A stretch of DNA of 64,000 nucleotides, taken from assembly GCA_963767115.1 (NCBI GenBank), contig CAVYCR010000001.1, forward strand, positions 66,430 through 130,429. The letters are read 5' to 3'. The first letter of the stretch is position 1. Each line of letters starts with the position of its first letter. Source of the stretch: Candidatus Kaiserbacteria bacterium. Lineage in GTDB: Bacteria; Patescibacteriota; Minisyncoccia; Phycocordibacterales; UBA2100. Under the pieces are notes generated by a model, which was not told the origin of the DNA, made no database searches, and worked only from the letters and a program-made list of their open reading frames with translations. This document shows positions 1 to 64,000 of the stretch, one piece after another. The translations under genes were made by a program, and so were the position numbers.

Positions 1-126
1 GCAAACGAGCGCACGATAAAAAGGCCGCCGCTCCCCCAAAAAAGGAACGCCTTTTCGGGTATCTTCGGCATGTGCTGAGGAGGCCAACAGTGCCGCCATG
101 CCGAGAAAAGACAAGAGTTTGGACAT
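1..126 (-). CDS. Partial CDS (first 42 codons; continues past the window start): exported hypothetical protein
   Basis: Edge-truncated, so absent from the ORF track. Minus-strand ATG at 126 with an AAGGAA motif ending 6 nt upstream. Translates MSKLLSFLGMAALLASSAHA/EDTRKGVPFLGERRPFYRALVC, a typical signal peptide with an AxA site. Open to position 1. Confidence 0.4.
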   Translation of the reverse strand, partial: MSKLLSFLGMAALLASSAHAEDTRKGVPFLGERRPFYRALVC

Positions 127-216
127 TTCTAGTTCCTTGTTTGAGAACCTGCACCCACATAGGCGAAGGACTAGCCCCACTCTAACCACAGATCGCGGTC
201 TTAGCAAGCCAAAAAA

Positions 217-2643
217 TCATTGGTTAATTTGCTTCATCTCCCCCCAGTTTGCGCCAATGGATGCCTCAGCAATAATCGGCACGCCCGAGAGCCGCTCTAC
301 CGGCGCCGCATCTTCCATTACTTTTTTCAGTTTCAAGGCCGTTTCCTCGGCGATGTCTTCCGAGATTTCGAAGACGAGCTCGTCGTGCACCTGCATCGTG
401 AGCTTCACTTTCGATCGCCATTTATTTTTCTCGATCAGCTCGTCGCACTGCACCATCGCGAGCTTGATGATGTCGGCCTGCGTGCCCTGTATTGGCGCGT
501 TGACGGCCATGCGCTCAGCTTGTGCGACGACTCCCGGAAGAGATGATTTGAAACCGGGGAAATACCGGCGACGGCCAAAAAGGGTCTCTGTATAGCCGTT
601 TTTTGCTGCCTCGAACTTCGTCTTGTCGATCCACTCGCGCAGGCCTGAGAAGTTTTTGAAATATTCGTCGAGATAGCGCGCGGATTCTTCGCGCGAAACT
701 TCCGTGCCGCCCTCGCTGAGGTTCGCGCGCAGCGCGTTGACCCCCATGCCGTAGAGGATGCCGAAGTTTATCACCTTGGCGCGACGGCGCATTTCTTTGG
801 TCACCATATCGTGCGGCACACTGAAGACGCGTGCGGCGACTTCGGTATGAATGTCTCCGCCGCTTTTGAAGACTTCGATCAGCCGTGTGTCGCCGGACAA
901 GCCCGCTGCGATGCGCAGCTCGATCTGCGAGTAATCGATCGAGGCGAGTACGAAGCCCGGTGCTGCGATGAAGGCGTTCCTGATGCGCCGGCCATATTCG
1001 GTCTTGATAGGGATATTTTGCAATCCCGGATTCTCGCTTGCCATGCGGCCAGTCGCCGCACCCGCCTGCAGGAAGGTCGCGTGCAAGCGCCCGTCACACT
1101 CGATGAGAGTCGGCATTTTCTCGACGTAGGTGCCGAGCAGCTTCTGCAGCTCGCGGAACTTCAAAATGTCGGCGACGACCGGGTGCTGGTCCACAAGCTT
1201 CACGAGCTCTTCTTCGCGCGTCGTGCGTGCGCCCGTCGCTGTCTTCTTTTGCTTTTCCGGCGTTATCTTAAGCTCGTCATACAAAACCACCGCTAATTGC
1301 TTGGGCGAGCCGATGTTGAATTCGTGCCCCGCTGCTTGGAAAATCCGGCCGGCGATTTCTCCCAACTCTTTGTTGTATTCTTTGGCAAGCTTCTTTAGGT
1401 AGGGCACGTCGAGTGCGACACCGTCTACTTTCATGCGATTGACCACCTTGATGAGCGGGTGCTCGATGTCGTCGTAGACTTCTTGCAAACGGCCGGTTTC
1501 TTTTAATTCCCTAAATATCTTTTCGCGCGCCTGTGTGAAATCACTCTCGTGTGTCGACTCGAGAATTTCTTCGAGGTCGGGGTTGTTGGTCTCAGAGTGT
1601 AGGAGCCAAAGCGCGAGAGATGTTTCTTGCAGGAAAACGGGATCGACATCGGGAAGCGGTGCCGAGATGTCTTCAACGCGACGCTCGGCTTTCTCGGGTG
1701 TTGCCGCGACTGTCTGCACACGCGCTTTCAATGACTTGAATTCCAGCTGATCGCACAACTGCAACACCGATTCGAGATGATCGCCGAGCCGCCACTCTTC
1801 TTGCGGCAACTTGAAATCAATCGGCGCGTCGGTACGGATGGTCGCCAAGCCTTTGGAAAATCGTGCGGCTTCCTCACCATCGGCCACCAGCTGTACCAAA
1901 CGCTTTTGCACAGCAGTCTCTTTGGCGACCACTTCGACGCCTTTTTGCTTGAGGGCCGTATAGAGATCGTCGAGTCCGTGATACGCGGTGAGTAACTTTA
2001 AAGCACTCCCCTCCCCGACACCCTTCACGCCCGGAATGTTGTCGGAATGATCGCCCATGATGCCCTTGAGGTCGGGCACGAGCTCCGGGCCGAAGCCGTA
2101 ACGTTCGTTCACCGCCTCGGTGTCGAAGAGAATCGTATCGTTGATGCCCATACGCATCGTATAGACGACGACTTTGTCACTCACCAGCTGCAGCGTATCC
2201 ATGTCGCCCGAGGCGATGATCGTGTCGATTTCTTTCGCGCTTTCGAGCTCGTGCACGATCGTGCCGATGCAATCATCAGCCTCGAAGCCAGGCGCTTGAT
2301 AGAGCGGGATGCCGAACGCCGCGAAAACTTCCGGTGCACGCTCAAGTTGTGAGACGAGCGCATCGTCAATCTTCGCGCGCGTGCCTTTGTAGGCTTCGAA
2401 GATCGTATGACGATGCGTGCCGCCGGGAAGGTCGCGGGTCGCTACGATATAGTCGGGCTTGAGCTCGTTGATAGTACGCAAGAGCATCGTCGCGAGACCA
2501 TAGAGTGCACCCGTCGGCTCACCAGTACTTGAGGAGAAATCAGGCAGCGCATGGTATGCGCGGTGCAATATAGCGTGCGAATCAAGCAAGATGAGTCGCT
2601 TGCGCTCGGTCGTACCCTTGGATGTCGCTTTTTTCTTGGCCAT
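217..2643 (-). CDS. polA: DNA polymerase I
   Basis: ORF 217..2751. N-terminal 5'-3' exonuclease region (RLILLDSHAILHRAYHA). Family A polymerase motifs DYSQIELRI, RRRAKVINFGILYGM and QVHDELVFE. Start moved to the internal ATG at 2643 (MAKKKATSKG...), 8 nt after the tsaE stop. Confidence 0.93.
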   Translation of the reverse strand: MAKKKATSKGTTERKRLILLDSHAILHRAYHALPDFSSSTGEPTGALYGLATMLLRTINELKPDYIVATRDLPGGTHRHTIFEAYKGTRAKIDDALVSQLERAPEVFAAFGIPLYQAPGFEADDCIGTIVHELESAKEIDTIIASGDMDTLQLVSDKVVVYTMRMGINDTILFDTEAVNERYGFGPELVPDLKGIMGDHSDNIPGVKGVGEGSALKLLTAYHGLDDLYTALKQKGVEVVAKETAVQKRLVQLVADGEEAARFSKGLATIRTDAPIDFKLPQEEWRLGDHLESVLQLCDQLEFKSLKARVQTVAATPEKAERRVEDISAPLPDVDPVFLQETSLALWLLHSETNNPDLEEILESTHESDFTQAREKIFRELKETGRLQEVYDDIEHPLIKVVNRMKVDGVALDVPYLKKLAKEYNKELGEIAGRIFQAAGHEFNIGSPKQLAVVLYDELKITPEKQKKTATGARTTREEELVKLVDQHPVVADILKFRELQKLLGTYVEKMPTLIECDGRLHATFLQAGAATGRMASENPGLQNIPIKTEYGRRIRNAFIAAPGFVLASIDYSQIELRIAAGLSGDTRLIEVFKSGGDIHTEVAARVFSVPHDMVTKEMRRRAKVINFGILYGMGVNALRANLSEGGTEVSREESARYLDEYFKNFSGLREWIDKTKFEAAKNGYTETLFGRRRYFPGFKSSLPGVVAQAERMAVNAPIQGTQADIIKLAMVQCDELIEKNKWRSKVKLTMQVHDELVFEISEDIAEETALKLKKVMEDAAPVERLSGVPIIAEASIGANWGEMKQINQ

Positions 2644-2650
2644 AGAGGTA

Positions 2651-3073
2651 TTAGTTGTACCGAATTTCACGCGAATCACCAGACCCCTCAAAGGAGGCAT
2701 GTATCGCATCTTTTGGAATGATGTCGGCGACGCGCTCCGGCCATTCGACAATGACGAGGTTACTCGGATCCAAAATAACCTCCTTCCATCCGAGCACCTC
2801 GAGCTCGTGTGCGTCTTTCAGGCGATACGCATCAATGTGCATGAGCCGTTTGAAAGGCTGATTCTCAAGTTCATACACTTTCTCGATGACGAAAGTCGGG
2901 CTTGTGACCGCCTCATGTATACCAAGCGCTACGGCAATCCCCTGAGTGAAGGTCGTCTTCCCCGCGCCGAGTTCACCGGAGAGCGCGATCACTGTTGCGG
3001 TGGCACGCGGCGCAAGATTCGCGACAAACCGCGTCGCTTCTCTCCTCATCGCATCCAATCCTTCAATCTTCAT
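2651..3073 (-). CDS. tsaE: tRNA threonylcarbamoyladenosine (t6A) biosynthesis ATPase TsaE
   Basis: ORF 2651..3112. P-loop SGELGAGKTTFTQGIA, small size and HIDAYRL motif are typical of TsaE/YjeE. The likely start is the internal ATG at 3073 (MKIEGLD...). Confidence 0.85.
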   Translation of the reverse strand: MKIEGLDAMRREATRFVANLAPRATATVIALSGELGAGKTTFTQGIAVALGIHEAVTSPTFVIEKVYELENQPFKRLMHIDAYRLKDAHELEVLGWKEVILDPSNLVIVEWPERVADIIPKDAIHASFEGSGDSREIRYN

Positions 3074-3154
3074 GCGTATAGTGTAGCAAAACGGCCGCCT
3101 TCGACACGTCATAGGTATCTCCGACGTGCCAATATGCGATACAATAGAAGATGT

Positions 3155-4864
3155 ATGGCAACCCAGTTCAACGAGAAAAAGTCCGAGGAGCGCATGAAGG
3201 AGCTACGTATGCGCGAGGAAGAACAGCTCGCCGAGATGCTCTCCGGCAAGTACGGCGTCGAATACGTCGACCTCACGACCAAGTCGATCGACACCGACGC
3301 CTTGCGCCTCGTCGGCGAAGCAGAGGCGCGGCAGGTCGAGATCGCATGCTTCCACAAGCTCAACAAAATGCTCTTCGTCGCTATGCGCGCGCCCGAGCGG
3401 CCGGATGCGCTCACCGCCGTGCAAAACCTCGAGCAGCTCGGCTATGTCGTGCGGCGCTTCATCGTTTCGCGTGCCTCGCTCGAGCACGCGTGGGACCGCT
3501 ATCACGACATCTCCTACGCGACCGAGACCGAAGCGGGCATCCTCACGCTCTCCAACGACACGATCAAAGAGATGCTCAAGAAGCTCAAGACCATGCACGA
3601 CGTGCGAAACGAAGATCGATCTCGTACCGTCTGGCTCCAAAGACACGCACCGCATCTCGCGCGTCCTCGAGATCATCATGGCCGGCGCGCTTTCTCTCGG
3701 CGCATCTGACATCCACCTCGAGCCGGAAGAGAGTGGCGTGCGCATGCGCTACCGCCTCGACGGCGTCTTGGTCGAGGTCGTCGATGTTTGACGATCCGAC
3801 CTACGCGCTCGATCTCATCGCGCCTCAAGCTTCTCTCGGGCCTCAAGCTCAACATCAAAAACGCCGCGCAAGACGGCCGCTTCTCGATCGTCGTCGGCGG
3901 CAAAGAGATCGAGATTCGTACCATCGATCTTGCCTGGCGCTTACGCCGAGACGATCGTCATGCGTGTCCTCGATCCGACGACGATCGCGCTTCCCATGGA
4001 GGCGCTCGGCTTCGACAAATACCTCATGGAACTCTTCCAGCACGAGATCGCGAAGCCCAACGGCATGATCCTCAACACCGGGCCGACCGGCTCCGGCAAG
4101 ACGACGACACTCTACGCCTTCTTGCGACCAAGTATCGACGCCTGACATCAAGGTCGTCACCATCGAGGACCCGATCGAATACCACCTCAACGGCGTCGTG
4201 CAGACGCAAGTGTCCAAGGATTACACCTTCGCGCTCGGGCTTCGCTCGACACTGCGCCAAGACCCCGACGTGATCATGGTCGGCGAGATCCGCGACGCCG
4301 AAGTCGCATCGACCGCGGTGCAGGCATCGCTTACCGGTCACCTCGTCTTCTCGACACTCCACACCAACGACGCAGCTGGCACCTTCCCGCGACTTGTCGA
4401 CATGGGCGTCTCGCCGGACATCATGGCGGCGGCGCTTACCGTCTGCGATGGCGCAGCGCCTCGTGCGCCGCCTGTGTCCGAACTGCCGCACCGAAGCCCC
4501 GATCACCGGCGCCGACAAAGTCTACGATGGACCGCTTGCTGCAAAACATCCCGCACGCCGATGAGCTCCCGCAGAACCGCGACACGATGTGGCTCCCCAA
4601 AGGCTGTGAGAAATGCGGCGGCCTCGGCTACAAGGGCCGCATCGCGGTCGTCGAGGTCGTCCTCATGGATCACAACATCGAAAACGTGATACGTACGAGC
4701 TCCTCGCGAGCGCGAGATCTGGAAGGCGGCGCGTCCGCAAAACATCCGCCGCATGGCGCAAGACGGCGCCGTCAAAATCCTGCAAGGCGTCACTGCCATC
4801 GAAGAACTCGCGCCGCGTCGTCGACCTCGATGACGAGGTGATGCTCGAGGGTATCAACGGATAA
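3155..4864 (+). pseudogene. pilB: Type IV pilus assembly / type II secretion ATPase (PilB/GspE family), reading frame broken at 8 or more points as sequenced
   Basis: Homologous text runs through successive track ORFs in different frames (2591..3709, 3405..3791, 3788..4273, 3930..4145, 4198..4689, 4527..4841, 4613..4864). It includes ASDIHLEPEE, Walker [56 protein letters not shown] and the Cys cluster CPNC...[12 protein letters not shown]. Start ATG 3155 (MATQFNEKK). Segment frames (coordinate mod 3) step 2,0,(1),2,0,1,2,0,1,2. Confidence 0.85.
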
Positions 4865-4941
4865 CCACAGTGTTGATAAGGAAGTTTGCTTCTGGAGTGT
4901 GCGGCGTATACTGACGCTATATTCGATAAATAGAAACAATT

Positions 4942-5175
4942 ATGACTGATGAACATGCAAATCCTCCCGCCCAAGACGGGGATGTTACCCAGACTTCGCA
5001 CGTAGACGCGCCGGCTGCTGCGCCACAGGCCACGCCGGCAGCTTCAGTCGGTGGTACGGTCCACAACGCCCAACAGGGTATCTCCAACACCATGCAAGAA
5101 GTAGAAAAGCTCGAGACAAGCGAGTCACAAGTAGGCAGCATCGTGAACGGCGTGAAAGGACTCTTCCATCTCTAG
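4942..5175 (+). CDS. Small hypothetical protein (77 aa), low-complexity Ala/Pro-rich N-terminal half
   Basis: It is the only ORF in an otherwise empty 300 nt. There is no recognisable motif, so coding status is uncertain. Confidence 0.25.
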   Translation: MTDEHANPPAQDGDVTQTSHVDAPAAAPQATPAASVGGTVHNAQQGISNTMQEVEKLETSESQVGSIVNGVKGLFHL

Positions 5176-5273
5176 GAGACTGACTGCCAAAACCCTAAGG
5201 AGAAATACGCCACGCAATTCACTTTTAGGAAGGTTGCAAATCCTATTGGAGTGATACGATTGAATATAGAAAA

Positions 5274-5418
5274 GACGGAGGCGCGATTCTCTTAGCAACA
5301 CTTTCAATATAGAAAGGTGCGCCGGGATCTAAGGATAGCAGCAGTAGAAACGCCGTGAAGCAGGTCACCGCTGCGTCCTCGAAAAAGGCACGCTTGCTAA
5401 GAGAATCGCGCCCCCGTC
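5274..5418. repeat. Long inverted repeat: 25-bp stem (one mismatch) enclosing 95 nt, in the 420-nt spacer upstream of ruvB
   Basis: 5274-5298 (gacggaggcgcgattctcttagcaa) is the reverse complement of 5394-5418 (ttgctaagagaatcgcgcccccgtc), except for A5279 opposite C5413. Confidence 0.8.
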
Positions 5419-5596
5419 GGCACGCCGAAGTCATGTTTGTCATGACGAAGGCGGCTGTCGGAGTATCGATTCACTAAGATGTAAAAATCGCCCCTGAAGG
5501 GACGACTATCGGCAGTGTATCATAAAGAAAATATAAGTCAAGCTCCCCGTTCGCCTCGCCGCACACGCGACCATGTGCCCGGCAAGCCGGCATTTT

Positions 5597-6610
5597 ATGT
5601 CAGAAAACAAAGACAAAATCATTGAGAAGTCCCCACGGTCGCTCGACCAGGCACTGCGCCCCGATTCATGGGCACAATACGTCGGCCAGCCGACGATCAA
5701 GGAAAATTTACGCATTCTTCTCACCGCAGCCCGCGGCCGCGAGCACCAGCCCGAGCATATCCTGCTCTACGGGCCGCCGGGCTTGGGCAAAACGACGCTC
5801 GCCCACTTGATCACCAAAGAGATCGGCACATCGCTGCGCTCCACCTCAGGCCCTGCTATAGAGCGCGTCGGTGACCTCGCAGCCATCCTCACCAACCTCT
5901 CGCCGGGCGACGTGCTTTTCATCGACGAGATCCACCGCCTCAACAGGACGATCGAGGAAATCCTCTATCCTGCCATGGAAGCAGGCGTACTCGACATCGT
6001 GATCGGCAAAGGCCCGGCTGCACGCACGGTACAGCTTGAGCTGCCGCCATTCACACTCATCGCGGCGACAACGCGCATCTCGATGCTCTCCGCGCCGCTA
6101 CGCAGCCGCTTCTCGGGCGGCACATTCCGTCTCCAATACTACAGCGAAGATGAGATCGTCGAGATCTTGCGACGCTCATCGAAGATCCTCGGCATTGAGG
6201 TGGGCAATGAGGGCTTACATGAGATCGCGCGCCGCGCTCGCGCGACGCCGCGTACTGCCAACTATTTAGTGAAGCGCTCGCGTGATTATGCAGAAGTGAG
6301 CGGCGAGCCGCTCGACGTGCGGACGGTCAAGAAATCACTCGCGCTCCTCGAGATCGACGAACTAGGACTCAACCAAACCGACCGCGATATTCTCTCGACG
6401 ATTGCTGAAAAGTTCAACGGCGGCCCTGTCGGCCTCAAAACGATCGCTGCGGCACTCTCCGAAGAAGAAGCGACCGTCGAGGAAGTGAACGAGCCGTACC
6501 TCATGCAGGCGGGCCTCCTCGACCGCACGCCGCGCGGCCGCATCGTCACCCCCAAAGGCTATGCTCACATCGGGCTCGAGGTACCCAAGGCGCAGCAGCC
6601 TCTTTTATAA
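5597..6610 (+). CDS. ruvB: Holliday junction branch migration helicase RuvB
   Basis: ORF 5573..6610. Walker A LLYGPPGLGKTTLA, Walker B LFIDEIHRLN, and a winged-helix C-terminus. The likely start is the ATG at 5597 (MSENKDKII...). Confidence 0.93.
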   Translation: MSENKDKIIEKSPRSLDQALRPDSWAQYVGQPTIKENLRILLTAARGREHQPEHILLYGPPGLGKTTLAHLITKEIGTSLRSTSGPAIERVGDLAAILTNLSPGDVLFIDEIHRLNRTIEEILYPAMEAGVLDIVIGKGPAARTVQLELPPFTLIAATTRISMLSAPLRSRFSGGTFRLQYYSEDEIVEILRRSSKILGIEVGNEGLHEIARRARATPRTANYLVKRSRDYAEVSGEPLDVRTVKKSLALLEIDELGLNQTDRDILSTIAEKFNGGPVGLKTIAAALSEEEATVEEVNEPYLMQAGLLDRTPRGRIVTPKGYAHIGLEVPKAQQPLL

Positions 6611-6669
6611 TTCATAAAATGTTTGATTGACGTACAATTTAGGATGAGTTAGATTTCTGCGAGTAACAA

Positions 6670-7536
6670 GTGATGGAGATTCTAGTGACAACTGAACACC
6701 GTTTCTCACTTGAAGAAGTAGAGTGCATATTACGCGATGCGATGGATAAAGCCGCCGATGATATCCATTCAGTTGAAGAAGGATTGGAGAACCCTGTTGT
6801 AAACATTCAATTCTTCGCTTCGTGTATGAAAGGCAAGCGCATGCTCGACGTTGGCTGCGGATGGGGCCGGTATGCGCAGTGTTTTGTAGATCTCGGCCTT
6901 ATATATACCGGTATTGATCTCTCACCTCGAATGATCGAGATCGCGCAGAGGTCCAACCTGGGGCTCATATTCAAGGAAATGAGTTTTCGTAAGATCGATT
7001 TCCCCGACGAGAGCTTTGAAGGCCTGTGGAGCTGTTGCAGTCTTGGTTTTGAACCGAAGCGCAACATGCAGGCGGTCTTACGGGAAATGTCTCGGATTCT
7101 TGTCCCCGGCGGCCTACTTTATATTGTTCTCCCGAATCATTGGGACAGTTTCGAGGATCCGCCAGATCCCTCGGCGACAGGTTTCAAACGGATACATTAT
7201 GCACGTTGGCTACCAGATGAGTTCTTGGATGTGATAAGGAAATCAGGCCTCGATTGCTCGACGCGTCTCTGGGTTGAACTTTTCTTCGGGCACCATCTCG
7301 ACATTGAACTTACCCTCGGCAAAGGCCTTCGTCGCCATTTTGAGAACGGACGCAAACGGGACACCAAGATGCTTGGCACGCTTCATTGCTTTTGCTTTTA
7401 CTGCTGGGTCTATGTTAAACACAATCTGCGTTGTCATGCATATAGCTTATATATAGCTATAATATATGTCAAGAATCTATTAGATTGGGAGAAACTGTTT
7501 CTCCCAATTAGTTCTCCTTCTGGAAATACGCGGTAA
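6670..7536 (+). CDS. Class I SAM-dependent methyltransferase; the 3' ~270 nt of the ORF are probably non-functional read-through
   Basis: Motif I LDVGCGWGRY, then LIYTGIDLSPRMI and GGLLYIVLPN. The methyltransferase fold appears complete by about 7270. The tail is low quality and lies antisense to ORF 7243..7437. Confidence 0.7.
   Translation: MMEILVTTEHRFSLEEVECILRDAMDKAADDIHSVEEGLENPVVNIQFFASCMKGKRMLDVGCGWGRYAQCFVDLGLIYTGIDLSPRMIEIAQRSNLGLIFKEMSFRKIDFPDESFEGLWSCCSLGFEPKRNMQAVLREMSRILVPGGLLYIVLPNHWDSFEDPPDPSATGFKRIHYARWLPDEFLDVIRKSGLDCSTRLWVELFFGHHLDIELTLGKGLRRHFENGRKRDTKMLGTLHCFCFYCWVYVKHNLRCHAYSLYIAIIYVKNLLDWEKLFLPISSPSGNTR
7243..7437 (-). CDS. Ribbon-helix-helix antitoxin-like protein (RelB/DinJ-like), with no cognate toxin gene adjacent
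   Basis: MTTQIVFNIDPAVKAKAMKRAKHLGVPFASVLKMATKAF resembles the N-terminal beta-strand plus two helices of RelB/DinJ antitoxins. A 7-bp/7-bp palindrome lies immediately upstream (7441-7461). Confidence 0.5.
   Translation of the reverse strand: MTTQIVFNIDPAVKAKAMKRAKHLGVPFASVLKMATKAFAEGKFNVEMVPEEKFNPETRRAIEA
7441..7461 (-). promoter_or_regulatory. AT-rich palindrome (tatagct-N7-agctata), candidate operator/promoter of the RHH ORF
   Basis: Read directly. It lies 4 nt upstream of the ATG at 7437 and contains TATA-type hexamers on both strands. Confidence 0.3.
7484..7508 (-). terminator. Hairpin (11-bp stem, 3-nt loop) abutting the stop codon of the 7508..8212 gene
   Basis: attgggagaaa ctg tttctcccaat. 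There is no clean U-tract, so the terminator function is tentative. Confidence 0.35.
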
Positions 7537-8212
7537 AGGTACGACGCTTGCCAGCTTTGCCGCGGATTATGTGGCGGTGGGATTTGTCGAATTTGTGAAG
7601 CGTGAGGTACGGCTCGAAGAATTCGCGTACTTTCTCCTCGCTCCAGACGTATTCGTACATGCCGAATTCTGGGTGTATGTAGGCGCCTTCTTCGTCGGCA
7701 GGATGATCGCGCAAGAGACGCTTGGTGTGCAAGTCTTCGTCAGCGAGGAATGACTTGAGTATGTACCAACCGCCGGTTTTCAGCACGCGCAATATCTCAT
7801 CGCGCAGGTGCTCGCGCTCTGCGGCTTTCAAGAAATGTGACGTCATAAGATCGAGCACCATCGTGACCGAGCCGTCCTTGACCTTGTCGAAGTCCCCATC
7901 GATTGAACGTGCCTCGTATTTGATCGGCAACTGCAGCGACGCATCGCGCGCCATCTTGATCGCCTCTTCGGAGACGTCGTAGCCCAGCCCGTGCATGCCG
8001 TAGGTTTTCGCCAAATAGACGAGATGCCGACCGTTCCCCGTCCCGAGATCAAGTACGGTTGCAAGGGGGTTCAGATATTCATGCCCCGTGCGGCGTTCAA
8101 TCCACTTGGTGGCTTTCACCAAGTCTTCCGAGGCTTCAGCCGAGAGCTTCAAGTGCCCGCTTGATTTGTATTCTTTATTCCAGAATCCGCGATTCGTGCT
8201 CATAGAGGGCAC
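7508..8212 (-). CDS. Class I SAM-dependent methyltransferase
   Basis: Motif I VLDLGTGNGRHLVYLA, then GLGYDVSEEAI and GGWYILKSF. It is convergent with the 6670..7536 ORF and overlaps it by 29 nt. Confidence 0.8.
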   Translation of the reverse strand: MPSMSTNRGFWNKEYKSSGHLKLSAEASEDLVKATKWIERRTGHEYLNPLATVLDLGTGNGRHLVYLAKTYGMHGLGYDVSEEAIKMARDASLQLPIKYEARSIDGDFDKVKDGSVTMVLDLMTSHFLKAAEREHLRDEILRVLKTGGWYILKSFLADEDLHTKRLLRDHPADEEGAYIHPEFGMYEYVWSEEKVREFFEPYLTLHKFDKSHRHIIRGKAGKRRTFTAYFQKEN

Positions 8213-8265
8213 TATAGCAAAGGCCGCGGATATGTCCCGTTTTCAATCGGCTACTCCCTCACGGA

Positions 8266-11200
8266 TCACGGGAACGAGGTCGGATTGATGGTATTGAGAT
8301 ACGTATGGATCAGGCTGTAGAAGTTGGCTTGCTGCGTCGGGGTGAGGTGCCCGCCGGTGTAGACCGCAGCTATGCCATGAGCCAAGGTCGACTGGAAGTG
8401 GTTGCTGTTTAAGGTGTCGTCGAAGCCCTGGGTACCGGTCCCTATCGAAGATCCGTTCTTATATACCGTAAGAGTTGCTGACTGCGCGCCGTTGCGATCG
8501 ATCGTATACCAGCCTGCGCCGGTTGCTCCGCCGGTAATGGTGACCCCGTTGTTCGCCGCCGCATTCAAGCCGCCGTAGACATTCGTATCCCCGAAGTCCT
8601 GATTTCCGCTGAGGTTGAACTGCGCGTTGGTGGTAGAGGCGATCGCTCCCTGCAGGATGCTTCCGGTGCTCCAGCCGCCGATGCTCGATGCGGTCGAGGT
8701 CATCGCTACGGCGTTGGTAGCCGCCCAGCCGAGGTCTATATATCTCGCATCGAAGACTGAGTTATTGAAGCCCGTATCGGTCGTAAAGGTCGGAGCTCCG
8801 ACCAGCGTCGCGCTATACGTGCCATTGGTGAGGTTGGTGAGCGCCGTCGCGGAATTCTGGGTCGCGAAGACATAGAAGATGTCGAGCTGCGACCAGACGC
8901 CGTCGGAAACGAGGGCGCAGATGAGATTCTTGTATGCGTTCTGATGGGTGGTGTCGACCGTGACGCGCGCGAGGAAGGACGCCGATTGCGTGCAGCCGCC
9001 GCCGAACGAGAGCGTCGAGGTCGCAAACGTGTTGGAATTCGATGATTCATTGCCGCTGGTGTCGACTGCGGTCACGACATAGGAGTAGCTCGTCGAGGCA
9101 GTGAGGCCGGTATCGTCGTAATGTATCAGCGTCGTCGAGGCGACCTTCGAGCTGTTACGGTAGATGTTGTAGTACGCGACGGCGACATTGTCGGTCGAGG
9201 ATGCCCACGAGAGATTGATGTCGTTGAACGCCGGTGTGCCGGTAAGGCTCGACGGCGACGACGGCGGCGTCGTGTCAGGAGTCGCGGTGGTAAAGGTTGT
9301 ATCGCTCGAGGTCGCGGTATTGCCGAAGCTGTCTGCCGAGACGACCGCGTAGTGATAGAGCGTGGTCGGGGTGAGCCCGGTGAGCGAGATGGAGTGCGCG
9401 GTGAGGAGGGTCGCCGACGATGACGCGCTGCCGTAAGCGGTCGTCGTACCATAGACGACCTTCGAGCTCGCGGCAGTATTCGTGTTCCACGTAACTGTCG
9501 CGGTCGAGGTCGCGATAGAGCTCGCATTTATAGAAGTGATGACGGGCGGATTGTTCTGCACGGTGACCGTCTCGCTCGATGTCGCGTAGAGGCCGGAGTT
9601 GTCCTTGGCGACCGCATAGAGCGTATGTGTGCCGTCGGAGACTCCCGTCGAATTCCAGGTGACGCTGTACGGCGAGGAGGTATCGGCCGCGCCGATGTTC
9701 GAGCCGTCGACTTCGAACTGCACTTGAGAGATCGTCCCGATACTATCAGATGCTGAGGCCGACACGGTGACAGCCGATCCTGAGACCGTGGCACCGCTGG
9801 AAGGTGCCGTGAGTGAGACTGCCGGACCGGAGACCGTAGGATCGGCATGAGGAGCGCTGATGAGACTGGTGAGGTCGGTAACCGCCTTATTGACTACCTG
9901 CACGTTGGCATAACGGACCGCTTCGTTTACAGAAATATCTCCGGGATAGCCGCGATAGATGCCTACTTTCCAATATCCGGCACCGGCGTTCCCGCTTGCA
10001 TTGGAGTTCGGGAAGAGCGTGCCGGTAGTCCCTGAGACGTTGACCACCTGGGTGCCGTTGATCCATACCTTGAGGTACGCGGACGAATTCGTCGTCGTGC
10101 CGACCTCCTGCTCGATGAACATGTGGTACCACTGGCCTCGGGTAATAGCGCTCGGCGAGGTGTAGATAGCGGACGGATTGCTTGCTCCGTCTTCGTCGAT
10201 TTCCCAGTGGTCCGTAGGAGTGAGATCGAACGCGACCGATGCGGGCGGGTAGCCGCCGATACCGTAATGGTACTGGCCCATGGTGTTCCAGGAAGCGTTG
10301 GTGACGAGCGCTCCCGGCTCGACCATGACTGAGTAGCTGATCTGCACTACATCGGAGCCCGGCCACGCTGTATTTGCGGCTCCATCGAGCTCCGAGCGCT
10401 CGGCACCGCTCGTGTTGTCGATATCCCACGGATGCACCTCGAAGCGATACATGTCACCCAACGCACCGGTCGTCGTTGACACGTTCGTCGCGTGCCACAT
10501 CGAGTAGCTGTCCCACGCGCTTTCAGTGAAGTATTGGACTCCATTGACGGTCTCGGTCGTATTGGCATACGGGCCGACGCCGCCGAAGTCGCCGTAATAG
10601 ATCGCGTTCCAATCGAAGCCGTCGCTCGTCGTCTGCGCGGTCGACGGGACGGTGATACCCCAGTAGCTGTCTTCATTGGCTGAGATCGTATCGCGCGCGG
10701 TCTGTTTGGCCGGATAGAGGATGATCTCGGCGATATCGCCGTTGCCCATGTTCGAGCCGCCGGTCGCGTCCATGCCGACGTAGAGTCCGGTCGCGTTGGG
10801 ATACGTTACCGTCGCGCCGCCGCCGTTGGCGAAGATCGTCTGGCCGGCAGCATGGATGCTTTGGTCGGAGCTGTTCACATCGTACTGGTAGAGCTCGTTT
10901 CTGAATATCTGGCCGAAGTCTTCCGGATTAGAGGTGTTGTTCTGATATCCGGATCCGTTCACGTAGACCTGGTTCTGCAAGCTGTCCGCCTCGCCGGCGC
11001 TCCCGATGAGACCCCAATCGACATCCGTCCAATCGCTGGTGGACGTATGCGGATACCCGATGACCCAGAAGTCTCCGTTACTCTCCGTTGCCGAGTACTT
11101 GCCGATCTTCGCGACGACGAACGCATCGACAGCTGAGGTCTTGTATGCGGCATTGTCGGCTGCCTTCATGCCGCAGGTCGTGCACCACTGGGCAAGCGGC

Positions 11201-14200
11201 TGGCCGCTATTGGATCCGGAAGCGACGTACTGCGGCTGGTCGCCGTTGGTGCTCTGCGTCAGGTTGTTGCTGTTGCCGGATTGGTCATAGAAGGTGGTGA
11301 CATAGCAGGTGGTCGAAGCGCAGAAAGATGCTGCCGTCGTCGTATCAAAATTACCGTTGGCGAGGAAGCCGATGTTGTCAGTCGTGTTGTCGGAAGCGCG
11401 GCGCAGCTGTACCGCATTGCCAGCGTAGGAACTGCTCAGCTTACGGAAGGAATATGCAGCAGTGGCGCCCGTCCAGCTATCGAGCGGTGCGACATATCCC
11501 AAACTGCCGCCGGAGGATGCCGTCGTAAAGTTCTGGTCGGATGAGGTGGCGATATTCCCCTGACCATCAGCGGATACGACTGCAAAGTGGTAGAGCGTCG
11601 AAGTGGCGAGGCCCGCGAGCGATATCACATGCGAGGTGACAAGCGAAGTAGACGAGGACACTGAGCCGTACGAGGTGGTTGTGCCGTAGACGACCTTTGA
11701 TGATGCGGGGTTGTTGGTCGTCCATGTGATGCTGGCATTCGTCTGGCTGGGGCTTCCGGAAGATATGGAGGAAATGACCGGGGCGCTGTTCTCGACATTG
11801 ACTGTGATTGAGGAGGTCGCGTAATTGCCTGAGGTGTCGACAGCAACCGCGGAAAGAGTATGCGAGCCGTCAGAGACGCCGGTGGAATTCCAGGTCGTCG
11901 AGTACGGAGAACTACTATCGGCCGCACCAATATTGGTGCCGTCGACCTTGAATTGCACACTCGCGACCGCCACGTTGTCTGACGATGTTGCCGAGAGGGT
12001 GACCGAAGAACCGGAGACACTCGCACCGCTTGACGGAGCAGTTAGGGACACGGTGGGTGGGATGGTATCGCCGCCGGCAGTGCTCGGCCATGTAGGCTGT
12101 GAACTCACGAGCCCCGAGTACTTGCCCGCGGTGGTGCTGATCATCTCGTTGCCGACCTGATACACAATGTCGGATGGATTGGCAACGCCCTTGTAGGGAA
12201 TCCACGGGACATCTCCAGTGTAAACACCGTTTTTGAGCGAAAGCGTCGATGGGGAGGAACTGAATATATTGCCGCTTTGATTGCATTGTTCGGTAAGCGT
12301 GCCGCCAACTGGACCGAGGTAGATCTGCTCGGAGCTTGAACTGCCGTTGTAATAGAGTTCATACTCGATGGCGTAGGTAGTACTCGTCGAGATATCGATA
12401 ACCGAGCCGCAGTCAGTACCATTAATGAAGGCCCGCATGGTCGGTTGACCGGCGCTGGTGCGGTCCATGCAGTCGATCCCGCCGCCATAATAGAGCTGGC
12501 CGACAATGCACCATTCGCCACCCTGCGAGACCATGTCGGGAATACTTTTGAATTTGAACTCGTAAAAGATACTCAGGTGCGTCCCTGGTGAATATGATGT
12601 CGCATCGAGTATTTCGCTTCTTGGGTGCTGCGTAATGCCGACATCGGAATCACCTCCGTTCACCACGAATTGCCACAGAGTCGGACAGTTCGTCCCAGCG
12701 GTACAGCCTGAAGTGTTGAGATTGGTCGCATAGGCTTCGCTCGGTCCTTCGGAGTGGATATAGCCGCCCGTTTGCGGCTGCCAGGTAATACCATTAGCAT
12801 CGGTCACTTGATAGTCGCCCAAAGCGGACGCGAAGCTGCCAGCAGATCCGCCCTCACCACCCGGATACGGCGGCAATAATTCCGGGCGCAGCGTATATCC
12901 GTCGGTCGTGCTCTGGTTCGTCGCAACTGTCGCGATCGGCGTAATGCCGTACTGCGAGTCGAGCCAGCCGTCGACGGTCGTACGATTGGCAGCCGTCTGG
13001 TTGACCATCGCCATTTGATGGAAGCAATTGTTGGACGTATTTTCAGAACCATTCGTGTTGCTGAAGAGCGTCGTTCCGACATTGGTCGAATAGGTGACGT
13101 TTGAACCGGACTGCGCAGCCGAAAGTTGCGTGGTGTCGTAGATAAGCTCTTCCGTGTAAGAGTCGACATCCCATACGGCCCAGCGTCCGCGCATGTATTG
13201 ATCGAGGTAACCGACTGTGCCTCCTGCCACGCCGGCGTTTTTCACCATGACCGGATCGCTTGCGGTACCGTCGATGTCTGCAGGCGAGAGCGAGAAGGCC
13301 CAGTACGCGCTTGAATCGAAGGTGTTGCTCGCGGGCCCCGCGACGATCCACGGACCACCGATGACGGAATTGGTGAGCTCGAACGTATCGCCGGTCTCAT
13401 TGAGTTGATTATTGAAGTTCTGGAGCAAGGAAAGGCTCGTACTTCCGCCAGTTGCCGTACCAGCGTATTGCTCCCACCACAGTGCGCTTGGATGGGTCAC
13501 GTCTTCCACACCGGGCTGTCCCGGGTTCCAGACACCGCCGCTCGAAGTCGAGAATCCCTGGAAGACCGAAGCGACGCCACTCTCTGCAATGTTCGTAATG
13601 TTGTGATTGCTCGTAGAGACGTTGCCGGTAATAGTGAAATACGGAAGATTTGGCTGCCAGCCGTTCCAGTCGAGCGTGCCCGGGTATGCGACGGCGAAGA
13701 GTTCAACCTTAGAGGTCGACTGGCTTGCGGAATAGGCATTGCTCATCGTGGAGTTTGGCTGCGCACAGACTTCCAAGAGACCATCGGCTCCTTCGGCGAT
13801 CTGAGGCATTTTTGCGAGCGTGTTCTGATTCCAGTCGTCCTCATGTCCTTCTACGGCACCAACGGTATCGTAGAGGGTCTTCACGTAACAGTACGTTCCC
13901 GAGCAGAATGAATTGAATTGGCTCACGCTTGCCGCGTGGGTGCTCGGGTCGAAGCCAATCGTCGTCGTCGCGTTGTCACTCGTGCGCTCGATGACAGCGA
14001 AGTTACCATTGTACGAGGACGCTGGTGAATACGCGCTCCAGCCGTCGGTCCATCCTTCGGACGGGTACTGATCAATTATGCCATTGTAGGTAACTCCCCC
14101 ACTCGCAGCCGTCGTAAACGTCTGATCAGACGACGTCGCCGTCGTCCCCGTCGCATCTGCAGAAACGACCGCGAAGTGGTACGTGGTATTGGCGGTGAGT

Positions 14201-17200
14201 CCGGTAAGTGAAATCGAATGTGAAGTCAGCAGCGTTGCTGAAGATGAGGCAGAACCATAGCTTGTCGTGGTGCCATAGACGACCTGTGAGTTGGCACTCT
14301 TGTCGGTCGTCCAAGTGATCGTGGCAGCGGTCGTCGTCGGCGTGCCCGAAGAGATTGACGAGATGACCGGAGCTGTGTCTGTCGCCGTGGTAGTCGTAAA
14401 CGTCTGGTCGCTCGACGTCGAGGTATTGCCCAGACTGTCAGCCGAAACGACCGCGAAGTGATACGTGGTGCCTGACGAGAGGCTGGTGAGCGAGATCGAG
14501 TGGCTCGTCACAAGTACCGCACTCGAGGAGGCGGAGCCATATGAAGACGTGAGTCCGTAGACGACCTTGGAGTTTGACGAGGTGTTGGTCGTCCAGGTGA
14601 TGGTCGAGGTGGCGGTCGCGGTTGATGAGGCGATCGACGAGATGACCGGCCCGGCGTTGGAGACGGTGAATGATATGACGGTCGAGGTCGCGTAGTTGTT
14701 GGAGGTGTCGCGGGCCACGGCAAAGGCACTGTGAGAACCGCTCGAGGTGGCCGTGGTATTGAACGTCGTACCGTACGGAGCACTCGTGTCCTCGCTTCCC
14801 TGCTTCATACCATCGACGTAGAAGGTGACGCCAGCAACGGCGACGTTGTCGGAAGCGGTGGCGGCAAGGGTCATCGTGCTTGACGTGGCTTCGCTCGATA
14901 CTGGTGAAGTCATCGTAACCGATGGAGGCGTCACGTCAGGTGTCGCGGTCGTCGTAAAGGTCTGGTCAGACGACGTCGCCGTATTCCCCTGCCCGTCAGA
15001 GGAGACCACGGCAAAGTGATAGACCGTTGAAGCAGTGAGTCCGGTAAGCGAGATTGAGTGACTGGTTGTAAATACTGCTGACGAAGAAGCAGAACCATAC
15101 GAAGATGTCGTGCCATACACCACCTTGGAAGTGGCATTCTCATCAGTCGTCCACGTGACGGTCGCGGTGGTCTGCGCAGTCGATGAAGCGATTGCAGAGA
15201 GCACCGGCGGCGTGTTGTCGTCGGTCACGGTGATCGCGGTGGAGGTGGCGTAGTTGTTGGAGGTGTCGCGGGCAACAGCAATGATCGTCTTCGATCCGCT
15301 TGAGGTTGCTGTCGAGTCCCAGGTGATGGAGTACGGTGATGAGGTGTCCTCGCTTCCCTGCTTGATACCGTTGACGTAGAAGGTGACGCCGGCAACGGCG
15401 ACGTTGTCAGAGGCGTTGGCTGAGATGGTGACGGAAGTTCCTGAGACGGTGGCGCCGTTTGAAGGTGCGGAGAGTGCAACGACAGGCGGAGTGATGTCAG
15501 CAGTCGTGAAGGTCTGGTCTGAGGAGGTGGAGACATTGCCAACGCTGTCGGTCGAGACGACCGCGTAGTGGTAGGTGGTGGCGGAGGTGAGGCTGGTGAG
15601 TGATATGGAGTGACTGGTAACGAATGATGCGCTTGATGAGGCGGAGCCGTAGCTTGCTGTCGTGCCGTACACCACCTTGGAGGTCGCGTTCTCGTTGGTG
15701 GTCCAAGTGATGGTTGCGCTGGTGCCTGCGGGAGTTCCTGCTGAGATGGATGAATTGACCGGGGGCGTGTTGTCGACGGTAACGCTCTCGCTCGTCGTTG
15801 CGTAGTTGCCCGAGGTGTCTTCAGCCACCGCGTAGAGCGTGTGCGTGCCGTCAGAGACACCGGTTGAATTCCACGTCATGGCATATGGTGAGGAGGTATC
15901 AGCGGCACCGATGTTCGTGCCGTCAACTTTGAATTGGACTTGAGCAACCGCGACGTTGTCAGAGGCGTTCGCGGTGAGCGAGACGGCGGAGGTGCCGACG
16001 GTAGCGCCTGATGCCGGGGCGGTGAGCGTAACGGAAGGTGGGGTGGTGTCCGGAGTCGAGCTTGAGGTAAAGGTCTGATCACTGGAGACGGAGAGCTTGC
16101 CCGCACCATTGGTGGAGCGGACGCGGTAGTGGTAGGTAGTGGCTGACGTGAGACCGGTCAAGACGACCGAGTGGCTCGTGACGAGCGAGGAATTGATCGT
16201 GGTGGTGGAGCCATATGCGCTCGTGAGTCCGTAGTTCACTTGTGAGTCAGCGGTTTGGTTGGTGGTCCAGTTGATCGTGGCGCTCGAGAGACCGGGCGTG
16301 CCTGAGGAGATCGAGGAGAGGACCGGGGCTGCGTTCTCGACGGTGACGGTGATTGACGAGGTTGCGTAGTTGCCTGAAGAATCCTGCGCGAGTGCTACGA
16401 TCGTGTGCGTACCGTCAGAAACGCCGGTTGAATCCCAGGTGATGGAGTACGGGGATGAAGTGTCTGCCGCACCGATGTTGTTGCCATCAACTCTGAATTG
16501 GACTGACGCAACCGCAACATTGTCAGTAGCAGCTGCCGTGAGTGTAACGGCTGATCCTGAGACTGCGGCACCTGAAGACGGTGCGGTGAGTGATACCGAT
16601 GGTGGCGTGAGATCAGCGGTTGTCGTTGCAACTGCAGGGATGGAAGCGCTCGAGACATTGCTCGAGGTATCGACGGCGGTGAGGGTGTAGGTGTAAGTGG
16701 TGTTGGGAGTAAGTCCGGTGTCGTTGAACGTGATGCCGGTCGGAGATGCGATGAGGACGCTGTTGCGGAAGAGCTGGTAGTTCTGCACGGCGACGTTGTC
16801 GGTTGCAGCAGTCCACGAGAGATCGATCTCGGTTGAGGAGGCGACGGATGCGATGAGGCCGGTTGGGGTCGAGGGTGGTGTCGTGTCGGTAGATGGACTG
16901 CCTCCACCACCCCCTCCTCCGCCACCTCCACCTCCACCTCCACCTCCGCCACTGTAGACCGGAGCGGAGACGGTCGTGAAGATCAAATCAGTTGATGTTG
17001 CCGCGTCACCTTGTATGTCATGCGACACGAGTTGGAAGTGGTAGGTTGTTCCTGCAATGAGGTTGCTGAGCGCAAGTGTGTGAGTGGTTGCAATGATGCT
17101 TGAGGTGGCGACGGATCCGTAACTCGTCGTGAGGCCGTAGTTGATGGTTGAATCTGATGATACGGGAGTAGTCCAAGTGATCGTGGCGCTGGTGGTGGTG

Positions 17201-17919
17201 GTCGAGACGTTGACGCTCGATATGATGAAGGCTGACGAGGGCGTGGAGACGGGGCCAGCGGGAGTGGAAGGCGTTGATGATCCTCCTGTTTCTTGGGTTT
17301 GTTGCGCGAGACTATTGAGGAGTGCACGCGTCTTGTTACCAACTGTGCCGTATCCGGTAGTAGTGGGTGTACCGGAAGAGACGATGCCGTGGGCTTTCTG
17401 AAGCGCTTTGACTGCTGCTTCGGTCAGGGGTCCGTAGAAGCCGGTTGGTGCTGATGCTGCGAGGAGTCCCTGGGCTTTGAGGATCTCTTGAGCGCAGGTG
17501 ACGTTCGCTCCGGTTGATCCGGGAGCGATGTTTGCAGTGATGGTGCAGAAAGTGGCGGAGGTGGCTGGTGTTGGGATTGGAGTCGTCTTGTGCGCAGCGA
17601 TGAGGGCCTTGAGTTCGGCTTCGAGGGTGGTGATGAGGGCTTCGAGAGTGGTGATTTCGGTTGCTTCGGAGGAAGTGGGGACGGTCGTGGTCGTAATGAC
17701 ACTAGTATTTATTGGTGAGGAGGTTACTGGGGTAGTTGCACTTACTCCCGGAAGAGAGATGAGCTTTTCAAGCGACGGGAGTGGAGGGAGTGCTACCGGT
17801 GTTACCGAGGTGAGGTTGAGTGCGGTTATCGCTACAGGGTAGAGAGCGAGCGCACCAAACACCGCTAATCCAAAGACACGCAACAATGAGGTCTTCGTGA
17901 GACCCTTCCCGTACTTCAC
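8266..17919 (-). CDS. Giant secreted/cell-surface multidomain protein (3217 aa): N-terminal anchor, PG-binding-like segment, Ig-like and FN3-like repeats, two polysaccharide-lyase/concanavalin-like regions, C-terminal lectin-like domain
   Basis: Single uninterrupted ORF. N-terminal hydrophobic segment LLRVFGLAVFGALALYPVAITAL. PG_binding-like CAQEILKAQGLL...GPLTEAAVKALQKAHG. Eight modules of the type ATITWTT-x-S(K/Q)VVYG-TSYGS...TTYH(F/Y)AVVS, and six modules of the type VSGS-VT...ATDNVAVA-VQFKVDG-NIGAADTSSPYS-TW-STGVSDG-HT. Two canonical FN3 domains (IDLSWTAATDNVAVQNYQLFRN and INLSWASSTDNVAVAYYNIYRN). Two regions with HPRSEIL/GAERSEL signatures as in concanavalin-fold polysaccharide lyases. 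Confidence 0.9.
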   Translation of the reverse strand: MKYGKGLTKTSLLRVFGLAVFGALALYPVAITALNLTSVTPVALPPLPSLEKLISLPGVSATTPVTSSPINTSVITTTTVPTSSEATEITTLEALITTLEAELKALIAAHKTTPIPTPATSATFCTITANIAPGSTGANVTCAQEILKAQGLLAASAPTGFYGPLTEAAVKALQKAHGIVSSGTPTTTGYGTVGNKTRALLNSLAQQTQETGGSSTPSTPAGPVSTPSSAFIISSVNVSTTTTSATITWTTPVSSDSTINYGLTTSYGSVATSSIIATTHTLALSNLIAGTTYHFQLVSHDIQGDAATSTDLIFTTVSAPVYSGGGGGGGGGGGGGGGGGSPSTDTTPPSTPTGLIASVASSTEIDLSWTAATDNVAVQNYQLFRNSVLIASPTGITFNDTGLTPNTTYTYTLTAVDTSSNVSSASIPAVATTTADLTPPSVSLTAPSSGAAVSGSAVTLTAAATDNVAVASVQFRVDGNNIGAADTSSPYSITWDSTGVSDGTHTIVALAQDSSGNYATSSITVTVENAAPVLSSISSGTPGLSSATINWTTNQTADSQVNYGLTSAYGSTTTINSSLVTSHSVVLTGLTSATTYHYRVRSTNGAGKLSVSSDQTFTSSSTPDTTPPSVTLTAPASGATVGTSAVSLTANASDNVAVAQVQFKVDGTNIGAADTSSPYAMTWNSTGVSDGTHTLYAVAEDTSGNYATTSESVTVDNTPPVNSSISAGTPAGTSATITWTTNENATSKVVYGTTASYGSASSSASFVTSHSISLTSLTSATTYHYAVVSTDSVGNVSTSSDQTFTTADITPPVVALSAPSNGATVSGTSVTISANASDNVAVAGVTFYVNGIKQGSEDTSSPYSITWDSTATSSGSKTIIAVARDTSNNYATSTAITVTDDNTPPVLSAIASSTAQTTATVTWTTDENATSKVVYGTTSSYGSASSSAVFTTSHSISLTGLTASTVYHFAVVSSDGQGNTATSSDQTFTTTATPDVTPPSVTMTSPVSSEATSSTMTLAATASDNVAVAGVTFYVDGMKQGSEDTSAPYGTTFNTTATSSGSHSAFAVARDTSNNYATSTVISFTVSNAGPVISSIASSTATATSTITWTTNTSSNSKVVYGLTSSYGSASSSAVLVTSHSISLTSLSSGTTYHFAVVSADSLGNTSTSSDQTFTTTTATDTAPVISSISSGTPTTTAATITWTTDKSANSQVVYGTTTSYGSASSSATLLTSHSISLTGLTANTTYHFAVVSADATGTTATSSDQTFTTAASGGVTYNGIIDQYPSEGWTDGWSAYSPASSYNGNFAVIERTSDNATTTIGFDPSTHAASVSQFNSFCSGTYCYVKTLYDTVGAVEGHEDDWNQNTLAKMPQIAEGADGLLEVCAQPNSTMSNAYSASQSTSKVELFAVAYPGTLDWNGWQPNLPYFTITGNVSTSNHNITNIAESGVASVFQGFSTSSGGVWNPGQPGVEDVTHPSALWWEQYAGTATGGSTSLSLLQNFNNQLNETGDTFELTNSVIGGPWIVAGPASNTFDSSAYWAFSLSPADIDGTASDPVMVKNAGVAGGTVGYLDQYMRGRWAVWDVDSYTEELIYDTTQLSAAQSGSNVTYSTNVGTTLFSNTNGSENTSNNCFHQMAMVNQTAANRTTVDGWLDSQYGITPIATVATNQSTTDGYTLRPELLPPYPGGEGGSAGSFASALGDYQVTDANGITWQPQTGGYIHSEGPSEAYATNLNTSGCTAGTNCPTLWQFVVNGGDSDVGITQHPRSEILDATSYSPGTHLSIFYEFKFKSIPDMVSQGGEWCIVGQLYYGGGIDCMDRTSAGQPTMRAFINGTDCGSVIDISTSTTYAIEYELYYNGSSSSEQIYLGPVGGTLTEQCNQSGNIFSSSPSTLSLKNGVYTGDVPWIPYKGVANPSDIVYQVGNEMISTTAGKYSGLVSSQPTWPSTAGGDTIPPTVSLTAPSSGASVSGSSVTLSATSSDNVAVASVQFKVDGTNIGAADSSSPYSTTWNSTGVSDGSHTLSAVAVDTSGNYATSSITVNVENSAPVISSISSGSPSQTNASITWTTNNPASSKVVYGTTTSYGSVSSSTSLVTSHVISLAGLATSTLYHFAVVSADGQGNIATSSDQNFTTASSGGSLGYVAPLDSWTGATAAYSFRKLSSSYAGNAVQLRRASDNTTDNIGFLANGNFDTTTAASFCASTTCYVTTFYDQSGNSNNLTQSTNGDQPQYVASGSNSGQPLAQWCTTCGMKAADNAAYKTSAVDAFVVAKIGKYSATESNGDFWVIGYPHTSTSDWTDVDWGLIGSAGEADSLQNQVYVNGSGYQNNTSNPEDFGQIFRNELYQYDVNSSDQSIHAAGQTIFANGGGATVTYPNATGLYVGMDATGGSNMGNGDIAEIILYPAKQTARDTISANEDSYWGITVPSTAQTTSDGFDWNAIYYGDFGGVGPYANTTETVNGVQYFTESAWDSYSMWHATNVSTTTGALGDMYRFEVHPWDIDNTSGAERSELDGAANTAWPGSDVVQISYSVMVEPGALVTNASWNTMGQYHYGIGGYPPASVAFDLTPTDHWEIDEDGASNPSAIYTSPSAITRGQWYHMFIEQEVGTTTNSSAYLKVWINGTQVVNVSGTTGTLFPNSNASGNAGAGYWKVGIYRGYPGDISVNEAVRYANVQVVNKAVTDLTSLISAPHADPTVSGPAVSLTAPSSGATVSGSAVTVSASASDSIGTISQVQFEVDGSNIGAADTSSPYSVTWNSTGVSDGTHTLYAVAKDNSGLYATSSETVTVQNNPPVITSINASSIATSTATVTWNTNTAASSKVVYGTTTAYGSASSSATLLTAHSISLTGLTPTTLYHYAVVSADSFGNTATSSDTTFTTATPDTTPPSSPSSLTGTPAFNDINLSWASSTDNVAVAYYNIYRNSSKVASTTLIHYDDTGLTASTSYSYVVTAVDTSGNESSNSNTFATSTLSFGGGCTQSASFLARVTVDTTHQNAYKNLICALVSDGVWSQLDIFYVFATQNSATALTNLTNGTYSATLVGAPTFTTDTGFNNSVFDARYIDLGWAATNAVAMTSTASSIGGWSTGSILQGAIASTTNAQFNLSGNQDFGDTNVYGGLNAAANNGVTITGGATGAGWYTIDRNGAQSATLTVYKNGSSIGTGTQGFDDTLNSNHFQSTLAHGIAAVYTGGHLTPTQQANFYSLIHTYLNTINPTSFP
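16900..16950 (-). repeat. Simple-sequence tract (GGN)x17 encoding 17 consecutive glycines inside the giant gene
   Basis: Minus strand reads ggc gga ggt gga ggt gga ggt gga ggt ggc gga gga ggg ggt ggt gga ggc, between ...APVYS and SPSTDTT.... Confidence 0.95.
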
Positions 17920-18001
17920 AGGGGAATAATACGCGGTTCGTTTGGTAAATCCAACTGGCGGGCAGATACGGGGTGTTGATAACTAGGATCCGCCTCTGTG
18001 C

Positions 18002-20461
18002 CTATTGGATGGTGAAGTTAACTGTCTGCATATCACTCGAGCCATCGGAGAAAGTAGCAATAGCAGTGAGGACTGATGGCCCGCGCGTCGAGGGGAGCAA
18101 TGATAACGAATAGGGGGGTTCTGATACAGTGCCGATCGGGAGCCCGTTGAGCGCGTAACTTACAGCCGTCACCGACTTTTCTCCACCATATGAAGCACTG
18201 ATATGGAGACTGTTGCTTCCGGAGACGATTCCACCCGCTTGCGGAGAAGTCACGACGAAGCCTTGCTCCGGAGCGATAGTAGTGGGAGCTCCTGTATCTG
18301 CACTGGTAGATGTACCCGATATATCACCTTGCGATTGCGCCCAGATCTGTACCGGATATTCCCAATAGGCGAACTGTGGATCGCTTGCGGGGTTCGTTGG
18401 CGGGCCGGCAAGCGGATTGCCGCGTTGCGTCCAATAGAGGATTTCGTGAACACCCTCACTCGGATCAGTGTTCCAGTTGCCTTGTAAGACCTGGGGAAGT
18501 GATGACTCGTTCGGATTCGGCGCAGGCGTAGGGAAGGTATCAGAAGTGGACGAATATTTTTGAAGTGCGTACGCCATGATCTTATGCCAGGTAGGTACCA
18601 CGATAAGTGCTGCGATGTTGTTGGTCATCGGCGTGTTGTCGTTGTTGCCGACCCACTCACCCACCGCAATTGACGGGCTGTAGCCAATGACCCATGCGTC
18701 ACGCGAATCGTTGGTTGTGCCGGTCTTGTCGGCGACATCATAACCAGAGAACGTAAGGGGGCCGTTTGGCGCGAATTCAGGCTGGCGATTGGTATCAGTA
18801 GAGAGCACGTTACTGATGAGACGTGCGATTTGCGGGTCGAGCACACGTGTGGACTGGTCTTGATAACTCTCGAGAACAGTACCGTTTTGGTCTTCGACTT
18901 CAAGGACACCAGTGGGCGGATTCCTCACACCATCGTTGGCAAAGACACTGTAGGCGCTCGTCATTTCGAGCAGGTTGACCTCTCCGCCGCCGAGCACGAG
19001 CGAGAGACCGTAGCGCGAGGGGTCGCCAAGCGTCGTGATACCGAGAGATTGTGCGGTGTCGATCGACTGCTGGATGCCGGCGAGATACAGGAGTTTTACC
19101 GCCGGGACGTTTTCTGAATTGCCGAGCGCCTGTTGCAAACTCATCGGCCCGAGGAAGTTGCCACTGTAATTTACTGGCGCATAGCACGGGGGCGTGTTGT
19201 TGGTGGTGTCTGAAGGCGCGCACGAGGTTGAAAATTGCGTCTGTAGATCGAAAAGTACTGTTTGCGGCGTATACCCTTCCTCGAAGGCTGTGGCATATAC
19301 GAAAGGCTTAAACGAGGACCCCGGCTGACGCAGCGCGAGTGTCGTATTGACCTGACCATCGATCGTGTTGTTGAAATAGTCAGCCGAACCCACCATCGCA
19401 AGGATCTGGCCAGTCTTCGGGTCGACCGCGACAACACCCGTATTGGAGGCGTTAAATTTACTTTGCAGGCCCGGTGCGTCTTGCGAAATAATATTCTGGG
19501 TCTGTTGTTCGAGATCATAATCAAGTGTGGTGATCACCTTGAGGCCTCCATTTTCTACTTCGTCGACGCCATATTTCTCTTCGAGATATTCGCGGATATA
19601 GAAGACAAACCATGGCGCCAAAATACCATTGTCGCTCTCGGGCTTGAATTGCACCTGCTCGTTGAGGGCTTGTGTGTATTCGTCTTTGGTAATGTAGCCG
19701 AGTGTGAGCATCTTCGAGAGCACGAGGTTTTTGCGCGCATCGAGTGCTGCGCGGTTGTCGCCATACGGCGAGTAATACGTCGGCGCCTGCGGGAGCGCTG
19801 CGATGTATGCCGCTTGCGCGAGATCGACATCACTCGCGTCCACACCGAAGAAATATTGCGATGCGGCTTGGACGCCGTAGATCGTACCGCCGTAGGGCGA
19901 ATCATTGAGATATGAATTGAGGATTTGATCCTTGCTATACGTCTTGGTGAGGCGTATCGCCAATATAATCTCTTCGATTTTGCGTGAGATCGTTTTATCG
20001 TCGGTGAGAAGTGAATTCTTCACCACTTGCTGTGTGATGGTCGAACCGCCTTGCGCATAGCCGCGCGCTGTGACGTCAGCCCAAGCAGCACGCAAGATCG
20101 AGAGCGGCCGGACGCCAGCGTTTTGGTAGAAGGTGTCATCTTCGATGGAGATAGTCGCATCTTGGATATACGGGCTGATCTGCGACAACGGAACTGACGT
20201 TCTCTCTTCCTCGCCATGCACGTCATAGAGCACAATGTTGCCCGTGCGATCGTAGATCTTGGTCGATTGCGCTACTTGGCGGTTCTCGAAGTTTTCGATC
20301 GAGGGGATCGGCACGAGCGACGCCCAGACAATGATGCCGCCCACAATGAAAAGAAAAAGTGCGACGATTCCGAGAATACCGAATTCAAGCCAGTACGGCA
20401 TCTTGAACCGTTTGAAAATACGGCGGCGTTCTCGGCGCGGTGTCGAAGAACTCTGTGACAT
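18002..20461 (-). CDS. Class A penicillin-binding protein (glycosyltransferase GT51 + transpeptidase), PBP1A family, with a C-terminal Ig-like extension
   Basis: N-terminal TM segment. GT51 motifs SIEDDTFYQNAGV and GGSTITQQVVKN. Transpeptidase motifs SSFKP (SxxK) and KTGTT. Confidence 0.92.
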   Translation of the reverse strand: MSQSSSTPRRERRRIFKRFKMPYWLEFGILGIVALFLFIVGGIIVWASLVPIPSIENFENRQVAQSTKIYDRTGNIVLYDVHGEEERTSVPLSQISPYIQDATISIEDDTFYQNAGVRPLSILRAAWADVTARGYAQGGSTITQQVVKNSLLTDDKTISRKIEEIILAIRLTKTYSKDQILNSYLNDSPYGGTIYGVQAASQYFFGVDASDVDLAQAAYIAALPQAPTYYSPYGDNRAALDARKNLVLSKMLTLGYITKDEYTQALNEQVQFKPESDNGILAPWFVFYIREYLEEKYGVDEVENGGLKVITTLDYDLEQQTQNIISQDAPGLQSKFNASNTGVVAVDPKTGQILAMVGSADYFNNTIDGQVNTTLALRQPGSSFKPFVYATAFEEGYTPQTVLFDLQTQFSTSCAPSDTTNNTPPCYAPVNYSGNFLGPMSLQQALGNSENVPAVKLLYLAGIQQSIDTAQSLGITTLGDPSRYGLSLVLGGGEVNLLEMTSAYSVFANDGVRNPPTGVLEVEDQNGTVLESYQDQSTRVLDPQIARLISNVLSTDTNRQPEFAPNGPLTFSGYDVADKTGTTNDSRDAWVIGYSPSIAVGEWVGNNDNTPMTNNIAALIVVPTWHKIMAYALQKYSSTSDTFPTPAPNPNESSLPQVLQGNWNTDPSEGVHEILYWTQRGNPLAGPPTNPASDPQFAYWEYPVQIWAQSQGDISGTSTSADTGAPTTIAPEQGFVVTSPQAGGIVSGSNSLHISASYGGEKSVTAVSYALNGLPIGTVSEPPYSLSLLPSTRGPSVLTAIATFSDGSSDMQTVNFTIQ

Positions 20462-20499
20462 ACAATGACAGTCATTGTAACGCCTTTGTGTACGCGTGC

Positions 20500-20985
20500 C
20501 TATTGCACGCTAGTGCGCGCATACGCGAGATGGGTGAGTGCTAGAGCGATCGCATCATACTCGTCATCGTGCGCGATCTTTTTTTCAATCTTCATCAAAA
20601 GACGCACCATCGCTGCTACCTGCCGCTTGTCGGCGCTCCCCGAGCCTGCGACGGCGCTCTTTACCTGCATCGGAGTGTATTCAAATACCGCAACACTCCG
20701 CTCTGATGCACTCTGTATCAAGGCGCCCCGTACTTCGGCAACACGCATAGCGGTTTTTTGATTGGTGTTGAAAAAGAGTTTCTCGATCGCGAGTTGTGAA
20801 GGTTCAAACTCTTCGATCAGCCGTGCACATTCGCGTGCAATTATATCGAGTCGCTCGGTAAACTCCATCTGCGCTGAAGTCTCGACACACTGCGAGAAAA
20901 TGAGTATGTCTTTCCCTTTCTGATCTCGCTCGACAATGGCCATTCCACATCTGCCGTAGCCTGGGTCAATACCAAGGACTCTCAT
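20500..20985 (-). CDS. ruvC: Crossover junction endodeoxyribonuclease RuvC
   Basis: MRVLGIDPGYGRCGMAIVE... has the RNase H-like fold with the conserved N-terminal Asp, at the typical size of 161 aa. Confidence 0.9.
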   Translation of the reverse strand: MRVLGIDPGYGRCGMAIVERDQKGKDILIFSQCVETSAQMEFTERLDIIARECARLIEEFEPSQLAIEKLFFNTNQKTAMRVAEVRGALIQSASERSVAVFEYTPMQVKSAVAGSGSADKRQVAAMVRLLMKIEKKIAHDDEYDAIALALTHLAYARTSVQ

Positions 20986-21022
20986 TGATGGAGTGTATCA
21001 TTATCCTATTCTCCGCAGGATT

Positions 21023-22045
21023 TCAGTAGACCCCTGCTGAAGACGACGTAATAATAGTAAACGTATTGCTGTTTGCAGACGCTAGATACGTTGGTGTGGG
21101 AACAATATTAGTGCCTTGGAACATAGCGGTTGATGGGGTGTATAGTTTGGCGACGATTTGATAGCTGGGACCAGTAGCATAGAGAGAGGATCCGCAATAA
21201 GCAGGGGTACCACCAGAGGCACAAAATCCCGAAGCAGGAGGAGTTTGGAAGCTAAAACTACCACTCGTCGGAAGTCCGCTCTGTAGGAAATACGGGAATG
21301 AATTGGCACTGGCAGTAGAAGAAGTAGGTACGATATATATCGCAACTGCAGATCCTGCAGGAGCGTTCTGTGAATTCCAAGAAATACTCAGAGCGCTTCC
21401 TTGCATGATACTCTGACCTCCCGAAGGCGTGGTGACTGTGATTGAAGGCGTGGTGGCGTCCGGTACGCATGATCCCGGTACATTGCAGCCATTAGTGTCT
21501 GTCGTCCCCGGTCCGCGCATAGTCCCAACAGGGCATACTGCAAGCGTGTACATAGGGCATACAACGACCGTATTAGTCACGCATTTTGGCGGCAATAGGC
21601 AGCCGTTGGCATCATTCCCTTGTGGAACGAGTGTTCCGTTGATACAGGCGGCGGGCTGGTAGCTGGGACATATGTTTGTGATTTGCTGAGTTGTGCAGGA
21701 AGGGTACGCGAAACTTCCTGACAGATTTCCATTGCTGCAGATGCGCATTTGTGACTGACACGATTGGCCAGCAGAGGCACTCGGAGATTGGTAGGCCAAG
21801 ACGGACGAACCGCTCGCAACGCTTTGGTTATCGAAACTGCAGGATTGTGTCTGCGAGGGAGACGAGGGGCTGCCACTTTGTTCTAGAAGCAACTGCAGTT
21901 CCTGCTCCAGGACCTGGACGAGTTGCGTAAGTGCGGCTGTCAAAGACGCTTCAAGAGAGGTGTTTGTCTGTACTGTCTGGGCCGAAACAGAAACCGGTAA
22001 TGCGAATAACATGATACTGACCCCTAGCGAGATGTATTTTTTCAT
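21023..22045 (-). CDS. Secreted Cys-rich hypothetical protein
   Basis: Signal peptide MKKYISLGVSIMLFALPVSVSAQ. Repeated Cys motifs (DANGCLLPPKC, DTNGCNVPGSC, CPMYTLAVCPVGT, CPSYQPAACINGT). Ig-like C-terminal half. Confidence 0.7.
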   Translation of the reverse strand: MKKYISLGVSIMLFALPVSVSAQTVQTNTSLEASLTAALTQLVQVLEQELQLLLEQSGSPSSPSQTQSCSFDNQSVASGSSVLAYQSPSASAGQSCQSQMRICSNGNLSGSFAYPSCTTQQITNICPSYQPAACINGTLVPQGNDANGCLLPPKCVTNTVVVCPMYTLAVCPVGTMRGPGTTDTNGCNVPGSCVPDATTPSITVTTPSGGQSIMQGSALSISWNSQNAPAGSAVAIYIVPTSSTASANSFPYFLQSGLPTSGSFSFQTPPASGFCASGGTPAYCGSSLYATGPSYQIVAKLYTPSTAMFQGTNIVPTPTYLASANSNTFTIITSSSAGVY

Positions 22046-22178
22046 AGCATTATGGTGCCGATAATACCTTCACGGTAGCATATTTCATTACAAGTATGCG
22101 AGTTATCAACCCCATATCATGAAATCGTAATTCGCATTTATATGTCACATAAAAGACCTATAAAATCTTCAAATTTGT

Positions 22179-23273
22179 TTACCGGTTGAGCGGCATCACG
22201 AGATAGGTGAAATTTTGGTCGGATACACCACGCAAGACCAGTGCACGGCCCGCACCAGAGAAGCCGATATGAACCGAATCCGACATGACCGAGCCGAGAC
22301 AATCCGAGAGATAGCCGATATGGAAATTAATATCCACATCCTCGCCGGTAAGTGCGGCGTCGATACTATCCGACATCTCGCCGATCGAAGCACTTGAGGC
22401 GGTCGCGGTAAATATTTTACGTCCCGGATACACATGCAGGCCGATATGTTGCTCGGTACCTGAGAAGACACGCGCCTTGCGAAGCATTTCAGAAAAATCA
22501 TTCTTGAGTATCGTGGCTTCGGTCGTGAAATTCTTGGGGATTATTTCCTTATAGTTAGGAAAGCTCGCATCAACGACACGGGAAACATACTGCACTCCGT
22601 CACCCGAGACGGTCATTTGCGAATCATCAATTTTCAGTTCGACTGTATCGCTTTCGATACGCTCGAGAATATGGGCGAGCTCGGAGATATGTTTGAGCGG
22701 GATTAGAATCTCATGCGCTTCTTTGAAGCTACTCGGTATGGTTTTTTCTGCGAGGCGAAATGAGTCAGTCGCCGCACAGACCAAAACTTGCGCCTGGAGC
22801 GACACAAAAACACTTCCGAGCTCTGGCCTGATCATCGACGGTGAGGCGGCGTACGAGACCGATTGGATGCCTTTAAGGAGATTCTCTCGGGCGATCGATA
22901 TACCCGCTACACCTTCACTTGATGTAAGAATCGGAAACTCACTGTGTGATACGGCTTTGATAAGAGTCTTCGTGCCGCGAGACTCTACAAGGAGATTCGA
23001 ATCGTCTGTGGAGAGTGTCACTTTATCACCTGAGATTGATCGGATGGTTTGTGAGAGGACATGCGCGTTTACTGCCACAGAACCAGTTTCAATAATTTCG
23101 GCAGGTACAGTGACCTCAATCCCCGCTTCGAGGTTGGTTGCGCGCACCTTCAGCTCTTTGGTTACTTCGAGCAAGATACATGAGAGGACCGGTAGGGATT
23201 CTTTTTTACCGACGACACGCTCCGCCAAGAGAATCGCGTTCAATATTCTTTCCTTGGTTGTTCCGATCTTCAT
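22179..23273 (-). CDS. dnaN: DNA polymerase III beta subunit (sliding clamp)
   Basis: ORF 22179..23396, located directly downstream of dnaA. About 365 aa from the internal ATG at 23273 (MKIGTTKERILNAILLAERVV...), which is preceded by AAGGAA. The three-domain clamp length fits. Confidence 0.88.
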   Translation of the reverse strand: MKIGTTKERILNAILLAERVVGKKESLPVLSCILLEVTKELKVRATNLEAGIEVTVPAEIIETGSVAVNAHVLSQTIRSISGDKVTLSTDDSNLLVESRGTKTLIKAVSHSEFPILTSSEGVAGISIARENLLKGIQSVSYAASPSMIRPELGSVFVSLQAQVLVCAATDSFRLAEKTIPSSFKEAHEILIPLKHISELAHILERIESDTVELKIDDSQMTVSGDGVQYVSRVVDASFPNYKEIIPKNFTTEATILKNDFSEMLRKARVFSGTEQHIGLHVYPGRKIFTATASSASIGEMSDSIDAALTGEDVDINFHIGYLSDCLGSVMSDSVHIGFSGAGRALVLRGVSDQNFTYLVMPLNR

Positions 23274-23501
23274 AAGGTTCCTTTTAAATACTATTACTAC
23301 TATTAGTGGTGTGGATACTGGGTATAACCCCAAAAATTGCTTTTGTAAAGCCGTTATTTTGGCATGACGCTGTTGGGGAGAAGTAGGTAAAAACACTCTG
23401 ATAAGAAGTGGGTAAACGGAGCGTAGTAGTTTCGATGCAGTTCATACTGTATTTGTCAGATGGTTATCTACAGAGTTATATACAAGTAATTCACAGGAGA
23501 T
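23274..23501. promoter_or_regulatory. dnaA-dnaN spacer: candidate oriC / DnaA-box cluster with an AT-rich stretch
   Basis: DnaA-box-like 9-mers tgtggatac (23310-23318, 1 mismatch), ttatctaca (23464-23472, 1 mismatch) and ttatataca (23476-23484, 2 mismatches). AT-rich run 23281-23309 (cttttaaatactattactactattag...). Confidence 0.4.
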
Positions 23502-24857
23502 TTATGCGTGGATCAGCGTCCGGATATGATCGAGTTCTTGTTCGAGTGCGTTGTTTCTTTTGACTTCTTCTTTTATTTTCTCGCATGAGTGGATGACAGT
23601 CGTATGGTCACGACCACCGAGCTTCTCCCCGATCGAAGGATACGAGACGTTGAATTCTTCGCGCAGGATATACATGATGATTTGTCGCGGTTTCACCACC
23701 TCCTTCTTACGCGTCTTTTCGTAGATGCTCTTCTCGGCAATATCATAGTATTGCGCGATACGTCGCACGACCTCGTCGACCGAGACGCCCTTGTTTGGCT
23801 TTATATTGTGCTTGATCAGCATTTTACATCGGAGAGCGAGATCGATCTTGCCCTTGAGTTGTGATTTGCAGACGATCATGTTGAGTACCCCCTCAAGCTC
23901 GCGGATATTGCCGCGCACCGACTCGGCGATGAATTGCACGATGTCTTCAGGAATCGAAAAACCGTGTTTCTCGAGCTTCGCTTGGATGATCGCAGTACGC
24001 GATTCGACATCAGGTTCGGGGATCTCCGCGATCATGCCGCCCGAGAAGCGGCCCTTGATACGATCTTCGAAGCCCGGTAGAAGCATCGGGTGCTTATCAG
24101 AGGAGAAAACGATTTGTTTGTTGTTGTCGCGCAGCGCATTGAAGAGATGGAAGAGCTCTTCCTGCGTCTTCTCGGTGTTGGCGATAAATTGCACGTCGTC
24201 CATGATGAGGACGTCGTACTGGCGATATTGATTTTTGAAATTATTGGCGTTACCAGCGCGTACCGAGTTGATGTAATCCACTGCAAACTTTTCACTGGTG
24301 ACGTACAAGACCTTTTTGTTGGTGTGGCTTTTCTTGAAGTAATTCCCGATCGCTTGGATGAGGTGAGTCTTCCCATGGCCGGTCGACCCGTAGATGAAAA
24401 GCGGGTTGTATGTGGCGCCAGGATGATCTATGACGGCCTTCGCAGCAGCGTGTGCGAGCTGGTTGAAGGGACCGACGACAAAAGTATCGAAGGTGTAGCG
24501 TGGGTTGAGGTTGTCGCGCTTGTCGATATAGAGCGACTGGAGGTCGAAGGAAGCATTTTCATTCTCCTGAACACGCGGGCTCCGGCGCTCGGGTGATACG
24601 ACGGGCGCGCGGTGGATGCTATAATCGACAGCTCTAATGGTGTTGTCGAGATTGCGAAGTGTCGAGAGAATAAGCTTGTGGTGCTTGTCCATCAGCCATT
24701 CCTTCACTATTTTCGAGGGAACGGCGACTTGTACCGATCCCCCTGCGACATCCCTGTTTACGATATCTGTATTTCGAAACCAGGTGCGGAAGCTTGTTTC
24801 TGAAGTGCCGAGTTCGATTTGAACCAGCGCGTTTTGCCACAATTCTCTGTTAGTCAT
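23502..24857 (-). CDS. dnaA: Chromosomal replication initiator protein DnaA
   Basis: ORF 23502..24872. AAA+ Walker A IYGSTGHGKTHL, Walker B VLIMDDVQF, C-terminal DNA-binding signature GGRDHTTVIHS. The ATG at 24857 is preferred because a TATAAT hexamer (24876..24871, minus strand) overlaps the alternative ATG at 24872. Confidence 0.93.
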   Translation of the reverse strand: MTNRELWQNALVQIELGTSETSFRTWFRNTDIVNRDVAGGSVQVAVPSKIVKEWLMDKHHKLILSTLRNLDNTIRAVDYSIHRAPVVSPERRSPRVQENENASFDLQSLYIDKRDNLNPRYTFDTFVVGPFNQLAHAAAKAVIDHPGATYNPLFIYGSTGHGKTHLIQAIGNYFKKSHTNKKVLYVTSEKFAVDYINSVRAGNANNFKNQYRQYDVLIMDDVQFIANTEKTQEELFHLFNALRDNNKQIVFSSDKHPMLLPGFEDRIKGRFSGGMIAEIPEPDVESRTAIIQAKLEKHGFSIPEDIVQFIAESVRGNIRELEGVLNMIVCKSQLKGKIDLALRCKMLIKHNIKPNKGVSVDEVVRRIAQYYDIAEKSIYEKTRKKEVVKPRQIIMYILREEFNVSYPSIGEKLGGRDHTTVIHSCEKIKEEVKRNNALEQELDHIRTLIHA

Positions 24858-24941
24858 ACGAAGTGCGATCATTATACGCGCGTATGGTTTGCAACCAAGT
24901 ATCTGTTTTCAGCCACGACCGATTTTCTGGTGTGCATAACC

Positions 24942-24950
24942 TGTGGATAA
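24942..24950. promoter_or_regulatory. Perfect consensus DnaA box (tgtggataa = TTATCCACA on the other strand)
   Basis: Read directly, in the dnaA-rpmH spacer. It ends 13 nt before the first long hairpin arm (24964). Confidence 0.6.
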
Positions 24951-24963
24951 CTAGATAAGTAGT

Positions 24964-25247
24964 GGCAAACGTGCAGGGGAAGCATCTTTTCGAACATACC
25001 GTAAGTACAAAGCTTCTGGTATCTCCCACGAACATACCCTGTGGTAATGAGGCTCCTGCAGGCGAGGTTCGAAAAGGTGCTTCCCCTGCACGTTTGCCGA
25101 TTGCAGATGTTGTGGCACCCCAGAGGGAAATGGGTTGCGGAACATCGCCTGTGGAATCGTAGTACCTTATAAGTACGTTCGTGGGAGGAATACAGTCTCC
25201 GTGCACTCACGGTAGGTTCCGCGACCCATTTCCCTCTGGGGTGCCAC
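24964..25247. repeat. Head-to-head pair of hairpin modules (copy pair A): two 32-bp stems, each enclosing a conserved ~71-nt core
   Basis: 24964-24995 pairs with 25067-25098 and 25112-25143 pairs with 25216-25247. Each stem is 32 bp with a single T/G (G-U on the plus strand) position. The loops are 71 and 72 nt. Loop 2 resembles the reverse complement of loop 1. The cores are homologous to those at 44625-44896. Confidence 0.85.
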
Positions 25248-25261
25248 CCCAACAAACAAAC

Positions 25262-25289
25262 TTGAAAATCAGGATTTTACTGCTATAGT
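25262..25289 (+). promoter_or_regulatory. Sigma-70-like promoter of rpmH (TTGAAA-16 nt-TATAGT) ending 6 nt before the ATG (leaderless-type arrangement)
   Basis: TTGAAA at 25262-25267, TATAGT at 25284-25289, rpmH ATG at 25296. Confidence 0.5.
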
Positions 25290-25295
25290 GCGCCC

Positions 25296-25430
25296 ATGAA
25301 ACGAACGTACCAGCCCAAGAAACGCCGCCGCCTCAGGAAGCACGGCTTCTTGAAGCGTGCTGCATCTCCTGCGGGCCGCTCGGTATTGCGCCGCCGCCGA
25401 CAGAAGGGACGCGCCAAACTCTCCGTCTGA
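25296..25430 (+). CDS. rpmH: 50S ribosomal protein L34
   Basis: Below the ORF-track size cut-off. Translates [44 protein letters not shown]. The TGA stop overlaps the rnpA ATG (ATGA-type coupling). Confidence 0.93.
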
Positions 25431-25750
25431 TGCCCCGTTCGCTGCGTATCAAGCGCGCTGATTTCGCTACTGCCTCAAGGCAGGCGAAGCGGCTTGTTGG
25501 CATCTATTTCTCACTTTCTGTCTCAAGAAGCGCGACAGGCTTCAAGTGCGCCTGTGTCGTCTCCAAGAAAGTCAGTAAAAGCGCAGTTGTACGCAACAGG
25601 GTTAAGCGTCTTTGCCGAGAAATTGTCCGCACCACTGTTTCCCATGATGAAAAAGCAGTATCACTGATCTTTTATGCCAAGAAGGAGGCGGCAACCGCCG
25701 ATTTTCCCGCGATCAAGGCAGATATCGAGTCGCTTTTGAAGTCAATCTGA
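25430..25750 (+). CDS. rnpA: Ribonuclease P protein component
   Basis: Conserved VSKKVSKSAVVRNRVKRLCRE motif, about 106 aa, in the canonical position after rpmH. Confidence 0.9.
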   Translation: MPRSLRIKRADFATASRQAKRLVGIYFSLSVSRSATGFKCACVVSKKVSKSAVVRNRVKRLCREIVRTTVSHDEKAVSLIFYAKKEAATADFPAIKADIESLLKSI

Positions 25751-25792
25751 TTTCCTTTCAGTTGAGACGTTTGGGGGCTACAATAAGCCGAT

Positions 25793-26530
25793 ATGTTTTC
25801 TTGGATCGCGCTGCTTTTCGTGACAGTCATCTATAATCCCCTCTACAACCTGATGGTATGGCTCATTAGTGTTGTGCCGAGCCATGAAGTAGGATTTGCG
25901 GTGCTCGCACTCACTGTCATCGTCAGGATTATACTCATCCCCCTCTCTCGCCGCGCGATCCAGTCGCAGGTCGATATGCGTAAGGTCGCTCCCGAGATCA
26001 CGAAGCTTCGCGACAAGCACAAGGACGACAAACAAGCCGAGAGCAAAGCGATTTTTGAGCTCTATAAAGAGCGGGGGATTCATCCTTTTTCAGGCTTTTT
26101 CCTCACGATCATACAGATCTTTATTGTATATCCGATCTATTGGATTTGTTCGCGCGCGGGACTCCCGAAGATCGATGCAGGGGCGCTGTATTCTTTCGTA
26201 CATGTGCCGAGTGTCGTCAATATGGAATTCCTCAGTCTCATCAATATGTCTGGGCACAGTATCGTGCTTGCGCTCCTTGCAGGTGTGAGCCAATTCACTT
26301 ATACGCGGCTTGCGATGGGTCCGCATGGCGTCAAGACGGCAACGGAAGCATCCTTCTCCGACGATATGGCGCGCAGTATGGATACCCAAGCGCGCTACGT
26401 GCTCCCTGCCATCATCGCGGTCATCGGCTATTCAATCGGCGCGGCGGCGCCCTTGTACTGGACGACCAGCAACACCTTCATGATCGTGCAGGAATATATC
26501 GCCGGGCGGCGCTTCTCGGACAAGGTATAG
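25793..26530 (+). CDS. yidC: Membrane protein insertase YidC (short, Gram-positive/Oxa1-like form)
   Basis: Five predicted TM segments. Conserved RIILIPLSRRAIQSQVDMRKVAPEITKLRDKHKDDKQ...ELYKERGIHPFSG region, in the canonical position after rnpA. Confidence 0.88.
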   Translation: MFSWIALLFVTVIYNPLYNLMVWLISVVPSHEVGFAVLALTVIVRIILIPLSRRAIQSQVDMRKVAPEITKLRDKHKDDKQAESKAIFELYKERGIHPFSGFFLTIIQIFIVYPIYWICSRAGLPKIDAGALYSFVHVPSVVNMEFLSLINMSGHSIVLALLAGVSQFTYTRLAMGPHGVKTATEASFSDDMARSMDTQARYVLPAIIAVIGYSIGAAAPLYWTTSNTFMIVQEYIAGRRFSDKV

Positions 26531-26537
26531 ATATTCT

Positions 26538-26695
26538 GCAGAGGCGTCTTATGCCTTTTGCGAACTGAACGCGATTGCATACGCACCGACTCTCAAAAAA
26601 CATCGAGGCTAAGCCTCGATTTTTTTCTACTGCCGGTACTGTGCCTGGGATGATTTCGCTGCGCGAGGTTCGCAAAAGGCATAAGACGCCTCTGC
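26538..26695. repeat. Long inverted repeat (28-bp perfect stem, 102-nt interior) spanning the yidC-jag spacer
   Basis: 26538-26565 (gcagaggcgtcttatgccttttgcgaac) is the exact reverse complement of 26668-26695. The inner arm end (ttttgcgaac / gttcgcaaaa) is the same as in the hairpin at 44627-44752. Confidence 0.85.
26595..26627 (+). terminator. Rho-independent (bidirectional-type) terminator after yidC
   Basis: aaaaaac ATCGAGGC taa GCCTCGAT ttttttt: an 8-bp stem flanked by an A-run and a T-run. It lies inside the 26538-26695 inverted repeat. Confidence 0.7.
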
Positions 26696-26751
26696 GGGCA
26701 CCTTTATTCGCATTTGCAGGCGAAGTGTCGTATAGTGCTCGCATCGAGCCT

Positions 26752-27243
26752 ATGAACCCTCCTATCGAAACCATCCTCTCAGAACTTCTCGCTTCCCTTG
26801 GTATGGGCGACGCAAAGATCGTGCGATCCGAGATCGCCGGGCAGATCGTCTTTTCTATAGAAACACCGGACGATCGTGCTTTTATCAGCAACCACGCCGA
26901 GGCAGTGCATGCTCTCGATCACCTCGTGAAGAAAATCGCTGAGAAGAAGTCGGGGTCTATGCCAAGCGATGATGAGACACAAGCCGAAAATCCTCGAGGC
27001 AGCCGTATGATGTTCCTTGTCGACATTGGCGGCCAGCGCACCAAGCACATCAAGGATTTGCAGGCGCGAGCCTTGATGATGGCGGAGCGCTCCCGCAGCT
27101 TTCAATACGACGTCGAGCTCTCACCAATGAGCTCTTACGAGCGTCTCATTGTTCATACTACCCTGCAGGATATTCCCAACGTAAAGACTGAGTCCCTTGG
27201 CGACGGTCGCAACCGCCGCGTCGTTATCAAGTACGCCGCTTAG
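26752..27243 (+). CDS. jag: Jag/KhpB-type RNA-binding protein (KH + R3H domains)
   Basis: ORF 26575..27243. The C-terminal R3H region is SPMSSYERLIVHTTLQDIPNVKTESLGDGRNRRVVIKY, and the gene is in the canonical position after yidC. The start is set to the ATG at 26752 (MNPPIETIL...) because the upstream part covers the inverted repeat and terminator. TATAGT lies at 26731-26736. Confidence 0.8.
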   Translation: MNPPIETILSELLASLGMGDAKIVRSEIAGQIVFSIETPDDRAFISNHAEAVHALDHLVKKIAEKKSGSMPSDDETQAENPRGSRMMFLVDIGGQRTKHIKDLQARALMMAERSRSFQYDVELSPMSSYERLIVHTTLQDIPNVKTESLGDGRNRRVVIKYAA

Positions 27244-27261
27244 GGCAGGAGAAAATCTTTA

Positions 27262-27744
27262 TTAACACTGAGAGCCGGTCGCCGTCGTAGTGAAGCTGTT
27301 CAAGACCGCGTTGAGGTTGAGGATGCACGGGTTGATCTGATAGAGGACCAGCCAGATCGAGAGCAGGATGACGAGCCCAATAGTCGCATCCGATATGATC
27401 TCGCGCGCTTTTCCCTTGCTCGAGACTATGTCGCTGCCCATATACAGGAATCCTCCATACACGATGCGTACGACTGCTGCTATGGCACCCAAGCTGATGC
27501 AGGTCTCGAAGATCGCGTTGAGGTATCCTGAAAGGGAGTTGCCTTGAAATATATTGCTGAATTGAGTCGCGTTGCCGTAGTTGGCGAGCGGTACGAAGGT
27601 GGGTGTAGTGGGCGTGCTATATGACGGGCCATAGGATGAGCCTGCACCTCCGTTGTCAGCATGTGCCGCGCAGACAAGTGTAAATACAACAAGCAGGCAT
27701 ATGATGCTGGTGAATGAAAACCTGCGAACGAGAGTACCTTTCAT
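27262..27744 (-). CDS. Type IV secretion pilin-like protein (VirB2/TrbC-like topology), last gene of the T4SS-like cluster
   Basis: Signal/TM segment SIICLLVVFTLVCAAHA, then two C-terminal hydrophobic helices (ISLGAIAAVVRIVYGGFLYM and TIGLVILLSIWLVLYQI). Size is 160 aa. The assignment rests on topology and context only. Confidence 0.45.
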   Translation of the reverse strand: MKGTLVRRFSFTSIICLLVVFTLVCAAHADNGGAGSSYGPSYSTPTTPTFVPLANYGNATQFSNIFQGNSLSGYLNAIFETCISLGAIAAVVRIVYGGFLYMGSDIVSSKGKAREIISDATIGLVILLSIWLVLYQINPCILNLNAVLNSFTTTATGSQC

Positions 27745-27748
27745 ATCT

Positions 27749-28985
27749 CTATTGTGTCACATTCAAGACCCAGAGCGATTCGTCGGTGGCGTTTTGGAAT
27801 GCGATGTAGGTTCCCGTAGGATCCATCACGGGGTTTTGTACGTCGAGTGAGACTCCGTCGGAGCTCGGCGAATACACTAGTGTCTCCTGTCCGCTCGAGA
27901 GATCTATCTGCCACCAATTGTCTGAAGTACTGACAAGCCCTTGATACCATTCTTGCAAGAAGTCGCCTGTGGGCGCGGAAGTCGGCACGGCACAATACAC
28001 TATGGTGCTCGCTCCCGGCATCCAGACGCATTTGTCGGCAATTGTCTGAATCGTGGCGGTCGTCGGTGTCGTTGTGGCTCGAGTGAAAAGCGATAGAGAC
28101 GAACCATTGGAGCTTCCATATACCAAAGCAGAACCCCCTGGCTGTGCGTTCAAGGTGAGTCCTTGTATGTCGTGCATCAAGGGCGTAAGGGTGCTGTTTG
28201 CGCCGAGTGTATAGGCATATCCCGGCACGCCGTCTTGCGGACTTTCAAGCAAGATTATGCGATTGTCGGAGAGATAGGATGCATCCCAACTACCCACGAG
28301 CGAGTAAAAAACATGCGTGCTCTTGGTGCCGCTCCAGTTCTGGCTATAGCCGTCGACGCCGCCCTTGGGGCTCGCGGTCAGATAGAAGATCGCGTCCGTC
28401 TTCGGGTTCATTGCGACCTGCAGGATATTCGGCTGCATGTATGATCCATACAGCGTGCCGTTCGTAGTCGATGTCGCGTTGGTACTGGTCGCGATGGTGC
28501 CGAGGAAGGTCGTCACATTGCCGGCTCTCGTCGATCGAACGCTCGATGATACTTCCGTCATAGCTCACATATGCCTGATAAATCTTCGGCATGAGTGTGT
28601 CAGTAAGCCTTGAAGTAAGACGACTTGCGGGTTCGGCATTGAAGACATATCCGTTGGCGCGCTCCACATAATAGAGATCTGGCGTACTCGAGCTCATTAT
28701 GAAGCCCATACCCGAGGTCGGTGCGGGGTCTACTTCCCAGAGCTTGGAGGATGAGGTGGCGAGCGTCGGCGAAGAAGCGGCGGAGATACCGGAGCCCACC
28801 AGTTGGTTTTGTGGGGTGCTGCCGCCTGTCCCGTTGAAATCCGGCGTCGAAGTGCCGAAGCTCGTCGCGACACTCGTCGATGAGCCAGCCTTTGAATTGA
28901 TATAGAAATACCATCCGGCAAGAGCACCGATGATCAGTACAATGATGCCGACGAGCACGAATCTGATGATGGTTGAGATGCTCAT
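27749..28985 (-). pseudogene. N-terminally anchored beta-propeller-like (TolB/PD40-like) protein, single frameshift near 28525 as sequenced
   Basis: ORFs 28344..28985 (TM segment IIRFVLVGIIVLIIGALAGWYFY) and 27749..28561 overlap. Sensible text switches frame at ...YVSYDGSIIERSIDES / AGNVTTFLGTIATS.... The upstream ORF then continues as Arg-rich junk. The C-terminal part has DPTGTYIAFQN-type propeller repeats. Confidence 0.6.
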
Positions 28986-28989
28986 ATGA

Positions 28990-30078
28990 TTAGAGACCGC
29001 TGTTGAACAAGTTGCCCGAATCAGGCTTCGCGCTCTCCGTCGAGCCGCTCCCGGAACTGCCCGAACCTACCGAGCCAAAGGTGAAATTCCACGAGCTCTT
29101 CGCGTCGAGGAAGATGTTGGTCGCATGGGTGACCTCAAGCGCGAGCTGTGCTTGCCCCGAAGAGTTTGCCGCATTGATCGTGATCTCACTCGGATCCTGT
29201 GCGCTCGCCTTGACTGGTGAGTCGTTGATAGTCCACGCGTAGGTGAGATTGGAATCGTTCGGGCTCTGAGCTTGTGCGAAATACGGCACCGCGGCGAAGG
29301 TAGTCTGGCTTCCAGGGATCGACGCACTCGATGCGAAACCGTTGTAGTACGTGATACCAAAAAGCGGATGGTCTTGATACAGCACGATCTGCGGGTTTGC
29401 TGCAGGTACTAAAAGCGATGCACTGCCGGTATAATCGCCGTCTTGCGACTCGGTGTCGATTTCTACCACCGTGCTCCCATCGAGCGGAGGCGCCGGCAGA
29501 AGCACAGACGATCTGCCGAGACCCGAGAGATTTCCCAAGACCACGTCATTTTCTTTCCAGGTGTAGTTGATTTGCGAAGATGGAACGAGCGTACCGTCAG
29601 CTCGCTTGAAATACACGATTGCTTGCACGCGGATAGGGGTGCCAGCTGAGGGCAGTGCACGACCCTTATAAAAAGGCGGTACATACGTGTTGCTGTCCAT
29701 AAGGAGGTCGACCTCTGTCGGTGAGATGGTCGATTGTGCTTGTACCTGCGTGCCATCAAGCGCCGTGACAGAGGCGACAATATTCATGTGCGATCCAAGC
29801 GGCCCTGCCGTCACATTGGTGCTTGTCATACCGGTGCCTTGTGCTATCGTCGTGCCGTTTGATCGCCAAACGACCGTACTGTCTGAAAGGTCGACCGACG
29901 TGTCCTGTAGTGTAAGAGAAACAGTATCGCCGGGCGCGGGGTTTTGCGGTGAGGCCGTGATTGATGCATTTTCATTCTGCCCGGAGAGATTGAGTATAGA
30001 AAAGTTGGTCTGCGCGAAAGCAGTCGAAACACTCATGAGCGCCATGAGAAGAGCGAGAGTACTCGCCAACGATTTCAT
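28990..30078 (-). CDS. Secreted hypothetical protein (362 aa) of the T4SS-like cluster
   Basis: Signal peptide MKSLASTLALLMALMSVSTAFAQ. Beta-rich, Ig-like composition with a Gly/Ser tail. Confidence 0.7.
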   Translation of the reverse strand: MKSLASTLALLMALMSVSTAFAQTNFSILNLSGQNENASITASPQNPAPGDTVSLTLQDTSVDLSDSTVVWRSNGTTIAQGTGMTSTNVTAGPLGSHMNIVASVTALDGTQVQAQSTISPTEVDLLMDSNTYVPPFYKGRALPSAGTPIRVQAIVYFKRADGTLVPSSQINYTWKENDVVLGNLSGLGRSSVLLPAPPLDGSTVVEIDTESQDGDYTGSASLLVPAANPQIVLYQDHPLFGITYYNGFASSASIPGSQTTFAAVPYFAQAQSPNDSNLTYAWTINDSPVKASAQDPSEITINAANSSGQAQLALEVTHATNIFLDAKSSWNFTFGSVGSGSSGSGSTESAKPDSGNLFNSGL

Positions 30079-30106
30079 ACACCCATTATACCGTCTCTTT
30101 GGAGGG

Positions 30107-30436
30107 TTATTTGTCTTGTTGACTCGCTTCGAAGGATAAGCGGTTTTCTCGGATCATCTTATACACAAAATAGCTCCAACCCGGGAATAATTCGGATACA
30201 GGAAAGAATTTAAAAAGTACGGTAGTTATGAACCTGCCCGGTGCTTTTCGCGCAATACTTACGCCGAGATGGCTGAACCAAATGGCTATAATAAAGCCAA
30301 CGATAGGATCTAAGAGTGAGTCAATTATCCAGCCCAAGCCGAGTACAAATCCTAGTATGAAGCTAAGGAGGTCAGCCACGCCGGCAAATACTCTAAGCAT
30401 CGTCGCACTCCCCGCACTGATTTTACCCTCGTTCAT
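30107..30436 (-). CDS. Small integral membrane protein (109 aa, about 3 TM segments)
   Basis: Hydrophobic segments LRVFAGVADLLSFILGFVLGLGWII and IVGFIIAIWFSHLGV. Its ATG overlaps the stop of the VirB4-like gene (ATGA). Confidence 0.6.
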   Translation of the reverse strand: MNEGKISAGSATMLRVFAGVADLLSFILGFVLGLGWIIDSLLDPIVGFIIAIWFSHLGVSIARKAPGRFITTVLFKFFPVSELFPGWSYFVYKMIRENRLSFEASQQDK

Positions 30437-33112
30437 GCGTTGCCTTGAAGTGCGTTGCTGTTAAGGCCTCCGCCGACGGGTGCAGTATCGGCGCCGGGAG
30501 CTGCAAAGGCCGCGGCCGGTGCAGCGGCAGCCGGTATCGGCGCCGGCCGTTCAGGAGGTGCGAGCTCAGCCGAGGCGATCTCCCCTTCCGGCCCGCCTTC
30601 GTTGACCGCGGCGAGTTCCTGCTTCGCCTTTTTGATCGCAAGGATCTGCGACGGGTCGGAGGTGATGATCTGGTCTTCGGTGTACGAGGCGATGACCTTG
30701 ATGCGCGACGTGCTTCAAGCCCGCGAAGAAGATCCCCTCCCCTACATCGGATTCGAGCAGCAGATATTTTTCCTCGTCGGAGAGTTTGAAGGTCTGCTGC
30801 ACGAGGTCGACCGAGGTCGGCGATTGGCGCAAAAGAGTTGAATCGACGAGTTGGTGATCATCGGGATGCCGTAGGGCGAGTTGAGGAAGTCGGAGACGTC
30901 CTGCGTGATCGTCGAGATGCCGAGGTAGTATTTGCGGCCGCGCTTCGCGATACCGAAGAGGAACGAAGCCGTGTCTTCGGAGCGCATCATCCACCACGCC
31001 TCGTCGATGACGAGCAGGCGCTTGCGCAACTCTTTGCGCACGGGTTCCAGATGTGGTGCGTGATGATGTACATCGCGACCGGCTTGAGGTCGTCTTCCAT
31101 GTCGCGCACCGAGAAGACGACGAGCTTTTTGTTCATGTCGACGTTGGTCGGCCGGTTCATAAAGCCGCGACCACGTGCCTTTGGTGTATTTGCTCAGAGA
31201 CGCTGCACGAGCGATCTCGCTCCCTTCCATGCCGGAGAGCACGAGCTCGAAGTCGGAGAGAAGCGGCGGCTCGACTGAGCGCGAAGTTGGCGTCCGCGCG
31301 TGATGTCTTTGAGCGCGTATGTCTCGGTGATCGCACGGTCGATGATCGCGTCTTCTTCCGGCGTGAGGCCGCCGAGCATGATGCGGAAGAGGCCGACGAG
31401 CGTGATGATGTTGTTGCGCAAGACGTCCGAGGGCGCTTCGTCTTCGCGCGGGATCGGCAAGGTCGAAGGGATTGATGTGGTGCTCGGAGCGAAAGTGAAA
31501 TGTTGAAATAGCGGCCGCCGACCGTTTCGGCGAGATATTCGTATTCGCGTTCAGGGTCGATGACGATGACCTCGGTGTCGAACATGAGGGAGCGCAAGAT
31601 TTCGAGCTTGGTCGTGTAGCGATTTGCCCGCACCGGATTTGGCGAAAGTCACGGAGTTGTAGTTTTCGAGGCTAGAAGCTGATCAAAGAGGATCAGCGAC
31701 GAGTTGTGGCGGTTGATGCCGTAGAGGATGCCACGGTCGGAGGTGAGGTCGAAAGAGATGAACGGGAAGATCGAGGAGAGCGGCGCGGAATTGAGCTTGG
31801 TGTGCACGTCGAGCTCGTCGGTGCCGAGCGGCAGGACCGAGCGGAAGCCTTGTTCTTGTTGGAAAAGTGCCGGGCGGATGTAGACGAGACGGCTTTCGAG
31901 AATGCCGCGGATCTCGGTCTCGATCTTGTCGATCTCTTCGCGCGTAGTTGCCGTAGATCGTGAGGTAGAGGCCCACTTCGAAGATGCGCTCCTGCGCCTG
32001 TTGCAAGGAGTCGCGCAACTGCTCGAGGTCGCGAGTAGGCGGTGTCGAGCATCGGGTCGCGCACCATCCCCTTCTCTTCGCGCGTCGAGATCTGCGACTG
32101 CACCTCGGCGACTTTCTTCTGGAATTTGCGGAGCATCTCGTTGGTGTCCATCGGATGGATGAAGATCGAGATGTCGATCACTTTGTCCATGTTGATGATC
32201 GGCGCGAACCACCCCGTCGTGAGGAAGCGCGGATACGAGATGACGAAGAACGTGCGCGCGATCTTTCTCGCCCAGGTCGAGCTCGCGGGAATCGATCTTG
32301 AGCGCGTGCGGCGCGATCACGTCCTGCAGGTCGAGGACGCCGGTCTGGTAGATCTCCTCCGGCAGAACCGGCAACTCATGTTGAGGCTTTTCGGTCGGAT
32401 CTTTTCTTCTGAAGTAAGTAGTCGAGTAGTGCCATACGTTATTAGTTATTGCTTCAAGCGGCATCGGCTTGCCTTCTTCGCCCGGGTTGAACATCTTGTA
32501 GAGAAGCTCGATCGCTTCTTCGGTGCCGAGCTGTACGGTGCGCACGCCCGTGCGCACGAGGCCTTGCTGCACGATCGAGATGCGCTGTTCAAGCTGGGAG
32601 ACTTGCTCTTCGAAAGTCTTGTTGGCGTTCGTTCGGCTCGGTCTTCTTGTTGCCGAACGGCAGCATTTTGCCGACGCCGCTCTTGCTGATGCGAGACTGA
32701 AGCGAATACGGCACGACGACGAAGAAATTCTTGGTCATGATGTTGGCGGCCTCGGTGAAGCTCTTGATGAACTCGATGTATTCGCGGATCTGCACGCGCA
32801 TGAGGTCGTCGAGCTGCTCCTTGTATTGCGCTTCGAGCGTCGCGATATACGGGCGGATGTCGAGCATGCGCGATTGCACGAAGATCTGACACGGAGAAAT
32901 CAAGCGAGTTGAGGAAATTCTGGAATTGCACGATGAAGGCGGTCTGCTCGTCCTCGCTCTTGAGTGCGAAGTTGATCGATGAGGCGAGGAGGATCGCGCG
33001 CAGGCTGCCGTCTTTGAGGATGACGACGCCGTCACGCACTTCGCGAGACCGGCACGAATTCCTGCGTGGAGCGGCTGTTGGATCGTGGTGTTGATGGACG
33101 TTGGGTAGGCAT
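30433..33112 (-). pseudogene. virB4: VirB4/TraC/PrgJ-type type IV secretion ATPase, reading frame broken at a dozen or more points as sequenced
   Basis: Homologous text hops through minus-strand ORFs 32446..33039, 32589..33035, 31649..32572, 31693..32190, 31683..32018, 31157..31633, 31194..31460, 30742..31242 and 30566..30997. It includes VRDGVVILKDGSLRAILLASSINFALKSEDEQ, Walker A FAKSGAGKS (read by hand at about 31640), EVIVIDPEREYEYL, Walker B LLVIDEAWWMM and RKYYLGISTITQDVSDF. ATG at 33112, TGA at 30433-30435. Confidence 0.85.
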
Positions 33113-33118
33113 AGATGG

Positions 33119-33614
33119 TTAGCGCACGAGCGCGTCGCGCGCGGTCCTGATGGGCTTCATGGCGTCATAGGCGAGCGCGGTCGCTCTCGTCAGCGGAGCC
33201 CGCGGCAATGCGCTCCTTGATGTCGAGACTCCAAGCGAGGTCATGCAGACGGCTCTCTGAGAGACTTCGGGATGTAGAGATCAGGTTGCTCGAGAGTCTG
33301 TGCAGTCACAACCGACTTTTTCTCCGTCGGGTTTGCGCTCGTTGTTCCACAAGTAGAGCCGTGGTTGGAGGACGAAGTAGAAACCGTTCTCAAGCGCGAG
33401 AATGAACGGCCGGCCGTTGTACTCAAAGAAAGCGAGCGCTGCTGCGAAGGCCTACGACGATCATGATGAGCGGTACTGCGACGAAGAGCGGGAGGATGCG
33501 CCACAAGACATAAGACAAGCCACCACCGCCGCCGATCTAGATGAATTGTCTGAAGGTGAGCGGGCCGAAAATCTTGTCCTCGACCTCGATGAATTGAGGA
33601 ACTTGGAACTGCAT
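33119..33614 (-). pseudogene. PrgI-family (VirB3-like) small membrane protein, with one in-frame TAG and several frameshifts as sequenced
   Basis: Hand translation from the ATG at 33614 gives MQFQVPQFIEVEDKIFGPLTFRQFI*IGGGGGLSYVLWRILPLFVAVPLIMIVVGL, then AAALAFFEYNGRPFILALENGFYFVLQPRLYLWNNERKP in the next frame, and so on. The N-terminal VPQFI-x-EDKI-GPLT-RQF signature is typical of PrgI-like proteins encoded just upstream of VirB4 in Gram-positive-type systems. TATACT lies 8 nt upstream of the ATG. Confidence 0.6.
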
Positions 33615-33675
33615 CACTCAATAGTATACCAGTACTGCGTGTATATTCCCCTCTCTGTGCGTGCATAGAGAAGTC

Positions 33676-34311
33676 TCAGGCGATTTGTTCTCGATACGGA
33701 TCGCCTTCGATCGTCTTGCGTTCATGGCTTGCCGCCGATGAAGCATACGAAGGAGCGATAGAGGCGCGTGTGGCTTTGTCTTCGGGCGGTTGTGGCAACG
33801 GAGCAAGAGGTTGTGGCGGTAGTGCCGGAGGGGCAGCTGCGATAGGTGTAGGAGTCACGGCAGGTACCAGTGTCGCTGTCTCCTGAGTCTGATTCTGCTC
33901 GGATTCTTGCGCGAGTGTCTGTGTGCGTGCCGCCTCGACAGTGGATTCTTCAACAGCCTTCGCCTCCGGATGCTCCAGCTGCCGCTCAAGCTCCTCGCGA
34001 ATCGGGTCAAAGACGATTTGCATGATGCTCTCTGTGAGGGGTACAGCAACCTCTGGTGAGAGCCCAACATGGCGCTCTATGTTTTCGGTAAGATTCTCAG
34101 CGTTCTGAACACCGAGAAGTGTGAGCATGACTTCGTTTTCCAAAGCACCCCACTGATCAAGATGTAGATGATTCTTGTCACAAAGCTCACGCATGTGTTT
34201 TTCGACATCAGCTGACATAATCGCGTTCTGCACTACTTTAGGCAGAAGCTTGAATCGTTCAAACAGCTCTTTGCTCAAGTCCAACTGTTCGTGGGTGTCG
34301 CTTTGCGGCAT
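33676..34311 (-). CDS. Hypothetical protein (211 aa), helical N-terminal domain plus Pro/Ala-rich tail
   Basis: Intact ORF within the cluster with no recognisable motif. Confidence 0.6.
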   Translation of the reverse strand: MPQSDTHEQLDLSKELFERFKLLPKVVQNAIMSADVEKHMRELCDKNHLHLDQWGALENEVMLTLLGVQNAENLTENIERHVGLSPEVAVPLTESIMQIVFDPIREELERQLEHPEAKAVEESTVEAARTQTLAQESEQNQTQETATLVPAVTPTPIAAAPPALPPQPLAPLPQPPEDKATRASIAPSYASSAASHERKTIEGDPYREQIA

Positions 34312-34316
34312 AAAAT

Positions 34317-37043
34317 TTAGGTTGTTTTCTTATCCTCCTCATCTCTTTCTTTGACGTAATCCTTCATGATATCTGCAGCTGTCTTACCCCCCATTTTTTT
34401 GCTCTTCAACGTATCCCTTCTAGCGTTGTCGGCCAAGGCGTTGTTGTCGCCGGTGACACTGCCAACTACACGCTCTGAAATAGTGCCGCTCCGACGTGCT
34501 ATTTCACCAGCAACATTGGCAGCACCTTCCTTCACTTCAGCTTCTGCACGATTGCCAGCCTCCTTAGCTTTTACTTTGGTCTCCGCTTCATATTCATCGA
34601 GTGCACTCTGTTCTTTTGTGGTATATAACATCGTATTCTGCGCGATTTGAGAGTTGGTCGATTGAATTATCTTGTCGGCTTCGGTCACCTGTGCGCGTCG
34701 AGTCTTAATTTCACTGTCGACTGCCGTGAGTTTAGTGCGGATATCTTTCATTTTTGGATCGCTCTCCTCCATTTGTGCAGCTTCCAAGCGTGCCTTATCA
34801 ATGCGCTCTGCCTCATGGCGCATCTCGCTTCTACGATTCTCCTCAGTCTTGCTTATGTCGTTTTGTATATCTTTTCGTTTCGTTGGGTCAGTTTCGACAG
34901 CAAGTTTCTGTTGCATACCCTTTATATTTTGTTCATGACTTTCTTGCTTATTTTTACTGTCTTTTTGGAGATCATCCACTTCTGTTTGCTTGTGTGCGTA
35001 ATCAGGGTTAGACTCGCGGGCCGTATTCAATTCTTTGATAATGGTCTCCCTCTCCGTGCTCTTGGCGGCGATACTCTTTTCGATCTCAGCGCGCTCCGTC
35101 GTTTTCTGAAGCACTTGAGCCTTGAGCGGAATTGATGACTGTTCTGCCGACTCCCTCGCCTTCTTGAGATTGTCTTTCAGCTCGACTGTTCTTGTCTCAC
35201 GATCAGTCCGCACTCTCTCCTCTGCACTCTTGCGTACCTTAGATATGTCGTCTCTACTCGGTGTTATCTTATCGATATTGTCTTTAGTGCTGGCCTTACG
35301 CTTTGCCACTGCATCATCAAACGACTTACCTGCGGTCTTTGCGCGTTGTGTAACATAACCGTTAGACTGCCGTGTAGCCAAACGTGCAAGCCGATTGGAC
35401 TCGTCTTGTTTTTGTTTAGCCTCCGCATGCTCGCCTTTATTTGAGTGTATGTCCGCTTCAAGCTTGAGCCTGCCGGATTCGTTGCGATTCCTTTCGGCTT
35501 CCTTGGTTCGGGAGTTTGCAAAACCGGAAGCCAACCTGCTCACTGTATTGCGATACGCAAACGAACCGACTGTACTGGTCGCACCCTTCAATGAACTCGG
35601 CAGTGCGTTGACGGTCAGGGCGCCGCCAGCTGAAGCGACTGAGTTTGAGATCTTGAAAGAAATGAAGAGAAACCCTATGCCAACGAGATACAAGATGATC
35701 GTTGCCCAGCCTGAAGTGGTAACGATCTGACTCGGGTCGCTTATCAAGGTACCCATGCTAGTGCCGCCGCTGCCGATGCCGCCTGCTGCTGAGCCGGCGT
35801 TGAGTATCAGCATCGTGATCCAAAGGAATATCATCAGGAGCGGACCGAAGATCGAGACGTTGATGAGCGCGCTCAACCACGTGCTGAAGCCATACTTGCC
35901 GCCCGAGAGCTTGGGGTGGAGATAGGTCGTAAGGGCGATCGAGGAGGTAAACATCAAGAACAGGATAATGAAGAAACGCTCTGCAAGGAGAAAACATCCA
36001 TAGCCCAGGACCAGCGCAAGTGCTATGAGTAGAAAGCCGCCGACTATGCCGAACATAAGTGTCTGCAGGCCGATCGAATACGCGCTGGCAGAACTTGCGG
36101 TCTGCCCGCTTGTTACATTTGTAGAGACCTGCTGTATCTGAGTAAAATTTGAGACAGCTTTCCCGGAATCGAAAATACTCTTCATACCCATCTTGTCCAA
36201 GAAGCCGCTTGTTATGTCGAGGACACCTCCCGCCGTCGTATCGCTTCCTAGGCCTTGTTGTGCCGCTATCTGACTGTAGAACTGATAGGCGGCGTCGTTC
36301 GAGAAGTCAACGACCATCTTAGTGAAAAGAAGGCTGAAGTTGATGAAAATGGCGACGATGAGCACGTTGGCGATCAGTTTCTTCTGGCCGTATTCCTTGA
36401 GACCGAGGATAATGTTGATCGCGATGAACGTAAACATCCCGATGATGACGATGTTGGCGAGGTTGCGGAAGAGCGTCCAGCCGGAGGTTATGGCGGTTGC
36501 AAGCCCGGAGTCCGAAAGCGTCTTACCGAAATTCACCACAAAATACCATATCAGGTAGTCAAAAACGAATCCCACGGTGCGCAAAATGCTTGCGCCAATG
36601 AAGAGAAAGACTGTCGCGATCCCCTGCATTGCAGGAATCCAGATACAATCTGTAAAAGTCCACGTCCCCCATATGAAACTACAGGATTTATCGACAGGTA
36701 CATTATTCTTATCGAGCGTTACTGTGCCACCAATTGAAGAAGTTGTTTGGCCGGCAGGGTTACCACTCGCATCGTAGAACTGATCTAAGTTTGAGCCGGT
36801 CCCGTCACCGTTGGGTATTTGTACTTCACATGCGTAGGCGACGTTTTGTAGTTTTGTTGATGAAAAAATCGATGGGTTTGAAGCAGGTGTTTCAAGAGTC
36901 TGTCCGCTTGGACATGAAGGAGTCGTATCGGCATATGCGACCGGAGTATCGCCAAAAAAGGTCGGAAAAACAAAAAATAGAACAAAACTCAACAGGAATG
37001 AGAAAACCAGACCTTTTTTATTGAAGTTTATTATGTGCTCCAT
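34317..37043 (-). CDS. Large polytopic membrane protein (VirB6/TrbL-like candidate) with a ~400-aa Lys/Glu/Arg-rich C-terminal tail
   Basis: ORF 34317..37088. The likely start is the ATG at 37043 (MEHIINFNKKGLVFSFLLSFVLFFVF...). It has six or more hydrophobic helices (for example IVIIGMFTFIAINIILGL, LIANVLIVAIFINFSLLF, WLSALINVSIFGPLLMIFLWITMLIL). The C-terminal third is highly charged and coiled-coil-like. Confidence 0.5.
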   Translation of the reverse strand: MEHIINFNKKGLVFSFLLSFVLFFVFPTFFGDTPVAYADTTPSCPSGQTLETPASNPSIFSSTKLQNVAYACEVQIPNGDGTGSNLDQFYDASGNPAGQTTSSIGGTVTLDKNNVPVDKSCSFIWGTWTFTDCIWIPAMQGIATVFLFIGASILRTVGFVFDYLIWYFVVNFGKTLSDSGLATAITSGWTLFRNLANIVIIGMFTFIAINIILGLKEYGQKKLIANVLIVAIFINFSLLFTKMVVDFSNDAAYQFYSQIAAQQGLGSDTTAGGVLDITSGFLDKMGMKSIFDSGKAVSNFTQIQQVSTNVTSGQTASSASAYSIGLQTLMFGIVGGFLLIALALVLGYGCFLLAERFFIILFLMFTSSIALTTYLHPKLSGGKYGFSTWLSALINVSIFGPLLMIFLWITMLILNAGSAAGGIGSGGTSMGTLISDPSQIVTTSGWATIILYLVGIGFLFISFKISNSVASAGGALTVNALPSSLKGATSTVGSFAYRNTVSRLASGFANSRTKEAERNRNESGRLKLEADIHSNKGEHAEAKQKQDESNRLARLATRQSNGYVTQRAKTAGKSFDDAVAKRKASTKDNIDKITPSRDDISKVRKSAEERVRTDRETRTVELKDNLKKARESAEQSSIPLKAQVLQKTTERAEIEKSIAAKSTERETIIKELNTARESNPDYAHKQTEVDDLQKDSKNKQESHEQNIKGMQQKLAVETDPTKRKDIQNDISKTEENRRSEMRHEAERIDKARLEAAQMEESDPKMKDIRTKLTAVDSEIKTRRAQVTEADKIIQSTNSQIAQNTMLYTTKEQSALDEYEAETKVKAKEAGNRAEAEVKEGAANVAGEIARRSGTISERVVGSVTGDNNALADNARRDTLKSKKMGGKTAADIMKDYVKERDEEDKKTT

Positions 37044-38764
37044 ATTTGTTCCCACATCTGGAGGGTGGAAGGATTGCCTACGTTGCACCAGCCGGAATTG
37101 GGGTCGGCGGGGTTCCCCGTGTCGGGACTGGTCGTGGTCCAGTTGCTCTGTACTGTCTGCACGAGGTTGGTGCTCGTTTGTTGGATGGTCGTCTGGGCTT
37201 GCTGTATGGAGACCAAGTCGTTGGGTGTCTGCAACTGACCAGTGGAGGTGAGCTGGTCAACATTATCGACGGCCTGGTTTTGCGTATCGACTGAGCTGCT
37301 CTGCGCGTTGTTCTGGATTTGTGTGAGTGTCTGGATGTTTTGCTGCGCAACATTGATCTCTTGGAGAGTCGAAGATGCCGTCGCAGCGATGTTGGTATTG
37401 ATGATTTGCTGCGCGAAGCCGTAGGTCGAGGTCGCGATCGTGAGTGTTACGGTAGACGGGGCTGTCGTCACGGTTTGCGATATCGTTCCGCCGTGGCCGT
37501 TTGAGGTAACAACCGTACTGATGCTCGCAGTACCCGTTTGTACTTCGGTGCATGTTGCGGTCCCGTTACTGTTGTAGCTCAAGGTCCCGGCTTGGCAGAC
37601 GTCTGAAATGATACTGTTCCAACAGCCTGCCTCTTGCCCACGAAGGGTGCCGATCGCGGTTGAAAGGGTATTGGCGATGGAGCTTGCTGTCTGATAATAG
37701 CTTTGTTCGGTCTGAATCGCGCCCGAGAGGATGGAGAGCGCGGCGCCCGCGATGCCTTGCGTGACGCCGGTGTTGGCGAGCGATGTAGCGCTTTGCATGT
37801 ATCCCTGCGAGACACTGGCAAGGCTTTGGTTGGTATATCCCGGCACTGAGGCACCGGTCACTGCGGAAGAGAGGTTGGCCAAGAGCGAAGTCGTCATCTG
37901 ACCGATGTCGTTGGCGTTTTCGGTGAGGCGGAAGCCCGAGGTAATGGCTTGGTTGAGCGTTGCAAAAAGTGTCTGGCTCGGCGTGCTTACGATGATATTA
38001 CCGTACGCGTCGGTACTGCCGCGCGGGTACATACCCTGGCCCCATTGCAGCTGTGTGAGTGCGTTGTTGACGACGTTGGCGGCCACAGCCGTCGCTTGGG
38101 CGTTGGCTTGGTTGTAGGCACCTATCGCGGTGCAGGTCGGGAGCGCGAGATAGCCGAGCGCTGAGAGCGCGGAGTCGGTCGTCTGCCCTTGATAGAGTGC
38201 GGTGAGGTTGCCTGTGTAGGGACATGAGAGTGCAGCAGTCGGGCTGTTGATCGCGGCGTAATTGTTTTGCACGATTGCGGATTTTACGGTGCTTTGGAAT
38301 GCGGCATTCACGTTGTTGGTAATACCATTGCTCACCGCTGCGGCGAGTGCGTTCGAATATTTAGTCTGCATCTCGTTTCCTAGGTTGACGGAATACTGCG
38401 GATTGCCGTTATTGCCCTGTGTGATCTGTCCGGTGATCTGGTTGGTCATCTGGGTAATGGCGCTGTCGCGCAGGCGGTCGATCACTTCGCGCAAGACGCA
38501 CTCGTCGTAAACGAGATATCCGGTGTTGAGCTCTACCACCGCGTCCGACACGGGTACGTACACTCCGTTTGCAGTGAAGGCGCCGACGCTCTTGGCGTAG
38601 GCACCGTTCTGGCTGCAGCCGAGGATGCCGGAGTCTTGGAATTGGTACGCGCTGTTGCCTACGGGCGACTGCACGGCACCAGGAAGGCTGCTCGCTTGCG
38701 CAAAAACGAGCACTGGTGAGAGTGTGATGAGTAGAATACTGAGGAGTAAGGTACGGATTTTCAT
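37031..38764 (-). CDS. Secreted hypothetical protein (577 aa), Gln/Thr/Asn/Ser/Ala-rich
   Basis: Signal peptide MKIRTLLLSILLITLSPVLVFAQ. It has a 4-nt overlap with the upstream gene and a 13-nt overlap with the downstream start. Confidence 0.7.
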   Translation of the reverse strand: MKIRTLLLSILLITLSPVLVFAQASSLPGAVQSPVGNSAYQFQDSGILGCSQNGAYAKSVGAFTANGVYVPVSDAVVELNTGYLVYDECVLREVIDRLRDSAITQMTNQITGQITQGNNGNPQYSVNLGNEMQTKYSNALAAAVSNGITNNVNAAFQSTVKSAIVQNNYAAINSPTAALSCPYTGNLTALYQGQTTDSALSALGYLALPTCTAIGAYNQANAQATAVAANVVNNALTQLQWGQGMYPRGSTDAYGNIIVSTPSQTLFATLNQAITSGFRLTENANDIGQMTTSLLANLSSAVTGASVPGYTNQSLASVSQGYMQSATSLANTGVTQGIAGAALSILSGAIQTEQSYYQTASSIANTLSTAIGTLRGQEAGCWNSIISDVCQAGTLSYNSNGTATCTEVQTGTASISTVVTSNGHGGTISQTVTTAPSTVTLTIATSTYGFAQQIINTNIAATASSTLQEINVAQQNIQTLTQIQNNAQSSSVDTQNQAVDNVDQLTSTGQLQTPNDLVSIQQAQTTIQQTSTNLVQTVQSNWTTTSPDTGNPADPNSGWCNVGNPSTLQMWEQIWST

Positions 38765-39570
38765 GATGTCTTGGTGGCGAAGTAGCCGTACAGGTTCTGG
38801 AACGAATTGACCATGTCTTGCTGAGCTTGGTCGTAGTTTTCGAGAAGCACGGTCTCGGTGAAGGAATCGCTGCCATGGTTCGACATCTGGTCCAAGACCG
38901 TCGCGAACTCCTGCATCGCATCGAGTATACCGATCTGGTACGTGACGGCGTCTTCTGGCACGACGAGCTTCGCCGTCTGTGCGGCAGCGAGCTGGTAGTT
39001 GTCGGCGGCCTGTGTGAGATCCTCGAGGTATTGTGGATCATTGGTAGACTCGTATTCGTTGAAGATGTCCAGCTCAGACTGGGTGTTGTTCATGAGCGGC
39101 TTGAGCGAAGTCTGTAGATCGGTGCGATATTGCATGGCGCGCTCGGGAGATGTGTCGGTATCGGTCGGGATCTGTGAGCTTGTGTAGGTCGGTGCAGAGA
39201 TGTCGGCGTGGATGTTTTGTGCCAGCCCGGCGACGACCGCGGTGGCGCTGGAGGTACTATAGGTCCCCTGCGATTGCATATAGGCATAATCAGCCGCGAT
39301 GGTGTCGGCGACGTTGCTTGAGAGTTGTGCGGGATCATATGGGTCCCCTTCGCTCGCTGCCGCGCTTGCGCTCTGTGCTGTGTCAGAGTCGTTGCCCGGA
39401 ATGCCGCTGTGCACTTGGGCAGCTCCCGCAACCACCTGCAGCAGCGTGTCTTTGTTGTTGAGGTATCCCCACGCTTGCAGGCCGATGACACCGACGAGCG
39501 CCACTATGGAGAGCACGGCCGTTGCCTGCATACCAGAAAAAGCGCCGACGTGTGTATCTCGGTTTTCCAC
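38761..39570 (-). CDS. N-terminally anchored hypothetical protein (269 aa)
   Basis: GTG start 6 nt after TATACT. TM segment AVLSIVALVGVIGLQAW. The helical ectodomain has the same architecture as the next gene upstream. Confidence 0.65.
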   Translation of the reverse strand: MENRDTHVGAFSGMQATAVLSIVALVGVIGLQAWGYLNNKDTLLQVVAGAAQVHSGIPGNDSDTAQSASAAASEGDPYDPAQLSSNVADTIAADYAYMQSQGTYSTSSATAVVAGLAQNIHADISAPTYTSSQIPTDTDTSPERAMQYRTDLQTSLKPLMNNTQSELDIFNEYESTNDPQYLEDLTQAADNYQLAAAQTAKLVVPEDAVTYQIGILDAMQEFATVLDQMSNHGSDSFTETVLLENYDQAQQDMVNSFQNLYGYFATKTS

Positions 39571-39594
39571 GGATAAAGTATAGCATCGGGAAAC

Positions 39595-39679
39595 AAGCTT
39601 CTAGCTTCTAGGGGCTAGCTTCTAGGGAAAACAAGACAAAATGCATTTGCTAGAAGCTAGTAGCTAGCCACTAGAAGCT
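39595..39679. repeat. AGCT-rich palindromic spacer motif (copy 1)
   Basis: aagcttctagcttctaggggctagcttctaggg, then a 21-nt A-rich spacer containing aaaatgc, then gctagaagctagtagctagccactagaagct. The right arm overlaps the stop codon of the 39671..40591 gene. Confidence 0.7.
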
Positions 39680-40591
39680 GTTCTGTGTAAACACGAATGC
39701 GCTCCCCGGGTCTGATTGCCCGAATTTCACGTTGTTCACAGCAAAGAGTGTCGACACGTTTGCAAACTGCGTATTGAAAGAGTCTGCAGCCGTGTCATAG
39801 GCATTGATCGCATTGACGAAATCCGTGTCGCTGCCGCCGGTCGTTTGGGAGACCGCGACGAGTGCTTTGCCGACGTTCTCGTAGGCGAGCGCGAGCTGGG
39901 TATTGGCGCCCTGTGCGCTCGAAGGCACAGCACTGATCTCTCCAAGCTTCACACCGACTCCCTCGAGGTCATTGCCGATCTGTGCGACTGCCGCGGCTTT
40001 GGTTGCGTTTTGCCTGTCGTCGACCGAGGCAGAGAGGATTTGGGCTTGGTCGGTGTGGGTGTCGTCGTATTCTTGCAAGTAGGTGCCGGCTGCGTTGCCA
40101 TAATCATAGAGTGCTTTCTGATTTGTTGTCATTGTGGGACCTGAGAGGCTTGATGTGCTGACCGTCTGAGACGGTATGTATGCCCATGGGTCTATCGCGG
40201 TATCTTCCGAAGCTGAAACTCCTGCTGAGGCTTGGGGTTTTGATAATTGAGCGAGCATGTACGCGATCTGGGCATCGGTACCGGCGCTCGGCTGCGGATA
40301 TGACGCATTTGATACGGTCGCGGCCGTAGTGTTCGTTGCTGTTTCAATCGGCACTGTCGGCGTCGCGTACGTCGTCTCAACCGGCAGTGGAGACGATGAT
40401 GTCGTGGGTGCGGGTATGGTCGTAGCGAGCGTCGGCACTACGCCGCTTCCGCCCCATGCCGAAACGGCGCCCGTGTCCGTGCTTGCGGTGCTGCTGTGCT
40501 CATAGACCACGAAGGCGCCGACCAGGAACGCGAGAAGCGCGAGAGCGAGAGCTATCAAAAACGGGTTAGAACGCATACGCTCCATGCGCAT
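39671..40591 (-). CDS. N-terminally anchored hypothetical protein (306 aa), first gene of the T4SS-like cluster
   Basis: TM segment FLIALALALLAFLVGAFVV. The ectodomain is Thr/Ser/Ala-rich and then helical. TATAGT lies just upstream of the clustered ATGs at 40591/40585. Confidence 0.65.
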   Translation of the reverse strand: MRMERMRSNPFLIALALALLAFLVGAFVVYEHSSTASTDTGAVSAWGGSGVVPTLATTIPAPTTSSSPLPVETTYATPTVPIETATNTTAATVSNASYPQPSAGTDAQIAYMLAQLSKPQASAGVSASEDTAIDPWAYIPSQTVSTSSLSGPTMTTNQKALYDYGNAAGTYLQEYDDTHTDQAQILSASVDDRQNATKAAAVAQIGNDLEGVGVKLGEISAVPSSAQGANTQLALAYENVGKALVAVSQTTGGSDTDFVNAINAYDTAADSFNTQFANVSTLFAVNNVKFGQSDPGSAFVFTQNSF

Positions 40592-40635
40592 TTACTATAG
40601 CACTCCGCAGATACAGTGGTGCTACAATATGAGTC

Positions 40636-40953
40636 ATGTTTCGTCGGCTGTGCGCAATGATCGCGGTCCCCATACTCCTCGTGCCTCTCACGGTATTCGC
40701 CTTTCCTTTCGGCGGAGAGACATCCAACGTCACGAGGTGTTACAACACGGCGATCTACGCCAACGTAGGCCCGCCGCGCGGCGGGCAGTTCATCTGGACG
40801 CCCGCAACGGTCACCTACCCCTTCGGCCCGCCTGCCCATAGCGGCCAATGGCTCCTCGGCCTCGCCGGTATCCCCTACTATTGTCTCGTCTCCGTCGTGC
40901 CGATCATTGTGTGGACTGGTATCGATATCACGATGATGGGGTCAAGCCAATAA
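40636..40953 (+). CDS. Small secreted hypothetical protein (105 aa)
   Basis: Signal-like N-terminus MFRRLCAMIAVPILLVPLTVFA and a C-terminal hydrophobic segment. TACAAT (40623-40628) lies 7 nt before the ATG. Confidence 0.55.
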   Translation: MFRRLCAMIAVPILLVPLTVFAFPFGGETSNVTRCYNTAIYANVGPPRGGQFIWTPATVTYPFGPPAHSGQWLLGLAGIPYYCLVSVVPIIVWTGIDITMMGSSQ

Positions 40954-41087
40954 CAAACTGACTTGACGGCCGGACTTGGCGCAGGCCAAGGAGTCGGGTT
41001 CGCGGGGTTCGCGAACACACGAAAACCTATGACGTTCACAGTAGAAAAAATCAATCAGCTTTTCTTATAGTCGTAAGTGACCTTCGC

Positions 41088-41759
41088 TCATTGATTGGTT
41101 GTATCATCGCTGACTTGGTGCAATTTCCCATCAACGACATCGTAGGTCGTTACCTCGGTTGTTCCCGCACCGAGTGAATCGTAACTCGTTACCGTTTTTG
41201 TTTTTGGATCGAAGCGCGGGTTTATCAAATAGGAATTATCTCCAAACTGGCCGGTGGTGCTGCTAAATAGCCAAAACTCAAAACTTCCTCCGCCGGTACC
41301 AGTATCGCTAAGCACCATGAAGTCCGGATAACCATCAAAGTTTATGTCACGCACTTCTGCTTGGGGACATTCGTATACTCCAGTATCGTCTGCTTGTATT
41401 CCAAATGTCTGGTAGACCGCACCATCTTTAAGCACCTGGATATCGAAGGGGTTTTTGTTTCGGCACGTCACAACTATGGTAAATTCTCCTACCTGAACGG
41501 TGGAGCTAGAGATTAGGGCCGTGGTAGGGGTCGCTTCCGAAGGCGGAGTCGAGGTAGACACAGACATTTGCATCTGTTGATTCACGTGGTTGTCTCCAGT
41601 AGATGGCAGGGGTGCAAGCGAATTGGGATCCTGTGACTCTATAGTAACTTCGTACTGTGTGCCAATATAGAAGCTGAGCGTAGGTATAACTGCAATAAAT
41701 AAAATTATTGCCCCTAGACGGGAATGCCAAGTGACTTCATTCCACTTGATCATATTCAT
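41088..41759 (-). CDS. Membrane-anchored hypothetical protein with a DxNxDGYxD loop (paralog of 56057..56680)
   Basis: TM segment LGAIILFIAVIPTLSFYIG. The C-terminal domain ...EVRDINFDGYPDFMVLSDTGTGGGSFEFWLFSSTTGQF... aligns by eye with 56057..56680. Confidence 0.65.
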   Translation of the reverse strand: MNMIKWNEVTWHSRLGAIILFIAVIPTLSFYIGTQYEVTIESQDPNSLAPLPSTGDNHVNQQMQMSVSTSTPPSEATPTTALISSSTVQVGEFTIVVTCRNKNPFDIQVLKDGAVYQTFGIQADDTGVYECPQAEVRDINFDGYPDFMVLSDTGTGGGSFEFWLFSSTTGQFGDNSYLINPRFDPKTKTVTSYDSLGAGTTEVTTYDVVDGKLHQVSDDTTNQ

Positions 41760-41815
41760 TAATTATAACCCTTAACCGGCCATGCAGTTCTGAGAAATCC
41801 CGTGCCAGGCACGTC

Positions 41816-42598
41816 TCAAATGCGAAATGTATGGCGTAATATGGAGAGCGATTGTACTAATTCATTCCACTTCCCGATCGGTATATCTTCCGCGCGGGTT
41901 TTTTCGTTGATGCCGCACTCTAAAAAGGCTTTTTGAATTAGTTCCTTTGGGAATCGTGCCGAGAGGTTGCCTGCCAACATCTTTCTTTTCGCAGAGAAAC
42001 CGAGCCGTACTACCTCGAAGAAGAAATCTTCGTCGATGTCCTTGAAAAAGTCGCGCGAAATGTTTTCTATGAGCAGAATTGCCGAATCGACATTCGGTGG
42101 CGGGGCGAATGATCCGCGCGGCACTTTGGTTATGTAGCGCGGCGTGCCGTACGCTTTCACCGAGAGCGAAAGGATGCTCTCTTTCTCGTCGCGCGCGATA
42201 CGCTCGGCGATTTCTTTTTGTACGAGGAGCACCATTAGTGTCGGCTGTACTGTGGCAGTGAGAAATTTCCTGATGATGGCACCAGTAATGTAGTACGGGA
42301 TGTTGGCGATGAGTTTGTATGAGCCGCTTGGCTCATATCTAAGCGCATCACCCTCGATAAGCTCAAGCTTGCCCTGGGCGATCTCATCCGAGAAACCATC
42401 GCGCAAAACGGCGCACAATTCCTCATCTTTCTCGAGCGCGATTACTTTCCCTGAGTGCTGTAACAATTCCCTGGTGAGCACGCCTTCGCCCGGGCCGATC
42501 TCGAGCACGGTGTCATCGCTAGAAATATTTCCCGCCTTGACGATGGTGTTGAGCGCCTTTTGCGAACGCAGGAAATGTTGGCCGAGACGTTGACCCAT
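41816..42598 (-). CDS. rsmA: 16S rRNA (adenine1518/1519-N6)-dimethyltransferase RsmA/KsgA
   Basis: GQHFLRSQKALNTIV, SAM motif VLEIGPGEGVLT, and NIPYYITGAII. Confidence 0.9.
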   Translation of the reverse strand: MGQRLGQHFLRSQKALNTIVKAGNISSDDTVLEIGPGEGVLTRELLQHSGKVIALEKDEELCAVLRDGFSDEIAQGKLELIEGDALRYEPSGSYKLIANIPYYITGAIIRKFLTATVQPTLMVLLVQKEIAERIARDEKESILSLSVKAYGTPRYITKVPRGSFAPPPNVDSAILLIENISRDFFKDIDEDFFFEVVRLGFSAKRKMLAGNLSARFPKELIQKAFLECGINEKTRAEDIPIGKWNELVQSLSILRHTFRI

Positions 42599-42623
42599 GT
42601 AAGCAGTCTAGCGTGGATTCGCA

Positions 42624-42681
42624 AGCACGGGAACTTTAAAAATCGTTGGGCCCGGAAGAGGGTTTTTAAAGTTCCCGTGCT
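42624..42681. repeat. Hairpin (19-bp perfect stem, 20-nt loop) between pcrA and rsmA
   Basis: 42624-42642 (agcacgggaactttaaaaa) is the exact reverse complement of 42663-42681. There is no U-tract on the minus strand. Confidence 0.75.
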
Positions 42682-42695
42682 AGCACAATTCACTG

Positions 42696-44600
42696 TCAGT
42701 CGAGCAATCCTCCGCGCGGCATGGTATTGCTCTCACGGGAGACGACGTGCATCAGGCGCTGGTCGATGTCCTCGAGGAACTCTGACGGCACGGTAAAGTC
42801 GCGCGAGCCGTACTTCATGCGCGAAGAAGCATAGGTGAGATAGAGGAATTTGCGGGCGCGCGTGATCGCTACATAGAAGAGCCGGCGCTCTTCCTCGCTG
42901 TCGCGCGTGGAATCATCGGCGCGAATCGACGGGAAGAGGCCCTGCTCGAGGCCTGTGACGAAGACCGCGTCAAATTCAAGTCCTTTGGATGCGTGTACCG
43001 TCATGAGCGAGACCTCGGCGCGTTTCTCCTCGAGCTCGTCCTGGTCGCTCTGGAGCGCCGCTTCTTCGAGGAGACGCTCGATACCCTCTGGCGGCGTCGC
43101 GTCGTCGTAGCGCACAGCGAGGTTCACGAGCTCGTAGATGTTGGCAAGACGCTCCCGGCTCTCGTCGGTGTTTTCTTCCTTGAGCATTCGCTCGATGCCA
43201 CTTTCTTCGACGCAGTACCGTACTGCTTCTGACGCTGCGACAGTGTCGATCGCTGTGCGGATCTTCACGAGTGTCTCGCGCAAGCTTTTGATCTTTGTCT
43301 TGGCGGCAGCAGGCAGTGCGTCTTCTTGTCCGGCGAGGACTTTATCGAGCGTGACCTTGCCGATGCCGCGCGGCGGGACGGAGACGATGCGCGAGAGGTC
43401 GTTGCCCCCGTCAGGGTTCATCGCGGCGCGCAGGTACGAGAGCACATCCTTGATCTCCTTGCGCTCGAAGAAACGCGTGCCGAGTACGCGGTACGGGACG
43501 CCGAAGCTCAGCATCGCTTCCTCGAGCGCGCGCGATTGGAAGTTTTCACGATACAGGACAGCGATCTCGCTGGGGTCGGTGCCGTTTTTGAGCTGTTCTC
43601 CGATCATGCCGGCGACGAACCACGCCTCATCGACCTCGTTGATGCCGCCATAGACCACGACTGGCTCGCCCGTGTCGTTGTCGGTGAAGAGATTTTTAGC
43701 ATGGCGGCGGGTGTTTTTGCCGATCACACTGTTGGCTGCGGCGAGGATGGTGCGCGTCGAGCGGTAGTTTTGCTCAAGCAAGACGACCTTCGCTCCGGGG
43801 AATGCCTTCTCGAAACCGAGCAAGTGCTCGATGTCGGCGCCGCGCCAGCTATAAATGTTTTGATCCGTATCGCCGACGACACAGATGTTCATACGAGTCC
43901 CCGCAAGAAGTCGTGCGATCTCGTATTGCGCGTGGTTGGTGTCTTGGTATTCGTCGATGATGATGTGGCTCCAACGATTTTGTAGAAGCGAAAGTACACG
44001 CGGGCTCTGCCGCAGAAGTGCGAGTGTCCGGAAGAGTAGATCGTCGAAATCGAGAGCCGACTCTTGTTTGAGGCGCGCTTCGTACAAGCGCCATGCCTTC
44101 GCGACCGTTTCATCGCGGAAGGAATGCGTCTCGTGCGCGAATTCATCCGCCGAGATACCATCACCCTTCTGTCGAGATATCGCTGAGAGGATCTGGCGCG
44201 GCGTCCATTGCTCTACGTCGAGCTCTTCGAGGATCCGCTTGATCGCGCGTGTCGAGTCGTCGCGGTCCCAGATAGAGAAGCCGCGCGGCAAAGATGCTTC
44301 CGTATGGAATTCGCGCAAAAGTCGGACTCCCAGACTGTGGAAGGTCGAGACAAAAGGAGCGCCATGTGACCCTTGAGGCAGGAGCACGCGCACGCGCTCG
44401 CGCATCTCGCCCGCGGCTTTGTTGGTAAAGGTCACGGCAAGAATTGCCGACGGACGTACGCCGCTCCTGATGAGCTCAGCGATGCGGTACGTGATCGTCT
44501 TGGTCTTGCCCGCTCCGGCGCCCGCAACGATCAAAAGCGGCCCTTCGAGATGGAGGGCCGCTTCTTTTTGTTGCTCGTTGAGGTCTTTGAGGTGGTCCAC
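42696..44600 (-). CDS. pcrA: ATP-dependent DNA helicase PcrA/UvrD (superfamily 1)
   Basis: ORF 42696..45044. Motifs AGAGAGKTKTITYRIA, IIIDEYQDTN, LEQNYRST, VHASKGLEFDAVF and LFYVAITRARK. The start is set to the in-frame GTG at 44600 (VDHLKDLNEQQKEAAL...), 7 nt after TATATT. The upstream 148 codons cover the hairpin repeat and look non-coding. Confidence 0.9.
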   Translation of the reverse strand: MDHLKDLNEQQKEAALHLEGPLLIVAGAGAGKTKTITYRIAELIRSGVRPSAILAVTFTNKAAGEMRERVRVLLPQGSHGAPFVSTFHSLGVRLLREFHTEASLPRGFSIWDRDDSTRAIKRILEELDVEQWTPRQILSAISRQKGDGISADEFAHETHSFRDETVAKAWRLYEARLKQESALDFDDLLFRTLALLRQSPRVLSLLQNRWSHIIIDEYQDTNHAQYEIARLLAGTRMNICVVGDTDQNIYSWRGADIEHLLGFEKAFPGAKVVLLEQNYRSTRTILAAANSVIGKNTRRHAKNLFTDNDTGEPVVVYGGINEVDEAWFVAGMIGEQLKNGTDPSEIAVLYRENFQSRALEEAMLSFGVPYRVLGTRFFERKEIKDVLSYLRAAMNPDGGNDLSRIVSVPPRGIGKVTLDKVLAGQEDALPAAAKTKIKSLRETLVKIRTAIDTVAASEAVRYCVEESGIERMLKEENTDESRERLANIYELVNLAVRYDDATPPEGIERLLEEAALQSDQDELEEKRAEVSLMTVHASKGLEFDAVFVTGLEQGLFPSIRADDSTRDSEEERRLFYVAITRARKFLYLTYASSRMKYGSRDFTVPSEFLEDIDQRLMHVVSRESNTMPRGGLLD

Positions 44601-44624
44601 GAAAGAGAATATACCATAATGAGT

Positions 44625-44896
44625 GAACGGCCGAGCGGAAAAGGTTTTGCGAACATACCGTGAGTGCAAAGCCTCTGACATCTCCCACGAACGTACTCTG
44701 TGGTACTCCGATCCTGCAGGCGATGTTCGCAAAACCTTTTCCGCTCGGCCGTCCAGCATCGCGTGCCCGAACCCTGAGCCGACAGTCTTTTGGAACATCG
44801 CCTGCGGAATTGCGTCACCTATAGAGTACGTTCGTGGGAGATATACGACCATTTGCAAGTACGGTGCGTTCCAAAAGACTGTCGGCTCAGGGTTCG
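44625..44896. repeat. Head-to-head pair of hairpin modules (copy pair B): 28-30-bp and 29-bp stems, each enclosing a conserved ~71-nt core
   Basis: 44627-44654 pairs perfectly with 44725-44752 (loop 44655-44724). 44768-44796 pairs perfectly with 44868-44896 (loop 44797-44867). The loops are homologous to those at 24996-25066 and 25144-25215. The outer arm sequences are unrelated to those of copy pair A. Confidence 0.85.
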
Positions 44897-45212
44897 CGCG
44901 CCCCAATTTGACAAAACCCCTATCCACTCGCCAAGTCTGAGAAGTATTGCCCCACAAGGTCGATGAGGGTAGAGTGAACCCTAACGACGGCATACCCGAA
45001 ATCAGACGCTCGGTGCTTCCTGAGAAAGCAAGCAATAGAGCCATGAAATCCAGATGCCCTGAAAGCCCGTCGTCAAAAATTGGCTTTAAATCTCGATAAA
45101 ATACGAAAAGCGGCTAGCGCCTCTTTTTTGTGTTGTTGGGACTAAAATGCCGATTAAATGGCTTATTTTAAGTAAAAAACACGATTCTCGTCCGAGCTCC
45201 GGCTCACGCGGG

Positions 45213-46448
45213 ATGAAATATAGGAAGGCAAAGGCGATTGGCAGTGCATTCTCGCTAATCTCCCTTCTGCTTATCGTCGGCTCGCTCTTCCCGAGCGCTG
45301 CACACGCGAGCGTCCTGACCGACTTCCTCTCCTCGATCGTCTCCGGAGGCAACGTGGCTTATGCCGCCAACCAAAGCCAAGCGAGTAATGTCGGCACGAC
45401 ATCTGACATCTCCGGCGGCGATGTCGAGAATATGCCGGTACTCCAGAGCGCGACCAATATAGATCCGGCGCCTGTCTCAAGTGGCAGTGTGACGGTCGTC
45501 GACAACAGTGCACTCATGCCGCAGGAAGGTCCCAATGGTACTATCGCCGACATCGTGAAGCCGGCTGTCGCGACTATTAGTGTCTATGTAGTGCAGCCCG
45601 GCGATACTCTCTCCGAGATCGCGCAGAAAAACGGCGTCTCGGTCGGCACTATTCTCCTTGGGAACGACCTGACAAGCTCTTCCAAAATCAAGCCGGGCGA
45701 TCAGCTCGTCATCCTCCCGATCACGAGCCTCAAATACACGGTGAAGGCCGGCGACACGCTCGAGAGCATAGCCAAGCAATATAACGCGGACCCGAGCGAG
45801 ATCGGCATCTACAACAGTGTCGACGATAGCTCCCTCACTGCGGGTTCGCAGATTTTCATTCCTGATGCTGAAGCCGGTGCCTCTACGAGTACTACTTCTT
45901 CGAACCAGACTGTATCGAGTAGCAGTACGGCGCCAACTACGGTCACCAAGCCGACCAAGGTATCGGTATCGACGACCAAGGTAAAAGTCTCGACCAAAAT
46001 CCTCAGCGGCTCCCCTGCTTCCTGTGGCGACGTGATCCCGCTTGCCAATAACCCTGCAGAGCCCTCTCACGACGTCGGCCCTGCCGGTACCTGCGCACAG
46101 ATCTCTTATTACATCGCCCCGCTTGCGCACTACATCCAGACCCAAAACATCCACGGCTACAACGCTGTGGACCTCGCGGCGCCGATCGGTACGCCGATCA
46201 TGGCTGCGGCTGACGGCACGGTGATCATCGCAAAGGAGGGCGGATGGAACGGCGGCTACGGGAGCTATGTCGTCATCACGCACCCCAATGGCAGCCAGAC
46301 TCTCTATGCGCACATGTCACAAGTAGCAGCAACGGTCGGCGAGACGGTCTCGCAAGGCCAAGTGATCGGCTACGTCGGTGAGACAGGCGACGCGACAGGA
46401 CCTCACGTACACTTCGAGATCCGCGATGGTATTCGCAATCCGTTCTAA
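45213..46448 (+). CDS. Secreted LysM-domain M23 family metallopeptidase (peptidoglycan hydrolase)
   Basis: ORF 45147..46448. The likely start is the ATG at 45213 ([32 protein letters not shown]). Two LysM repeats ([18 protein letters not shown] and [18 protein letters not shown]). M23 motifs [20 protein letters not shown] and GPHVHFEI. Confidence 0.9.
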
Positions 46449-46560
46449 TCCTATATGATTTCAATCCAGTTTTTGGTCCAAACGTTTCGACACTTCGTCC
46501 GGCTTTGGGTATAAGCCAAACTTCCACAGCTCTTCATAGTGCTCGTGTATACTTGCGACT

Positions 46561-47175
46561 ATGAAACTTTACCTATGGAACACGCCCAACGGTTATAAGG
46601 TGCCGATCATGCTCGAGGAGCTCGGTGTGGAATATAAGATCATCCCGGTCAACATCTCCAAGGGCGAGCAAAAGCAGCCGGCATTTCTCGCGATGAATCC
46701 CAACCACAAGATCCCCGTACTCGACGATGACGGGATGATAATCTTCGAGTCGGGTGCGATTCTGATCTATCTTGCGGAAAAATGCGGGAAGTTTTTCCCC
46801 AGTGAAACGAAAGCAAAATATGTAGCGTTGGAATGGCTGATGTTCCAGATGGCGAGCGTCGGGCCGATGTTCGGGCAGGCCAACCATTTCGTGAAATACG
46901 CGCCGGAGAAGATCGAGTATGCGATCAAGCGCTACCTTGATGAATCCGATCGCATCGCGGGCGTGCTTGAGACGCGACTTTCAGCCGTACCGTACCTCGG
47001 CGGTGAATACGGCATTGCCGATATGGCCACGTGGCCCTGGGTGCACGCTGCAATCAACAATAAGCTGATCGACATAGAAGCGCGCCCGTCTCTCAAAAAG
47101 TGGTTCGCTGAAATCGGCGCACGTCCTGCGGTGCAGAAGGCGCTCGAGAACGTTGACGGGGCATGCGGGACATAA
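46561..47175 (+). CDS. Glutathione S-transferase family protein
   Basis: MKLYLWNTPNGYKVPIMLEELGVEY...NPNHKIPVLDD forms the thioredoxin-like N-domain, followed by a helical C-domain. TATACT (46548-46553) lies 7 nt before the ATG. Confidence 0.8.
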   Translation: MKLYLWNTPNGYKVPIMLEELGVEYKIIPVNISKGEQKQPAFLAMNPNHKIPVLDDDGMIIFESGAILIYLAEKCGKFFPSETKAKYVALEWLMFQMASVGPMFGQANHFVKYAPEKIEYAIKRYLDESDRIAGVLETRLSAVPYLGGEYGIADMATWPWVHAAINNKLIDIEARPSLKKWFAEIGARPAVQKALENVDGACGT

Positions 47176-47185
47176 AGCTTCCCTG

Positions 47186-47644
47186 TCAAACAACCAGCTC
47201 GCCTTCGTCTACCGGCTCCTCGAACTGGTCGATGAATTTCTGAAGTAAATTTTTGTCGATGATGTGATTCTCTGTTGGATTTGAGGAATTTCTTTCGAAA
47301 AGTCTCTGTTTGAGTACCTCAAGATTTGCTTTGAAATATAGAAGTTGCCACTGACCGCCGATCTTTTCAATGAGTGCTTTGTAGTCATCTCGATCCGCTT
47401 TCGTCCAAAAACCAAAATCGAGAACCACAGATTTCCCCTCGGAGATGTATTCCTTCATCGATTCGGTAAGTGCTTCCTTGGTATGCTTTTGTTTTTCATC
47501 GTGGTTGTCATATTCCCTGCCGAATCGTTTGAATACCTCCTCGTCGAGTGTCAGGCGAATTGCACCTTCTTTTTCCAATTCTTTTGCATAAGTAGTCTTG
47601 CCCGACCCAGGTAATCCGCATAAAAGGTATACTGTCGACTTCAT
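47186..47644 (-). CDS. P-loop kinase-like ATP-binding protein (AAA_33/zeta-toxin-like fold)
   Basis: ORF 47186..47701. The likely start is the ATG at 47644 (MKSTVYLLCGLPGSGKTTYAKEL...). Walker A is at the extreme N-terminus, and the size of about 150 aa is typical of small nucleotide/sugar kinases. Confidence 0.7.
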   Translation of the reverse strand: MKSTVYLLCGLPGSGKTTYAKELEKEGAIRLTLDEEVFKRFGREYDNHDEKQKHTKEALTESMKEYISEGKSVVLDFGFWTKADRDDYKALIEKIGGQWQLLYFKANLEVLKQRLFERNSSNPTENHIIDKNLLQKFIDQFEEPVDEGELVV

Positions 47645-47684
47645 TGTTTGAATATTATCATTACAAATATAGGTGACTTTGAGC

Positions 47685-49211
47685 TCACAATTCTCGCGCA
47701 CGATACTGCAGAGCCTCGAGCATATGTGGCGTCTCGATGGTGTCGCTTTGTGCGAGGTCCGCGATGGTGCGGGCGAGCTTGATCGTGCGATGATAGCCGC
47801 GGGCAGAGAGTTTCATCGTGCGGGCTGCTTGGAGGAGGGTTTGTTCGGCTGCGTTTGAAAGCTTTGCAAGCGATTCGATCTCGCGTGGGCCCATATCGGC
47901 GTTGGTTGATACATCGTGTGAATCTTTGAAGCGTTCGCTCTGTAGGCCACGCGCAGATTTCACTCTCTCACGAGCCTCGTGTGTGCCGTCTTTCTCGCGT
48001 TTGAGGCGCAGCAAGAGCGTCTCAGGCGGCATTGCGCCTACGTGTACCCACATGTCGATACGGTCGGCGACGGGCCCGGAGATCTTGCGACGGTACCGCT
48101 CGATCGAAGCAGGCATGCAGGTGCAATCCTTGCTGCCGTACTTGCCGCACGGGCAGGGGTTCAAGGCGGCGATGAGCATGAAATTGGCCGGGAAAGTGAC
48201 GGTAGCCTTCACGCGCGAGACGGAGACGTGTGCGTCTTCGAGTGGTTCGCGCAGGGCGTTGACTACGTCGCGATGAAACTCCGGGAATTCATCGAGGAAA
48301 AGCACGCCGCGGTGCGCGAGCGTCACCTCGCCCGGGTGCGGGATCGCGCCGCCGCCGATGAGCGATGCGTAAGAAGAAGTATGGTGTGGCGCTCTGAAGG
48401 GTGGCTCTCGTATGGCACCTTCTTGTAAGACACCTGCGAGCGAGTGTATCGCCGTGACCTCGACGATCTCCGAGGGACTCAGTGGCGGTAGTAGTGCGCG
48501 CGCAGCGCGGGCAAGCATGGTCTTCCCGGTGCCGGGCGGTCCGTAGAGTGCGATGTTGTGGCCGCCGGCAGCCGCGATTTCCAATCCCCGCTTCGCGCTC
48601 TCCTGCCCGCGTATTTCTCCGAGCGAGACGTCGGGTTCATGACCTGTCTCGTCAAATGGTTCCGGCACGCACGGTTTGAGGGCGAACTTATTCTTCGCAT
48701 CGAGATGCGCGAGGATGTCGGAGAGGCTCTCGACCGGGTAGATCGTGATGTCGGAGACAAGCGCTGCTTCCTGCGCGTTATACGCGGGAATGAAGAGCTC
48801 TTTGAAGCCGCCTTCGCGCGCGGCAAGTGCTATCGAGAGCACGCCGCGTATCGGACGGAGCGCGCCATCGAGCGCGAGCTCTCCCGCGAAGAGCTTGTCC
48901 GAAGGATCGAAGACGATATCTTCGGCCGCGAGCAAATAAGAAAGGGCGACGGGAAGGTCAAAGGCCGCGCCCTCTTTCTTGAGCTCGGCGGGTGCTAGCG
49001 AGATCACGATCTTCTTGTTGGTCGCCTTCGGCGAGGTCAGCCCGCAATTCTTGATGGCGGAGGCGACGCGGTCGCGCGCTTCCTCGACGGCCTTGTCGGG
49101 TAGCCCGACGATCGAGAAAGCATGGAGGCCGCGTCCGAGATCCACCTCGACGGACACGAGCGAAGCCTTCGGCAGAGACGGCTGTGCCCCGAATACGCGT
49201 GCGAAACTCAT
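47685..49211 (-). CDS. comM: YifB/ComM family Mg-chelatase-like AAA+ ATPase
   Basis: Lon-protease-like N-domain (VEVDLGRGLHAFSIVGLPD), Walker A LYGPPGTGKTMLA, GVLFLDEFPEF, and the C-terminal ChlI-like region. Confidence 0.9.
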   Translation of the reverse strand: MSFARVFGAQPSLPKASLVSVEVDLGRGLHAFSIVGLPDKAVEEARDRVASAIKNCGLTSPKATNKKIVISLAPAELKKEGAAFDLPVALSYLLAAEDIVFDPSDKLFAGELALDGALRPIRGVLSIALAAREGGFKELFIPAYNAQEAALVSDITIYPVESLSDILAHLDAKNKFALKPCVPEPFDETGHEPDVSLGEIRGQESAKRGLEIAAAGGHNIALYGPPGTGKTMLARAARALLPPLSPSEIVEVTAIHSLAGVLQEGAIREPPFRAPHHTSSYASLIGGGAIPHPGEVTLAHRGVLFLDEFPEFHRDVVNALREPLEDAHVSVSRVKATVTFPANFMLIAALNPCPCGKYGSKDCTCMPASIERYRRKISGPVADRIDMWVHVGAMPPETLLLRLKREKDGTHEARERVKSARGLQSERFKDSHDVSTNADMGPREIESLAKLSNAAEQTLLQAARTMKLSARGYHRTIKLARTIADLAQSDTIETPHMLEALQYRAREL

Positions 49212-49291
49212 TGCCTGCAGCGTAGGGCCGCAGAGAAGATCCGAGACCCCATCGGATTAGTGTTCATAATGAGGTTAGTATAGCACGAGAT

Positions 49292-50135
49292 TCAAAGTGG
49301 TTTTTGTGCTGAGACTATCGCATACATGCCCGGACCATTGAAAATAAAATCGCGTTGTACAATCCCCGCACGCAAATTATCTACGAGTAATTGCGGCACA
49401 AGATGCACCATTGATAAGAGAGAATGAAGCCATTGCCAGCGTTTCATAAGCTCGTACATCTCTTCCGAGCTCCTCATTACATTTTTTGTTTTGTCGAGTG
49501 TTTCTACATCTTTGAAACCAACTCGTTCTGCGTCTTGTTTGAATAGATCGATGTGAGCAAGGTTATCTAATGCAAGCCCTTTCAAGAATTCACTGTAAAC
49601 TCTCTCCTCCGCTGGACCGTTTGGGTTTCGTCTCAAGAAACCGTCAATTACGACGATTCGGCCGCCCGGTTTGAGGATCCGATACGCTTCCTTCAGGAAA
49701 TCAGCTTTGTCTTTCGCATGGCAAATACTCTCGACTCCGAAGACGACATCGAACGAATTGTCCTCGAAGGAAGTGTGCAGAAAATCCATCACGAGAAACT
49801 TCGTCTTTCCTTGAAGGTTCATTTCGCGCGCATATTCCTGCGCCTTCGCGCATTGCTTGGTTGAAATGGTAATGCCGCTTACATGCGCCCCCTTATTGAG
49901 CGCAAGCCAGAGCGCCGACCCCCCCCACGCCGCAACCTGCGTCCAATACTTTGGAATCAGATTGTATGTTTCCGGTCTCGGCTACAATCTTGTTGGTATT
50001 GATAAGCGCTTCTTGAAGTGTCTTGGTGTCTGCATCCCAAAGTCCGTAATGGAGCGCCTTGGTGCCCTTATGCCAAAACAATCTGTAAAAGGGAATCGTA
50101 TAGTCGTAATAACGCGCTACCTCTTCGTTGGTCAT
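49292..50135 (-). pseudogene. SAM-dependent methyltransferase split by a +1 frameshift in a G8 (plus-strand C8) homopolymer
   Basis: ORF 49893..50135 ends ...LDAGCGVGGVGALACAQ*. Removing one G from the run at 49919-49926 gives ...GCGVGGSALWLALNKGAHVSGITISTKQCAKAQEYAREMNLQGKTKF, which continues into ORF 49292..49822 (FDVVFGVESICH, LKPGGRIVVID). Confidence 0.75.
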
Positions 50136-50141
50136 ATGCGC

Positions 50142-50498
50142 TTACTTTTTGATATTTGTCCGAGCTGCGGGATTGGCGGCAAGGCGCTCGTACGGGATTT
50201 GCTCGCCTGTCTCCTCGTCGAGGCCGTAGGTGCCCTTGCCCATCTTCTCGAGCGCATCGTCGATCTCTCTTTTGCGCTCTATAAAGGTCTGCTCGAGCGG
50301 GACGTTGGTCACCAACTCTTCGATTTGCGACGCGACGTCGTTGGGATCGGATTCTTCGCCGGTGAAGCCCTTGGACGAACCTTCCCACTCCCCGCCTTCT
50401 TTCTCGCCGTGTTCATTGAGCTCTTCTTCGATAGTGGCGCGCTCGGCCTCGAGCTGGTCGCGCAGATCTTGCAATTGTTCTTCGGTGAGATGCTTCAT
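50142..50498 (-). CDS. DksA/TraR-like protein lacking the zinc-finger cysteines
   Basis: Acidic coiled-coil N-terminal part, then GTYGLDEETGEQIPYERLAANPAART, which matches the G-YG-C-x2-C-G-x-I-x3-RL-x2-P-x3-C-x2-C layout but has no Cys residues. Confidence 0.55.
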   Translation of the reverse strand: MKHLTEEQLQDLRDQLEAERATIEEELNEHGEKEGGEWEGSSKGFTGEESDPNDVASQIEELVTNVPLEQTFIERKREIDDALEKMGKGTYGLDEETGEQIPYERLAANPAARTNIKK

Positions 50499-50510
50499 AC
50501 TCTAATGGTA

Positions 50511-51863
50511 TCAGAGATTGCCATGTGCCTGCAAACGGCTCAGCACTTCTGCAAAGGTATTCGGACTCTGCGCAATCACGAGGAGGTCGGGCGTGGGGAA
50601 TGAGTAATACAGGACAATGGTGCCGGAATCATCCTTGAGCTCGCGCACGTCGTAGTTGCGCATGACGGCGTCTGCAAAAGTGCGCGCAGTGGGCAGGCCG
50701 TTTGCGCCGGTGGTGAGTGTGGGCACGGAAGTGAAAATCGGTGAAAGATCAGTGTTCATCTGCGGCTCCCAAGCAAGCATGCCTGCGAAGGCGAGGTCGT
50801 AGTTGGTCACGGGGATGACTAAGACCGGTGCGTTGACATCGACCGTATGCGCGCCGAAGAAAAAAGAATCGCCTAAGCCTTGCGTGAGTTGCGAGGGCGG
50901 CGAAATCCCGAGCGCTGCGAAAAATTCAGAAAGCGTCGCAGGTCCGGTTGTCGATATACTATCGGCCGACGTCGCTGATATGGTCGGGATAATCTGAGTG
51001 ATCGATCCGACGGGGCCTAGGTTTTGGGTGAGGGCGTGTGCGAGTGCAGCCTTGAGTATGGCCGGACTCGTGTTGTCGATCGGGACCGTCACAGTCTGCT
51101 CGGCGAAAATAAGTGAAGGGTATGTGGCCGACGTGGTAGACGGGTGTTTATTTTCCACGACTGTGACGCCGTAGAGGGCACCACCGCCGAGAAAGATTAG
51201 CAATATCGATACGAAGACAATGGCCGCGGTGCGGTGTTTTCGACCGCGCTCTCCGACTGTCTCGAGCGGCATGATAGGATCGGGCCGTTTCTTGTCGGCC
51301 TCGAGTGCGGCCGCTTTCACGAGCGAGATCTTCTTGCGGCGGACAATGTCTTGGAGGTCGTCTTTGAGGGTATGTGAAGCGACTACTGTGGGGCGTGCTT
51401 CTGGTTCGCTCGGCGCCTGAGGTACCGATTGCTTGAGCGCCTCGTCTATGTTGGGGACAGCGATCGTTGCGGAAGGTGGCCTCGTATCAGCAGTTCCTTT
51501 GAAGTCGCGACGTTCCGGCAGCTTCACGCTATGCAGAATACTAGCGATGTCGTTGCTTATCTCGCCGCTGTGCGGCGCGTCGTCAGTCTGAAGCTTCAGG
51601 CGTTGAATACGCTCGAATTCCGTTTCGTCACCACGCGGCTCACTGGTACTTGCAGAGAGTGCACCTGAAGTCGTTGGTGCACTTGGCTTCGGGATGGAAA
51701 CTTCAGCAGACGGTACTGCCGGAGTAGCCGATGGTGCTATCGGATTCATTTCAATATCGAAGCTTTCCGCAGGCGCAGGTGGGTGTGGAGTATTAGATCC
51801 TGCGTCGGGGCCGTTCGTCGCCATTGGTACTTGCGTTTCGTCTGCCATGATCATCACTACCAC
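50511..51863 (-). CDS. Hypothetical single-pass membrane protein (about 450 aa), disordered N-terminal half
   Basis: TM segment TAAIVFVSILLIFLGGGALYGVTVV at mid-protein. The start codon is uncertain, with several GTG/ATG codons at 51863-51846. Confidence 0.6.
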   Translation of the reverse strand: MVVMIMADETQVPMATNGPDAGSNTPHPPAPAESFDIEMNPIAPSATPAVPSAEVSIPKPSAPTTSGALSASTSEPRGDETEFERIQRLKLQTDDAPHSGEISNDIASILHSVKLPERRDFKGTADTRPPSATIAVPNIDEALKQSVPQAPSEPEARPTVVASHTLKDDLQDIVRRKKISLVKAAALEADKKRPDPIMPLETVGERGRKHRTAAIVFVSILLIFLGGGALYGVTVVENKHPSTTSATYPSLIFAEQTVTVPIDNTSPAILKAALAHALTQNLGPVGSITQIIPTISATSADSISTTGPATLSEFFAALGISPPSQLTQGLGDSFFFGAHTVDVNAPVLVIPVTNYDLAFAGMLAWEPQMNTDLSPIFTSVPTLTTGANGLPTARTFADAVMRNYDVRELKDDSGTIVLYYSFPTPDLLVIAQSPNTFAEVLSRLQAHGNL

Positions 51864-54017
51864 TCTCCGGTTTCAGGCCCTTGCGTGCGGCGAAATCCGG
51901 ATCTGCGGCTTTGATAGAGAGATTATAGCGCCCTTTCTCATCGATTTCCTTCAATGACCACAGGCACGATGTCGCCGATCTGCACGGCATCGGAGATTTT
52001 GCCGATCCGGAACGGTGCGACTTCGGAGACATGCACGAGGCCGTCGTTGTTCGGGACCGATCTTTACGAATGCGCCGAAATCCATCATGCGCACGACAGG
52101 GCCTTCGAAGCGCTCGCCCACCATCGTAATTCGCGCGTGAGGTCGACGATCTCTTTGAGCGCGGCTTCTGCTGCGCCGTTCTTGCCGGTGATGAAGACCG
52201 AGCCGTCGTCTTCGATGGTGATGTCGTCGGCCTTCGTGCGCTCGCTGATGCCGTTGATCGTCTTGCCGCCGGGGCCGATGACGAGGCCGATCTGGTCGAC
52301 CTTGACCTTCGTCGTAAGAATTTTCGGCGCGCGCGGACGAGATGTCAGTCGCGGGGTTCGGCGATTTCTTTGGTGATGACTTCGAGGATCTGCATGCGCG
52401 CTTTCTTTGCTTGCGCGAATGCTTCCGCGAGCACGTTCAAGCGGCACGCCTTCGACTTTCACGTCCATTTGGACGGCGGTGACGCCTTCGTGACGTTCCT
52501 GCGACTTTGAAGTCCATGTCGCCATGGTGATCTTCGGGGCCTTGGATGTCGGTCAGAACTTTATAGATGCCTTTTTCGCGTCACGACATCATGCCCATCG
52601 CGATGCCAGCGACCGGGCGCGTGATCGGTACGCCCGCGTCCATGAGCGCGAGCGTGCCAGCGCAGACGCTCGCCATCGAGGTCGAGCCGTTCGACGCGAG
52701 CGATTCGGCGACGATGCGGATCGTGTACGGGAAGATCATCTTTGTCCGGCAAAACTGCGCGCAGCGCTTTTTCGGCGAGCGCACCGTGGCCGATCATGCG
52801 GCGGTTCATGCCGCCGACGCGTCCTGTCTCGCCGACACTGAAGGGCGGGAAGTTGTAATGGAGCATGAAGGTTTTCTTCGTCTCCTGGTATTCGATGGTG
52901 TCGAGCGAGCTGCGCGTCGCCCGGGCCGCCGAGCGTGAGCGCGGCAAGCACGTGCGTCGCGCCGCGATAGAAGATGCCGGCGCCGTGAATGACCGGCGAG
53001 ACACCGCCTGCCTGCGCTTCAGAGCGGACGGATTTCGTCCATGGCGCGGCCGTCGGCGCGGCGATTGTTATTGATCGCCTCCTCGTGGATGTATTCGTCG
53101 ATCTTATGTTCGTAGAAGGCGTCGAATTCGCCCGGCTTCAGCGTCGGGCAATTTCTCGGCCGCGGCCTTGATCCACTCGCTTTCAAGGCGCCCATGTTTT
53201 TCTTGCCGACATTGCCGTCGTTTGAGCCGAAGACTGCCGCTTCGAGTTTCGGCACGGCGATTTCCTTCCAAGCCGCTTCGATCTCCGCCGTGCCGGCCTT
53301 CGGGTTGAACTGCCTGCTTCGCATTGCCGCGCTCGGCGATGATCATGCTCTGCCATGCCTGCAATCTTTTCTATCTCTTGCGAGGCGAGCGCGAGGCCAT
53401 TGTTGAGGGTTGCTTCGGACACCTCCTTCGACGCCGACCTCGATCATGTTGATGAGGCCGTCTTTGCCGCAGGCGAGAAGGTCCATGTGTCGAGTCGGCT
53501 TCGTCGCGCTGGAGGTAATTCGGAATGACGATGAATGTCGTCCTTGCCCGCTTCCATGCCGATGCGCACCGCGGAGACCGGGCCGTTCCACGGGATGTCG
53601 GAGGTCGCGAGCGCGAGCGATGCGGCGTTGACCGCGAGCACGTCGGTGTCGTATTCTTCGATCGAAAGCACGGAGATGATGACCTGCACATCGCGCTTAA
53701 GTCCTTTCGGAAAAAGCGGCCGGATGGTGCGATCGACGATGCGGCCCGAGAGTACGGCCTCTTCGGACGGCCGGCCTTCGCGGCGCATGAATCGCGAGCC
53801 GAGGATCGCGCCAGCTGCATAAAACTTCTCCTCGTATTCGACGGAGAGCGGGAAATAATCGAGATTGCTCTCCTTGCTGCCCATCACTGCGGTCGCGAGG
53901 ACCACGCTGTTGCCGTAGCGAAGCAGTACCGAACCATTGGCCTGATCGGCCCAATCATTAAATTCTGCGGTTAATCGTTTTGCCTCCGATTTCGACGGAG
54001 TATTCTTTCTTTTCCAT
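51793..54017 (-). pseudogene. pnp: Polyribonucleotide nucleotidyltransferase (PNPase), reading frame broken at a dozen or more points as sequenced
   Basis: ATG at 54017 (MEKKEYSVEIGGKT...). Homologous text hops through ORFs 53444..53905, 53371..53820, 53343..53591, 53183..53422, 53104..53364, 53019..53324, 52561..53004, 52581..52784, 52085..52525 and 51793..52032. It includes [74 protein letters not shown], the KH motif GLVIGPGGKTINGISERT and the S1 region GLVHVSEVAPFRIGKISD. The 3' end is uncertain and overlaps the next gene. Confidence 0.85.
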
Positions 54018-54129
54018 GATGAAGGATCTTTTACGACCCTCGGATTTTAGGTTTCAAAACGCCGATGGTTTGAAGCCTACCTATCCGCGGGCCGCTGAGT
54101 AATAAGCTTTTTATACCACGCATTGTCGC

Positions 54130-54163
54130 AAAAAGAAAACGCGATCACTCTGAGGTGATCGCG
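54130..54163 (-). terminator. Rho-independent terminator after the LpxC-like gene
   Basis: Minus strand reads CGCGATCAC ctcaga GTGATCGCG ttttcttttt, starting 8 nt after the stop codon at 54171-54173. Confidence 0.7.
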
Positions 54164-54170
54164 CGTAGTA

Positions 54171-55007
54171 TCAGGCTGCCCGTTCAATGCTTTCGGCGAA
54201 GTGCCATCCGATACCTTCGATGTGTCCGATCAAATCGACGTCTTCCTGATGGCCGGCTATAAAAGTTCGTATCCGACCTTCAGGAAAGCTGCCAGCGGGT
54301 ATCGCCACGGCGAGAGCTCCGAGGAGATCCCACACGCGATGTTTCGCGAGTGAGACCCGTATCTCTTCGGGAGATACATTGCCTGCATATACCCATTGCC
54401 CTTGATGCGGCCATCTGAGCCCAGAGAGTATCAATGAAACGTGCTTGAAGGCAGGGAGGTGCCCCAGTGCACGGCTCTCGGCGAAGTCTTTGAGGTTTTC
54501 CGGTGTCACCGAGAATGTATAGCTACCTCGGCCTATGCGCGGTTCCTTCGGGTAATCAATCTCGACTTCGATCTCGAGACTTCCTTCTAGGCTGGGAACA
54601 AACTCAAGTCGGCCCCTGCCCGCTATGTGCAGCACTGCAGTACGATTGAGCGTACACCGTCGTAGTGTTCCATTCGGTTTCAGCCGGTGCTCGACGGCGC
54701 TTATATACGGTGATCCCGTCCCCCAAAACGGTACAAGGTTATCAATCGGGAAAGACAACCGGACCCTGTCGAGTCCAAGCAGGCGTATCGCCAGCAGATG
54801 GTCCACGATTTTTATCCTTTTGGCCAGCCCCAAGTGTCGATGCCCGCAGGTCAACGTGTGAGGTCCGATTTCTACGTCGGGATGCCCGTCCACTTTCAGC
54901 CACCAGCCGGGCCTGTCTATGGGTTCGATTACGACGCGTGCTCGAAACCCGATTAAGGATCGGCCGTCGATACAGACCGGCTCGTCCAGAGTGAATCTCG
55001 AAAACAT
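54171..55007 (-). CDS. LpxC-like (UDP-3-O-acyl-GlcNAc deacetylase family) protein, divergent
   Basis: Colinear by eye with LpxC. VDHLLAIRLLGLDRV...PFWGTGSPY corresponds to VEHL-AAL-GLGIDN...P-DGSA. FSVTPENLKDFAESRALGHL corresponds to F...ARTFGF. AKHRVWDLLGALAV corresponds to HK-LD-IGDL, with the His-x3-Asp metal ligands retained and the following Asp replaced by Ala. AGHQED corresponds to SGH. Confidence 0.55.
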   Translation of the reverse strand: MFSRFTLDEPVCIDGRSLIGFRARVVIEPIDRPGWWLKVDGHPDVEIGPHTLTCGHRHLGLAKRIKIVDHLLAIRLLGLDRVRLSFPIDNLVPFWGTGSPYISAVEHRLKPNGTLRRCTLNRTAVLHIAGRGRLEFVPSLEGSLEIEVEIDYPKEPRIGRGSYTFSVTPENLKDFAESRALGHLPAFKHVSLILSGLRWPHQGQWVYAGNVSPEEIRVSLAKHRVWDLLGALAVAIPAGSFPEGRIRTFIAGHQEDVDLIGHIEGIGWHFAESIERAA

Positions 55008-55198
55008 CGCTGCTCCTTATTTTGTCGTTGAACCCGCTGCGAGCTCATCGCAGTTCTGCGCACAAGCTAGCACGAACTCAATAGTGTCGCTAGATACACA
55101 ATCAAACCATCTCATAATCATGTTGAGCAAGGCGAAACCTTGCTCATGGGAAGTGGCTGACAAGGTGTTCGGGTAACAGTCTCGGCCTGTTGTTTACT

Positions 55199-55990
55199 CT
55201 AGACGCCGAAGATTCTCATCAGTGCCACGCCCAAACCTTGATAGAACGGTGCAACGTATCGTAGGTGCGGATGCGATGACTCGCTTGCTTGTACGATCTT
55301 TCGCACGATACTTGCAGTCGAATTTACTTCGAGGCGTTCAAACCAAGAATCGTCTTCCTTTTTCAAAGCGGGAATCAATTTGTAGAAGTAGGAACGTTCA
55401 CCCATCCACTCATATTTCTTGGCGAGCATGCGCTCGTTGAAGCCCGTCGCGTACGCTCCCGGCTCGATCAGGCTCACATGCACACGGGGTGCTACTCGCC
55501 CAACCTCTTCGCGAAGCGCGGCGATACCTCCTGAGAGTGCAAACTTCGTCATGCTATACGGGCTTATGAAAGCAGACGGTATGCGCCCAGCGATCGAGCT
55601 GACGACGAGTACCGTGCCGTTATTTTTCTCTATCATTCGTTGCAGAGCGATCTGTGTGAGTGCAATGGTTGAAAATACGTTCACCTCGAAGTTTTGCCGC
55701 AGACGATCCATCGGGATTTCGGCAAGCGAACCGCTCTCGCCGATGCCGGCATTATTTATAAGTACATCAAGATCATAGTCACGGATTTTCTCCCTGTCCG
55801 ACTCAAGTGTGATATCGAGCTTAATAACCTCCATACCCAAGCCCCATCGATCTATCCCCTTTTTGAGTGCTTGCGCTTGTTCATCGGTATGTGTACTCGC
55901 GATGACTTTGTGGCCGCGTCGCATGAGTGCATATGCGGCATCTCTACCGATTCCGCTTCCGGCACCGGTAATGAGGATCACTTTCTTCAT
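55199..55990 (-). CDS. Short-chain dehydrogenase/reductase (SDR) family oxidoreductase
   Basis: ORF 55199..56005. TGAGSGIGR cofactor motif, NNAG, and the catalytic YSMTK (YxxxK). The likely start is the ATG at 55990 (MKKVILITG). Confidence 0.88.
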   Translation of the reverse strand: MKKVILITGAGSGIGRDAAYALMRRGHKVIASTHTDEQAQALKKGIDRWGLGMEVIKLDITLESDREKIRDYDLDVLINNAGIGESGSLAEIPMDRLRQNFEVNVFSTIALTQIALQRMIEKNNGTVLVVSSIAGRIPSAFISPYSMTKFALSGGIAALREEVGRVAPRVHVSLIEPGAYATGFNERMLAKKYEWMGERSYFYKLIPALKKEDDSWFERLEVNSTASIVRKIVQASESSHPHLRYVAPFYQGLGVALMRIFGV

Positions 55991-56056
55991 ACGGTATTTC
56001 ACCACATAGTATCACGCAGCCTAAGGGTCATCGTACTATCCTGATATAATTCATGT

Positions 56057-56680
56057 ATGAAAATTTCACAAAGAGGTTTCATTGTCCCCTTAGTACTGGT
56101 GCTTGTTGTGCTCCTCGTGATTGGCGTGGGCCTTTATATGTACCATGCACAGCTAGTCACCGCACCAAGCCCGATCGCACCGGTTGCAACCTCAACCGCA
56201 GATACAGATAATAGCGATCAATCGGTCTCAGATATGGCGACGAGTACGACCCAGATCACTCCCGACACCACGATCTCGATCTCGGGAGATACACTCTCGG
56301 TGATGCACGACGGCAGTGTCGTCCAGACTCTTTCGCTCGATCAGGATGCTGTCACGGCCTTGGACAACCTCGCTGGCATGGGTGTGACTCCTTTTATCAC
56401 CGACCAAGATGTCAACTCCGACGGCTATGATGACCTGGCCGTCTTCACGACCTCAGGATACGAGGGTGTCAACGATTATTACGATTACTATATTTTCAAC
56501 CCGAAGACAGGAATGTACGACAAGAGCGCGGTACTAGTAAACATCTCGAACCCGGTAGTGGATACTTCGAAGAAACAGATACAATCTCATTATCGATCCG
56601 GTGCCGCATGGTACACGGACACCTTCCAATTCAACGGATCAACTTTCGTAGAGGTTAGCAAAGACATACTCGATCAGTGA
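56057..56680 (+). CDS. Membrane-anchored hypothetical protein with a DxNxDGYxD loop (paralog of 41088..41759)
   Basis: TM segment FIVPLVLVLVVLLVIGVGLYMY. The C-terminal domain ...TDQDVNSDGYDDLAVFTTSGYEGVNDYYDYYIFNPKTGMY... aligns by eye with 41088..41759. Confidence 0.65.
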   Translation: MKISQRGFIVPLVLVLVVLLVIGVGLYMYHAQLVTAPSPIAPVATSTADTDNSDQSVSDMATSTTQITPDTTISISGDTLSVMHDGSVVQTLSLDQDAVTALDNLAGMGVTPFITDQDVNSDGYDDLAVFTTSGYEGVNDYYDYYIFNPKTGMYDKSAVLVNISNPVVDTSKKQIQSHYRSGAAWYTDTFQFNGSTFVEVSKDILDQ

Positions 56681-56684
56681 CCGC

Positions 56685-57287
56685 TTACGCGAGCGAATCG
56701 TCTGGTGCGGAGATTTCGCCGATTTCCATTTCGATCTTCTCGCCGCGAGCCCGCGCAGTGCGTGCACGGCCCGGGCCGCGATAGTTGATGAGGTAGCGCT
56801 TGGGGTCTTCGTCGAGGTCGAGGAAATGGTCAGCGGCTTCCTTGAGCTTGCCGGAGGTCGAGCGGCCGAATGAGACCACTTCTACCTGGCAGCCAGCATG
56901 GATCTTGAGGTATTCGACGAGCGGTACGAAATCGCCGTCGCCGGTGAAGAGTATCACCGTGTCGAGCTTCGAAGATGCGGTGATCGCGTCGACAGCGAGT
57001 CCGACGTCCCAGTCAGCCTTCTTGGCCCCGCCGTAGAAGATCTGGAGGTCTTTGGTCTTGGGCTCAATGCCCATCTTGGTGAGCGCTTCGAGGAATGCGG
57101 TCTCTTCCCCGCTTTCGGTCGTCACCATGTAGGCGCGAGCGCGGATGAGGCGGCGATCAGCGACGGAGTCCTTGAGGACGTTGCCGAAGTTGACGCGCGA
57201 GTGGTATATATTCTTCGCGCTGTGATATAGGTTTTGCGTATCGATAAATACTCCGACACGCTGTTCAGGGTGTTTGAAAATGGCCAT
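56685..57287 (-). CDS. NYN-domain (LabA-like) predicted ribonuclease
   Basis: VGVFIDTQNLYHSAKNIY and VILFTGDGDFVPLVEYLK are the conserved acidic-residue blocks of NYN/LabA domains. Confidence 0.8.
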   Translation of the reverse strand: MAIFKHPEQRVGVFIDTQNLYHSAKNIYHSRVNFGNVLKDSVADRRLIRARAYMVTTESGEETAFLEALTKMGIEPKTKDLQIFYGGAKKADWDVGLAVDAITASSKLDTVILFTGDGDFVPLVEYLKIHAGCQVEVVSFGRSTSGKLKEAADHFLDLDEDPKRYLINYRGPGRARTARARGEKIEMEIGEISAPDDSLA

Positions 57288-57293
57288 AAAATC

Positions 57294-57444
57294 TAGCTTG
57301 TAGCTATCAGCTTGATAGCTTGTAGTAATAAATATAAAAATGCTTTATAAAATCTCGCTGCTTACTATTCTACGCACAATATTCGAAATTAGAAAATGCG
57401 AGTCGCATTCTCCTACAAGCTACCAGCTATCAAGCTAAAAGCTA
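57294..57444. repeat. AGCT-rich palindromic spacer motif (copy 2)
   Basis: tagcttgtagctatcagcttgatagcttgtag (57294-57325), then an 87-nt AT-rich spacer containing aaaatgc, then ctacaagctaccagctatcaagctaaaagcta (57413-57444). The right arm overlaps the rpsO stop codon. Confidence 0.7.
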
Positions 57445-57708
57445 CTTCTTGAGCCCGAGTTTCTTGACGAGTACGCCGTAGGCACGCTTGTCTGTCTCTT
57501 CGAGATACTTCATGTGCTTTCGGCGATCAGCTACCAAACCAAGCAGTCCGCGGCGCGAATGCTTGTCTTTGTGATTTTTGGTCAAATGAGCGGAAAGCTC
57601 CTCGATACGACGGGTCAAAACGGAGATTTGTACCTCAGGAGAGCCTGTATCGGTCTCATGGCGGCGCACCTTCGAGATTTCATTCAATTTCTTACGCTTC
57701 GTAAGCAT
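57442..57708 (-). CDS. rpsO: 30S ribosomal protein S15
   Basis: ORF 57442..57732. Start at the internal ATG at 57708 (MLTKRKKLNEI...), giving 88 aa. Conserved GSPEVQISVLTRRIEELSAHL and HSRRGLLGLVADRRKHMKYL. Confidence 0.92.
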   Translation of the reverse strand: MLTKRKKLNEISKVRRHETDTGSPEVQISVLTRRIEELSAHLTKNHKDKHSRRGLLGLVADRRKHMKYLEETDKRAYGVLVKKLGLKK

Positions 57709-57714
57709 GTGGGA

Positions 57715-57743
57715 ATGATAGCACATTCCCACATGCTTTGCAA
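57715..57743 (-). promoter_or_regulatory. Sigma-70-like promoter of rpsO (TTGCAA-17 nt-TATCAT) ending 6 nt before the ATG
   Basis: On the minus strand, TTGCAA is at 57743..57738 and TATCAT at 57720..57715, with the ATG at 57708. A 9-bp inverted repeat (57709-57717 / 57724-57732) brackets the -10 element. Confidence 0.55.
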
Positions 57744-57761
57744 GATGGCTGTCTTAGGCCG

Positions 57762-58331
57762 TTATTTGGCGCTCGTTCCGGAAGTGGTGGTCGTGGTGGA
57801 AGGTGTCGACGAGCCTGCGCTTACATTCACGAGCTTCACATCGAAGATGATGGTCGAGCCGGCCGGGATAATGACCTTACCTGTCGAATCCTTCACGTCC
57901 TGATTGCCGTAGCCGAGGGATGGTGGGATTGCCATGAGGCGCTCCCCGCCGACTTTCATGCCATTAACGCCAATCTGGAAGCCCTGGATAAGGCTCTGGG
58001 AGCCGAGCTGGAAGACCAACGGCTGGTTGCCATGTGCCGCGGAGCTGTCGAAGATCGTGCTGGTAGAGATGGTGCCGACATAACCGACATAAAGTACGGC
58101 TACGTTGTCGCCGGGCTGTGCTTGTGTGCCGGTGCCGACAGTGACGTCCTGTGCCTGGACCTGCTGGGCGGCAGTACTGCTCGCAGCAGCCGCTGCGGCC
58201 GCCGACTGCGAAGTTGTCGTTGCCGTACCGCTTGCCTGAGAAGACGAATTGGAACTCTGAACGATAAAGTAAACCCCTGCTGCCAAAATAATAATGACAA
58301 TAATGCCAATGACTATGTTTCTAGTATTCAT
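57762..58331 (-). CDS. Membrane-anchored FKBP-type peptidyl-prolyl cis-trans isomerase
   Basis: ORF 57762..58532. Start at the internal ATG at 58331 (MNTRNIVIGIIVIIILAAGVYFIV). FKBP core VLYVGYVG...IFDSS...PLVFQLGSQSLIQGFQIGVNGMKVGGERLMAIPPSLGYG. Confidence 0.88.
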   Translation of the reverse strand: MNTRNIVIGIIVIIILAAGVYFIVQSSNSSSQASGTATTTSQSAAAAAAASSTAAQQVQAQDVTVGTGTQAQPGDNVAVLYVGYVGTISTSTIFDSSAAHGNQPLVFQLGSQSLIQGFQIGVNGMKVGGERLMAIPPSLGYGNQDVKDSTGKVIIPAGSTIIFDVKLVNVSAGSSTPSTTTTTSGTSAK

Positions 58332-58378
58332 CAAGCAAGCATACCTCTCTTTACCCAAAAAGCGCAAGGTTTCGGGGG

Positions 58379-58387
58379 TGTGGATAA
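58379..58387. promoter_or_regulatory. Second perfect DnaA-box 9-mer (tgtggataa)
   Basis: Read directly. It ends 13 nt before the long inverted repeat arm starting at 58401, the same spacing as at 24942-24950 / 24964. Confidence 0.4.
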
Positions 58388-58400
58388 TGTGGTAAAAAAT

Positions 58401-58518
58401 GAGGCGAACCCTGCGCACAGCGTGTTTTGGGGTCTTTGCAGCGCGGTGGCGCGAAACAGAGTTATTTTCTAGCAAGAAAATAACGACCCCAAAACACGCT
58501 GTGCGCAGGGTTCGCCTC
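58401..58518. repeat. Long inverted repeat (34-bp perfect stem, 50-nt interior) immediately upstream of the rarA -10 box
   Basis: 58401-58434 (gaggcgaaccctgcgcacagcgtgttttggggtc) is the exact reverse complement of 58485-58518. The arm resembles that at 44768-44796 (shared cgaaccctg...ttttgg). The interior contains its own 9-bp hairpin (gttattttc/gaaaataac). Confidence 0.85.
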
Positions 58519-58535
58519 GAGCGTATACTCACCGT

Positions 58536-59697
58536 ATGGAACCCCTTGCTTCACAGATAAGACCCAAAACACTCGACGAATTCGTAGGGCAGGAGCATAT
58601 TACCGGGCCCGGCAAGCCCCTGCGGGTCGCGATCGAGAAGAAAGAGCTCTTCTCATTTATGTTGTGGGGACCGCCCGGCTCCGGCAAGACGACGCTCGCC
58701 CGCATCTATGCCAATGCAGTCGGTGCGGATTTCCATGAGCTCTCCGCGGTCGAAGCCGGCAAGGACGACATTAGGAAGAGTCATAGGCGACTCGCGGCAG
58801 CTTGCTCTCACAGCAAGCCGAAAGTACTTTTCGTCGACGAGATCCACCGTTTCAACAAAGCACAGCAGGATTTCTTCCTGCCGTTCGTCGAGCGCGGCGA
58901 CATCACGCTCATGGGCGCCACGACCGAAAATCCGAGCTTCGAGGTCATCGCTCCCCTGCTTTCTCGCTGCCGCGTCTTCGTGCTTGAACGAGCACAGCGA
59001 AGCTGACATGGAGAAGATCATCGATCGTTTGCAGAAGATGGCCAAGATAGAGTAGCGAAGGCTGCGTGCGAATGGCTCGTGCGGATGGCGCAGGGCGACG
59101 CCCGCCAAGCGATCACCACGCTCGAGACCGCGCAGAAGCTTTACGGCAAGATCACCGTCGATACGCTCAAGGAAGCGATCCAATCGAAGTATCTCCGTTA
59201 CGACAAGAAGGGCGAGGAGCACTACAATATCATCAGTGCATTCATCAAAAGCATGCGCGCCTCGCAGCCGGATGCAGCGCTCTATTATCTCGCGCGGATG
59301 GTCGAGAGCCGGCGAAGACCCCGTCTTCATCGCGCGCCGCATGGTGGTCTTCGCGTCGGAAGACATTGGCCTCGCGACGCCGACTGCGCTCGTCGTGGCG
59401 AACGCCGTCTTCGAGGCAGTGCAATCGATCGGCTATCCAGAATGCGCGATCAATCTCAGCCACGGTGTCGCCTATCTTGCTATGTGCAAGAAGAGTCGTG
59501 CTTCGCACGACGCCTACTTTGAAGCACTCGATGATGTGAAAAAGTACGGCACGCTCCTGGTGCCGATGAAGATCAGGAATGCCCCGACCAAGCTCATGAA
59601 AGACATCGGCTATCACGAAGGTTACAAGCTCTACGACAAAGAATCGTACCTGCCGGAGAAGCTGAAGAAGCGGAAGTATTTGAAGGGTGATAAATAA
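58536..59697 (+). pseudogene. rarA: Replication-associated recombination protein A (RarA/MgsA AAA+ ATPase), 3 or more uncompensated frameshifts as sequenced
   Basis: ORFs 58536..59006, 58708..59055, 59079..59522 and 59236..59697 carry successive parts: [89 protein letters not shown] and RNAPTKLMKDIGYHEGYKLYD. TATACT (58524-58529) lies 6 nt before the ATG. Confidence 0.85.
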
Positions 59698-59698
59698 T

Positions 59699-59726
59699 CA
59701 CGGCGCGATCTTTCGATCGCGCCGTG
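59699..59726 (+). terminator. Hairpin terminator candidate after rarA (12-bp GC-rich stem, weak T-tract)
   Basis: cacggcgcgatc tttc gatcgcgccgtg followed by tgtttc. Confidence 0.5.
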
Positions 59727-59751
59727 TGTTTCAGAGTCCGCTGTGAGATAT

Positions 59752-60411
59752 TCAACGGTATTTGTTGAGATCCATAAAAGCCGCGAACTGCCTTGAGGTC
59801 TCCTCAAACGGAGGAAACTTAGCCGGCAATGCATGTGTTCCCCAATCAATCGCAAGCCCTAAGGCGACACGAGCGAGCCATAAATGGCCGCTCGGCATAT
59901 CTATGAGAGCTGTTGGATTATACGCGCCTATTTCCAAAGCTTGCTTCCTTTGTTTCTCGAGATGATCGTACGGTCCCATTACGTCAATAGACAAGACCTT
60001 GAATCGGTTGTTCCCTTCCCCATAATCCGTTAGCAAGACAAATTTGCTTTGCCCGTGGACTCCCGCATCGAGAGATTCAATCGTTGTCGCCGGAAAATCT
60101 CCCACATGGCTTGCGTTAAATGTAACGCGTATCGACGGATTTGACTGTAAGCCATCGGCAGCGCCATTCCTCAACCATCGTGAGGTCCTGAACTCCACTG
60201 CAAATGAGCCGCCGTCTCCTTTGAAGATCACGTGCTCCAAATCACCTGTTTTCCAGTGGCTCGCTGCTTCCAACTTCCAATCTGTACAGTGCGCGATCAA
60301 ATAGTAGAGAGACAGTCCTTCAGAAGAACCGTCCCATTCGCGCACCATTCTCTCAAGTGTGCAAGGGAGAGTCCTCCGCGCAACCTCAAGTCTTCCTTGA
60401 GAAGATGCCAT
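59752..60411 (-). CDS. Hypothetical protein (219 aa)
   Basis: Intact ORF with no signal peptide and no recognisable motif. Confidence 0.55.
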   Translation of the reverse strand: MASSQGRLEVARRTLPCTLERMVREWDGSSEGLSLYYLIAHCTDWKLEAASHWKTGDLEHVIFKGDGGSFAVEFRTSRWLRNGAADGLQSNPSIRVTFNASHVGDFPATTIESLDAGVHGQSKFVLLTDYGEGNNRFKVLSIDVMGPYDHLEKQRKQALEIGAYNPTALIDMPSGHLWLARVALGLAIDWGTHALPAKFPPFEETSRQFAAFMDLNKYR

Positions 60412-60535
60412 TTCAACCTCCTATTTCGCGAGACAATGCCAGTTTACCTATATAACACTGCCGAGCGAACCATAGCATTCAGGTTCATACTGCACAATTG
60501 AAGAAAAAATATTTTAAATAGTGCACAATACAGAT

Positions 60536-62326
60536 ATGAATGAATACTCGATAAAAGATTTCCTCGAAGTGAAATCCGCCATGGGCGGACAATTTACCCA
60601 TGATGATTCACGTGTCGTATATTTGAGCAACCTGACCGGGACCTTCCAGATGTATGTCGTCGCGACTGATGGCAGGGATGTGATTCAACTGGCGGATTTT
60701 CCGGATCCGATCACCGCGTTTTTCGTGTCACCCGTCGAAGATATACTCGTCTTTTCCAAGGCTGAAGGGGGCAATGAGAATGCGCAGCTTTTTCTGCTTG
60801 ATCTGAAGACACGCGAAATAAAACCTCTGACGAATAAGCCGGAAGTGCGCTATGACCTCGGTCCGTGGTCGCGCGATGGAAAGTATATTTCTTACGCGTC
60901 GAATGAGCGCAACGGCACAGATTTTGATGTCTGTATTCTCGAAAAGAATACCGGACAGACCCAGTGCATTTTCGATACGGGTGGTCGTTGTAGTGCTGTG
61001 GGGTTCTCGCCGTCTGCCAAATATTTGGCAGTGAAAATCAACCATTCCCTCGTTAATACCGATATTCATCTCTGTAACTTATCGGACGGGTCAAGTAAAT
61101 GTATAACAAAACATGAAGGCGATGTTTTGCATGGCACACCACGATGGTTGCCTGATGAGTCGAGCTTCTATCTCCGCTCAGATCATGGACGAGAATTTAT
61201 CGGCCTCGGCCGATTTTCCATCGAAGAAATGCGGTTTGAATATGTGATGACGCCTTCTTGGGATATCGACGAGACCAACATAGACAAGGAAGCTAAGTAT
61301 TTGGCCGTCGTTCTGAACGAAGAAGGTTACAACACTGTCGAATTTTATGATCCGCTTACGTTGCACAGAGAAGATTATTCTCTTGAGAAAAATCAGATTT
61401 CTGGAGTTTGCTTTTCCAATGACGGGACACAGGCTGTGTTTACCGCAGGTAATTCGATGACGACTAATGATGTATGGCTGATGAATACAGCAGATGGTTC
61501 GACTCATCAATTGACGCACAGCCCACAAGGAGTTCCCCCGGAAGTTTTGGTAGAAGCCGAGCTTGTGCGATTCGATTCGTTCGACGGTCTTTCAATCCCC
61601 TCCTTTATTTATAAACCTGCAACTATTCCAGATGGGACACGCTTGCCGGTCATTATAAATATTCATGGCGGGCCCGAGGCACAGACCCAACCAAGCTTCG
61701 GCCCACTTACTCAGTATTTCGTACATGCCGGTTACGTTATGGTGACTCCGAATGTACGCGGGAGCTCGGGGTATGGAAAATCATATCTCGCACTCGATAA
61801 CGTCGAGAAGCGGCTCGACTCGGTCAAAGATATCGTGGCTCTTCGTGAATATCTCGCGACGCTCCCCTATGTCGATCCGAAAAGAATTGTGGTGATGGGC
61901 GGTAGCTACGGAGGGTTCATGGTGCTTGCATGTCTCGCCTTCTATCCGGATCTCTGGGCTGCCGGCATCGATATTGTGGGCATAGCAAATTTCGTGACTT
62001 TTCTTGAAAACACCGCGCCGTATCGTCGAGCGATACGAGAAGCAGAGTATGGCTCGCTCAAGAAAGATCGAGAATTACTCGAGTCGATTTCGCCGATCAA
62101 CGCAGTTGATAGCATTACTGCGCCTCTATTCGTCATTCATGGCGCGAACGACCCGCGCGTGCCGCTCTCGGAAGCAGAGCAAGTCGTGAACCGTCTCAAG
62201 GAATTAGGTCGCGAGGTCGAGTTGCTTGTGTATACAGACGAGGGGCACGGGCTTGCGAAATTGGAAAATCGACTGGATGCGTATCCAAAAGTCGCCGATT
62301 TTCTTTCAAAGGTACTAAATAAATAA
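60536..62326 (+). CDS. S9 family serine peptidase (prolyl oligopeptidase / dipeptidyl aminopeptidase-like) with an N-terminal beta-propeller
   Basis: ORF 60521..62326. Nucleophile motif MGGSYGGFM, then HGANDPRVP and EGHG (the Ser-Asp-His triad order). PD40-like propeller repeats are N-terminal. The likely ATG is at 60536. Confidence 0.88.
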   Translation: MNEYSIKDFLEVKSAMGGQFTHDDSRVVYLSNLTGTFQMYVVATDGRDVIQLADFPDPITAFFVSPVEDILVFSKAEGGNENAQLFLLDLKTREIKPLTNKPEVRYDLGPWSRDGKYISYASNERNGTDFDVCILEKNTGQTQCIFDTGGRCSAVGFSPSAKYLAVKINHSLVNTDIHLCNLSDGSSKCITKHEGDVLHGTPRWLPDESSFYLRSDHGREFIGLGRFSIEEMRFEYVMTPSWDIDETNIDKEAKYLAVVLNEEGYNTVEFYDPLTLHREDYSLEKNQISGVCFSNDGTQAVFTAGNSMTTNDVWLMNTADGSTHQLTHSPQGVPPEVLVEAELVRFDSFDGLSIPSFIYKPATIPDGTRLPVIINIHGGPEAQTQPSFGPLTQYFVHAGYVMVTPNVRGSSGYGKSYLALDNVEKRLDSVKDIVALREYLATLPYVDPKRIVVMGGSYGGFMVLACLAFYPDLWAAGIDIVGIANFVTFLENTAPYRRAIREAEYGSLKKDRELLESISPINAVDSITAPLFVIHGANDPRVPLSEAEQVVNRLKELGREVELLVYTDEGHGLAKLENRLDAYPKVADFLSKVLNK

Positions 62327-62434
62327 TCACTTTTTGTTTTTCGTATACGTCTTCCAAATATGCAGAGCATACAGGGCGAAATCGGCGAGGGTCTTACACA
62401 TCCGATAGTTTTTCTGTATGGGTATTTGATCTAT

Positions 62435-62734
62435 CTATTTCCCGTGCGCGTACTTATGGATGATCGAAGAAATCAACGTCTGGTACGGCAAGCCTTCTTC
62501 GGCGGCCTTCGCTTTAATGCGCTCGAGGTCTATCGGCGTCAGGCGGATGCTGATGCTTGCCGATTTTCTGAGCTCACGCGTGTAATACACAGCTTCTTTC
62601 AATTCCTCTTTTTGCTTCTCAAGTTCTTTTTTAGGAATCGGCTTCCACCCTTCTTGTTTCATCGATTCATATAATTCGCGTTCTTCTTCGTCAAAGAATT
62701 TCTTTATTTCTTCCGGGAAGTATTTTTTTATCAT
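62435..62734 (-). CDS. brnA: BrnA-type (CopG/RHH-like) antitoxin
   Basis: C-terminal SISIRLTPIDLERIKAKAAEEGLPYQTLISSIIHKYAHG is the typical BrnA signature. It lies directly downstream of the BrnT-like gene. Confidence 0.7.
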   Translation of the reverse strand: MIKKYFPEEIKKFFDEEERELYESMKQEGWKPIPKKELEKQKEELKEAVYYTRELRKSASISIRLTPIDLERIKAKAAEEGLPYQTLISSIIHKYAHGK

Positions 62735-62746
62735 ATTGTATTCTTG

Positions 62747-63028
62747 TTAGGGTAAGTATTTTCTAACGTATTTCCGATTTGCAAATATAGTTTTAAGAAA
62801 AATGCGCCCCTCCGTGTTGATTACAAATGGAACGATATATACATACCCTCGTATCCGCACGATCATTCTCGACTGATCAGGATATTTCTCCTTGTTGGGG
62901 TGCGGTTCAATACCCAAAACATCTCCCTGTTGCACTGCTGCCTCTACATCCTCAAAACAGACACCGCGATTGGCCTTAAGCCATTCGTTTTTATCGAGGC
63001 CCCACTCGATACGCTTCCGCATATGCAA
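62747..63028 (-). CDS. brnT: BrnT-family (DUF497) toxin
   Basis: IEWGLDKNEWLKANRGVCFEDVEAAV...RMIVRIRGYVYIVPFV...IFLKTIFANRKYVRKY matches the BrnT layout (F-WD-x-K-x3-N-x2-KHG-x-F-x-E, ...IRIISAR-A). It is 93 aa. Confidence 0.7.
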   Translation of the reverse strand: MHMRKRIEWGLDKNEWLKANRGVCFEDVEAAVQQGDVLGIEPHPNKEKYPDQSRMIVRIRGYVYIVPFVINTEGRIFLKTIFANRKYVRKYLP

Positions 63029-63059
63029 AGTATATACAAGAGATATACAGAGTCAATAT

Positions 63060-63626
63060 TCAGAGCTTATTCTTCGTGTATTTCTTCCAAATATCCAGAT
63101 CATACGCGGCAAAGTCGGTCACAGAATTTTTCTTTAGATGTGCGACGAATACTTTTTCGAGTTCAGCATATCTCTTTTCTGAAGGCGTAGAGCGCAGCTG
63201 AGTGAATCCCAAACGGCGAAGTTCTTTCAAGACATGTGTGTCGATCACGGCGAGCTCCTGATGCGGCCGGCTGTGGAGGACGAAGAAACGCGCGGTCTTT
63301 GACTTGATCCCGGGGAATTGTTGAAGATCTTCGACGCTGCATGTCTGCAAGTCGATTCCTGAGTGCGCTAGTTGCGAGAATGATTTCGTGAGCAGATTGT
63401 ACTTACCTATTTTGTGTTTTTGTAACCGTTCTCTAAGTGAGTCGTCAGCTTCCCACGACCTGATCTTCTCAAAAGGCGAGCCGCCATTTTCCTCGAAGAG
63501 AAATGTATGCATCTTACGCGACTGCTGCACGGCGTTCTTGCCGGCAAAGGCGACTGCATTCAGTATGAATTCCTCGAGCTTATCAGCTGAGGGGTCGCTG
63601 AGCGTGATCTGAAACGGATCGATCAT
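63060..63626 (-). CDS. HhH-GPD superfamily DNA glycosylase-like protein
   Basis: The helix-hairpin-helix block LQQFPGIKSKTARFFVLHS followed by LAVIDTHVLKELRRLG resembles Nth/Ogg/AlkA-type base-excision enzymes. Confidence 0.55.
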   Translation of the reverse strand: MIDPFQITLSDPSADKLEEFILNAVAFAGKNAVQQSRKMHTFLFEENGGSPFEKIRSWEADDSLRERLQKHKIGKYNLLTKSFSQLAHSGIDLQTCSVEDLQQFPGIKSKTARFFVLHSRPHQELAVIDTHVLKELRRLGFTQLRSTPSEKRYAELEKVFVAHLKKNSVTDFAAYDLDIWKKYTKNKL

Positions 63627-63680
63627 CGCCGTACGATACGCGCGATCGTAAGCACCTGCAATGAAAGCAGCTTTTGATGA

Positions 63681-64000
63681 TTAGTGTAGTGGTGAGCGCT
63701 GCCCGCCCCATTCAACGACGGTAAATCCGATGCGTTTCGGCGCCGTAAGCGGCTCGGGCGTCACGATGATCGGCGCGGGGAGCGGCTTGTAGAGCATGTA
63801 GACGCGGATAGTTGTCTGCGGCGCGGGCGTGATCGTCATCGGCACGAGCTTGTCGTAGTCACTCTGCGGCATGAAGTAGACATAGACGTACGGCTCGCTT
63901 GTCGTCATGCGCGGCTGCCAGTAAGCGATGAAATCAGTGATCTCACTCCCCTTGAGTCCTTGTGCAGCGAGTGATGTCTTCAGGAACGAGCCTATATCGC
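63681..64000 (-). CDS. Partial CDS (C-terminal part; 5' end beyond the window): hypothetical protein
   Basis: Track ORF 63681..63908 is open upstream to the window edge (hand translation ...DIGSFLKTSLAAQGLKGSEITDFIAYWQPRMTTSEPYVYVYF...). Confidence 0.5.
   Translation of the reverse strand, partial: DIGSFLKTSLAAQGLKGSEITDFIAYWQPRMTTSEPYVYVYFMPQSDYDKLVPMTITPAPQTTIRVYMLYKPLPAPIIVTPEPLTAPKRIGFTVVEWGGQRSPLH

Follow-up and report, generated by a model that had tools for sequence, protein, structure and literature searches.

The analysed window is a stretch of 64,000 nucleotides from a metagenome-assembled genome of the Patescibacteria (Paceibacteria/Kaiserbacteria-like), i.e., of a candidate-phyla-radiation bacterium. 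Among its genes are those for the type IV pilus ATPase PilB, a PrgI-like protein with an adjoining VirB4-like region, polynucleotide phosphorylase (Pnp), and RarA/MgsA, all of which are broken by clustered frameshifts as sequenced. The replication gene dnaA carries a fifth patch. The coordinates of these features, with the individual extra and missing bases, are collected in Table 1.

Table 1 Frameshifted genes, patches, and extra or missing bases in the window
Feature	Position	Strand	Description
pilB (type IV pilus ATPase)	3155..4864	+	Very probably a blended-allele block; 12 extra bases, 9 net +1 shifts
pilB extra bases	3615, 3624, 3633-3634, 3782, 3810, 3923, 4128, 4445, 4524, 4707, 4810	+	From alignments
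dnaA, fifth patch	23643..24348	-	25 substitutions, -1 at 23821, +1 at 23843 (Logan contig L172)
Isolated +1 frameshift	28520..28530	-	411-aa hypothetical gene 27749-28985; context CGAGAG[C]CGGC as at rarA 59309
virB4-like region	30437..33110	-	Two ORFs in relatives: ~220-aa protein and ~650-aa TraG-P-loop ATPase
virB4 extra bases, part 1	33046, 32893, ~32640, 32263, 32032, 31946, 31672-31671, 31620	-	
virB4 extra bases, part 2	31490, 31458, 31297, 31280, 31216, 31195-31194, 31167, 30702	-	
virB4 deletions	31044, 30836	-	
prgI-like gene	33120..33614	-	Extra bases 33451, 33329, 33268, 33175; hybrid TAG stop codon at 33538
pnp (polynucleotide phosphorylase)	51793..54017	-	17 insertion events, one deletion ~53179
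pnp extra bases, part 1	53976, 53538, 53489, 53431, 53362, 53312, 53141, 53020, 52906	-	
pnp extra bases, part 2	52736, 52491, 52438, 52349, 52338, 52126-52125, 52052, 51952	-	
rarA/mgsA	58536..59697	+	Extra bases 58780, 58788, 58814, 58989, 59309; missing base 59049/59050

Distribution and polarity of the indels

We have mapped the frame switches with a codon-usage HMM, which makes no use of orthologues. Repeated switching is confined to 3153-4810, 30435-33031, 51850-53969, and 58564-59668, and these clusters are the four blocks of pilB, prgI plus the two-gene virB4 region, pnp, and rarA that the initial annotation had pointed out. One further switch, a single one, is placed by the HMM at ~28523, in agreement with the isolated shift that had been noticed at about 28525.

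For pilB, a frameshift-aware protein-to-DNA alignment against 5 orthologues, together with a nucleotide alignment, gives 9 net +1 shifts and not a single deletion. Actually, removal of 9 bases leaves pilB open over 566 aa with no internal stop, and the repaired PilB shows 87% identity to its nearest database orthologue. The custom alignment was used in place of tblastn alone, which had returned misleading long off-frame matches for this G+C-rich gene. We also note that TCGAT-like strings are frequent in pilB.

In the neighbouring pair of blocks on the minus strand, prgI has 4 insertions, the N-terminal gene of the virB4-like region has 3, and its ATPase gene has 13 insertion events as well as the two deletions. 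Near 31670 the frame steps in the reverse direction, which had been put down to two nearby insertions; two extra bases are indeed found there, at 31672-31671. The same explanation had been offered for the reverse step at ~59050 in rarA, but this one is a real 1-nt deletion. Besides, rarA had been described as broken every 150-250 nt, but it holds 6 indels (5 insertions and 1 deletion), three of which fall within 35 nt (58780, 58788, 58814), and 30 substitutions between 58721 and 59229. The insertion events of pnp comprise 16 single insertions and one 2-nt insertion. Overall, ~54 insertion events are counted against 5 deletions. The insertion polarity is thus as described before, though it is not complete, with ~92% of the events being insertions and 5 being true deletions.

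dnaA had been counted among the intact genes. Its two indels cancel each other, so the ORF is open with 6 residues out of frame, but the patch is of the same kind as those in the blocks.

In relatives, the genes examined are whole. Among the PilB homologues listed, all 120 have full-length sequences of 538-710 aa, the 80 pnp loci retained from other genomes each match nearly the whole query, the 5 translated pnp orthologues all have an open frame, and the virB4 genes are intact in those relatives whose frames were examined.

Comparison with Logan contigs

We have compared the window with 8 Logan contigs of run ERR11630394, which comes from the same population as the deposited genome and possibly from the same library; ~31 kb of the window is covered. 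Outside the blocks, the two differ by 6 substitutions and no indels over ~26.6 kb. Inside the blocks, where ~4.4 kb is covered, there are 139 substitutions, the window has 22 bases extra and 2 missing, and the divergence reaches ~3% of sites. None of the 24 covered block indels occurs in the Logan contigs, and all covered Logan reading frames in the blocks are open. PilB is uninterrupted over residues 1-305 (L087), with the differences between the pilB copies spanning 3232 to 4816; PrgI is intact with 163 aa (L089, PF12666); and the 400-aa frame of rarA is open and contains MgsA_C, AAA_assoc_2, and AAA domains (L006). In pnp, the base at 53976 is missing from the contig (L005), which stops inside the gene at 53831. 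For the gaps in coverage (pilB 4077-4710, virB4 30760-32774, and pnp 51793-53830), the indels were deduced from orthologues of just 69-85% nucleotide identity.

The Logan contigs, which are de Bruijn contigs, break inside the blocks at 4076, 4711, 30759, 32775, and 53831. These breaks fit branching from k-mers common to relatives, and they also fit the view that assembly of the affected genes is difficult in this sample. Since de Bruijn contigs may switch lineage within conserved genes, we present the Logan allele as an unbroken one, not necessarily as the organism's own.

Outside the blocks, a +1 shift in a methyltransferase gene had been reported at the G8 run 49919-49926, and we have found it again. 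It is exactly reproduced in a Logan contig (L171), where it serves as a positive control; because of its presence there, it is an event of a different kind from the block indels. Neither the repaired 280-aa methyltransferase nor the repaired 411-aa protein of the gene with the isolated shift has an exact match in the protein collection searched.

Inserted bases and foreign-looking alleles

Against the near-identical Logan contigs, 21 inserted bases can be placed exactly. G or C makes up 17 of them and A only 3, which does not agree with the earlier description of the inserted base as an A 5' of GC. As had been stated, the coding strands of rarA (at 59303) and of the 27749-28985 gene (at 28520) do share the 11-mer CGAGAGCCGGC, and the surplus base in CGAGAG[C]CGGC is the C. 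Homopolymer-type insertions are depleted (4 of 21, where 10.4 would be expected; P = 0.004), and new CpG dinucleotides appear at 8 of 21 insertions (3.0 expected).

By eye, the insertions use all three codon slots with no clear signal, so we relied on tests of synonymous doubling and of orthologue alleles instead. Reading the insertion as a doubled synonymous SNP fits 14 of the 21 cases, compared with 8.3 by chance (P = 0.012). For pnp and virB4, the orthologues carry the inserted base in the neighbouring column with a frequency that averages 0.30, while the null is 0.139 +/- 0.027 and none of 3000 simulations reached 0.30. Examples of such apparent superposition are GCC + GGC -> GGCC, CGT + AAG -> AAGT, GTG + GTC -> GTCG, and GT[C][T]. 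The CpG excess and the 11-mer shared by two insertion sites may point to some influence of the sequence context, which simple superposition does not predict. A shared motif or a methylation-type context at the insertions was considered and rejected: counted over all events as pairs sharing at least 8 nt, context recurrence is non-significant (6 pairs vs 3.1 expected, P = 0.11).

The substitutions in the blocks have the appearance of alleles from a related lineage. Codon position 3 holds 83 of 114 substitutions (73%), and synonymous changes between window and Logan outnumber non-synonymous ones by 81 to 33. Changes from A/T to G/C number 66, and those in the reverse direction 27. At 31 of 36 tested sites the window has the base that is commoner among ~75 orthologous loci, and at 13 of 17 differing positions of PilB it has the commoner orthologue residue. 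GC3 is 0.79 in the Logan pilB segment, 0.85 in the window segment, and 0.50 to 0.73 in the flanking genes; as a guide to the native allele, this measure was set aside as weakly informative.

The TAG stop codon at 33538 deserves separate description. At this codon Logan has TGG, and 73 orthologous loci have TAC (36), TAT (30), or TTT/TTC (7). Judged by these codons, the TAG is a hybrid of TGG and TAC/TAT that exists in neither parent allele. Taking the central 198 aa of repaired PilB as the query, we also searched the protein database for near-identical PilB fragments that the Logan assembly might have yielded from either lineage. The best hit has 83% identity, so no clean contig of a foreign lineage was recovered.

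Origin of the frameshifts

From the above analyses, we consider it very probable that the frameshifts arose as an artefact in the consensus of the deposited assembly, through the blending of alleles, and do not belong to the DNA of the organism. The artefact would touch at least five genes, all of them very conserved (pilB, prgI/virB4, pnp, rarA, and dnaA), and the organism almost certainly has all of them intact. The reading as an artefact draws its support from the Logan comparison, in which the flanks match, the 24 covered indels are absent, and the frames are open, and also from the foreign-looking substitutions and the hybrid stop codon. This bears out the preference of the initial annotation for a non-biological corruption, such as patching or polishing with lower-quality or mixed-strain data, over pseudogenes.

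As to how it may have arisen, one or more co-occurring relatives, richer in G+C, would have been blended with the organism's own allele while the contig consensus was built. At most sites in the blocks where the alleles differ, the window has the foreign base. At a minority of them, both alleles would have been kept next to each other, with one base gained. A base would usually beat a gap during a step of this kind, so that nearly all errors would be insertions, and they would appear only where foreign sequence can be aligned, i.e., in the most conserved genes. Candidate steps include inter-genome repeat collapse by a long-read assembler, a polishing round that used cross-mapped reads, and merging of contigs. 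The isolated shift at 28520..28530, which lies outside the Logan coverage, may be part of the same artefact. Related species and strains in a metagenome often have long near-identical stretches in common (PMC9262707). A chimeric or collapsed metagenome consensus likewise concerns only the most conserved genes, with alleles pulled toward relatives and with breaks in short-k-mer contigs. To our knowledge, side-by-side retention of alleles giving one-base insertions has not been described for a collapsed consensus.

Plain long-read sequencing or consensus errors in poorly covered stretches, without any mixing of lineages, are an alternative. Long-read assemblies are well known to suffer from indel frameshifts; those detected by IDEEL-type protein-length tests likewise break conserved genes in the consensus and not in the organism, and are likewise revealed by orthologues or a second data set (PMC9262707). 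In the window itself, the G8 run is a homopolymer frameshift of the classic type, and the identical 11-mer context at two insertions also speaks for this reading. However, long-read indel errors are described as occurring mainly in homopolymers, whereas the block insertions shun them, and the homopolymer character holds only for the G8 run. The events here are concentrated in five conserved genes, are insertions in the large majority, and come with foreign-looking substitutions, whose density, third-position bias, and mostly synonymous nature are not what random error would give. The inserted bases match orthologue alleles of the adjacent column, and the recurrence of contexts is, as given above, non-significant. 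Overall, we regard unmixed long-read error as very unlikely.

The broken genes might instead be real pseudogenes, decayed copies in a sub-population whose co-existing intact strain is represented by Logan. Candidate-phyla-radiation bacteria commonly undergo genome reduction, the genuine-looking substitutions between window and Logan imply at least two alleles in the environment, and one in-frame stop is present. On the other hand, gene decay in bacteria is usually said to favour deletions, which is opposite to the 54:5 bias toward insertions, and pilB becomes fully open once the extra bases are taken out. The substitutions are mainly synonymous, the only stop is made up from two sense codons, the Logan assembly has none of the indels within its coverage, and the copies of relatives are intact. 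Decay would also have to strike both dnaA and pnp, yet the ~26.6 kb of flanks are nearly free of differences and have no indels. Pseudogenes are, in our judgement, even less likely than plain long-read error.

More generally, frameshifted alleles that are real in a sub-population would call for a localised process, biased toward insertions and toward G+C, that acts on few conserved genes. We hold this to be extremely improbable; within it, possible options are an error-prone repair that follows recombination with diverged relatives, and +1 recoding on a large scale that keeps the genes functional. If the genes were recoded, the extra bases would be real, and would be skipped through +1 ribosomal frameshifting or cut out of the transcript. 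The monotonic +1 steps of the frame and the perfectly kept coding sequence between the shifts agree with this, and prfB-type +1 frameshifting and mitochondrial or ciliate +1 recoding likewise have single extra bases in conserved frames. Unlike those systems, the shift sites here have no conserved slippery or stimulatory motif, nor any other motif in common. The sites are found in none of the relatives examined and are missing from Logan contigs with essentially identical flanks. Moreover, deletions occur as well, and the compensated pair of indels in dnaA would be senseless for recoding, which leaves recoding scarcely conceivable.

Under the preferred reading as an assembly artefact, the biological weight of the frameshifts is small, since intact copies of the affected genes are almost certainly kept by the organism. 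For users of the data they do matter. Annotators would misscore essential genes, and genes for the pilus or for secretion, as pseudogenes, and phylogenies or diversity measures based on these genes would use hybrids pulled to the family consensus. As the case of dnaA shows, patches of this type can hide within frames that appear intact. For other metagenome-assembled genomes, clustered +1 insertions outside homopolymers, together with a patch of third-position substitutions and hybrid codons, can be used as a flag.

Frame disruption in the conserved genes

In the three-frame translations, homologous text moves from frame to frame along the affected genes, as the initial annotation had described. 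We trained a codon-usage HMM on the long ORFs of the window, without orthologues; it shows repeated frame switches only in pilB, prgI/virB4, pnp and rarA (the blocks below), plus a single further switch (see the table). The indels of each gene have been counted from nucleotide alignments and from a protein-to-DNA alignment that allows for frameshifts; in the central stretches of pilB, virB4 and pnp, the calls lean on orthologues. Overall, there are ~54 insertion events versus 5 deletions. Therefore, both the clustering and the insertion polarity noticed before are real and far beyond chance. Once nine bases are removed, pilB reads as one open frame of 566 aa, free of internal stops. The reverse step in rarA, earlier explained by two nearby insertions, is a true deletion instead.

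Coordinates (window positions) and indels of the features analysed
Feature	Position	Strand	HMM frame switches	Base-change tally	Insertion events	Deletions
pilB	3155-4864		3153-4810	3200-4864	11 (12 nt, 9 net +1 shifts)	0
prgI + virB4	30433-33614		30435-33031	30480-33600		
prgI		minus			4	0
virB4, both genes	30437-33110					
virB4, N-terminal gene					3	0
virB4, ATPase gene					13 (15 nt)	2 (31044, 30836)
pnp	51793-54017		51850-53969	53831-54017	17 (16 single, one 2-nt)	1 (~53179)
rarA	58536-59697		58564-59668	58700-59320	5	1 (59049/59050)
dnaA patch	23643-24348	minus			1 (23843)	1 (23821)
Hypothetical protein gene	27749-28985					
Lone shift in this gene	28520-28530	minus	~28523 (single)			
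Methyltransferase gene	49292-50135	minus				
G8 run in this gene	49919-49926					
3,217-aa ORF	8266-17919	minus				

Comparison with a second assembly

Several window proteins also occur in a second assembly of the same population, namely that of run ERR11630394 in Logan. Eight of its contigs (L005, L006, L087-L090, L171, L172) were compared, which together span ~31 kb of window sequence. Over the ~26.6 kb of this that lie outside the blocks, only 6 substitutions and no indels separate the two assemblies. Within the 3,665 nt of the four blocks that are covered, the window shows 114 substitutions, 21 extra bases and 1 missing base relative to Logan, where the reading frames are open (PilB residues 1–305, PrgI of 163 aa, RarA of 400 aa). 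Overall, the analysis supports the non-biological interpretation proposed earlier, and the observation behind it was largely right.

As a positive control, contig L171 is 100% identical to the window over 46845-50661, including the frameshift at the G8 run (C8 on the plus strand), and therefore Logan does show frameshifts that are present in the reads. This +1 shift, correctly recognised before, lies in the gene of a 280-aa SAM-dependent methyltransferase (CMAS/Methyltransf_11) and, unlike the block frameshifts, is unchanged in Logan; the alternatives are a genuine frameshift or phase-variable tract, and a homopolymer error of the reads themselves. For the blocks, it is proven that the Logan allele is unbroken, while its native status falls short of proof, since de Bruijn contigs can switch lineage. 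In addition, Logan contigs end inside the affected genes (at 4076, 4711, 30759, 32775 and 53831), the behaviour expected of a de Bruijn graph at k-mers common to related genomes; this suggests that other genomes of the sample have k-mers in common with these genes.

The comparison with L172 has also revealed a fifth blended patch, in dnaA, which had been regarded as intact. Besides its two indels, the patch carries 25 substitutions, and the frame stays open with six residues out of frame (GKIDLALRCKML in the window versus GKIISLSDVKML in Logan). The phenomenon thus extends beyond the genes that are visibly broken, and blended patches can hide in open frames.

Origin of the substitutions and insertions

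The block substitutions are not noise. They concentrate at codon position 3 (83/114), 81 are synonymous and 33 non-synonymous, and the changes from Logan to the window run from A/T to G/C in 66 cases and in reverse in 27. Where prgI and the N-terminal virB4 gene differ, the window mostly (31/36 sites) has the base that is more frequent among ~75 orthologous loci from unrelated metagenomes; in PilB, the same holds for the window residue at 13/17 differing positions (120 orthologues, among the matches listed). Taken together, the position-3 bias, the G/C direction and the orthologue-majority bases argue that the blocks carry alleles of at least one relative, apparently richer in G+C and more family-typical. 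A protein search with the 198-aa middle of PilB, translated after deletion of the extra bases, found no clean contig of such a lineage (best match 83% identity). At 33538 in prgI, the window has an in-frame TAG stop and Logan has TGG, and the orthologous codon is TAC, TAT, TTT or TTC (n = 73). This hybrid codon joins two sense codons, a sign of column-by-column blending.

Many insertions may likewise be two alleles written side by side. Some lie at third codon positions (GT[C][G], CT[C][G], CC[C][G], AC[C][A]), and candidate doubled alleles include [G][A]TC (Val/Ile), [T][G]CG (Ser/Ala) and [T][A]CG (Ser/Thr), for each of which the second allele occurs in orthologues; examples of superposition are GCC + GGC giving GGCC and CGT + AAG giving AAGT. 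This interpretation has the backing of three statistical tests. A doubled synonymous SNP is possible at 14 of the 21 exactly placed insertions (8.3 expected, P = 0.012). In pnp and virB4 (33 inserted bases), the mean orthologue frequency of the inserted base in the adjacent column is 0.30, versus a null of 0.139 ± 0.027, and 0/3000 simulations attained 0.30. The third test is the shortage of homopolymer-type insertions given below. The inserted base, formerly described as A, is G or C in 17/21 and A in only 3/21. New CpG dinucleotides arise at 8/21 insertions (3.0 expected), and this excess and the A/T to G/C bias exceed what simple allele superposition fully explains. The context CGAGAG[C]CGGC does recur identically on the coding strand at rarA 59309 and at the lone shift in the 411-aa hypothetical protein gene (+1, at 28524), as noted initially; across all events context recurrence is non-significant (P = 0.11).

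Frameshift errors are well documented in long-read assemblies, mostly in homopolymers (PMC9262707). Homopolymer-type insertions are rarer than chance here (4/21 versus 10.4 expected, P = 0.004), whereas ordinary sequencing error would produce an excess. Raw read error also does not match the insertion bias, the confinement of the blocks to conserved genes, or the foreign alleles alongside, by all of which the blocks differ from known long-read errors. Neither programmed frameshifting nor genuine pseudogenisation withstands the tests that define it. The pattern fits a blended consensus, and the block frameshifts are in all likelihood artefacts. Related organisms in metagenomes often share long near-identical stretches (PMC9262707). 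A consensus step favouring a base over a gap on mixed diverged haplotypes would yield the insertion polarity, and its effect would be limited to places to which foreign sequence aligns, namely the most conserved genes. The biological interest is low; the practical value lies in warning users of this genome, and in a block signature by which the same defect can be spotted in other assemblies.

Source organism and gene identities

The window is a segment of a 200,265-nt contig deposited at NCBI and ENA, and its organism is a member of Patescibacteria. Among the homologues listed, those nearest to PilB after repair bear the label Candidatus Paceibacterota or Kaiserbacteria, and the order polA, tsaE, pilB, ruvB is common to the window and relatives. 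Pfam checks have identified MshEN and T2SSE domains in PilB, PF12666 in PrgI, two RNase_PH, KH and S1 domains in PNPase, and a TraG-P-loop/AAA_10 match in the VirB4-type ATPase, and upheld RarA/MgsA. In relatives, "virB4" corresponds to two adjacent ORFs downstream of a prgI-like gene, one of ~220 aa without Pfam hit and the other a ~650-aa TraG-P-loop/AAA_10 ATPase; this split is seen in 5/5 relatives with ORFs listed (loci L091-L095). Elsewhere in the window, the 3,217-aa ORF is a single frame with strong GC skew.

Follow-up and report, generated by a model that had tools for sequence, protein, structure and literature searches.

A stalked giant surface protein of Patescibacteria as a candidate multi-headed depolymerase/adhesin for acidic polysaccharides

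A single gene occupying 15% of the 64-kb stretch of DNA analysed here (hereafter, the window) encodes a 3,217-amino-acid protein that we are somewhat more inclined to accept than to doubt as a cell-anchored, stalked, multi-headed depolymerase/adhesin for acidic polysaccharides, made by a Patescibacteria (CPR) bacterium. The 9.65-kb ORF that the first-pass annotation had described as single and intact was recovered as one uninterrupted, GTG-started frame of 3,217 codons on the minus strand (Table 1). The protein is rich in Ser and Thr (30% together) and contains 216 Asp and Glu residues versus 74 Lys and Arg residues. A large protein collection holds no entry for the exact protein, and an NCBIfam scan returned only a spurious partial match to CbhB via the FN3/Ig region (139.8 bits versus a cut-off of 1950). 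Elsewhere in the window there is no further copy of the cassette or tip domains described below. We see in the protein a well-built member of a kind already recognised, not a new kind.

Table 1. Features of the giant gene and its upstream neighbour, with positions in the window (PAPN, Pur_ac_phosph_N-type FN3-like module)
Feature	Position	Strand	Basis or remark
Whole gene	8266..17919	-	3,217-aa surface protein, GTG start; uninterrupted ORF
N-terminal hydrophobic segment, aa 12-34	17818..17886	-	Kyte-Doolittle maximum of whole protein
Thr/Ser/Pro-rich linker with short helical heptad-like stretch (LEALITTLEAELKALIAA)	17554..17817	-	By inspection
PG_binding_1 peptidoglycan-binding domain, aa 123-200	17320..17553	-	Pfam
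FN3-like (Pur_ac_phosph_N type) module 1	16960..17235	-	Pfam
Gly17 hinge, coded by (CCTCCA)n tandem repeat	16900..16950	-	DNA repeat scan
Canonical fn3 domain 1, aa 347-436	16612..16881	-	Pfam
Stalk array Big7-PAPN-Big7-PAPN-Big7-PAPN-Big7-PAPN-PAPN, aa 440-1271	14107..16602	-	Pfam
Cassette 1 domain a, aa 1272-1661: GH54-catalytic-like beta-sandwich	12937..14106	-	PF09206, E 5.7e-8
Cassette 1 domain b, aa 1662-1948: lyase-like jelly roll	12076..12936	-	hhalign to 2b
Spacer: Big7 no. 5 + PAPN no. 7	11521..12057	-	Pfam
Cassette 2 domain a, aa 2134-2423: GH54-catalytic-like beta-sandwich	10651..11520	-	PF09206, E 5.8e-17
Cassette 2 domain b, aa 2424-2692: probable PF14099 polysaccharide-lyase jelly roll	9844..10650	-	Pfam, motifs, Foldseek
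Big7 no. 6 + PAPN no. 8 + fn3 no. 2	9022..9843	-	Pfam
C-terminal ConA-like (lectin-like) domain, aa 2967-3217	8269..9021	-	AF2 model, Foldseek
Class A PBP (transglycosylase + transpeptidase), own C-terminal Big_7	18002..20461	-	Upstream neighbour, 82-bp gap

The sole strongly hydrophobic 19-residue stretch of the protein lies at about aa 12-34 and is either a signal-anchor or a signal peptide. The heptad-like element of the linker behind it is also found, by inspection, in the relative L092. The PG_binding_1 match (E 4.5e-9, 36.8 bits versus a cut-off of 23, aa 136-186) was obtained with the N-terminus scanned alone. Pfam matched all of the PG-binding-like, Ig-like and FN3-like calls made earlier from the translation and reproduced their counts exactly, with six copies of Big_7 (E 5e-90, six stretches), eight Pur_ac_phosph_N-type FN3-like modules (E 6e-37, eight stretches) and two canonical fn3 domains. 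Together, the Gly17 hinge and the 16 Ig/FN3-type beads constitute a long spacer. A search of the C-terminus for an LPXTG sorting signal or a hydrophobic tail found neither (the protein ends ...NTINPTSFP), and the Pfam scan found no SLH domain in the protein. One would expect the hydrophobic segment and PG_binding_1 to tether the protein to the envelope of its producer, although PG_binding_1 could instead bind the wall of a host.

Similarity among the repeats at the DNA level, from which recombination and copy-number variation had been anticipated, does exist but is modest: the copies are 61-75% identical to a reference copy, and the longest exact match that they share is 26 bp. The only true tandem DNA repeat in the gene is the (CCTCCA)n tract that encodes the Gly17 run. 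A recombination-prone repeat array was therefore rejected, the identity being too low for strong concern, while variation in module number is indeed seen among relatives.

Three large non-repeat regions had been noted between and beyond the modules. The C-terminal one stands as a single domain (aa 2967-3217), but the two internal ones proved to be two-domain cassettes (aa 1272-1948 and 2134-2692), each consisting of a GH54-catalytic-like beta-sandwich of ~300-390 aa, overlooked in the first reading, and behind it a lyase-like jelly roll of the PF14099 type. When these regions were checked for lyase or lectin folds by profile search, such folds turned up. The cassettes are paralogous, as hhalign pairs the two a domains at 99.6% (E 6e-24) and the two b domains at 98.7% (E 2e-16, 229 columns), with negative a-versus-b controls. 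Domain 1a carries an insertion of ~100 aa compared with 2a.

Domain 2b scores above the gathering threshold of PF14099 (Polysacc_lyase; 41.6 versus 29.9 bits, E 1.7e-10, positions 6-200 of 210). The AlphaFold (AF2) prediction for cassette 2, with a pLDDT of 76 (medium confidence), shows the jelly-roll fold and matches in Foldseek the lyases of families PL7 (5zqi, 1uai and 2zac), PL13 (heparinase I, 3ilr), PL20 (2zzj), PL36 (6kcw) and PL14 (5gmt). E-values for these matches range from 2e-7 to 5e-6, and TM scores normalised to the target are 0.53-0.61 for jelly-roll-only targets and 0.39-0.44 for the larger heparinase I. These results uphold for 2b the concanavalin-fold lyase reading that had been drawn from the HPRSEIL (aa 1765) and GAERSEL (aa 2505) signatures, both of which are present. 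The motif residues of 2b, arranged as R-x-E / Q-x-H / K-x-G-x-Y, are R2508, E2510, Q2549, H2551, K2651 and Y2655 (R375, E377, Q416, H418, K518 and Y522 in cassette numbering). All six are invariant in 17 of 17 cassette-2 homologues with 39-53% identity, which would be hard to explain without catalysis. In PL7 enzymes, where His/Tyr are catalytic and Arg/Gln act as neutralisers, the motifs are (R/E)(S/T/N)EL, QIH and YFKAGVYNQ (PMC9410210), and the R-S-E-L, Q-x-H and Y-W-K-x-G-x-Y of 2b parallel RSEL, QIH and YFKAGVY. Unlike in PL7, PL13 and PL20, however, the b domain invariably comes joined to a GH54-like sandwich on its N-terminal side, and it has no sequence-level match to a solved lyase: searches of the PDB, even with a 17-sequence cassette-2 profile, reached the GH54 N-terminal stretch only. 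Taken together, one Pfam profile, the conserved motifs and a medium-confidence predicted fold make a lyase the probable identity of 2b.

Domain 1b has no direct match to PF14099 or any other Pfam family, and its lyase-like character, also proposed earlier, is sustained by its remote homology to 2b. It retains the catalytic constellation only in part. R1767-S-E1769, the Gln of G-Q-L-Y-Y and the Lys and Tyr of K-N-G-V-Y at aa 1896 are kept, whereas Tyr replaces the family His, giving Q-x-Y rather than Q-x-H. In the cassette-1 family, R-x-E, Q and K-x-G-x-Y are present in all full-length members, a count from which the truncated P0050 and P0052 were left out, and distant members retain the His.

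The AF2 model of the C-terminal tip (pLDDT 83.8, pTM 0.87) is a ConA-like jelly roll, in agreement with the lectin-like domain suggested at the outset. Its best PDB match in Foldseek is the carbohydrate-binding domain 4 of AbnA (E 8e-7), and others include clostridial neurotoxin lectin-like HCN domains, the Pan3 cyanophage tailspike and the lectin module of the pilin PilC; query-normalised TM scores for these matches are about 0.45-0.55. There is no Pfam match to the tip, and a PDB sequence search returned noise only (E of at least 0.08). The family to which it belongs is very large, with about 8,900 representative clusters, and lacked a Pfam match in the scans made. We regard the tip as a predicted ConA-like, lectin-type domain with putative sugar binding. 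Wall-attached Gram-positive polysaccharidases such as the GH43 arabinanase AbnA (PDB 5ho0/5hon) similarly combine catalytic modules, Ig/FN3 spacers and a ConA-like carbohydrate-binding domain, but the protein described here has an N-terminal TM segment and PG_binding_1 as its anchor in place of SLH or LPXTG, a predicted lyase rather than hydrolase chemistry, and far more spacer modules.

Elsewhere, the cassettes and the tip domain are found as secreted proteins in their own right, with signal-peptide-like N-termini, and the fused GH54-like and PF14099 cassette is rare, 5.8 billion clusters containing only tens of such sequences. The surroundings of stand-alone cassette homologues consist of housekeeping or miscellaneous genes, with no polysaccharide-utilisation loci around them, and context therefore gives no substrate. 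Single-cassette relatives were found in other metagenomes (L092/L090, a 1,915-aa ORF, and L086/P0127, 1,879 aa). On these independent contigs the N-terminal order of TM segment, coil, PG_binding, Gly run (at the equivalent position in L092 and L086) and fn3 is kept, and L092 has the identical order of Big7, PAPN and fn3 ahead of its C-terminal domain. Identity to L092 is 53-87% for the stalk modules, 32-40% for the cassette and 40% for the tip; judging from these sequences, the binding and cutting heads appear to diverge much faster than the stalk.

This pattern of conserved stalk and variable heads is shared with phage tail-fibre and tailspike modules, as are the domains themselves. In the L088 locus, a T7-like tail module, a tip-family gene overlaps the start of a cassette-1-type gene by 4 nt; T7-like tail-tubular and internal-virion genes lie nearby, where phrog_376 and phrog_394 mark tail proteins and phrog_418 an internal virion protein. 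PHROG families of virion or unknown function are matched by 2a (phrog_10356, 'virion structural protein', E 6e-15) and by the tip (phrog_18498/26223). Searches with tblastn matched annotated minor tail and virion structural proteins of Gordonia, Arthrobacter and cyanophage origin, as well as Sinorhizobium phages, and fold matches in BFVD reach E 1e-15. In contrast to these tail modules, the giant protein is a chromosomal, membrane- and peptidoglycan-anchored bacterial protein encoded near oriC, and its ConA-like fold differs from the trimeric beta-helix of a classical tailspike.

The gene sits among polA, ruvB, ruvC, the PBP gene, dnaN, dnaA and yidC, which are syntenic in four other Patescibacteria genomes. 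The window holds housekeeping genes only, with no sign of a prophage, and the giant gene lies outside any phage or prophage. Consensus scans for promoters and terminators at both ends of the gene found nothing above shuffle expectation, and since neither appeared in the gap upstream, the PBP and giant genes may be co-transcribed. The PBP is 74-58% identical to proteins of Paceibacterota/Patescibacteria MAGs. Four syntenic relatives examined (58-74% PBP identity) have no large ORF beside the PBP, and tblastn with the giant protein found no match in any fetched PBP-relative locus.

Some cassette homologues are labelled 'alpha-L-arabinofuranosidase' by JGI/GenBank, and the a domains might accordingly be active GH54-type enzymes that release arabinofuranose. 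Both exceed the PF09206 (ArabFuran-catal) cut-off of 25 bits (62.2 for 2a and 32.7 for 1a), and in Foldseek the five best PDB matches of the cassette 2 model are all from GH54 (E 7e-11 to 8e-10). The first ~75 residues are about 40-45% identical to Aspergillus AbfB (PDB 1wd3/2d43), sharing its SD..T, FC..T.C and YDQSGN motifs along with the overall beta-sandwich fold. However, the profile is covered only at positions 11-93 (2a) and 24-79 (1a) of 315, and the match is confined to positions ~8-93 in all ten bacterial and phage homologues scanned, so that a partial match is common to the whole family. The alignment of 2a with 1wd3 (E 3e-12) spans residues 15-91 only, that of cassette 2 with the PDB ends at residue ~91 even when the 17-sequence profile is used, and a PDB sequence search with cassette 1, like that with the tip, gave noise only (PBP5, KcsA and scaffoldin across the two; E of at least 0.08). 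The rest of the a domain lacks detectable sequence similarity to AbfB, and the Pfam scan found no CBM42/AbfB domain in the protein. The GH54 enzyme AkAbfB, described by Miyanaga in 2004, reportedly uses Glu221 as its catalytic nucleophile and Asp297 as its acid/base. In a global hhalign comparison with an approximate AkAbfB sequence, confidence is near zero past residue ~90, and the 2a Asp that lands on Asp297 in this low-confidence alignment is replaced in the paralogue 1a. Arabinofuranosidase activity thus seems very improbable to us, and the name given to the homologues is probably misleading. Domains 1a and 2a share no conserved acidic pair, a point in favour of a purely adhesive protein, in which the lyase-like and GH54-like domains would be catalytically dead ConA-fold lectins of a multivalent glycan-binding adhesin or fibril. 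The lost His of 1b and its failure to match PF14099, the lectin-type fold of the tip, and the many ConA-like phage proteins that are binders all fit such a protein. We nevertheless hold it to be rather improbable, given the six invariant residues of 2b and the retention of R, E, Q, K and Y among full-length cassette-1 family members.

With the conserved catalytic motifs of its lyase-like domains, the protein might alternatively be a nutrient-scavenging, cell-bound exo-enzyme that feeds the cell by breaking down acidic polysaccharides free in its surroundings (EPS of plants, algae or microbes in soil or peat) and plays no part in recognising a partner. CPR MAGs commonly contain PL and GH genes, to which carbon cycling has been ascribed (PMC10031880); homologues that stand alone are found in unremarkable bacterial settings; and relatives carry peat- or bog-type metagenome identifiers. 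Against this, the giant gene is flanked by PBP, ruvC, methyltransferase and dnaA/dnaN genes, with no transporter or uronate-catabolism genes among its flanks; homologous modules in a phage tail gene cluster point to cell-surface glycan targets; and faster divergence of heads than of stalk is expected of specificity determinants. On balance, we consider scavenging unlikely. The possibility that the gene is an assembly artefact, with a mis-joined or mis-counted repeat array, arises from its repeated modules, its probable MAG source, the fact that its nearest relatives by PBP are all MAGs, and the absence of the exact protein from the collection searched. Yet the repeats are too divergent to confuse assemblers, the frame is intact throughout, and independent contigs share the N-terminal and C-terminal (Big7, PAPN, fn3, tip) module order; we give an artefact very little credence.

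In the depolymerase/adhesin reading that we prefer, the N-terminal segment and PG_binding_1 would anchor the protein, and the Ig/FN3 beads and Gly17 hinge would space out its heads. Judging from its motifs and modelled fold, cassette 2, and possibly cassette 1, would cleave a uronic-acid-containing polysaccharide by beta-elimination, with Arg/Gln neutralising charge and His/Tyr serving as base and acid, as in PL7, PL13 and PL20 enzymes. The GH54-like and C-terminal ConA-like domains would bind glycan and set specificity. At a further remove, the substrate may be capsule or EPS on a host or neighbouring cell, which would make the protein a cell-borne counterpart of a phage tailspike. To our knowledge, Patescibacteria are generally without obvious uronate catabolism, a scarcity that agrees with barrier-breaking but proves nothing.

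A role as a contact factor for a surface-attached lifestyle, which the first-pass annotation had put forward, would agree with the assignment to Patescibacteria and with published work on these organisms. Very large surface-targeted FN3/ConA proteins of Patescibacteria such as Absconditicoccaceae have been proposed as host-interaction factors (PMC13059738), and parasitic Patescibacteria (Yanofskyibacteriaceae/Minisyncoccaceae) express PG-binding and Ig-fold proteins at high levels (PMC10936435). The present protein resembles such large surface proteins in size, N-terminal TM/signal segment, FN3/Ig/ConA-like content and PG-binding domain, but these two reports describe domain classes and not a GH54-like/lyase-like cassette. 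The literature on CPR families that combine such modules yielded general statements only, and paired lyase-like cassettes with a phage-shared tip were not found described.

The ways in which ultra-small Patescibacteria locate, latch onto and penetrate their hosts are poorly understood, and hardly any of these bacteria have been cultured; the gene is a concrete and dissectable candidate for these processes. It offers candidate catalytic residues (H2551 and Y2655), three putative specificity modules that can be separated, and a natural comparison between variants with one cassette and with two, and it draws attention to two poorly covered domain families, the fused cassette and the ConA-like tip, that are common to bacteria and phage tails. 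More tentatively, and with doubts that outweigh our confidence, we suggest that an episymbiont has mounted phage-type recognition hardware (two capsule-depolymerase cassettes and a receptor-binding tip) on a peptidoglycan-anchored stalk, with which it may cut through and dock onto the acidic capsule of a specific host, swapped or duplicated heads setting its host range. If true, CPR host specificity would have a molecular determinant that can be tested directly.

The reading frame of the giant gene is intact, as the first-pass annotation had described, and its length of 3,217 codons makes a chance origin not credible. The encoded protein is rich in Ser and Thr (30% together) and strongly acidic (216 Asp and Glu residues versus 74 Lys and Arg), and the transmembrane (TM) segment is its sole strongly hydrophobic stretch. 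Every repeat class named earlier was recovered by Pfam with identical counts, comprising six copies of the Ig domain Big_7 (E 5e-90), eight FN3-like modules of the Pur_ac_phosph_N type (E 6e-37) and two canonical fn3 domains, in addition to PG_binding_1 (E 4.5e-9). Coordinates and domain orders are collected in the table.

Table. Features of the giant protein, its locus and its relatives (window positions unless marked otherwise)
Feature	Position	Content
Giant ORF	17919 to 8266 (minus strand)	3,217 codons, GTG start
TM segment	aa 12-34	followed by a linker that contains a short helical stretch
PG_binding_1	aa 123-200	
FN3-like module	aa 229-320	
Gly17 run	aa 324-340	
fn3	aa 347-436	
Stalk before cassette 1	aa 440-1271	(Big_7, FN3-like) x4 plus one additional FN3-like
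Cassette 1	aa 1272-1948	
Stalk between cassettes	aa 1955-2133	Big_7, FN3-like
Cassette 2	aa 2134-2692	
Stalk after cassette 2	aa 2693-2966	Big_7, FN3-like, fn3
C-terminal domain (tip)	aa 2967-3217; 8269-9021	
(CCTCCA)n tract	16900-16950	codes for the 17-Gly run
Neighbourhood of giant gene		polA, ruvB, two methyltransferases, giant gene, class A PBP, ruvC, dnaN, dnaA, yidC
Methyltransferase	7508-8212	
Class A penicillin-binding protein (PBP)	18002-20461 (minus strand)	
Region with inverted ruvC-PBP block	5573-26530	
Peptidoglycan endopeptidase-type protein	45147-46448	LysM x2, M23 peptidase
ORFs (306-923 aa) with no Pfam match at E <= 1e-5	28990-30078, 31649-32572, 34317-37088, 37031-38764, 39671-40591, 50511-51863	six ORFs
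Phage-type gene pair	L088:1492-4406 (and L089)	tip-family gene, cassette-1-type gene
Single-cassette relative L092/L090	1,915-aa ORF	TM, coil, PG_binding, Gly run, fn3, FN3-like, Big_7, FN3-like, cassette 1, Big_7, FN3-like, fn3, tip
Single-cassette relative L086/P0127	1,879-aa protein	PG_binding x2, fn3, cassette 2, fn3, tip

The two internal cassettes are paralogous and consist of two domains each, wherein profile-profile comparison matched the GH54-like ‘a’ domains to one another (1a with 2a, 99.6%, E 6e-24) and likewise the lyase-like ‘b’ domains (1b with 2b, 98.7%, E 2e-16); a-versus-b controls in the same comparison gave no match. Domain 2b reaches 41.6 bits with PF14099 Polysacc_lyase, higher than the Pfam gathering threshold of 29.9, which supports the lyase-like part of the earlier domain interpretation, as the Pfam and fold results do for its PG-binding, Ig, FN3 and lectin-like parts. 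The AlphaFold prediction for cassette 2 (pLDDT 76), which used an alignment of 17 homologues, matches jelly-roll lyases of families PL7, PL13 (heparinase I), PL20, PL36 and PL14. Six residues are invariant across this alignment, namely R375, E377, Q416, H418, K518 and Y522 in cassette numbering (R2508, E2510, Q2549, H2551, K2651 and Y2655 of the giant protein), and they reproduce the PL7 motif triad (R/E)(S/T/N)EL, QIH and YFKAGVYNQ. The catalytic residues of PL7 enzymes are His and Tyr, with the substrate carboxylate neutralised by Arg and Gln (PMC9410210).

The account of the non-repeat regions in the first-pass annotation overlooked the ‘a’ domains, which could be read as true GH54 arabinofuranosidases given that both match the GH54 catalytic domain PF09206 above threshold and that their best fold matches are GH54 structures. 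However, the sequence match ends after approximately 90 residues, both for the window protein and for each of the ten bacterial and phage homologues scanned, and neither alignment attempts nor comparison of 1a with 2a placed the GH54 catalytic acids. For these reasons we read the ‘a’ domain as a GH54-like ConA-type sandwich whose function is probably binding, and the name ‘alpha-L-arabinofuranosidase’ borne by homologues of this type is, judging from their sequences, probably an over-annotation. Related proteins with a PF09206-type domain include P0017-P0042 and phage records (Gordonia phage Lucky10 gp27 and Aphanizomenon phage CL131), and the phage proteins are named variously as ‘alpha-L-arabinofuranosidase’ or as minor tail or virion structural proteins. 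A second alternative holds that the giant protein is purely adhesive and its enzymes dead. In domain 1b the motif reads G-Q-L-Y-Y, with Tyr1809 in the position of the His, and in remoter members of the 1b family it reads G-Q-[IV]-H-Y; domain 1b retains R-S-E, Q and K-x-G-x-Y; the PL7-type residues of 2b are all present.

That the ORF might be an assembly artefact was suggested by its repeats, whose similarity in DNA was overstated in the first-pass annotation. Module copies share only 61-75% identity with the reference copy, and no exact repeat within the gene is longer than 26 bp, so that mis-assembly or frequent homologous recombination is unlikely and the concern over recombination carries little weight. 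The (CCTCCA)n tract is the sole genuine tandem DNA repeat and a possible slippage site; because L092 (13 Gly) and L086, both relatives, have glycine runs in the corresponding place, it looks like a conserved flexible hinge.

The C-terminal domain found no match in sequence searches of Pfam and PDB. Its model (pLDDT 84, pTM 0.87) is a ConA-like jelly roll. It resembles carbohydrate-binding domain 4 of AbnA and the HCN domains of clostridial neurotoxins, which are lectin-like, as well as a tailspike from a cyanopodophage and the lectin module of the pilin PilC, and thus the earlier description of this domain as lectin-like is supported at the level of the predicted fold. An exhaustive profile search placed it in a very large family of 8,886 representative clusters (E <= 1e-3; P0056-P0204 are members), many of them stand-alone proteins of ~270-290 aa and some multi-copy, with up to eight domains in one protein; none of nine representatives scanned carried a domain over this region in the copy of Pfam searched.

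The cassette families are rare (42 hits for cassette 2, 10 for cassette 1). Stand-alone cassette 2 proteins (44-52% identity, 98% coverage) are ~550-620 aa long and have N-termini that resemble signal peptides, and those of cassette 1 are ~680-710 aa (34-62% identity); gene neighbourhoods of such homologues in ordinary bacterial contigs offered no functional clue. On contigs L088 and L089, the gene for a 293-aa tip-family protein shares 4 nt with the start of the gene for a 678-aa protein of cassette-1 type (P0055). Both belong to a co-directional run that in L088 includes T7-like tail-tubular phrog_376 (E 2e-134) and phrog_394 as well as the internal virion protein phrog_418, which identify a T7-like phage structural module. 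The two overlapping genes are probably tail fibre or depolymerase genes of a phage. Searches of PHROG, tblastn against phages and fold searches of BFVD concur that cassette and tip modules occur commonly in the virion or tail proteins of phages.

An anchored protein of this kind, but with a single cassette, is encoded on two further contigs, the cassette being of type 1 in L092/L090 and type 2 in L086/P0127, and thus the window protein unites both types on a longer stalk; the context of L086 looks CPR-like, with a split transketolase. Between the window protein and L092, stalk modules are 53-87% identical, the cassette 32-40% and the tip 40%; such a combination of conserved shaft and variable head is typical of receptor-binding proteins.

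The locus is a chromosomal, origin-proximal region, and its PBP is 74-58% identical to counterparts in Paceibacterota/Patescibacteria MAGs. Four related Patescibacteria genomes share the order polA(-), ruvB(+), ruvC(+), PBP(+), dnaN(-), dnaA(-), yidC(+). None carries the giant gene at the syntenic site, and it is therefore lineage-specific at this site. Relative to these genomes the ruvC-PBP block of the window is inverted, with the giant gene and a methyltransferase adjoining it, a lineage-specific rearrangement or insertion beside replication-origin genes. The PBP, which itself ends in a C-terminal Big_7 (E 1.7e-5), lies directly upstream of the giant gene. A consensus scan matched no promoter or terminator in the 82-bp gap between them, and co-transcription is thus possible. 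Elsewhere in the window, the LysM/M23 protein adds to the wall-active secreted proteins of this organism, whose genome is small, and two of the ORFs with no Pfam match, of 923 and 577 aa, run on the same strand with a 58-nt overlap.

Given the observed architecture, homologies, conserved motifs, co-occurrence in phage and differences in module number between relatives, we propose that the TM segment and PG_binding_1 would hold the protein at the producer’s envelope, and that a flexible Ig/FN3 stalk would project the lectin-like tip together with both lyase cassettes. Cassette 2 would cut a uronic-acid polymer by beta-elimination, and the ‘a’ domains and tip would supply binding and specificity. 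More speculatively, the target may be the capsule of a host or neighbour, as with phage tailspikes; an alternative is that the protein scavenges environmental polysaccharide (cf. PMC10031880). A capsule target fits literature in which FN3/ConA surface proteins of very large size are regarded as candidates for host interaction in Patescibacteria (PMC13059738) and PG-binding and Ig-fold proteins are highlighted in parasitic members (PMC10936435). CPR bacteria are already known to have PL genes and large surface proteins of modular build, and the giant protein is thus a well-resolved new example and not a surprise. It is a useful experimental handle because its cassette and tip are shared with phages and because variants with one and two cassettes occur naturally.

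Follow-up and report, generated by a model that had tools for sequence, protein, structure and literature searches.

Stem-loop units of the TIGR-Tas systems have variable palindromic stems, which are conserved only beside the loop; they occur in CPR bacteria, Parcubacteria among them, and in phages, and the genomic positions of the units are flexible (PMC12045711; bioRxiv 10.64898/2026.09.09.750476). The loop of a tigRNA contains two variable spacers of 8-12 nt between box C (CNA) and box D (YG) (PMC12045711; bioRxiv 10.64898/2026.09.09.750476). The TIGRFinder rule asks for two 14-nt intervals (CNA, 9-nt spacer, YG), which are no more than 15 nt apart and are flanked by a palindromic stem (bioRxiv 10.64898/2026.09.09.750476). 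At the level of the DNA, template switching is described as a process that creates, perfects and expands the arms of inverted repeats (PMC8794818, PMC5941160, PMC8604942, PMC13100816); inversion of the spacer is a documented outcome (PMC8604942).

Here we analyzed a 64-kb stretch of a Candidatus Kaiserbacteria genome (the window), which contains four copies of a conserved ~71-nt sequence in two head-to-head pairs, A (24964-25247) and B (44623-44899). Each copy forms the core of a module, which is built from a 32-bp arm, a conserved core of 70-72 nt and the complementary arm (Table 1).

Table 1. Coordinates of the modules, of hairpin C and of adjacent sites in the window
Feature	Position	Strand	Description
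DnaA box TGTGCATAA	24931-24939	-	one mismatch; followed by the weaker CTAGATAAG
DnaA-box cluster adjoining A1	24931-24959	-	perfect box TGTGGATAA at 24942-24950
A1 outer arm, dnaA side	24964-24995		32 nt; 97% paired with 25067-25098; inner 10 nt CTTTTCGAAC; identical in contig L044
A1 core	24996-25066	-	71 nt; nhmmer E=5e-24; 83.5% identity to B1 core
A1 inner arm	25067-25098		pairing partner of 24964-24995
A1/A2 spacer	25099-25111		13 nt; not conserved relative to pair B
A2 inner arm	25112-25143		32 nt; 97% paired with 25216-25247
A2 core	25144-25215	+	72 nt; rpmH sense; covariance-model score 143 bits
A2 outer arm, rpmH side	25216-25247		ends 15 nt ahead of the rpmH -35 element
rpmH promoter	25262-25289	+	TTGAAA, 16-nt spacer, TATAGT, TG before the -10 element; 10/12 consensus positions
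Hairpin C	26538-26695		28-bp perfect arms with the shared inner motif (CCTTTTGCGAAC / GTTCGCAAAAGG)
Module B1	44623-44756	-	arms 44624-44656 / 44723-44755; 30-bp perfect run
Module B2	44765-44899	+	arms 44765-44796 / 44868-44899; 29 bp perfect

Anatomy of the hairpin modules

The preliminary description of this DNA reported 32-nt arms around loops of 71 and 72 nt, and the arms are indeed 97% complementary. Each stem of pair A has a single imperfect position, a T in the left arm facing a G in the right arm, when read on the plus strand as that description had done. Loop 2 of pair A was also correctly described as an inverted copy of loop 1, which can pair with it over ~15 nt; complementarity extends over the 15-nt blocks CTCCCACGAACATAC and GTACGTTCGTGGGAG. 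In our alignments the A1 core on the minus strand (dnaA sense) has the orientation that the A2 and B2 cores have on the plus strand. The second pair, for which an identity of 57 of 71 loop positions had been counted by hand, was recovered at 44624-44755 and 44765-44899; this count fits the 66 of 79 identical positions between the A1 and B1 cores when GAAC/GTTC is included. Core-to-core identity across the modules is 65-83%, and the two pairs stand isolated from each other, 19.6 kb apart.

The arms are tightly grouped in length (28-33 bp) and consist of two parts. The inner ~10 bp (yTTTTSSGAAC) are common to the modules, as noted earlier, and occur in hairpin C as well; the outer ~20 bp are unrelated between copies. 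An interior that is conserved between arms that are not is the opposite of a MITE, as had been pointed out. No second copy of any arm occurs within the window, where the best match is 12 nt long and by estimate within chance. The claim that the arms are unique stands for the window and the related loci compared, a narrower scope than the whole genome.

This architecture was compared with random expectation in several ways. The sequence GTAYGTTCGTGGGAG occurs four times with up to two mismatches, against 0.26 expected, and the folding z-scores of the single modules range from -8.5 to -11.6. Counting perfect inverted repeats whose run is 16 nt or longer and whose spacer is 20-250 nt, we obtained nine in the window and none in 100 first-order Markov simulations. 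When the four modules are aligned, 97.7% of the arm cells are paired and 24 of 32 pairs have changed on both sides, a result that was reached in 0 of 500 shuffles. The observation of hairpin modules is thus confirmed as real and lies far above chance.

The constrained unit is ~90 nt long and comprises the 71-nt core together with a terminal inverted repeat of ~10 bp (yTTTTSSGAAC ... GTTCSSAAAAr). Within the core, invariant linear blocks are separated by two variable segments of 12-14 nt. The 9-mer GTAYGTTCG occupies the center of the core and recurs exactly at the 3' junction of A1 and B1, and an inverted copy with one mismatch is present at the 5' junction of B1; six of the seven exact matches to GKAYGTTCG in the 64 kb fall within modules. 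No robust consensus fold was found inside the core, the folding term of RNAalifold amounting to only -14 kcal/mol. The pattern of recurring 9-mers looks more like repeated binding sites than like a folded RNA. A scan detected no promoter-like site in the core. Coding potential was ruled out by a 1-nt indel between A1 and B1, and a possible likeness of ACGTTCGT to an invertase site of Bacteroides was dropped when the literature gave no confirmation.

Hairpin C is located between yidC and jag. Its loop of 102 nt differs from the core and holds a terminator-like hairpin between an A run and a T run. In a comparison of A1 with hairpin C, 2 of 300 shuffles scored equally high; among the loops of the other hairpins there was no significant homology to the core, the inner arms of hairpin C being the exception. 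The genome contains several further long perfect inverted repeats with unrelated loops. The presence of a terminator-like hairpin in one loop of this mixed collection argues for a tendency that operates on the DNA.

Genomic setting, relatives and database searches

Pair A occupies the spacer between rpmH and dnaA. The DnaA boxes that adjoin it also adjoin contig breaks or hairpins in relatives. In pcrA, the extended -10 element (TGGTATATT) and the GTG start near 44603 follow immediately downstream of B1, and B2 faces a gene for a LysM/M23 peptidase at 45147. The modules are located between divergent promoters; each is just upstream of a promoter and has a fixed orientation with respect to the adjacent gene (dnaA, rpmH, pcrA or the M23 peptidase gene). 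It is from this fixed position and orientation that we take a cis-acting role. In the regions scanned, promoter- or terminator-like sites were limited to the rpmH promoter and to places outside the modules. The GC skew does not change sign at 25 kb and is uninformative for placing the origin. No transposase, recombinase, reverse transcriptase, invertase or Nop/Tas protein is encoded in the window according to Pfam scans of ~50 of its proteins, ten of which were also scanned at E values up to 1. Several genes in the window appear fragmented.

In CPR metagenomes the hairpins interrupt short-read assemblies next to dnaA and pcrA and yield false N-terminal extensions: the public PcrA product P0121 has 782 aa, including 147 aa of translated palindrome.

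Two related genomes were informative. The Logan short-read contig L044 (ERR11630394) differs from the window by 27 substitutions over 5.8 kb and represents a 99.5%-identical strain; neither pair A nor the hairpin at 26538-26695 shows any difference between the two. The contigs L050 and L057 come from one sample (SRR31245132) and belong to a relative with 90% identical PcrA and DnaA. Its contigs break at both orthologous sites, as perfect arms of at least 31 nt would cause. Where Logan contigs end in an arm, they include exactly 30 nt of it; together with the assembly k of Logan, which we take to be 31, this would indicate that such perfect arms exist in the relative. L057 starts with GTTCGCAAAG; conservation covers its inner arm GTTCGCAAA as well as the promoter beside it. 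Compared with the window at B1, 9 of 10 positions agree in the inner arm and 9 of 10 in the extended -10 region, but only 6 of 20 (30%) in the outer arm; GTTC and the start codon are separated by 53 vs 54 nt. L050 breaks ~35 nt upstream of the DnaA boxes, and by hand alignment about 11 of 22 positions of its arm are identical to A1.

Four-fold sites are 56-58% identical between the window genome and this relative. The outer arms do not exceed this value, which means that they change at about the neutral rate or faster and nevertheless retain their pairing. Both loci are occupied in the 99.5% strain and, as far as the contig ends indicate, in the 90% relative. Since they apparently persist in a genome that is 43% diverged at four-fold sites, the modules look old and vertically inherited rather than recently inserted. 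Conservation of the core between species would follow only from the conserved inner arm, because the relative's contigs break at the arms and the core is not recovered from them. More distant relatives (DnaA 84-87% identical) have another hairpin or none in the dnaA-rpmH spacer, and no clean alignment of an empty site was obtained; in L051 the yidC-jag spacer measures 25 nt, compared with ~200 nt in the window.

The preliminary description had recognized no tRNA, rRNA or other familiar RNA, attC site or REP element in the modules, and our searches agree with it. At the gathering score, no Rfam family (riboswitches, ribozymes, sRNAs, 6S, SRP, tmRNA, RNase P and group II domains included) matched the window or any of four related loci. 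When E values up to 10 were admitted, the only match over the modules was to SSRC8_2, a long-hairpin match with 21 bits against 72 required, and pair B had no match. A tRNA scan with ARAGORN found nothing. The core pattern gave 18 matches in the GTDB species genomes, which is about the chance estimate; these came from unrelated high-GC taxa, and none had the third block together with the arms. The same pattern gave 25 matches in IMG/VR, all chance or coding, and one chance match (L053) in the JGI metagenomes. nhmmer and the covariance model R1 retrieved from 157 kb only the four modules and the two copies in L044. A BLAST search with pair A against plasmid and phage records returned nothing meaningful, and the outer 20-mers of A1 and A2, scanned as possible guides, are absent from IMG/VR. 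The inner-arm motif led in IMG/VR only to an unrelated classical MITE on giant-virus contigs (L058, L077, L078, L082, L083). Within these searches the modules appear to belong to no described family of RNAs or mobile elements. The known copies number four and stem from one species-level lineage.

Possible nature and origin of the modules

Our preferred reading, to which we assign a probability of about 0.4, is that the modules are old, vertically inherited, lineage-restricted hairpin-forming intergenic elements with copied arms and a constrained core, which act in cis near promoters. The outer ~20 bp of an arm would carry no sequence information, and they drift at about the neutral rate. The two arms may be kept complementary by copying from arm to arm at the DNA level, by template switching during replication or by gene conversion between inverted repeats that lie close together, a mechanism that we borrow from the literature; a contribution from selection for a long helix is probable. 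The helix could clamp the core into a single-stranded loop of ~71 nt whenever the region is RNA or unwound DNA, and the module could then serve divergent promoter regions by binding proteins or by forming a barrier to transcription. The narrow range of arm lengths and the lasting perfection of the arms in a streamlined genome suggest selection for the helix itself, with which an RNA function is equally compatible. The earlier statement that slow divergence of paralogues does not give such a pattern was too strong, since slow divergence combined with arm-to-arm copying gives the same result.

The modules could instead encode a structured non-coding RNA, whose sequence-free closing helix is selected at the RNA level; RNase III might trim a longer transcript and so release a core of ~75-90 nt, or the transcript might guide some protein, or be its scaffold, in the manner of TIGR-Tas. 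We regard this as rather unlikely. The part of the earlier proposal that concerned the stems holds up (24 of 32 pairs covary, and orthologous outer arms differ); the core, on the other hand, has no convincing conserved internal fold. The TIGR units of CPR bacteria with their variable palindromic stems offer a precedent (PMC12045711; bioRxiv 10.64898/2026.09.09.750476), and the two variable segments between the conserved core blocks also point this way. However, the geometry of the TIGRFinder type is absent, the window encodes no Nop/Tas protein and Rfam offers no family match even at E values up to 10. Both mismatches of pair A are G-U pairs on the plus strand, and a different hairpin, which folds better in the dnaA-sense strand, exhibits C-G to U-G switches on one strand between L045 and L046. 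Both observations hint weakly at a constraint on one strand, possibly at the level of RNA. The argument from G-U pairs comprises two data points and favors the plus strand alone, because on the strand of its neighboring gene A1 has a C/A mismatch. Furthermore, the modules have no promoter- or terminator-like site within or beside them apart from the rpmH promoter and the outside sites, and the terminator-like hairpin in the loop of hairpin C would end a transcript ahead of the second arm. Selected RNA stems should also diverge more slowly than neutral sites and pass through more G-U intermediates; the arms diverge at the neutral rate or above it. More speculative, and a long shot in our judgment, is that the modules are the RNA or single-stranded DNA part of an undescribed CPR system, or hairpins at which replication proteins are loaded, one site being oriC and another lying elsewhere. 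In such a system a protein might recognize the 71-nt loop and the inner stem, and the locus-specific duplex of ~20 bp might be programmable; this would make a dual-strand guide that follows the logic of the TIGR-Tas stem-loop guides with guide and scaffold swapped.

Other explanations invoke events at the DNA level. A small non-autonomous mobile element, which either inserts into palindromes or duplicates ~20 bp of its flank in inverse orientation, would account for the inner arm ends that the copies share in the way of short terminal inverted repeats and for the intergenic 'safe' sites. The other or missing hairpins in the dnaA-rpmH spacer of relatives and the short yidC-jag spacer of L051 could be read likewise. 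Yet both loci are apparently occupied at the same position in the diverged relative, which speaks against the suggestion of a foldback element that duplicates its flank, and insertion at the apex of pre-existing palindromes finds no support, the arms differing between relatives while the flanks are conserved. The divergence of the cores (65-83% identity) means that they are not recent copies, direct target-site duplications are missing, the window encodes no transposase, and there is no further copy in 157 kb, GTDB, the JGI metagenomes, IMG/VR or the plasmid and phage records. We know of no transposition chemistry that makes inverted target duplications of 20 bp. Mobility of this kind is therefore improbable. 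With ~30 bp the arms come close to the shortest length that homologous recombination needs, and an inverton-like switch, in which recombination between the arms or template-switch inversion flips the core and alters expression of the adjacent gene, would homogenize the arms by the inversion itself. Spacer inversion through template switching is on record (PMC8604942), and all four cores share their orientation relative to the adjacent gene. A switch is nonetheless very improbable: the core has no promoter-like site, an invertible segment of 71 bp is very short, the neighbors are housekeeping genes, no invertase is encoded in the window and two independent assemblies show one orientation. Still less probable, and in our view highly so, is a structure dedicated to the origin, whose hairpins would stabilize the state opened by DnaA and display the 71-nt loops for loading of helicase or primase. 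In the rpmH-dnaA spacer the DnaA-box cluster directly adjoins pair A, long hairpins of relatives stand next to these boxes as well, and each strand carries one sense core because the modules are arranged head to head. Pair B, however, lies 19.6 kb away by pcrA, where no DnaA-box cluster was noted; the hairpins of relatives at the dnaA site have unrelated loops; the skew does not switch at 25 kb and no AT-rich unwinding element was identified. Finally, palindromes are known as chimeras from multiple-displacement amplification and long-read sequencing, and fragmented genes in the window could be taken to point the same way. This explanation is effectively refuted. An independent short-read contig from the other strain carries pair A base for base together with hairpin C, the ends of other short-read contigs comprise exactly 30 nt of arm, as expected from real inverted repeats, and the four copies share a diverged core.

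If the modules are indeed inherited hairpins with copied arms, helices of ~30 bp stay perfect during neutral sequence turnover, side by side with a strongly constrained loop. They would then be a natural case of the concerted arms that template-switch models propose for how hairpins arise and are maintained, testable in a minimal CPR genome. If the core binds a protein or is a processed RNA, it would define a new class of cis-element or ncRNA at the promoters of genes central to replication and translation; hardly any regulatory elements are known from this lineage.

Comparison with described systems

Several known classes share part of this architecture. Like MITEs and foldback elements (e.g. 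Correia elements), the modules are small, non-coding, intergenic, multi-copy and able to form hairpins, and their inner ~10 bp acts as a short terminal inverted repeat. MITEs, however, combine conserved terminal repeats with a variable interior, as seen in the giant-virus family from IMG/VR, and the modules do the reverse. MITEs also create direct target-site duplications and are polymorphic for presence and absence; the sequences on either side of the conserved unit are complementary in inverted orientation instead of directly repeated, and the modules are retained at orthologous sites. REP elements and REPINs, which are mobilized by RAYT, resemble the modules in their inverted doublets and long intergenic hairpins. 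They differ by conserved arms around a variable loop, by tens to hundreds of copies and by a RAYT gene, none of which is seen with the modules; no HUH or Y1 transposase was found among the proteins of the window. Integron attC sites are likewise hairpins of ~60-140 nt with structure-based recognition. Their R boxes (RYYYAAC / GTTRRRY) are at the outer ends, their bases are partly extrahelical, their center is variable, and they come with cassettes and an integrase; in the modules GAAC/GTTC is on the loop side, the stems are near-perfect, and neither cassettes nor an integrase are present in the window. The RNase III processing stems around 16S and 23S rRNA also enclose a conserved interior in a long sequence-free helix, but they belong to known structured RNAs in operons, whereas the modules have no known RNA, sign of an operon or internal fold.

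The closest analogue is the stem-loop guide RNA of the TIGR-Tas systems of CPR bacteria. The palindromic stems of the modules are variable and conserved only near the loop, as they are in those units. The loop of the modules measures 71 nt instead of at most 43 nt and is itself the conserved part; the loops are 65-83% identical and form no tandem arrays. The defining geometry was not found: our re-implementation of the TIGRFinder rule detected no unit in any module, and its matches in the window (26425-26461, 38086-38114 and 40438-40473) are all within predicted ORFs. A Nop-domain tas gene was not detected in the window with Pfam. On these two results membership in the TIGR family was rejected.

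Inverted repeats that evolve in concert share the main properties of the arms. Their arms match within a locus and diverge almost neutrally between lineages, as do those of the modules, and both have sharp arm boundaries and occur with a genome-wide excess of long perfect inverted repeats. The template-switching literature deals mostly with short inverted repeats or with existing RNA stems (PMC8794818, PMC5941160, PMC8604942, PMC13100816). The modules differ from the cases described there in forming a family of paralogues, in which a 71-nt spacer is conserved, the members are paired head to head and the arms measure ~30 bp.

Structure and setting of the modules

Re-examination of the sequence bore out the preliminary description of pair A. 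It consists of two hairpins, A1 and A2, which are separated by 13 nt and have 32-nt arms that are 97% complementary; the loops measure 71 and 72 nt, and the one non-Watson-Crick position in each stem is a T opposite a G on the plus strand. The second pair of identical layout (B1 and B2) was found as described, and the cores within each pair are indeed inverted copies of one another. With ≤2 mismatches allowed, the window contains the GTAYGTTCGTGGGAG block four times versus 0.26 expected, and the folding z-scores of the individual modules range from -8.5 to -11.6. When the four modules were aligned in a common orientation, 97.7% of the arm positions were paired, and 24 of 32 arm pairs had changed on both sides between copies; this degree of pairing and covariation was approached by none of 500 shuffles and by no slid register. 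The arms are 28-33 bp long and have only the inner ~10 bp in common (yTTTTSSGAAC / GTTCSSAAAAr); within the sequence examined they are unique to each copy. Core identity among the modules is 65-83%, with A1 and B1 the closest. These four are the copies known from the 64 kb that were visible; the whole contig measures at least 200 kb.

Positions of the modules and of other features (window coordinates unless a contig is named)
Feature	Position	Remark
Pair A (A1 + A2)	24964-25247	
Module B1	44623-44756	upstream of pcrA
Module B2	44765-44899	toward LysM/M23 peptidase gene
Hairpin C	26538-26695	between yidC and jag
Further intergenic long inverted repeats	5274-5418, 42621-42684, 57300-57445, 39577-39684	22-35-nt arms
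Apparently split genes	4198-4689, 30107-33035, 52085-53905	several short ORFs each
Unrelated MITE	L058:6476-6569, L077:7613-7707, L078:1255-1338, L082:9021-9115, L083:362-450	IMG/VR contigs

No robust consensus fold was obtained for the core, which contains invariant blocks. The 9-mer GTAYGTTCG is central in the core of 4/4 modules; it is repeated exactly at the 3' junctions of A1 and B1, and an inverted copy with one mismatch lies at the 5' junction of B1. Of the seven exact matches that the window contains, six fall in modules. The core thus resembles a set of putative protein-binding sites more than a folded RNA. Retention in a streamlined genome, together with arms of this length and the invariant core blocks, argues for a useful unit and against junk.

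DnaA homologues assign the organism to Candidatus Kaiserbacteria (Paceibacterota, CPR). Pair A is located in the 423-nt spacer that separates minus-strand dnaA from plus-strand rpmH-rnpA-yidC-jag, where it meets a DnaA-box cluster (24931-24959) on one side and ends 15 nt before the -35 element of rpmH on the other. Pair B is flanked by pcrA (minus strand; extended -10 TGGTATATT, GTG start near 44603) and by a gene for a LysM/M23 peptidase. Both pairs are thus situated between divergent genes, upstream of predicted promoters, and the orientation of a module relative to its neighbouring gene is constant. Pfam scans of ~50 window proteins showed housekeeping genes, along with a cluster resembling type IV secretion; they detected no transposase, recombinase, reverse transcriptase, Cas or Nop-domain protein.

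Upstream of dnaA, across the genus (the window, L050, L051, L046, L048, L055 and L056), there are two or three DnaA boxes (TTATCCACA and variants) and then a conserved promoter CGCGTATAAT; in this comparison long hairpins are invariably beyond the boxes, on the far side. The public PcrA entry P0121 (782 aa, encoded on a contig of 200,265 nt; window 42696-45044, minus strand) carries a 147-aa N-terminal extension, which is translated read-through of pair B; PcrA of a 90% relative begins VDHLKDL and has 634 aa. The extension is an annotation artefact produced by the palindromes. The genes for a T2SSE ATPase, a TraG-like ATPase and polynucleotide phosphorylase appear to be split into short ORFs, either as pseudogenes or by assembly indel errors. 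A single ORF of 3217 aa spans 8266-17919 on the minus strand.

Strains, relatives and the reach of the family

The Logan contig L044 (run ERR11630394), from a 99.5%-identical strain, contains pair A and hairpin C without any difference from the window, while the two differ by 27 substitutions over 5.8 kb. A second Logan contig, L054, stops exactly 30 nt into an arm of the hairpin at 58401-58518 (window 58489); this is presumably an assembly with k=31 breaking at a real perfect inverted repeat. An origin of the palindromes in assembly or amplification is effectively excluded. We note that 24 of the 27 substitutions in L044, and both indels, fall in ~700 nt of dnaA (23643-24348) and that the flanking 5 kb are almost identical, which suggests a recombination tract between strains.

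Relatives about 90% identical in DnaA or PcrA were available (contigs L050 and L057, run SRR31245132; L055 is similar, 88%). The 5' end of L057, GTTCGCAAAGTATCGCATCCGCAGCGCCTA, has as its window counterpart the B1 arm GTTCGCAAAACCTTTTCCGCTCGGCCGT. Over the first 10 nt, which are the inner arm, identity is 9/10, as it is in the downstream promoter (ATATATTCTC vs GTATATTCTC), and GTTC lies 53 vs 54 nt from the start codon; of the 20 outer-arm nt, only 6 match. L057 ends 30 nt into the arm, the same behaviour as that of L054 at a fully seen hairpin; if k is taken to be 31, the relative must also have a perfect arm, 31 nt or longer. L050 and L055 break likewise, just upstream of the DnaA boxes, and their starts (CCGATAAG and GGCAAAAT) resemble the inner arm CGAAAAG. 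These genomes agree at 56-58% of four-fold degenerate sites. From these comparisons it follows that the common ancestor probably already carried modules at both loci and that the inner arm and flanks appear to be under constraint; the outer arms would evolve at least at the neutral-site rate with complementarity retained, the relative's pairing being deduced from contig ends. In the dnaA-rpmH spacer, more distant relatives (DnaA 84-87% identical) carry a single hairpin of a different kind (L051, L045/L046) or none (L048), and the similarity of these hairpin loops to the core was not significant. Short-read Logan contigs of the lineage end 30 nt into long arms (the starts of L050, L055 and L057, the end of L054), so that the dnaA-rpmH and pcrA upstream regions are systematically absent from such assemblies.

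The earlier statement that the modules are not recognised as tRNA, rRNA, RNase P, tmRNA or SRP RNA held in the searches: Rfam gave no match at gathering score in the window and related loci, and at E up to 10 only a generic long-hairpin match over a module, far below threshold; ARAGORN detected neither tRNA nor tmRNA. When the core pattern was scanned for in GTDB species genomes, IMG/VR and JGI metagenomes, only chance matches came up, and BLAST against plasmid and phage records gave no meaningful match. Searches of 157 kb with nhmmer and a whole-module covariance model recovered only the four window copies and two in L044. Within the reach of these tools, the family is restricted to one species-level lineage.

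Maintenance of the arms and possible role

Selection on single compensatory substitutions alone would be expected to produce a helix that evolves more slowly than neutral sequence, with many G-U or mismatched intermediates. The ~125 bp of module stem contain just two G-T positions, and in the outer arms the sequence is completely turned over; the simplest account, which we prefer, is that one arm is copied from the other at the DNA level. Such copying could proceed by replication template switching or by gene conversion between closely spaced inverted repeats; published reports describe these processes as creating, perfecting and lengthening inverted-repeat arms (PMC8794818, PMC5941160, PMC8604942, PMC13100816). 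The window contains 9 perfect inverted-repeat runs of ≥16 nt with 20-250-nt spacers versus none in 100 simulations, and hairpins with unrelated loops are among its perfect inverted repeats. Hairpin C has the module-type inner arm motif, and its loop holds a terminator-like hairpin between A and T runs, so that an RNA would stop before the second arm. The excess of inverted repeats and hairpin C both fit a DNA-level tendency.

The hairpin at 58401-58518 has a 34-37-bp perfect stem and a loop composed of a short GC hairpin and a 10-bp AU-rich hairpin. A hairpin in the dnaA-rpmH spacer of L051 (1909-2001) shares this architecture, with sequence similarity that is not significant; this type may be a second "clamped" module. 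A stop codon is found within ~12 nt of the repeats at 42621 and 57300, so these may be unusual terminators with a long stem and no U tract. Those at 39.6 and 57.3 kb are composed of CTAGAAGCTAG- and AGCTATCA-type short repeats.

Our tentative reading, with a probability of roughly 0.4, is that the module is a cis-acting hairpin of promoter-upstream regions. Once the region becomes single-stranded, the long, sequence-free helix would clamp the conserved 71-nt stretch as a loop, and arm-to-arm copying would hold the arms complementary. The pair A mismatches, which are G-U on the plus strand, and the differences between L045 and L046, which at another hairpin convert C-G to U-G on one strand, would suit a structured ncRNA; we consider this less likely, as no promoter-like or terminator-like site was found at the modules and the core has neither a robust fold nor an Rfam match. 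A mobile element that inserts into palindromes, or generates them, is improbable in view of the orthologous retention, the old and diverged copies and the absence of direct duplications and, in the window, of an enzyme. We give very little weight to an inverton and even less to an origin-associated structure.

Comparison with known systems

An unrelated classical MITE was seen in IMG/VR contigs, some of them labelled giant-virus MAGs; its terminal inverted repeat of ~35 bp (CAGAAAACCGTAGGTTTTCCGAACCTTTCCC) is conserved and its AT-rich interior variable. Judged by defining features, the modules themselves do not belong with MITEs, REPINs or attC sites. Their nearest described counterpart is the stem-loop TIGR-Tas guide RNA array, which occurs in CPR bacteria and has stems that are variable palindromes conserved only beside the loop (PMC12045711; bioRxiv 10.64898/2026.09.09.750476). 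However, the loop is long and conserved in the modules, whereas TIGR-Tas loops hold two short variable spacers; the tandem array of TIGR-Tas is absent, as is its Nop-domain protein from the window. The published detection rule, which we re-implemented, yielded 0 units in any module. With these TIGR-Tas features reversed and the MITE, REPIN and attC identities failing, we regard the modules as hairpin-forming intergenic repeats of a new variety, outside every named family.

Follow-up and report, generated by a model that had tools for sequence, protein, structure and literature searches.

Paired hairpins between divergent genes

The window, by which we mean the whole 64,000-nucleotide stretch of DNA analysed here, holds two adjacent hairpin-forming inverted repeats, B1 and B2 (44627-44896; together pair B), between the divergent genes pcrA (-) and M23/LysM peptidase (+) (Table 1). 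The homologues of PcrA and DnaA bear the names Candidatus Paceibacterota and Kaiserbacteria, which places the source of the window among the CPR bacteria. B1 consists of a perfect 30-bp stem with a 66-nt loop, and B2 of a perfect 29-bp stem with a 71-nt loop. The original prediction, made from the sequence alone, had described the first hairpin as 28 bp with a 70-nt loop; this architecture was recovered under its definition. As it had also proposed, each loop is an inverted copy of the other, with 76% complementarity over 54 nt, and the two have in common the 9-mer ATCGCCTGC and the 20-mer AGAGTACGTTCGTGGGAGAT. The 20-mer is present exactly at 44680-44699 (-) and 44823-44842 (+) and gave no match in shuffled sequences.

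A paralogous pair, pair A, spans 24964-25247 between the divergent genes dnaA (-) and rpmH (+), adjoining a perfect DnaA box (24942-24950). Its head-to-head design equals that of pair B, as predicted, and it carries the 20-mer with two mismatches (25021-25040). The units follow a common plan, i.e., a core of ~70 nt that forms the loop, a conserved inner stem of 9-10 bp with the consensus TTTTGSGAAC / GTTCSCAAAA, and a copy-specific outer stem of ~18-22 bp. The outer arms are 24-53% identical between copies, which have the inner ~10 bp alone in common. GAAC/GTTC is a recurring motif, found at the inner ends of the stems and in the loop centre. All six units analysed have the same polarity toward the adjacent gene.

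Table 1 Features of pair B, its paralogue and neighbouring elements. Positions are those of the window; for relatives the sequence is given instead.
Feature	Position or sequence	Strand	Remarks
True pcrA coding sequence, 634 aa	42696..44600	-	GTG start 44600
Spurious 148-codon 5' extension of pcrA	44601..45044	-	crosses pair B and the adjoining conserved non-coding element
pcrA extended -10, TGgTATATT	44608..44616	-	7 nt upstream of GTG 44600; leaderless-type
B1 left arm	44627..44656	.	outer ~18 nt copy-specific; inner TTTTGCGAAC(AT) conserved; covariation
B1 loop, type-1 core	44657..44722	+	orientation ACCGT...CTCCCACGAAC...CAGGCGA
B1 right arm	44723..44752	.	perfect complement of left arm
B1-B2 spacer, 15 nt	44753..44767	.	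equivalent spacer 16 nt in L004, 13 nt in pair A
B2 left arm	44768..44796	.	inner part TTTTGGAAC; outer part like hairpin D arm
B2 loop, type-1 core	44797..44867	-	inverted relative to B1
B2 right arm	44868..44896	.	inverted-repeat partner of 44768-44796
A1, paralogous unit, faces dnaA	24964..25098	+	arms 24964-24995 / 25067-25098
A2, paralogous unit, faces rpmH	25112..25247	-	arms 25112-25143 / 25216-25247
Hairpin C	26538..26695	.	inner stem TTTTGCGAAC / GTTCGCAAAA as in B1; unrelated 102-nt loop with bidirectional terminator
Hairpin D	58401..58518	.	34-bp perfect stem, outer part like B2 arm; unrelated 50-nt loop; abuts -10 of rarA-like gene
L001 extended -10 region	TGGTATGAT		6-7 nt before GTG
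L003 and L004 extended -10 region	TGATATATT		6-7 nt before GTG
L011 extended -10 region	TGTTATAGT		6-7 nt before GTG

A loop-core pattern and the covariance model R1 agreed on exactly four type-1 units in the 64 kb; the model revealed no further type-1 copies in the window, its other matches being merely long hairpins. Each unit folded with a z-score of -7.7 to -10.6 relative to shuffled controls, and pair B as a whole gave two independent hairpins with z-scores of -13.3 (DNA) and -12.5 (RNA). The window contains 12 inverted repeats of 14 bp or more within 160 nt, vs none in each of 20 shuffles. Long perfect hairpins with unrelated loops comprise hairpins C and D, those at 5274-5418 and 57300-57445, and one in the relative L006, with stems of 25-34 bp and loops of 50-102 nt. 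The picture is that of a mosaic: B2 and hairpin D share arm sequence and not loops, and hairpin C shares the inner 10 bp only.

An intrinsic terminator was ruled out, as the loops are 66-72 nt long and neither stem is followed by a T-run on either strand. A small peptide encoded in the loop was rejected because there is no conserved start or frame. An SOS (Cheo) box CGAAC..GTTCG split by insertion was dropped, as such boxes are not enriched in the window.

Directly to the right of B2 lies another non-coding element, of ~220 nt (44905-45130, +), which begins at TTGACA (44908-44913), ends with a hairpin and a T-run (~45103-45130) and is located ~80 nt upstream of the real start of the M23/LysM peptidase (ATG 45213). 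It is also found in relatives of this genome (L004, 200-450; L001, ~3700-3960; L011, ~720-960), in which the stem of its terminal hairpin is compensated. About 80 nt of it are 100% identical to L004, vs 61% at synonymous sites. The element gave no Rfam match at E ≤ 10 and is a candidate leader (riboswitch-like RNA) or sRNA. A DnaA-like box, ctatccact, had been assigned to the flank of the module; the sequence is present at 44920-44928 but is part of the ~220-nt element. As that element also occurs in relatives without the module, the box is not a module feature.

The pcrA reading frame and promoter

The ORF at 42696-45044 codes for 782 aa, and the deposited public protein P0001 has the same form. 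In contrast, the ~120 best PcrA homologues are about 620-690 aa long, mostly 630-640, and cover 79-85% of the 782-aa ORF, nearly all of them 79-82%; the extension is found in none. The conserved PcrA N-terminus (V/M-DHLKDLNEQQKEA...) starts at GTG 44600. Used as a query, the 148-aa extension retrieved no protein family, its sole match being a spurious ORF over the conserved flank of L004. We give practically no credence to a genuine N-terminal PcrA extension encoded by 44601-45044: the frame is open from ATG 45044, which the deposited annotation uses, but all other homologues begin at the GTG position, five lineages have the -10 box ahead of the GTG (7 nt in the window), and the 'peptide' would cross inverted repeats. 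In L004, moreover, the frame is closed over the module, with the ORF P0121 stopping at 487, ~250 nt before pcrA. It is near certain that the 148-codon extension is an artefact and that the module is not translated. Both the inflation of pcrA and the non-coding nature of the module had been anticipated.

The deposited 782-aa PcrA is thus mis-annotated, and other ORFs are similarly affected. That of the M23 peptidase is called from ATG 45147 and has its conserved start at ATG 45213 (MKYRKAK...), 45147-45212 being an artefact. Hairpin D inflates the ORF of an FKBP isomerase (57762-58532), and a 127-aa minus-strand ORF that crosses pair A (24872-25255) is an ORF-calling artefact. Long hairpin repeats in these genomes mean systematic ORF inflation as well as broken short-read assemblies. 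Apparent gene fragments elsewhere in the window, i.e., the middle of a T2SSE ATPase (4198-4689), the C-terminal part of a methyltransferase (49292-49822) and a 156-aa N-terminus of the rarA-like gene (58536-59006), may be pseudogenes or assembly frameshift errors. The window also contains a 3217-aa ORF (8266-17919, -) and a block of genes mostly without Pfam matches (27262-39570), which includes a T4SS-pilin-like protein.

The arms of both pairs lie 9-15 nt from core promoter elements, and that of B1 begins 10-13 nt from the TATATT box of pcrA (44613..44608, -). The original prediction placed this arm at the -35 position of the promoter. The arm does lie there, but the promoter has an extended -10, the arrangement of which is identical in the module-less relatives L001 and L011. 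Such an extended -10 (TGnTATAnT), 6-7 nt before the pcrA GTG, is present in five lineages, whether they have the module or not. Judging from its sequence, the promoter is of a leaderless, extended -10 type, independent of a -35 element. The hairpin arm is tolerated at the -35 position because an extended -10 promoter does not depend on -35, and the geometry of the arm alone therefore does not imply regulation. A regulatory role of the module at pcrA is unproven, and we found no support for a possible cellular function at oriC or the divergent promoters. A -10 box 6-7 nt before the start codon, an arrangement that at pcrA is conserved in four relatives, also gives a leaderless look to rpmH (TATAGT before ATG 25296; 25284-25298, +) and to the rarA-like gene (TATACT before ATG 58536; 58524-58538, +).

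Inheritance of the pair and turnover of its stems

Comparison of the pcrA upstream regions of relatives, which had been proposed as a check, showed the hairpin pair in L004, the proximal hairpin in L003 and neither in the more distant L001 and L011. In L001 (PcrA 73% identical) the M23-pcrA synteny is kept and the hairpin is absent, with 39 nt separating the conserved TTGTCAAA motif from the -10 vs ~300 nt in the window. L011 (JGI Ga0181531_10225580) lacks the module and has another insert, of ~480 nt, in the same gap. This insert (roughly 240-690) has at its bounds a 13-bp inverted repeat, GCCACTTATCCAC / GTGGATAAGTGGC, which contains DnaA-box sequences. The pcrA/M23 gap seems to be an insertion hotspot.

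L004 (Logan SRR22808010), the PcrA N-terminus of which is 93.5% identical with 61% identity at fourfold sites, has an orthologous hairpin pair at the same site (arms 451-478 / 547-574 and 591-619 / 691-719), with perfect stems of 28-29 bp and the same unit orientations as in the window. L003 (Logan SRR31245132; PcrA 90% identical) is represented by a contig whose first nucleotides (GTTCGCAAAG...) already belong to the proximal right arm, and the proximal hairpin of this relative has a third stem sequence. The core is thus conserved outside this genome, in L004 and L003, which decides the prediction's own condition for refutation in its favour. The loop-core pattern gave no matches in GTDB species genomes, JGI metagenomes or IMG/VR, and the family is therefore narrow, the relatives' copies being seen only in Logan assemblies. 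From these sequence comparisons it is near certain that pair B is a vertically inherited insertion in a narrow clade. Its entry between the promoters of pcrA and of the M23/LysM-peptidase leader, which lie back to back, would date to an ancestor that the window genome shares with its closest relatives, with vertical inheritance ever since.

At the pair A locus, the contigs of L005, L009 and L010 are cut at or near hairpins, L006 (DnaA 87% identical) has a different hairpin (1902-2008) in the oriC region, and no hairpin was found in L007 and L008. The Logan contigs L003, L005 and L010 (1-30) begin ~30 nt inside apparent hairpin arms, as would be expected if assembly at k=31 breaks at inverted repeats.

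The stems have been turned over without loss of pairing. Relative to L004, both stems of pair B have an essentially new outer part of ~18 bp (35-53% identity over 17-19 positions per arm) that still pairs perfectly. Identity at fourfold sites is 0.58-0.64 by comparison, and that of orthologous loops is 49-69%. An indel in one arm has its mirror image in the other. In the six units, 98.7% of the 156 stem cells are paired and 20 of the 26 pairs have changed on both sides, which none of 500 shuffles and no slid register came close to. Read in one orientation, the three non-Watson-Crick cells are one G·U and two A·C, and read in the other they are the reverse; this split between strands points to a strand-symmetric, DNA-type constraint. 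On these 17-19 positions per arm, the stems appear to evolve at least as fast as neutral sites, which points to simultaneous double changes rather than to selection acting through deleterious single-mismatch intermediates.

The inner stems behaved differently, with 10/10 and 9/10 positions identical between the window and L004, and so did the loop island GGAGTACGTTCGTGGGA, which matches at 17 of 17 positions. Between orthologues, the inner stem and the loop islands exceed neutral sites in conservation, which hints at a constraint on them or at a trans-acting factor that recognises them. The loops are more alike within the genome than between genomes (66-83% identity for paralogues in the window vs 49-69% for orthologues), which suggests exchange between copies within one genome.

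Origin of the perfect stems and known repeat families

We lean, by a modest measure, towards a composite explanation: a lineage-restricted, non-coding MITE/REPIN-like repeat, whose arms would be kept paired by copying at the DNA level and which would be carried as a passive passenger. One arm would be copied from the other, likely by replication template switching (quasipalindrome correction) or intrastrand gene conversion, such that a substitution or indel in one arm is at once matched in the other, and the stem would drift roughly as fast as neutral sequence with Watson-Crick pairing never lost. Loops appear to be homogenised between copies of a genome. We infer arm copying because selection on a 30-bp helix hardly sees one mismatch and should slow evolution. 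The site is most likely a permissive one and the element a selfish or neutral passenger in it, probably devoid of regulatory function; the extended -10, leaderless promoter of pcrA, which should need no upstream sequence, would tolerate the element.

Template switching is documented to create and maintain perfect stems, to homogenise and expand inverted-repeat arms, and to be able to invert spacers (PMC8794818, PMC8604942, PMC13100816). Against the composite explanation, we found no transposase, recombinase or reverse transcriptase among about 40 ORFs of the window and no target-site duplication or flanking direct repeat at any unit or either pair, and the module is present at only two loci in the window. 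The shared polarity of the units and the site of both pairs exactly between divergent promoters would also be expected of a functional upstream module. We know of no demonstration of template switching across a spacer of ~70 nt. An origin of the arms by copying of ancestral flank was rejected, since the similarities CCGCTC..TTCA (B1 arm vs L001) and CCGATGCC (L004 arm vs L011) are not beyond chance.

The conserved junction, TTTTGSGAAC / GTTCSCAAAA, allows a speculative extension, on which we place low confidence: the module may be the substrate of a dedicated hairpin-recognising activity of these CPR bacteria. Candidates are a single-strand Y1/HUH-type transposase or nickase, or a processing nuclease, that reads this junction; it might regenerate one arm from the other, perhaps with a role at divergent promoters or oriC. 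If such an activity exists, the module would define a class of repeats in which the loop is conserved and the stem may take any sequence but must pair perfectly, and a dedicated enzyme or role would make it a repeat of a new kind for the little-studied CPR.

Covariation is routinely treated as proof of functional RNA, and the strong covariation found here, a stable fold on both strands, the conserved islands in the loop and at the stem-loop junction, and the common polarity of the six units toward the adjacent gene are what one would expect if each unit were a structured non-coding RNA, with a long processing stem (e.g., an RNase III substrate) under selection as a helix that releases or presents the ~70-nt core. 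We nevertheless regard this as unlikely. Hardly any G·U pairs occur (1-2 of 156 cells), and the cells that depart from Watson-Crick pairing favour neither strand; stem evolution is no slower than neutral, and selection alone should leave more mismatches in a 30-bp helix that barely feels one. A conserved internal structure of the loop is unsupported, the unit has neither promoter nor terminator (no conserved promoter in the loops, no T-run after the stems), and hairpin C holds its own terminator in the loop, which makes it unlikely that its two arms are on one RNA. Rfam gave no match in the window at gathering thresholds and none at E ≤ 10 over 44560-45160; over pair A there was one sub-threshold match, at 21 bits vs a gathering score of 72. 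Stems wholly turned over between close relatives with Watson-Crick pairing still perfect offer a clean natural case in which selection on RNA structure and DNA-level arm copying can be separated as sources of covariation.

Similarly doubtful is a cis element acting as DNA, either a protein-bound insulator or upstream module for divergent promoters or, as pair A lies in the oriC region, a replication-linked site. Each pair takes up the interval between two divergent promoters, its arms close to the core elements, GAAC/GTTC recurs at the inner stem ends and loop centre, and DnaA boxes are found near both pairs. However, module-less relatives with ~73-75% PcrA identity keep the same promoters, and relatives whose DnaA is 87% identical have no pair A in the oriC region, or a different hairpin instead. 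A protein site needs no copy-specific, perfectly complementary flanks of 20 bp, a GAAC-N4-GTTC operator is not enriched in the window, and cruciform extrusion over a 70-bp spacer is physically unfavourable. The stems could also be recombination sites of invertible switches, the two loop orientations representing ON and OFF states. A short segment between perfect inverted repeats and the presence of both orientations in the genome fit this, but we consider it very improbable, given that every unit is oriented alike in the window and L004, that the loops contain no promoter and that no recombinase gene lies nearby; to our knowledge, known invertases need more than 66-72 bp between their sites for synapsis. 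Finally, a variable part of 18-24 nt beside a conserved scaffold, differing between close relatives, is reminiscent of acquired 'guide- or spacer-like' outer stems matching some target. This too seems most unlikely: no arm has a second match in the window with up to 4 mismatches, four arms have no exact match in IMG/VR, no effector gene is present in the window, and the arms of L003 and L004 can be derived from each other by point changes, i.e., by drift and not replacement.

The composite explanation places the module close to several known families without assigning it to one. Like REPINs, which form a long hairpin with compensatory changes (PMC3116915), the units are non-coding, intergenic, ~100-130 nt long, made of two inverted conserved segments that form a long hairpin, vertically persistent, and closer within a genome than between genomes. 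In REPINs, however, the REP sequences are conserved at the stem ends and the middle varies, whereas here the loop and inner stem are conserved and the stem ends are copy-specific. Also unlike in REPINs, no GTAG/CGTC-type tag was seen and only 4 units are present in 64 kb; no RAYT (Y1_Tnp) match was found among the scanned ORFs of the window. With bacterial MITEs (Correia/NEMIS, ERIC, RUP) the module has in common a size of ~125-135 bp, long terminal inverted repeats forming a hairpin, a promoter-adjacent location, the lack of coding capacity, and inflated or altered calls of neighbouring ORFs. But MITE terminal repeats are family-wide, while here the innermost 10 bp alone are in common; MITEs are flanked by target-site duplications, of which there are none here; and the arms of old MITEs decay independently, whereas these stay perfectly paired. 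The window contains no cognate autonomous IS or transposase. Integron attC sites are likewise hairpins defined by structure, with stems that vary between copies. They keep the outer R''/R' boxes and vary the hairpin top, the reverse of the situation here, with GAAC/GTTC at the inner ends, and they occur in direct arrays beside intI instead of in inverted pairs in a window with no integrase. In the strict sense, the module is neither a REPIN nor a MITE, and it is no attC site.

Quasipalindrome or template-switch mutagenesis (Ripley; Lovett; Mönttinen & Löytynoja 2022) is a mutational process and not a family of elements. It explains the perfect stems, two-sided changes, mirrored indels, arm expansion and spacer inversion (PMC8794818, PMC8604942, PMC13100816). 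Documented cases have short spacers, unlike the 66-72 nt found here. The element fits no known family and represents a variant of the palindromic intergenic repeat theme in which conservation is inverted, the loop being conserved and the stem free to change but perfect.
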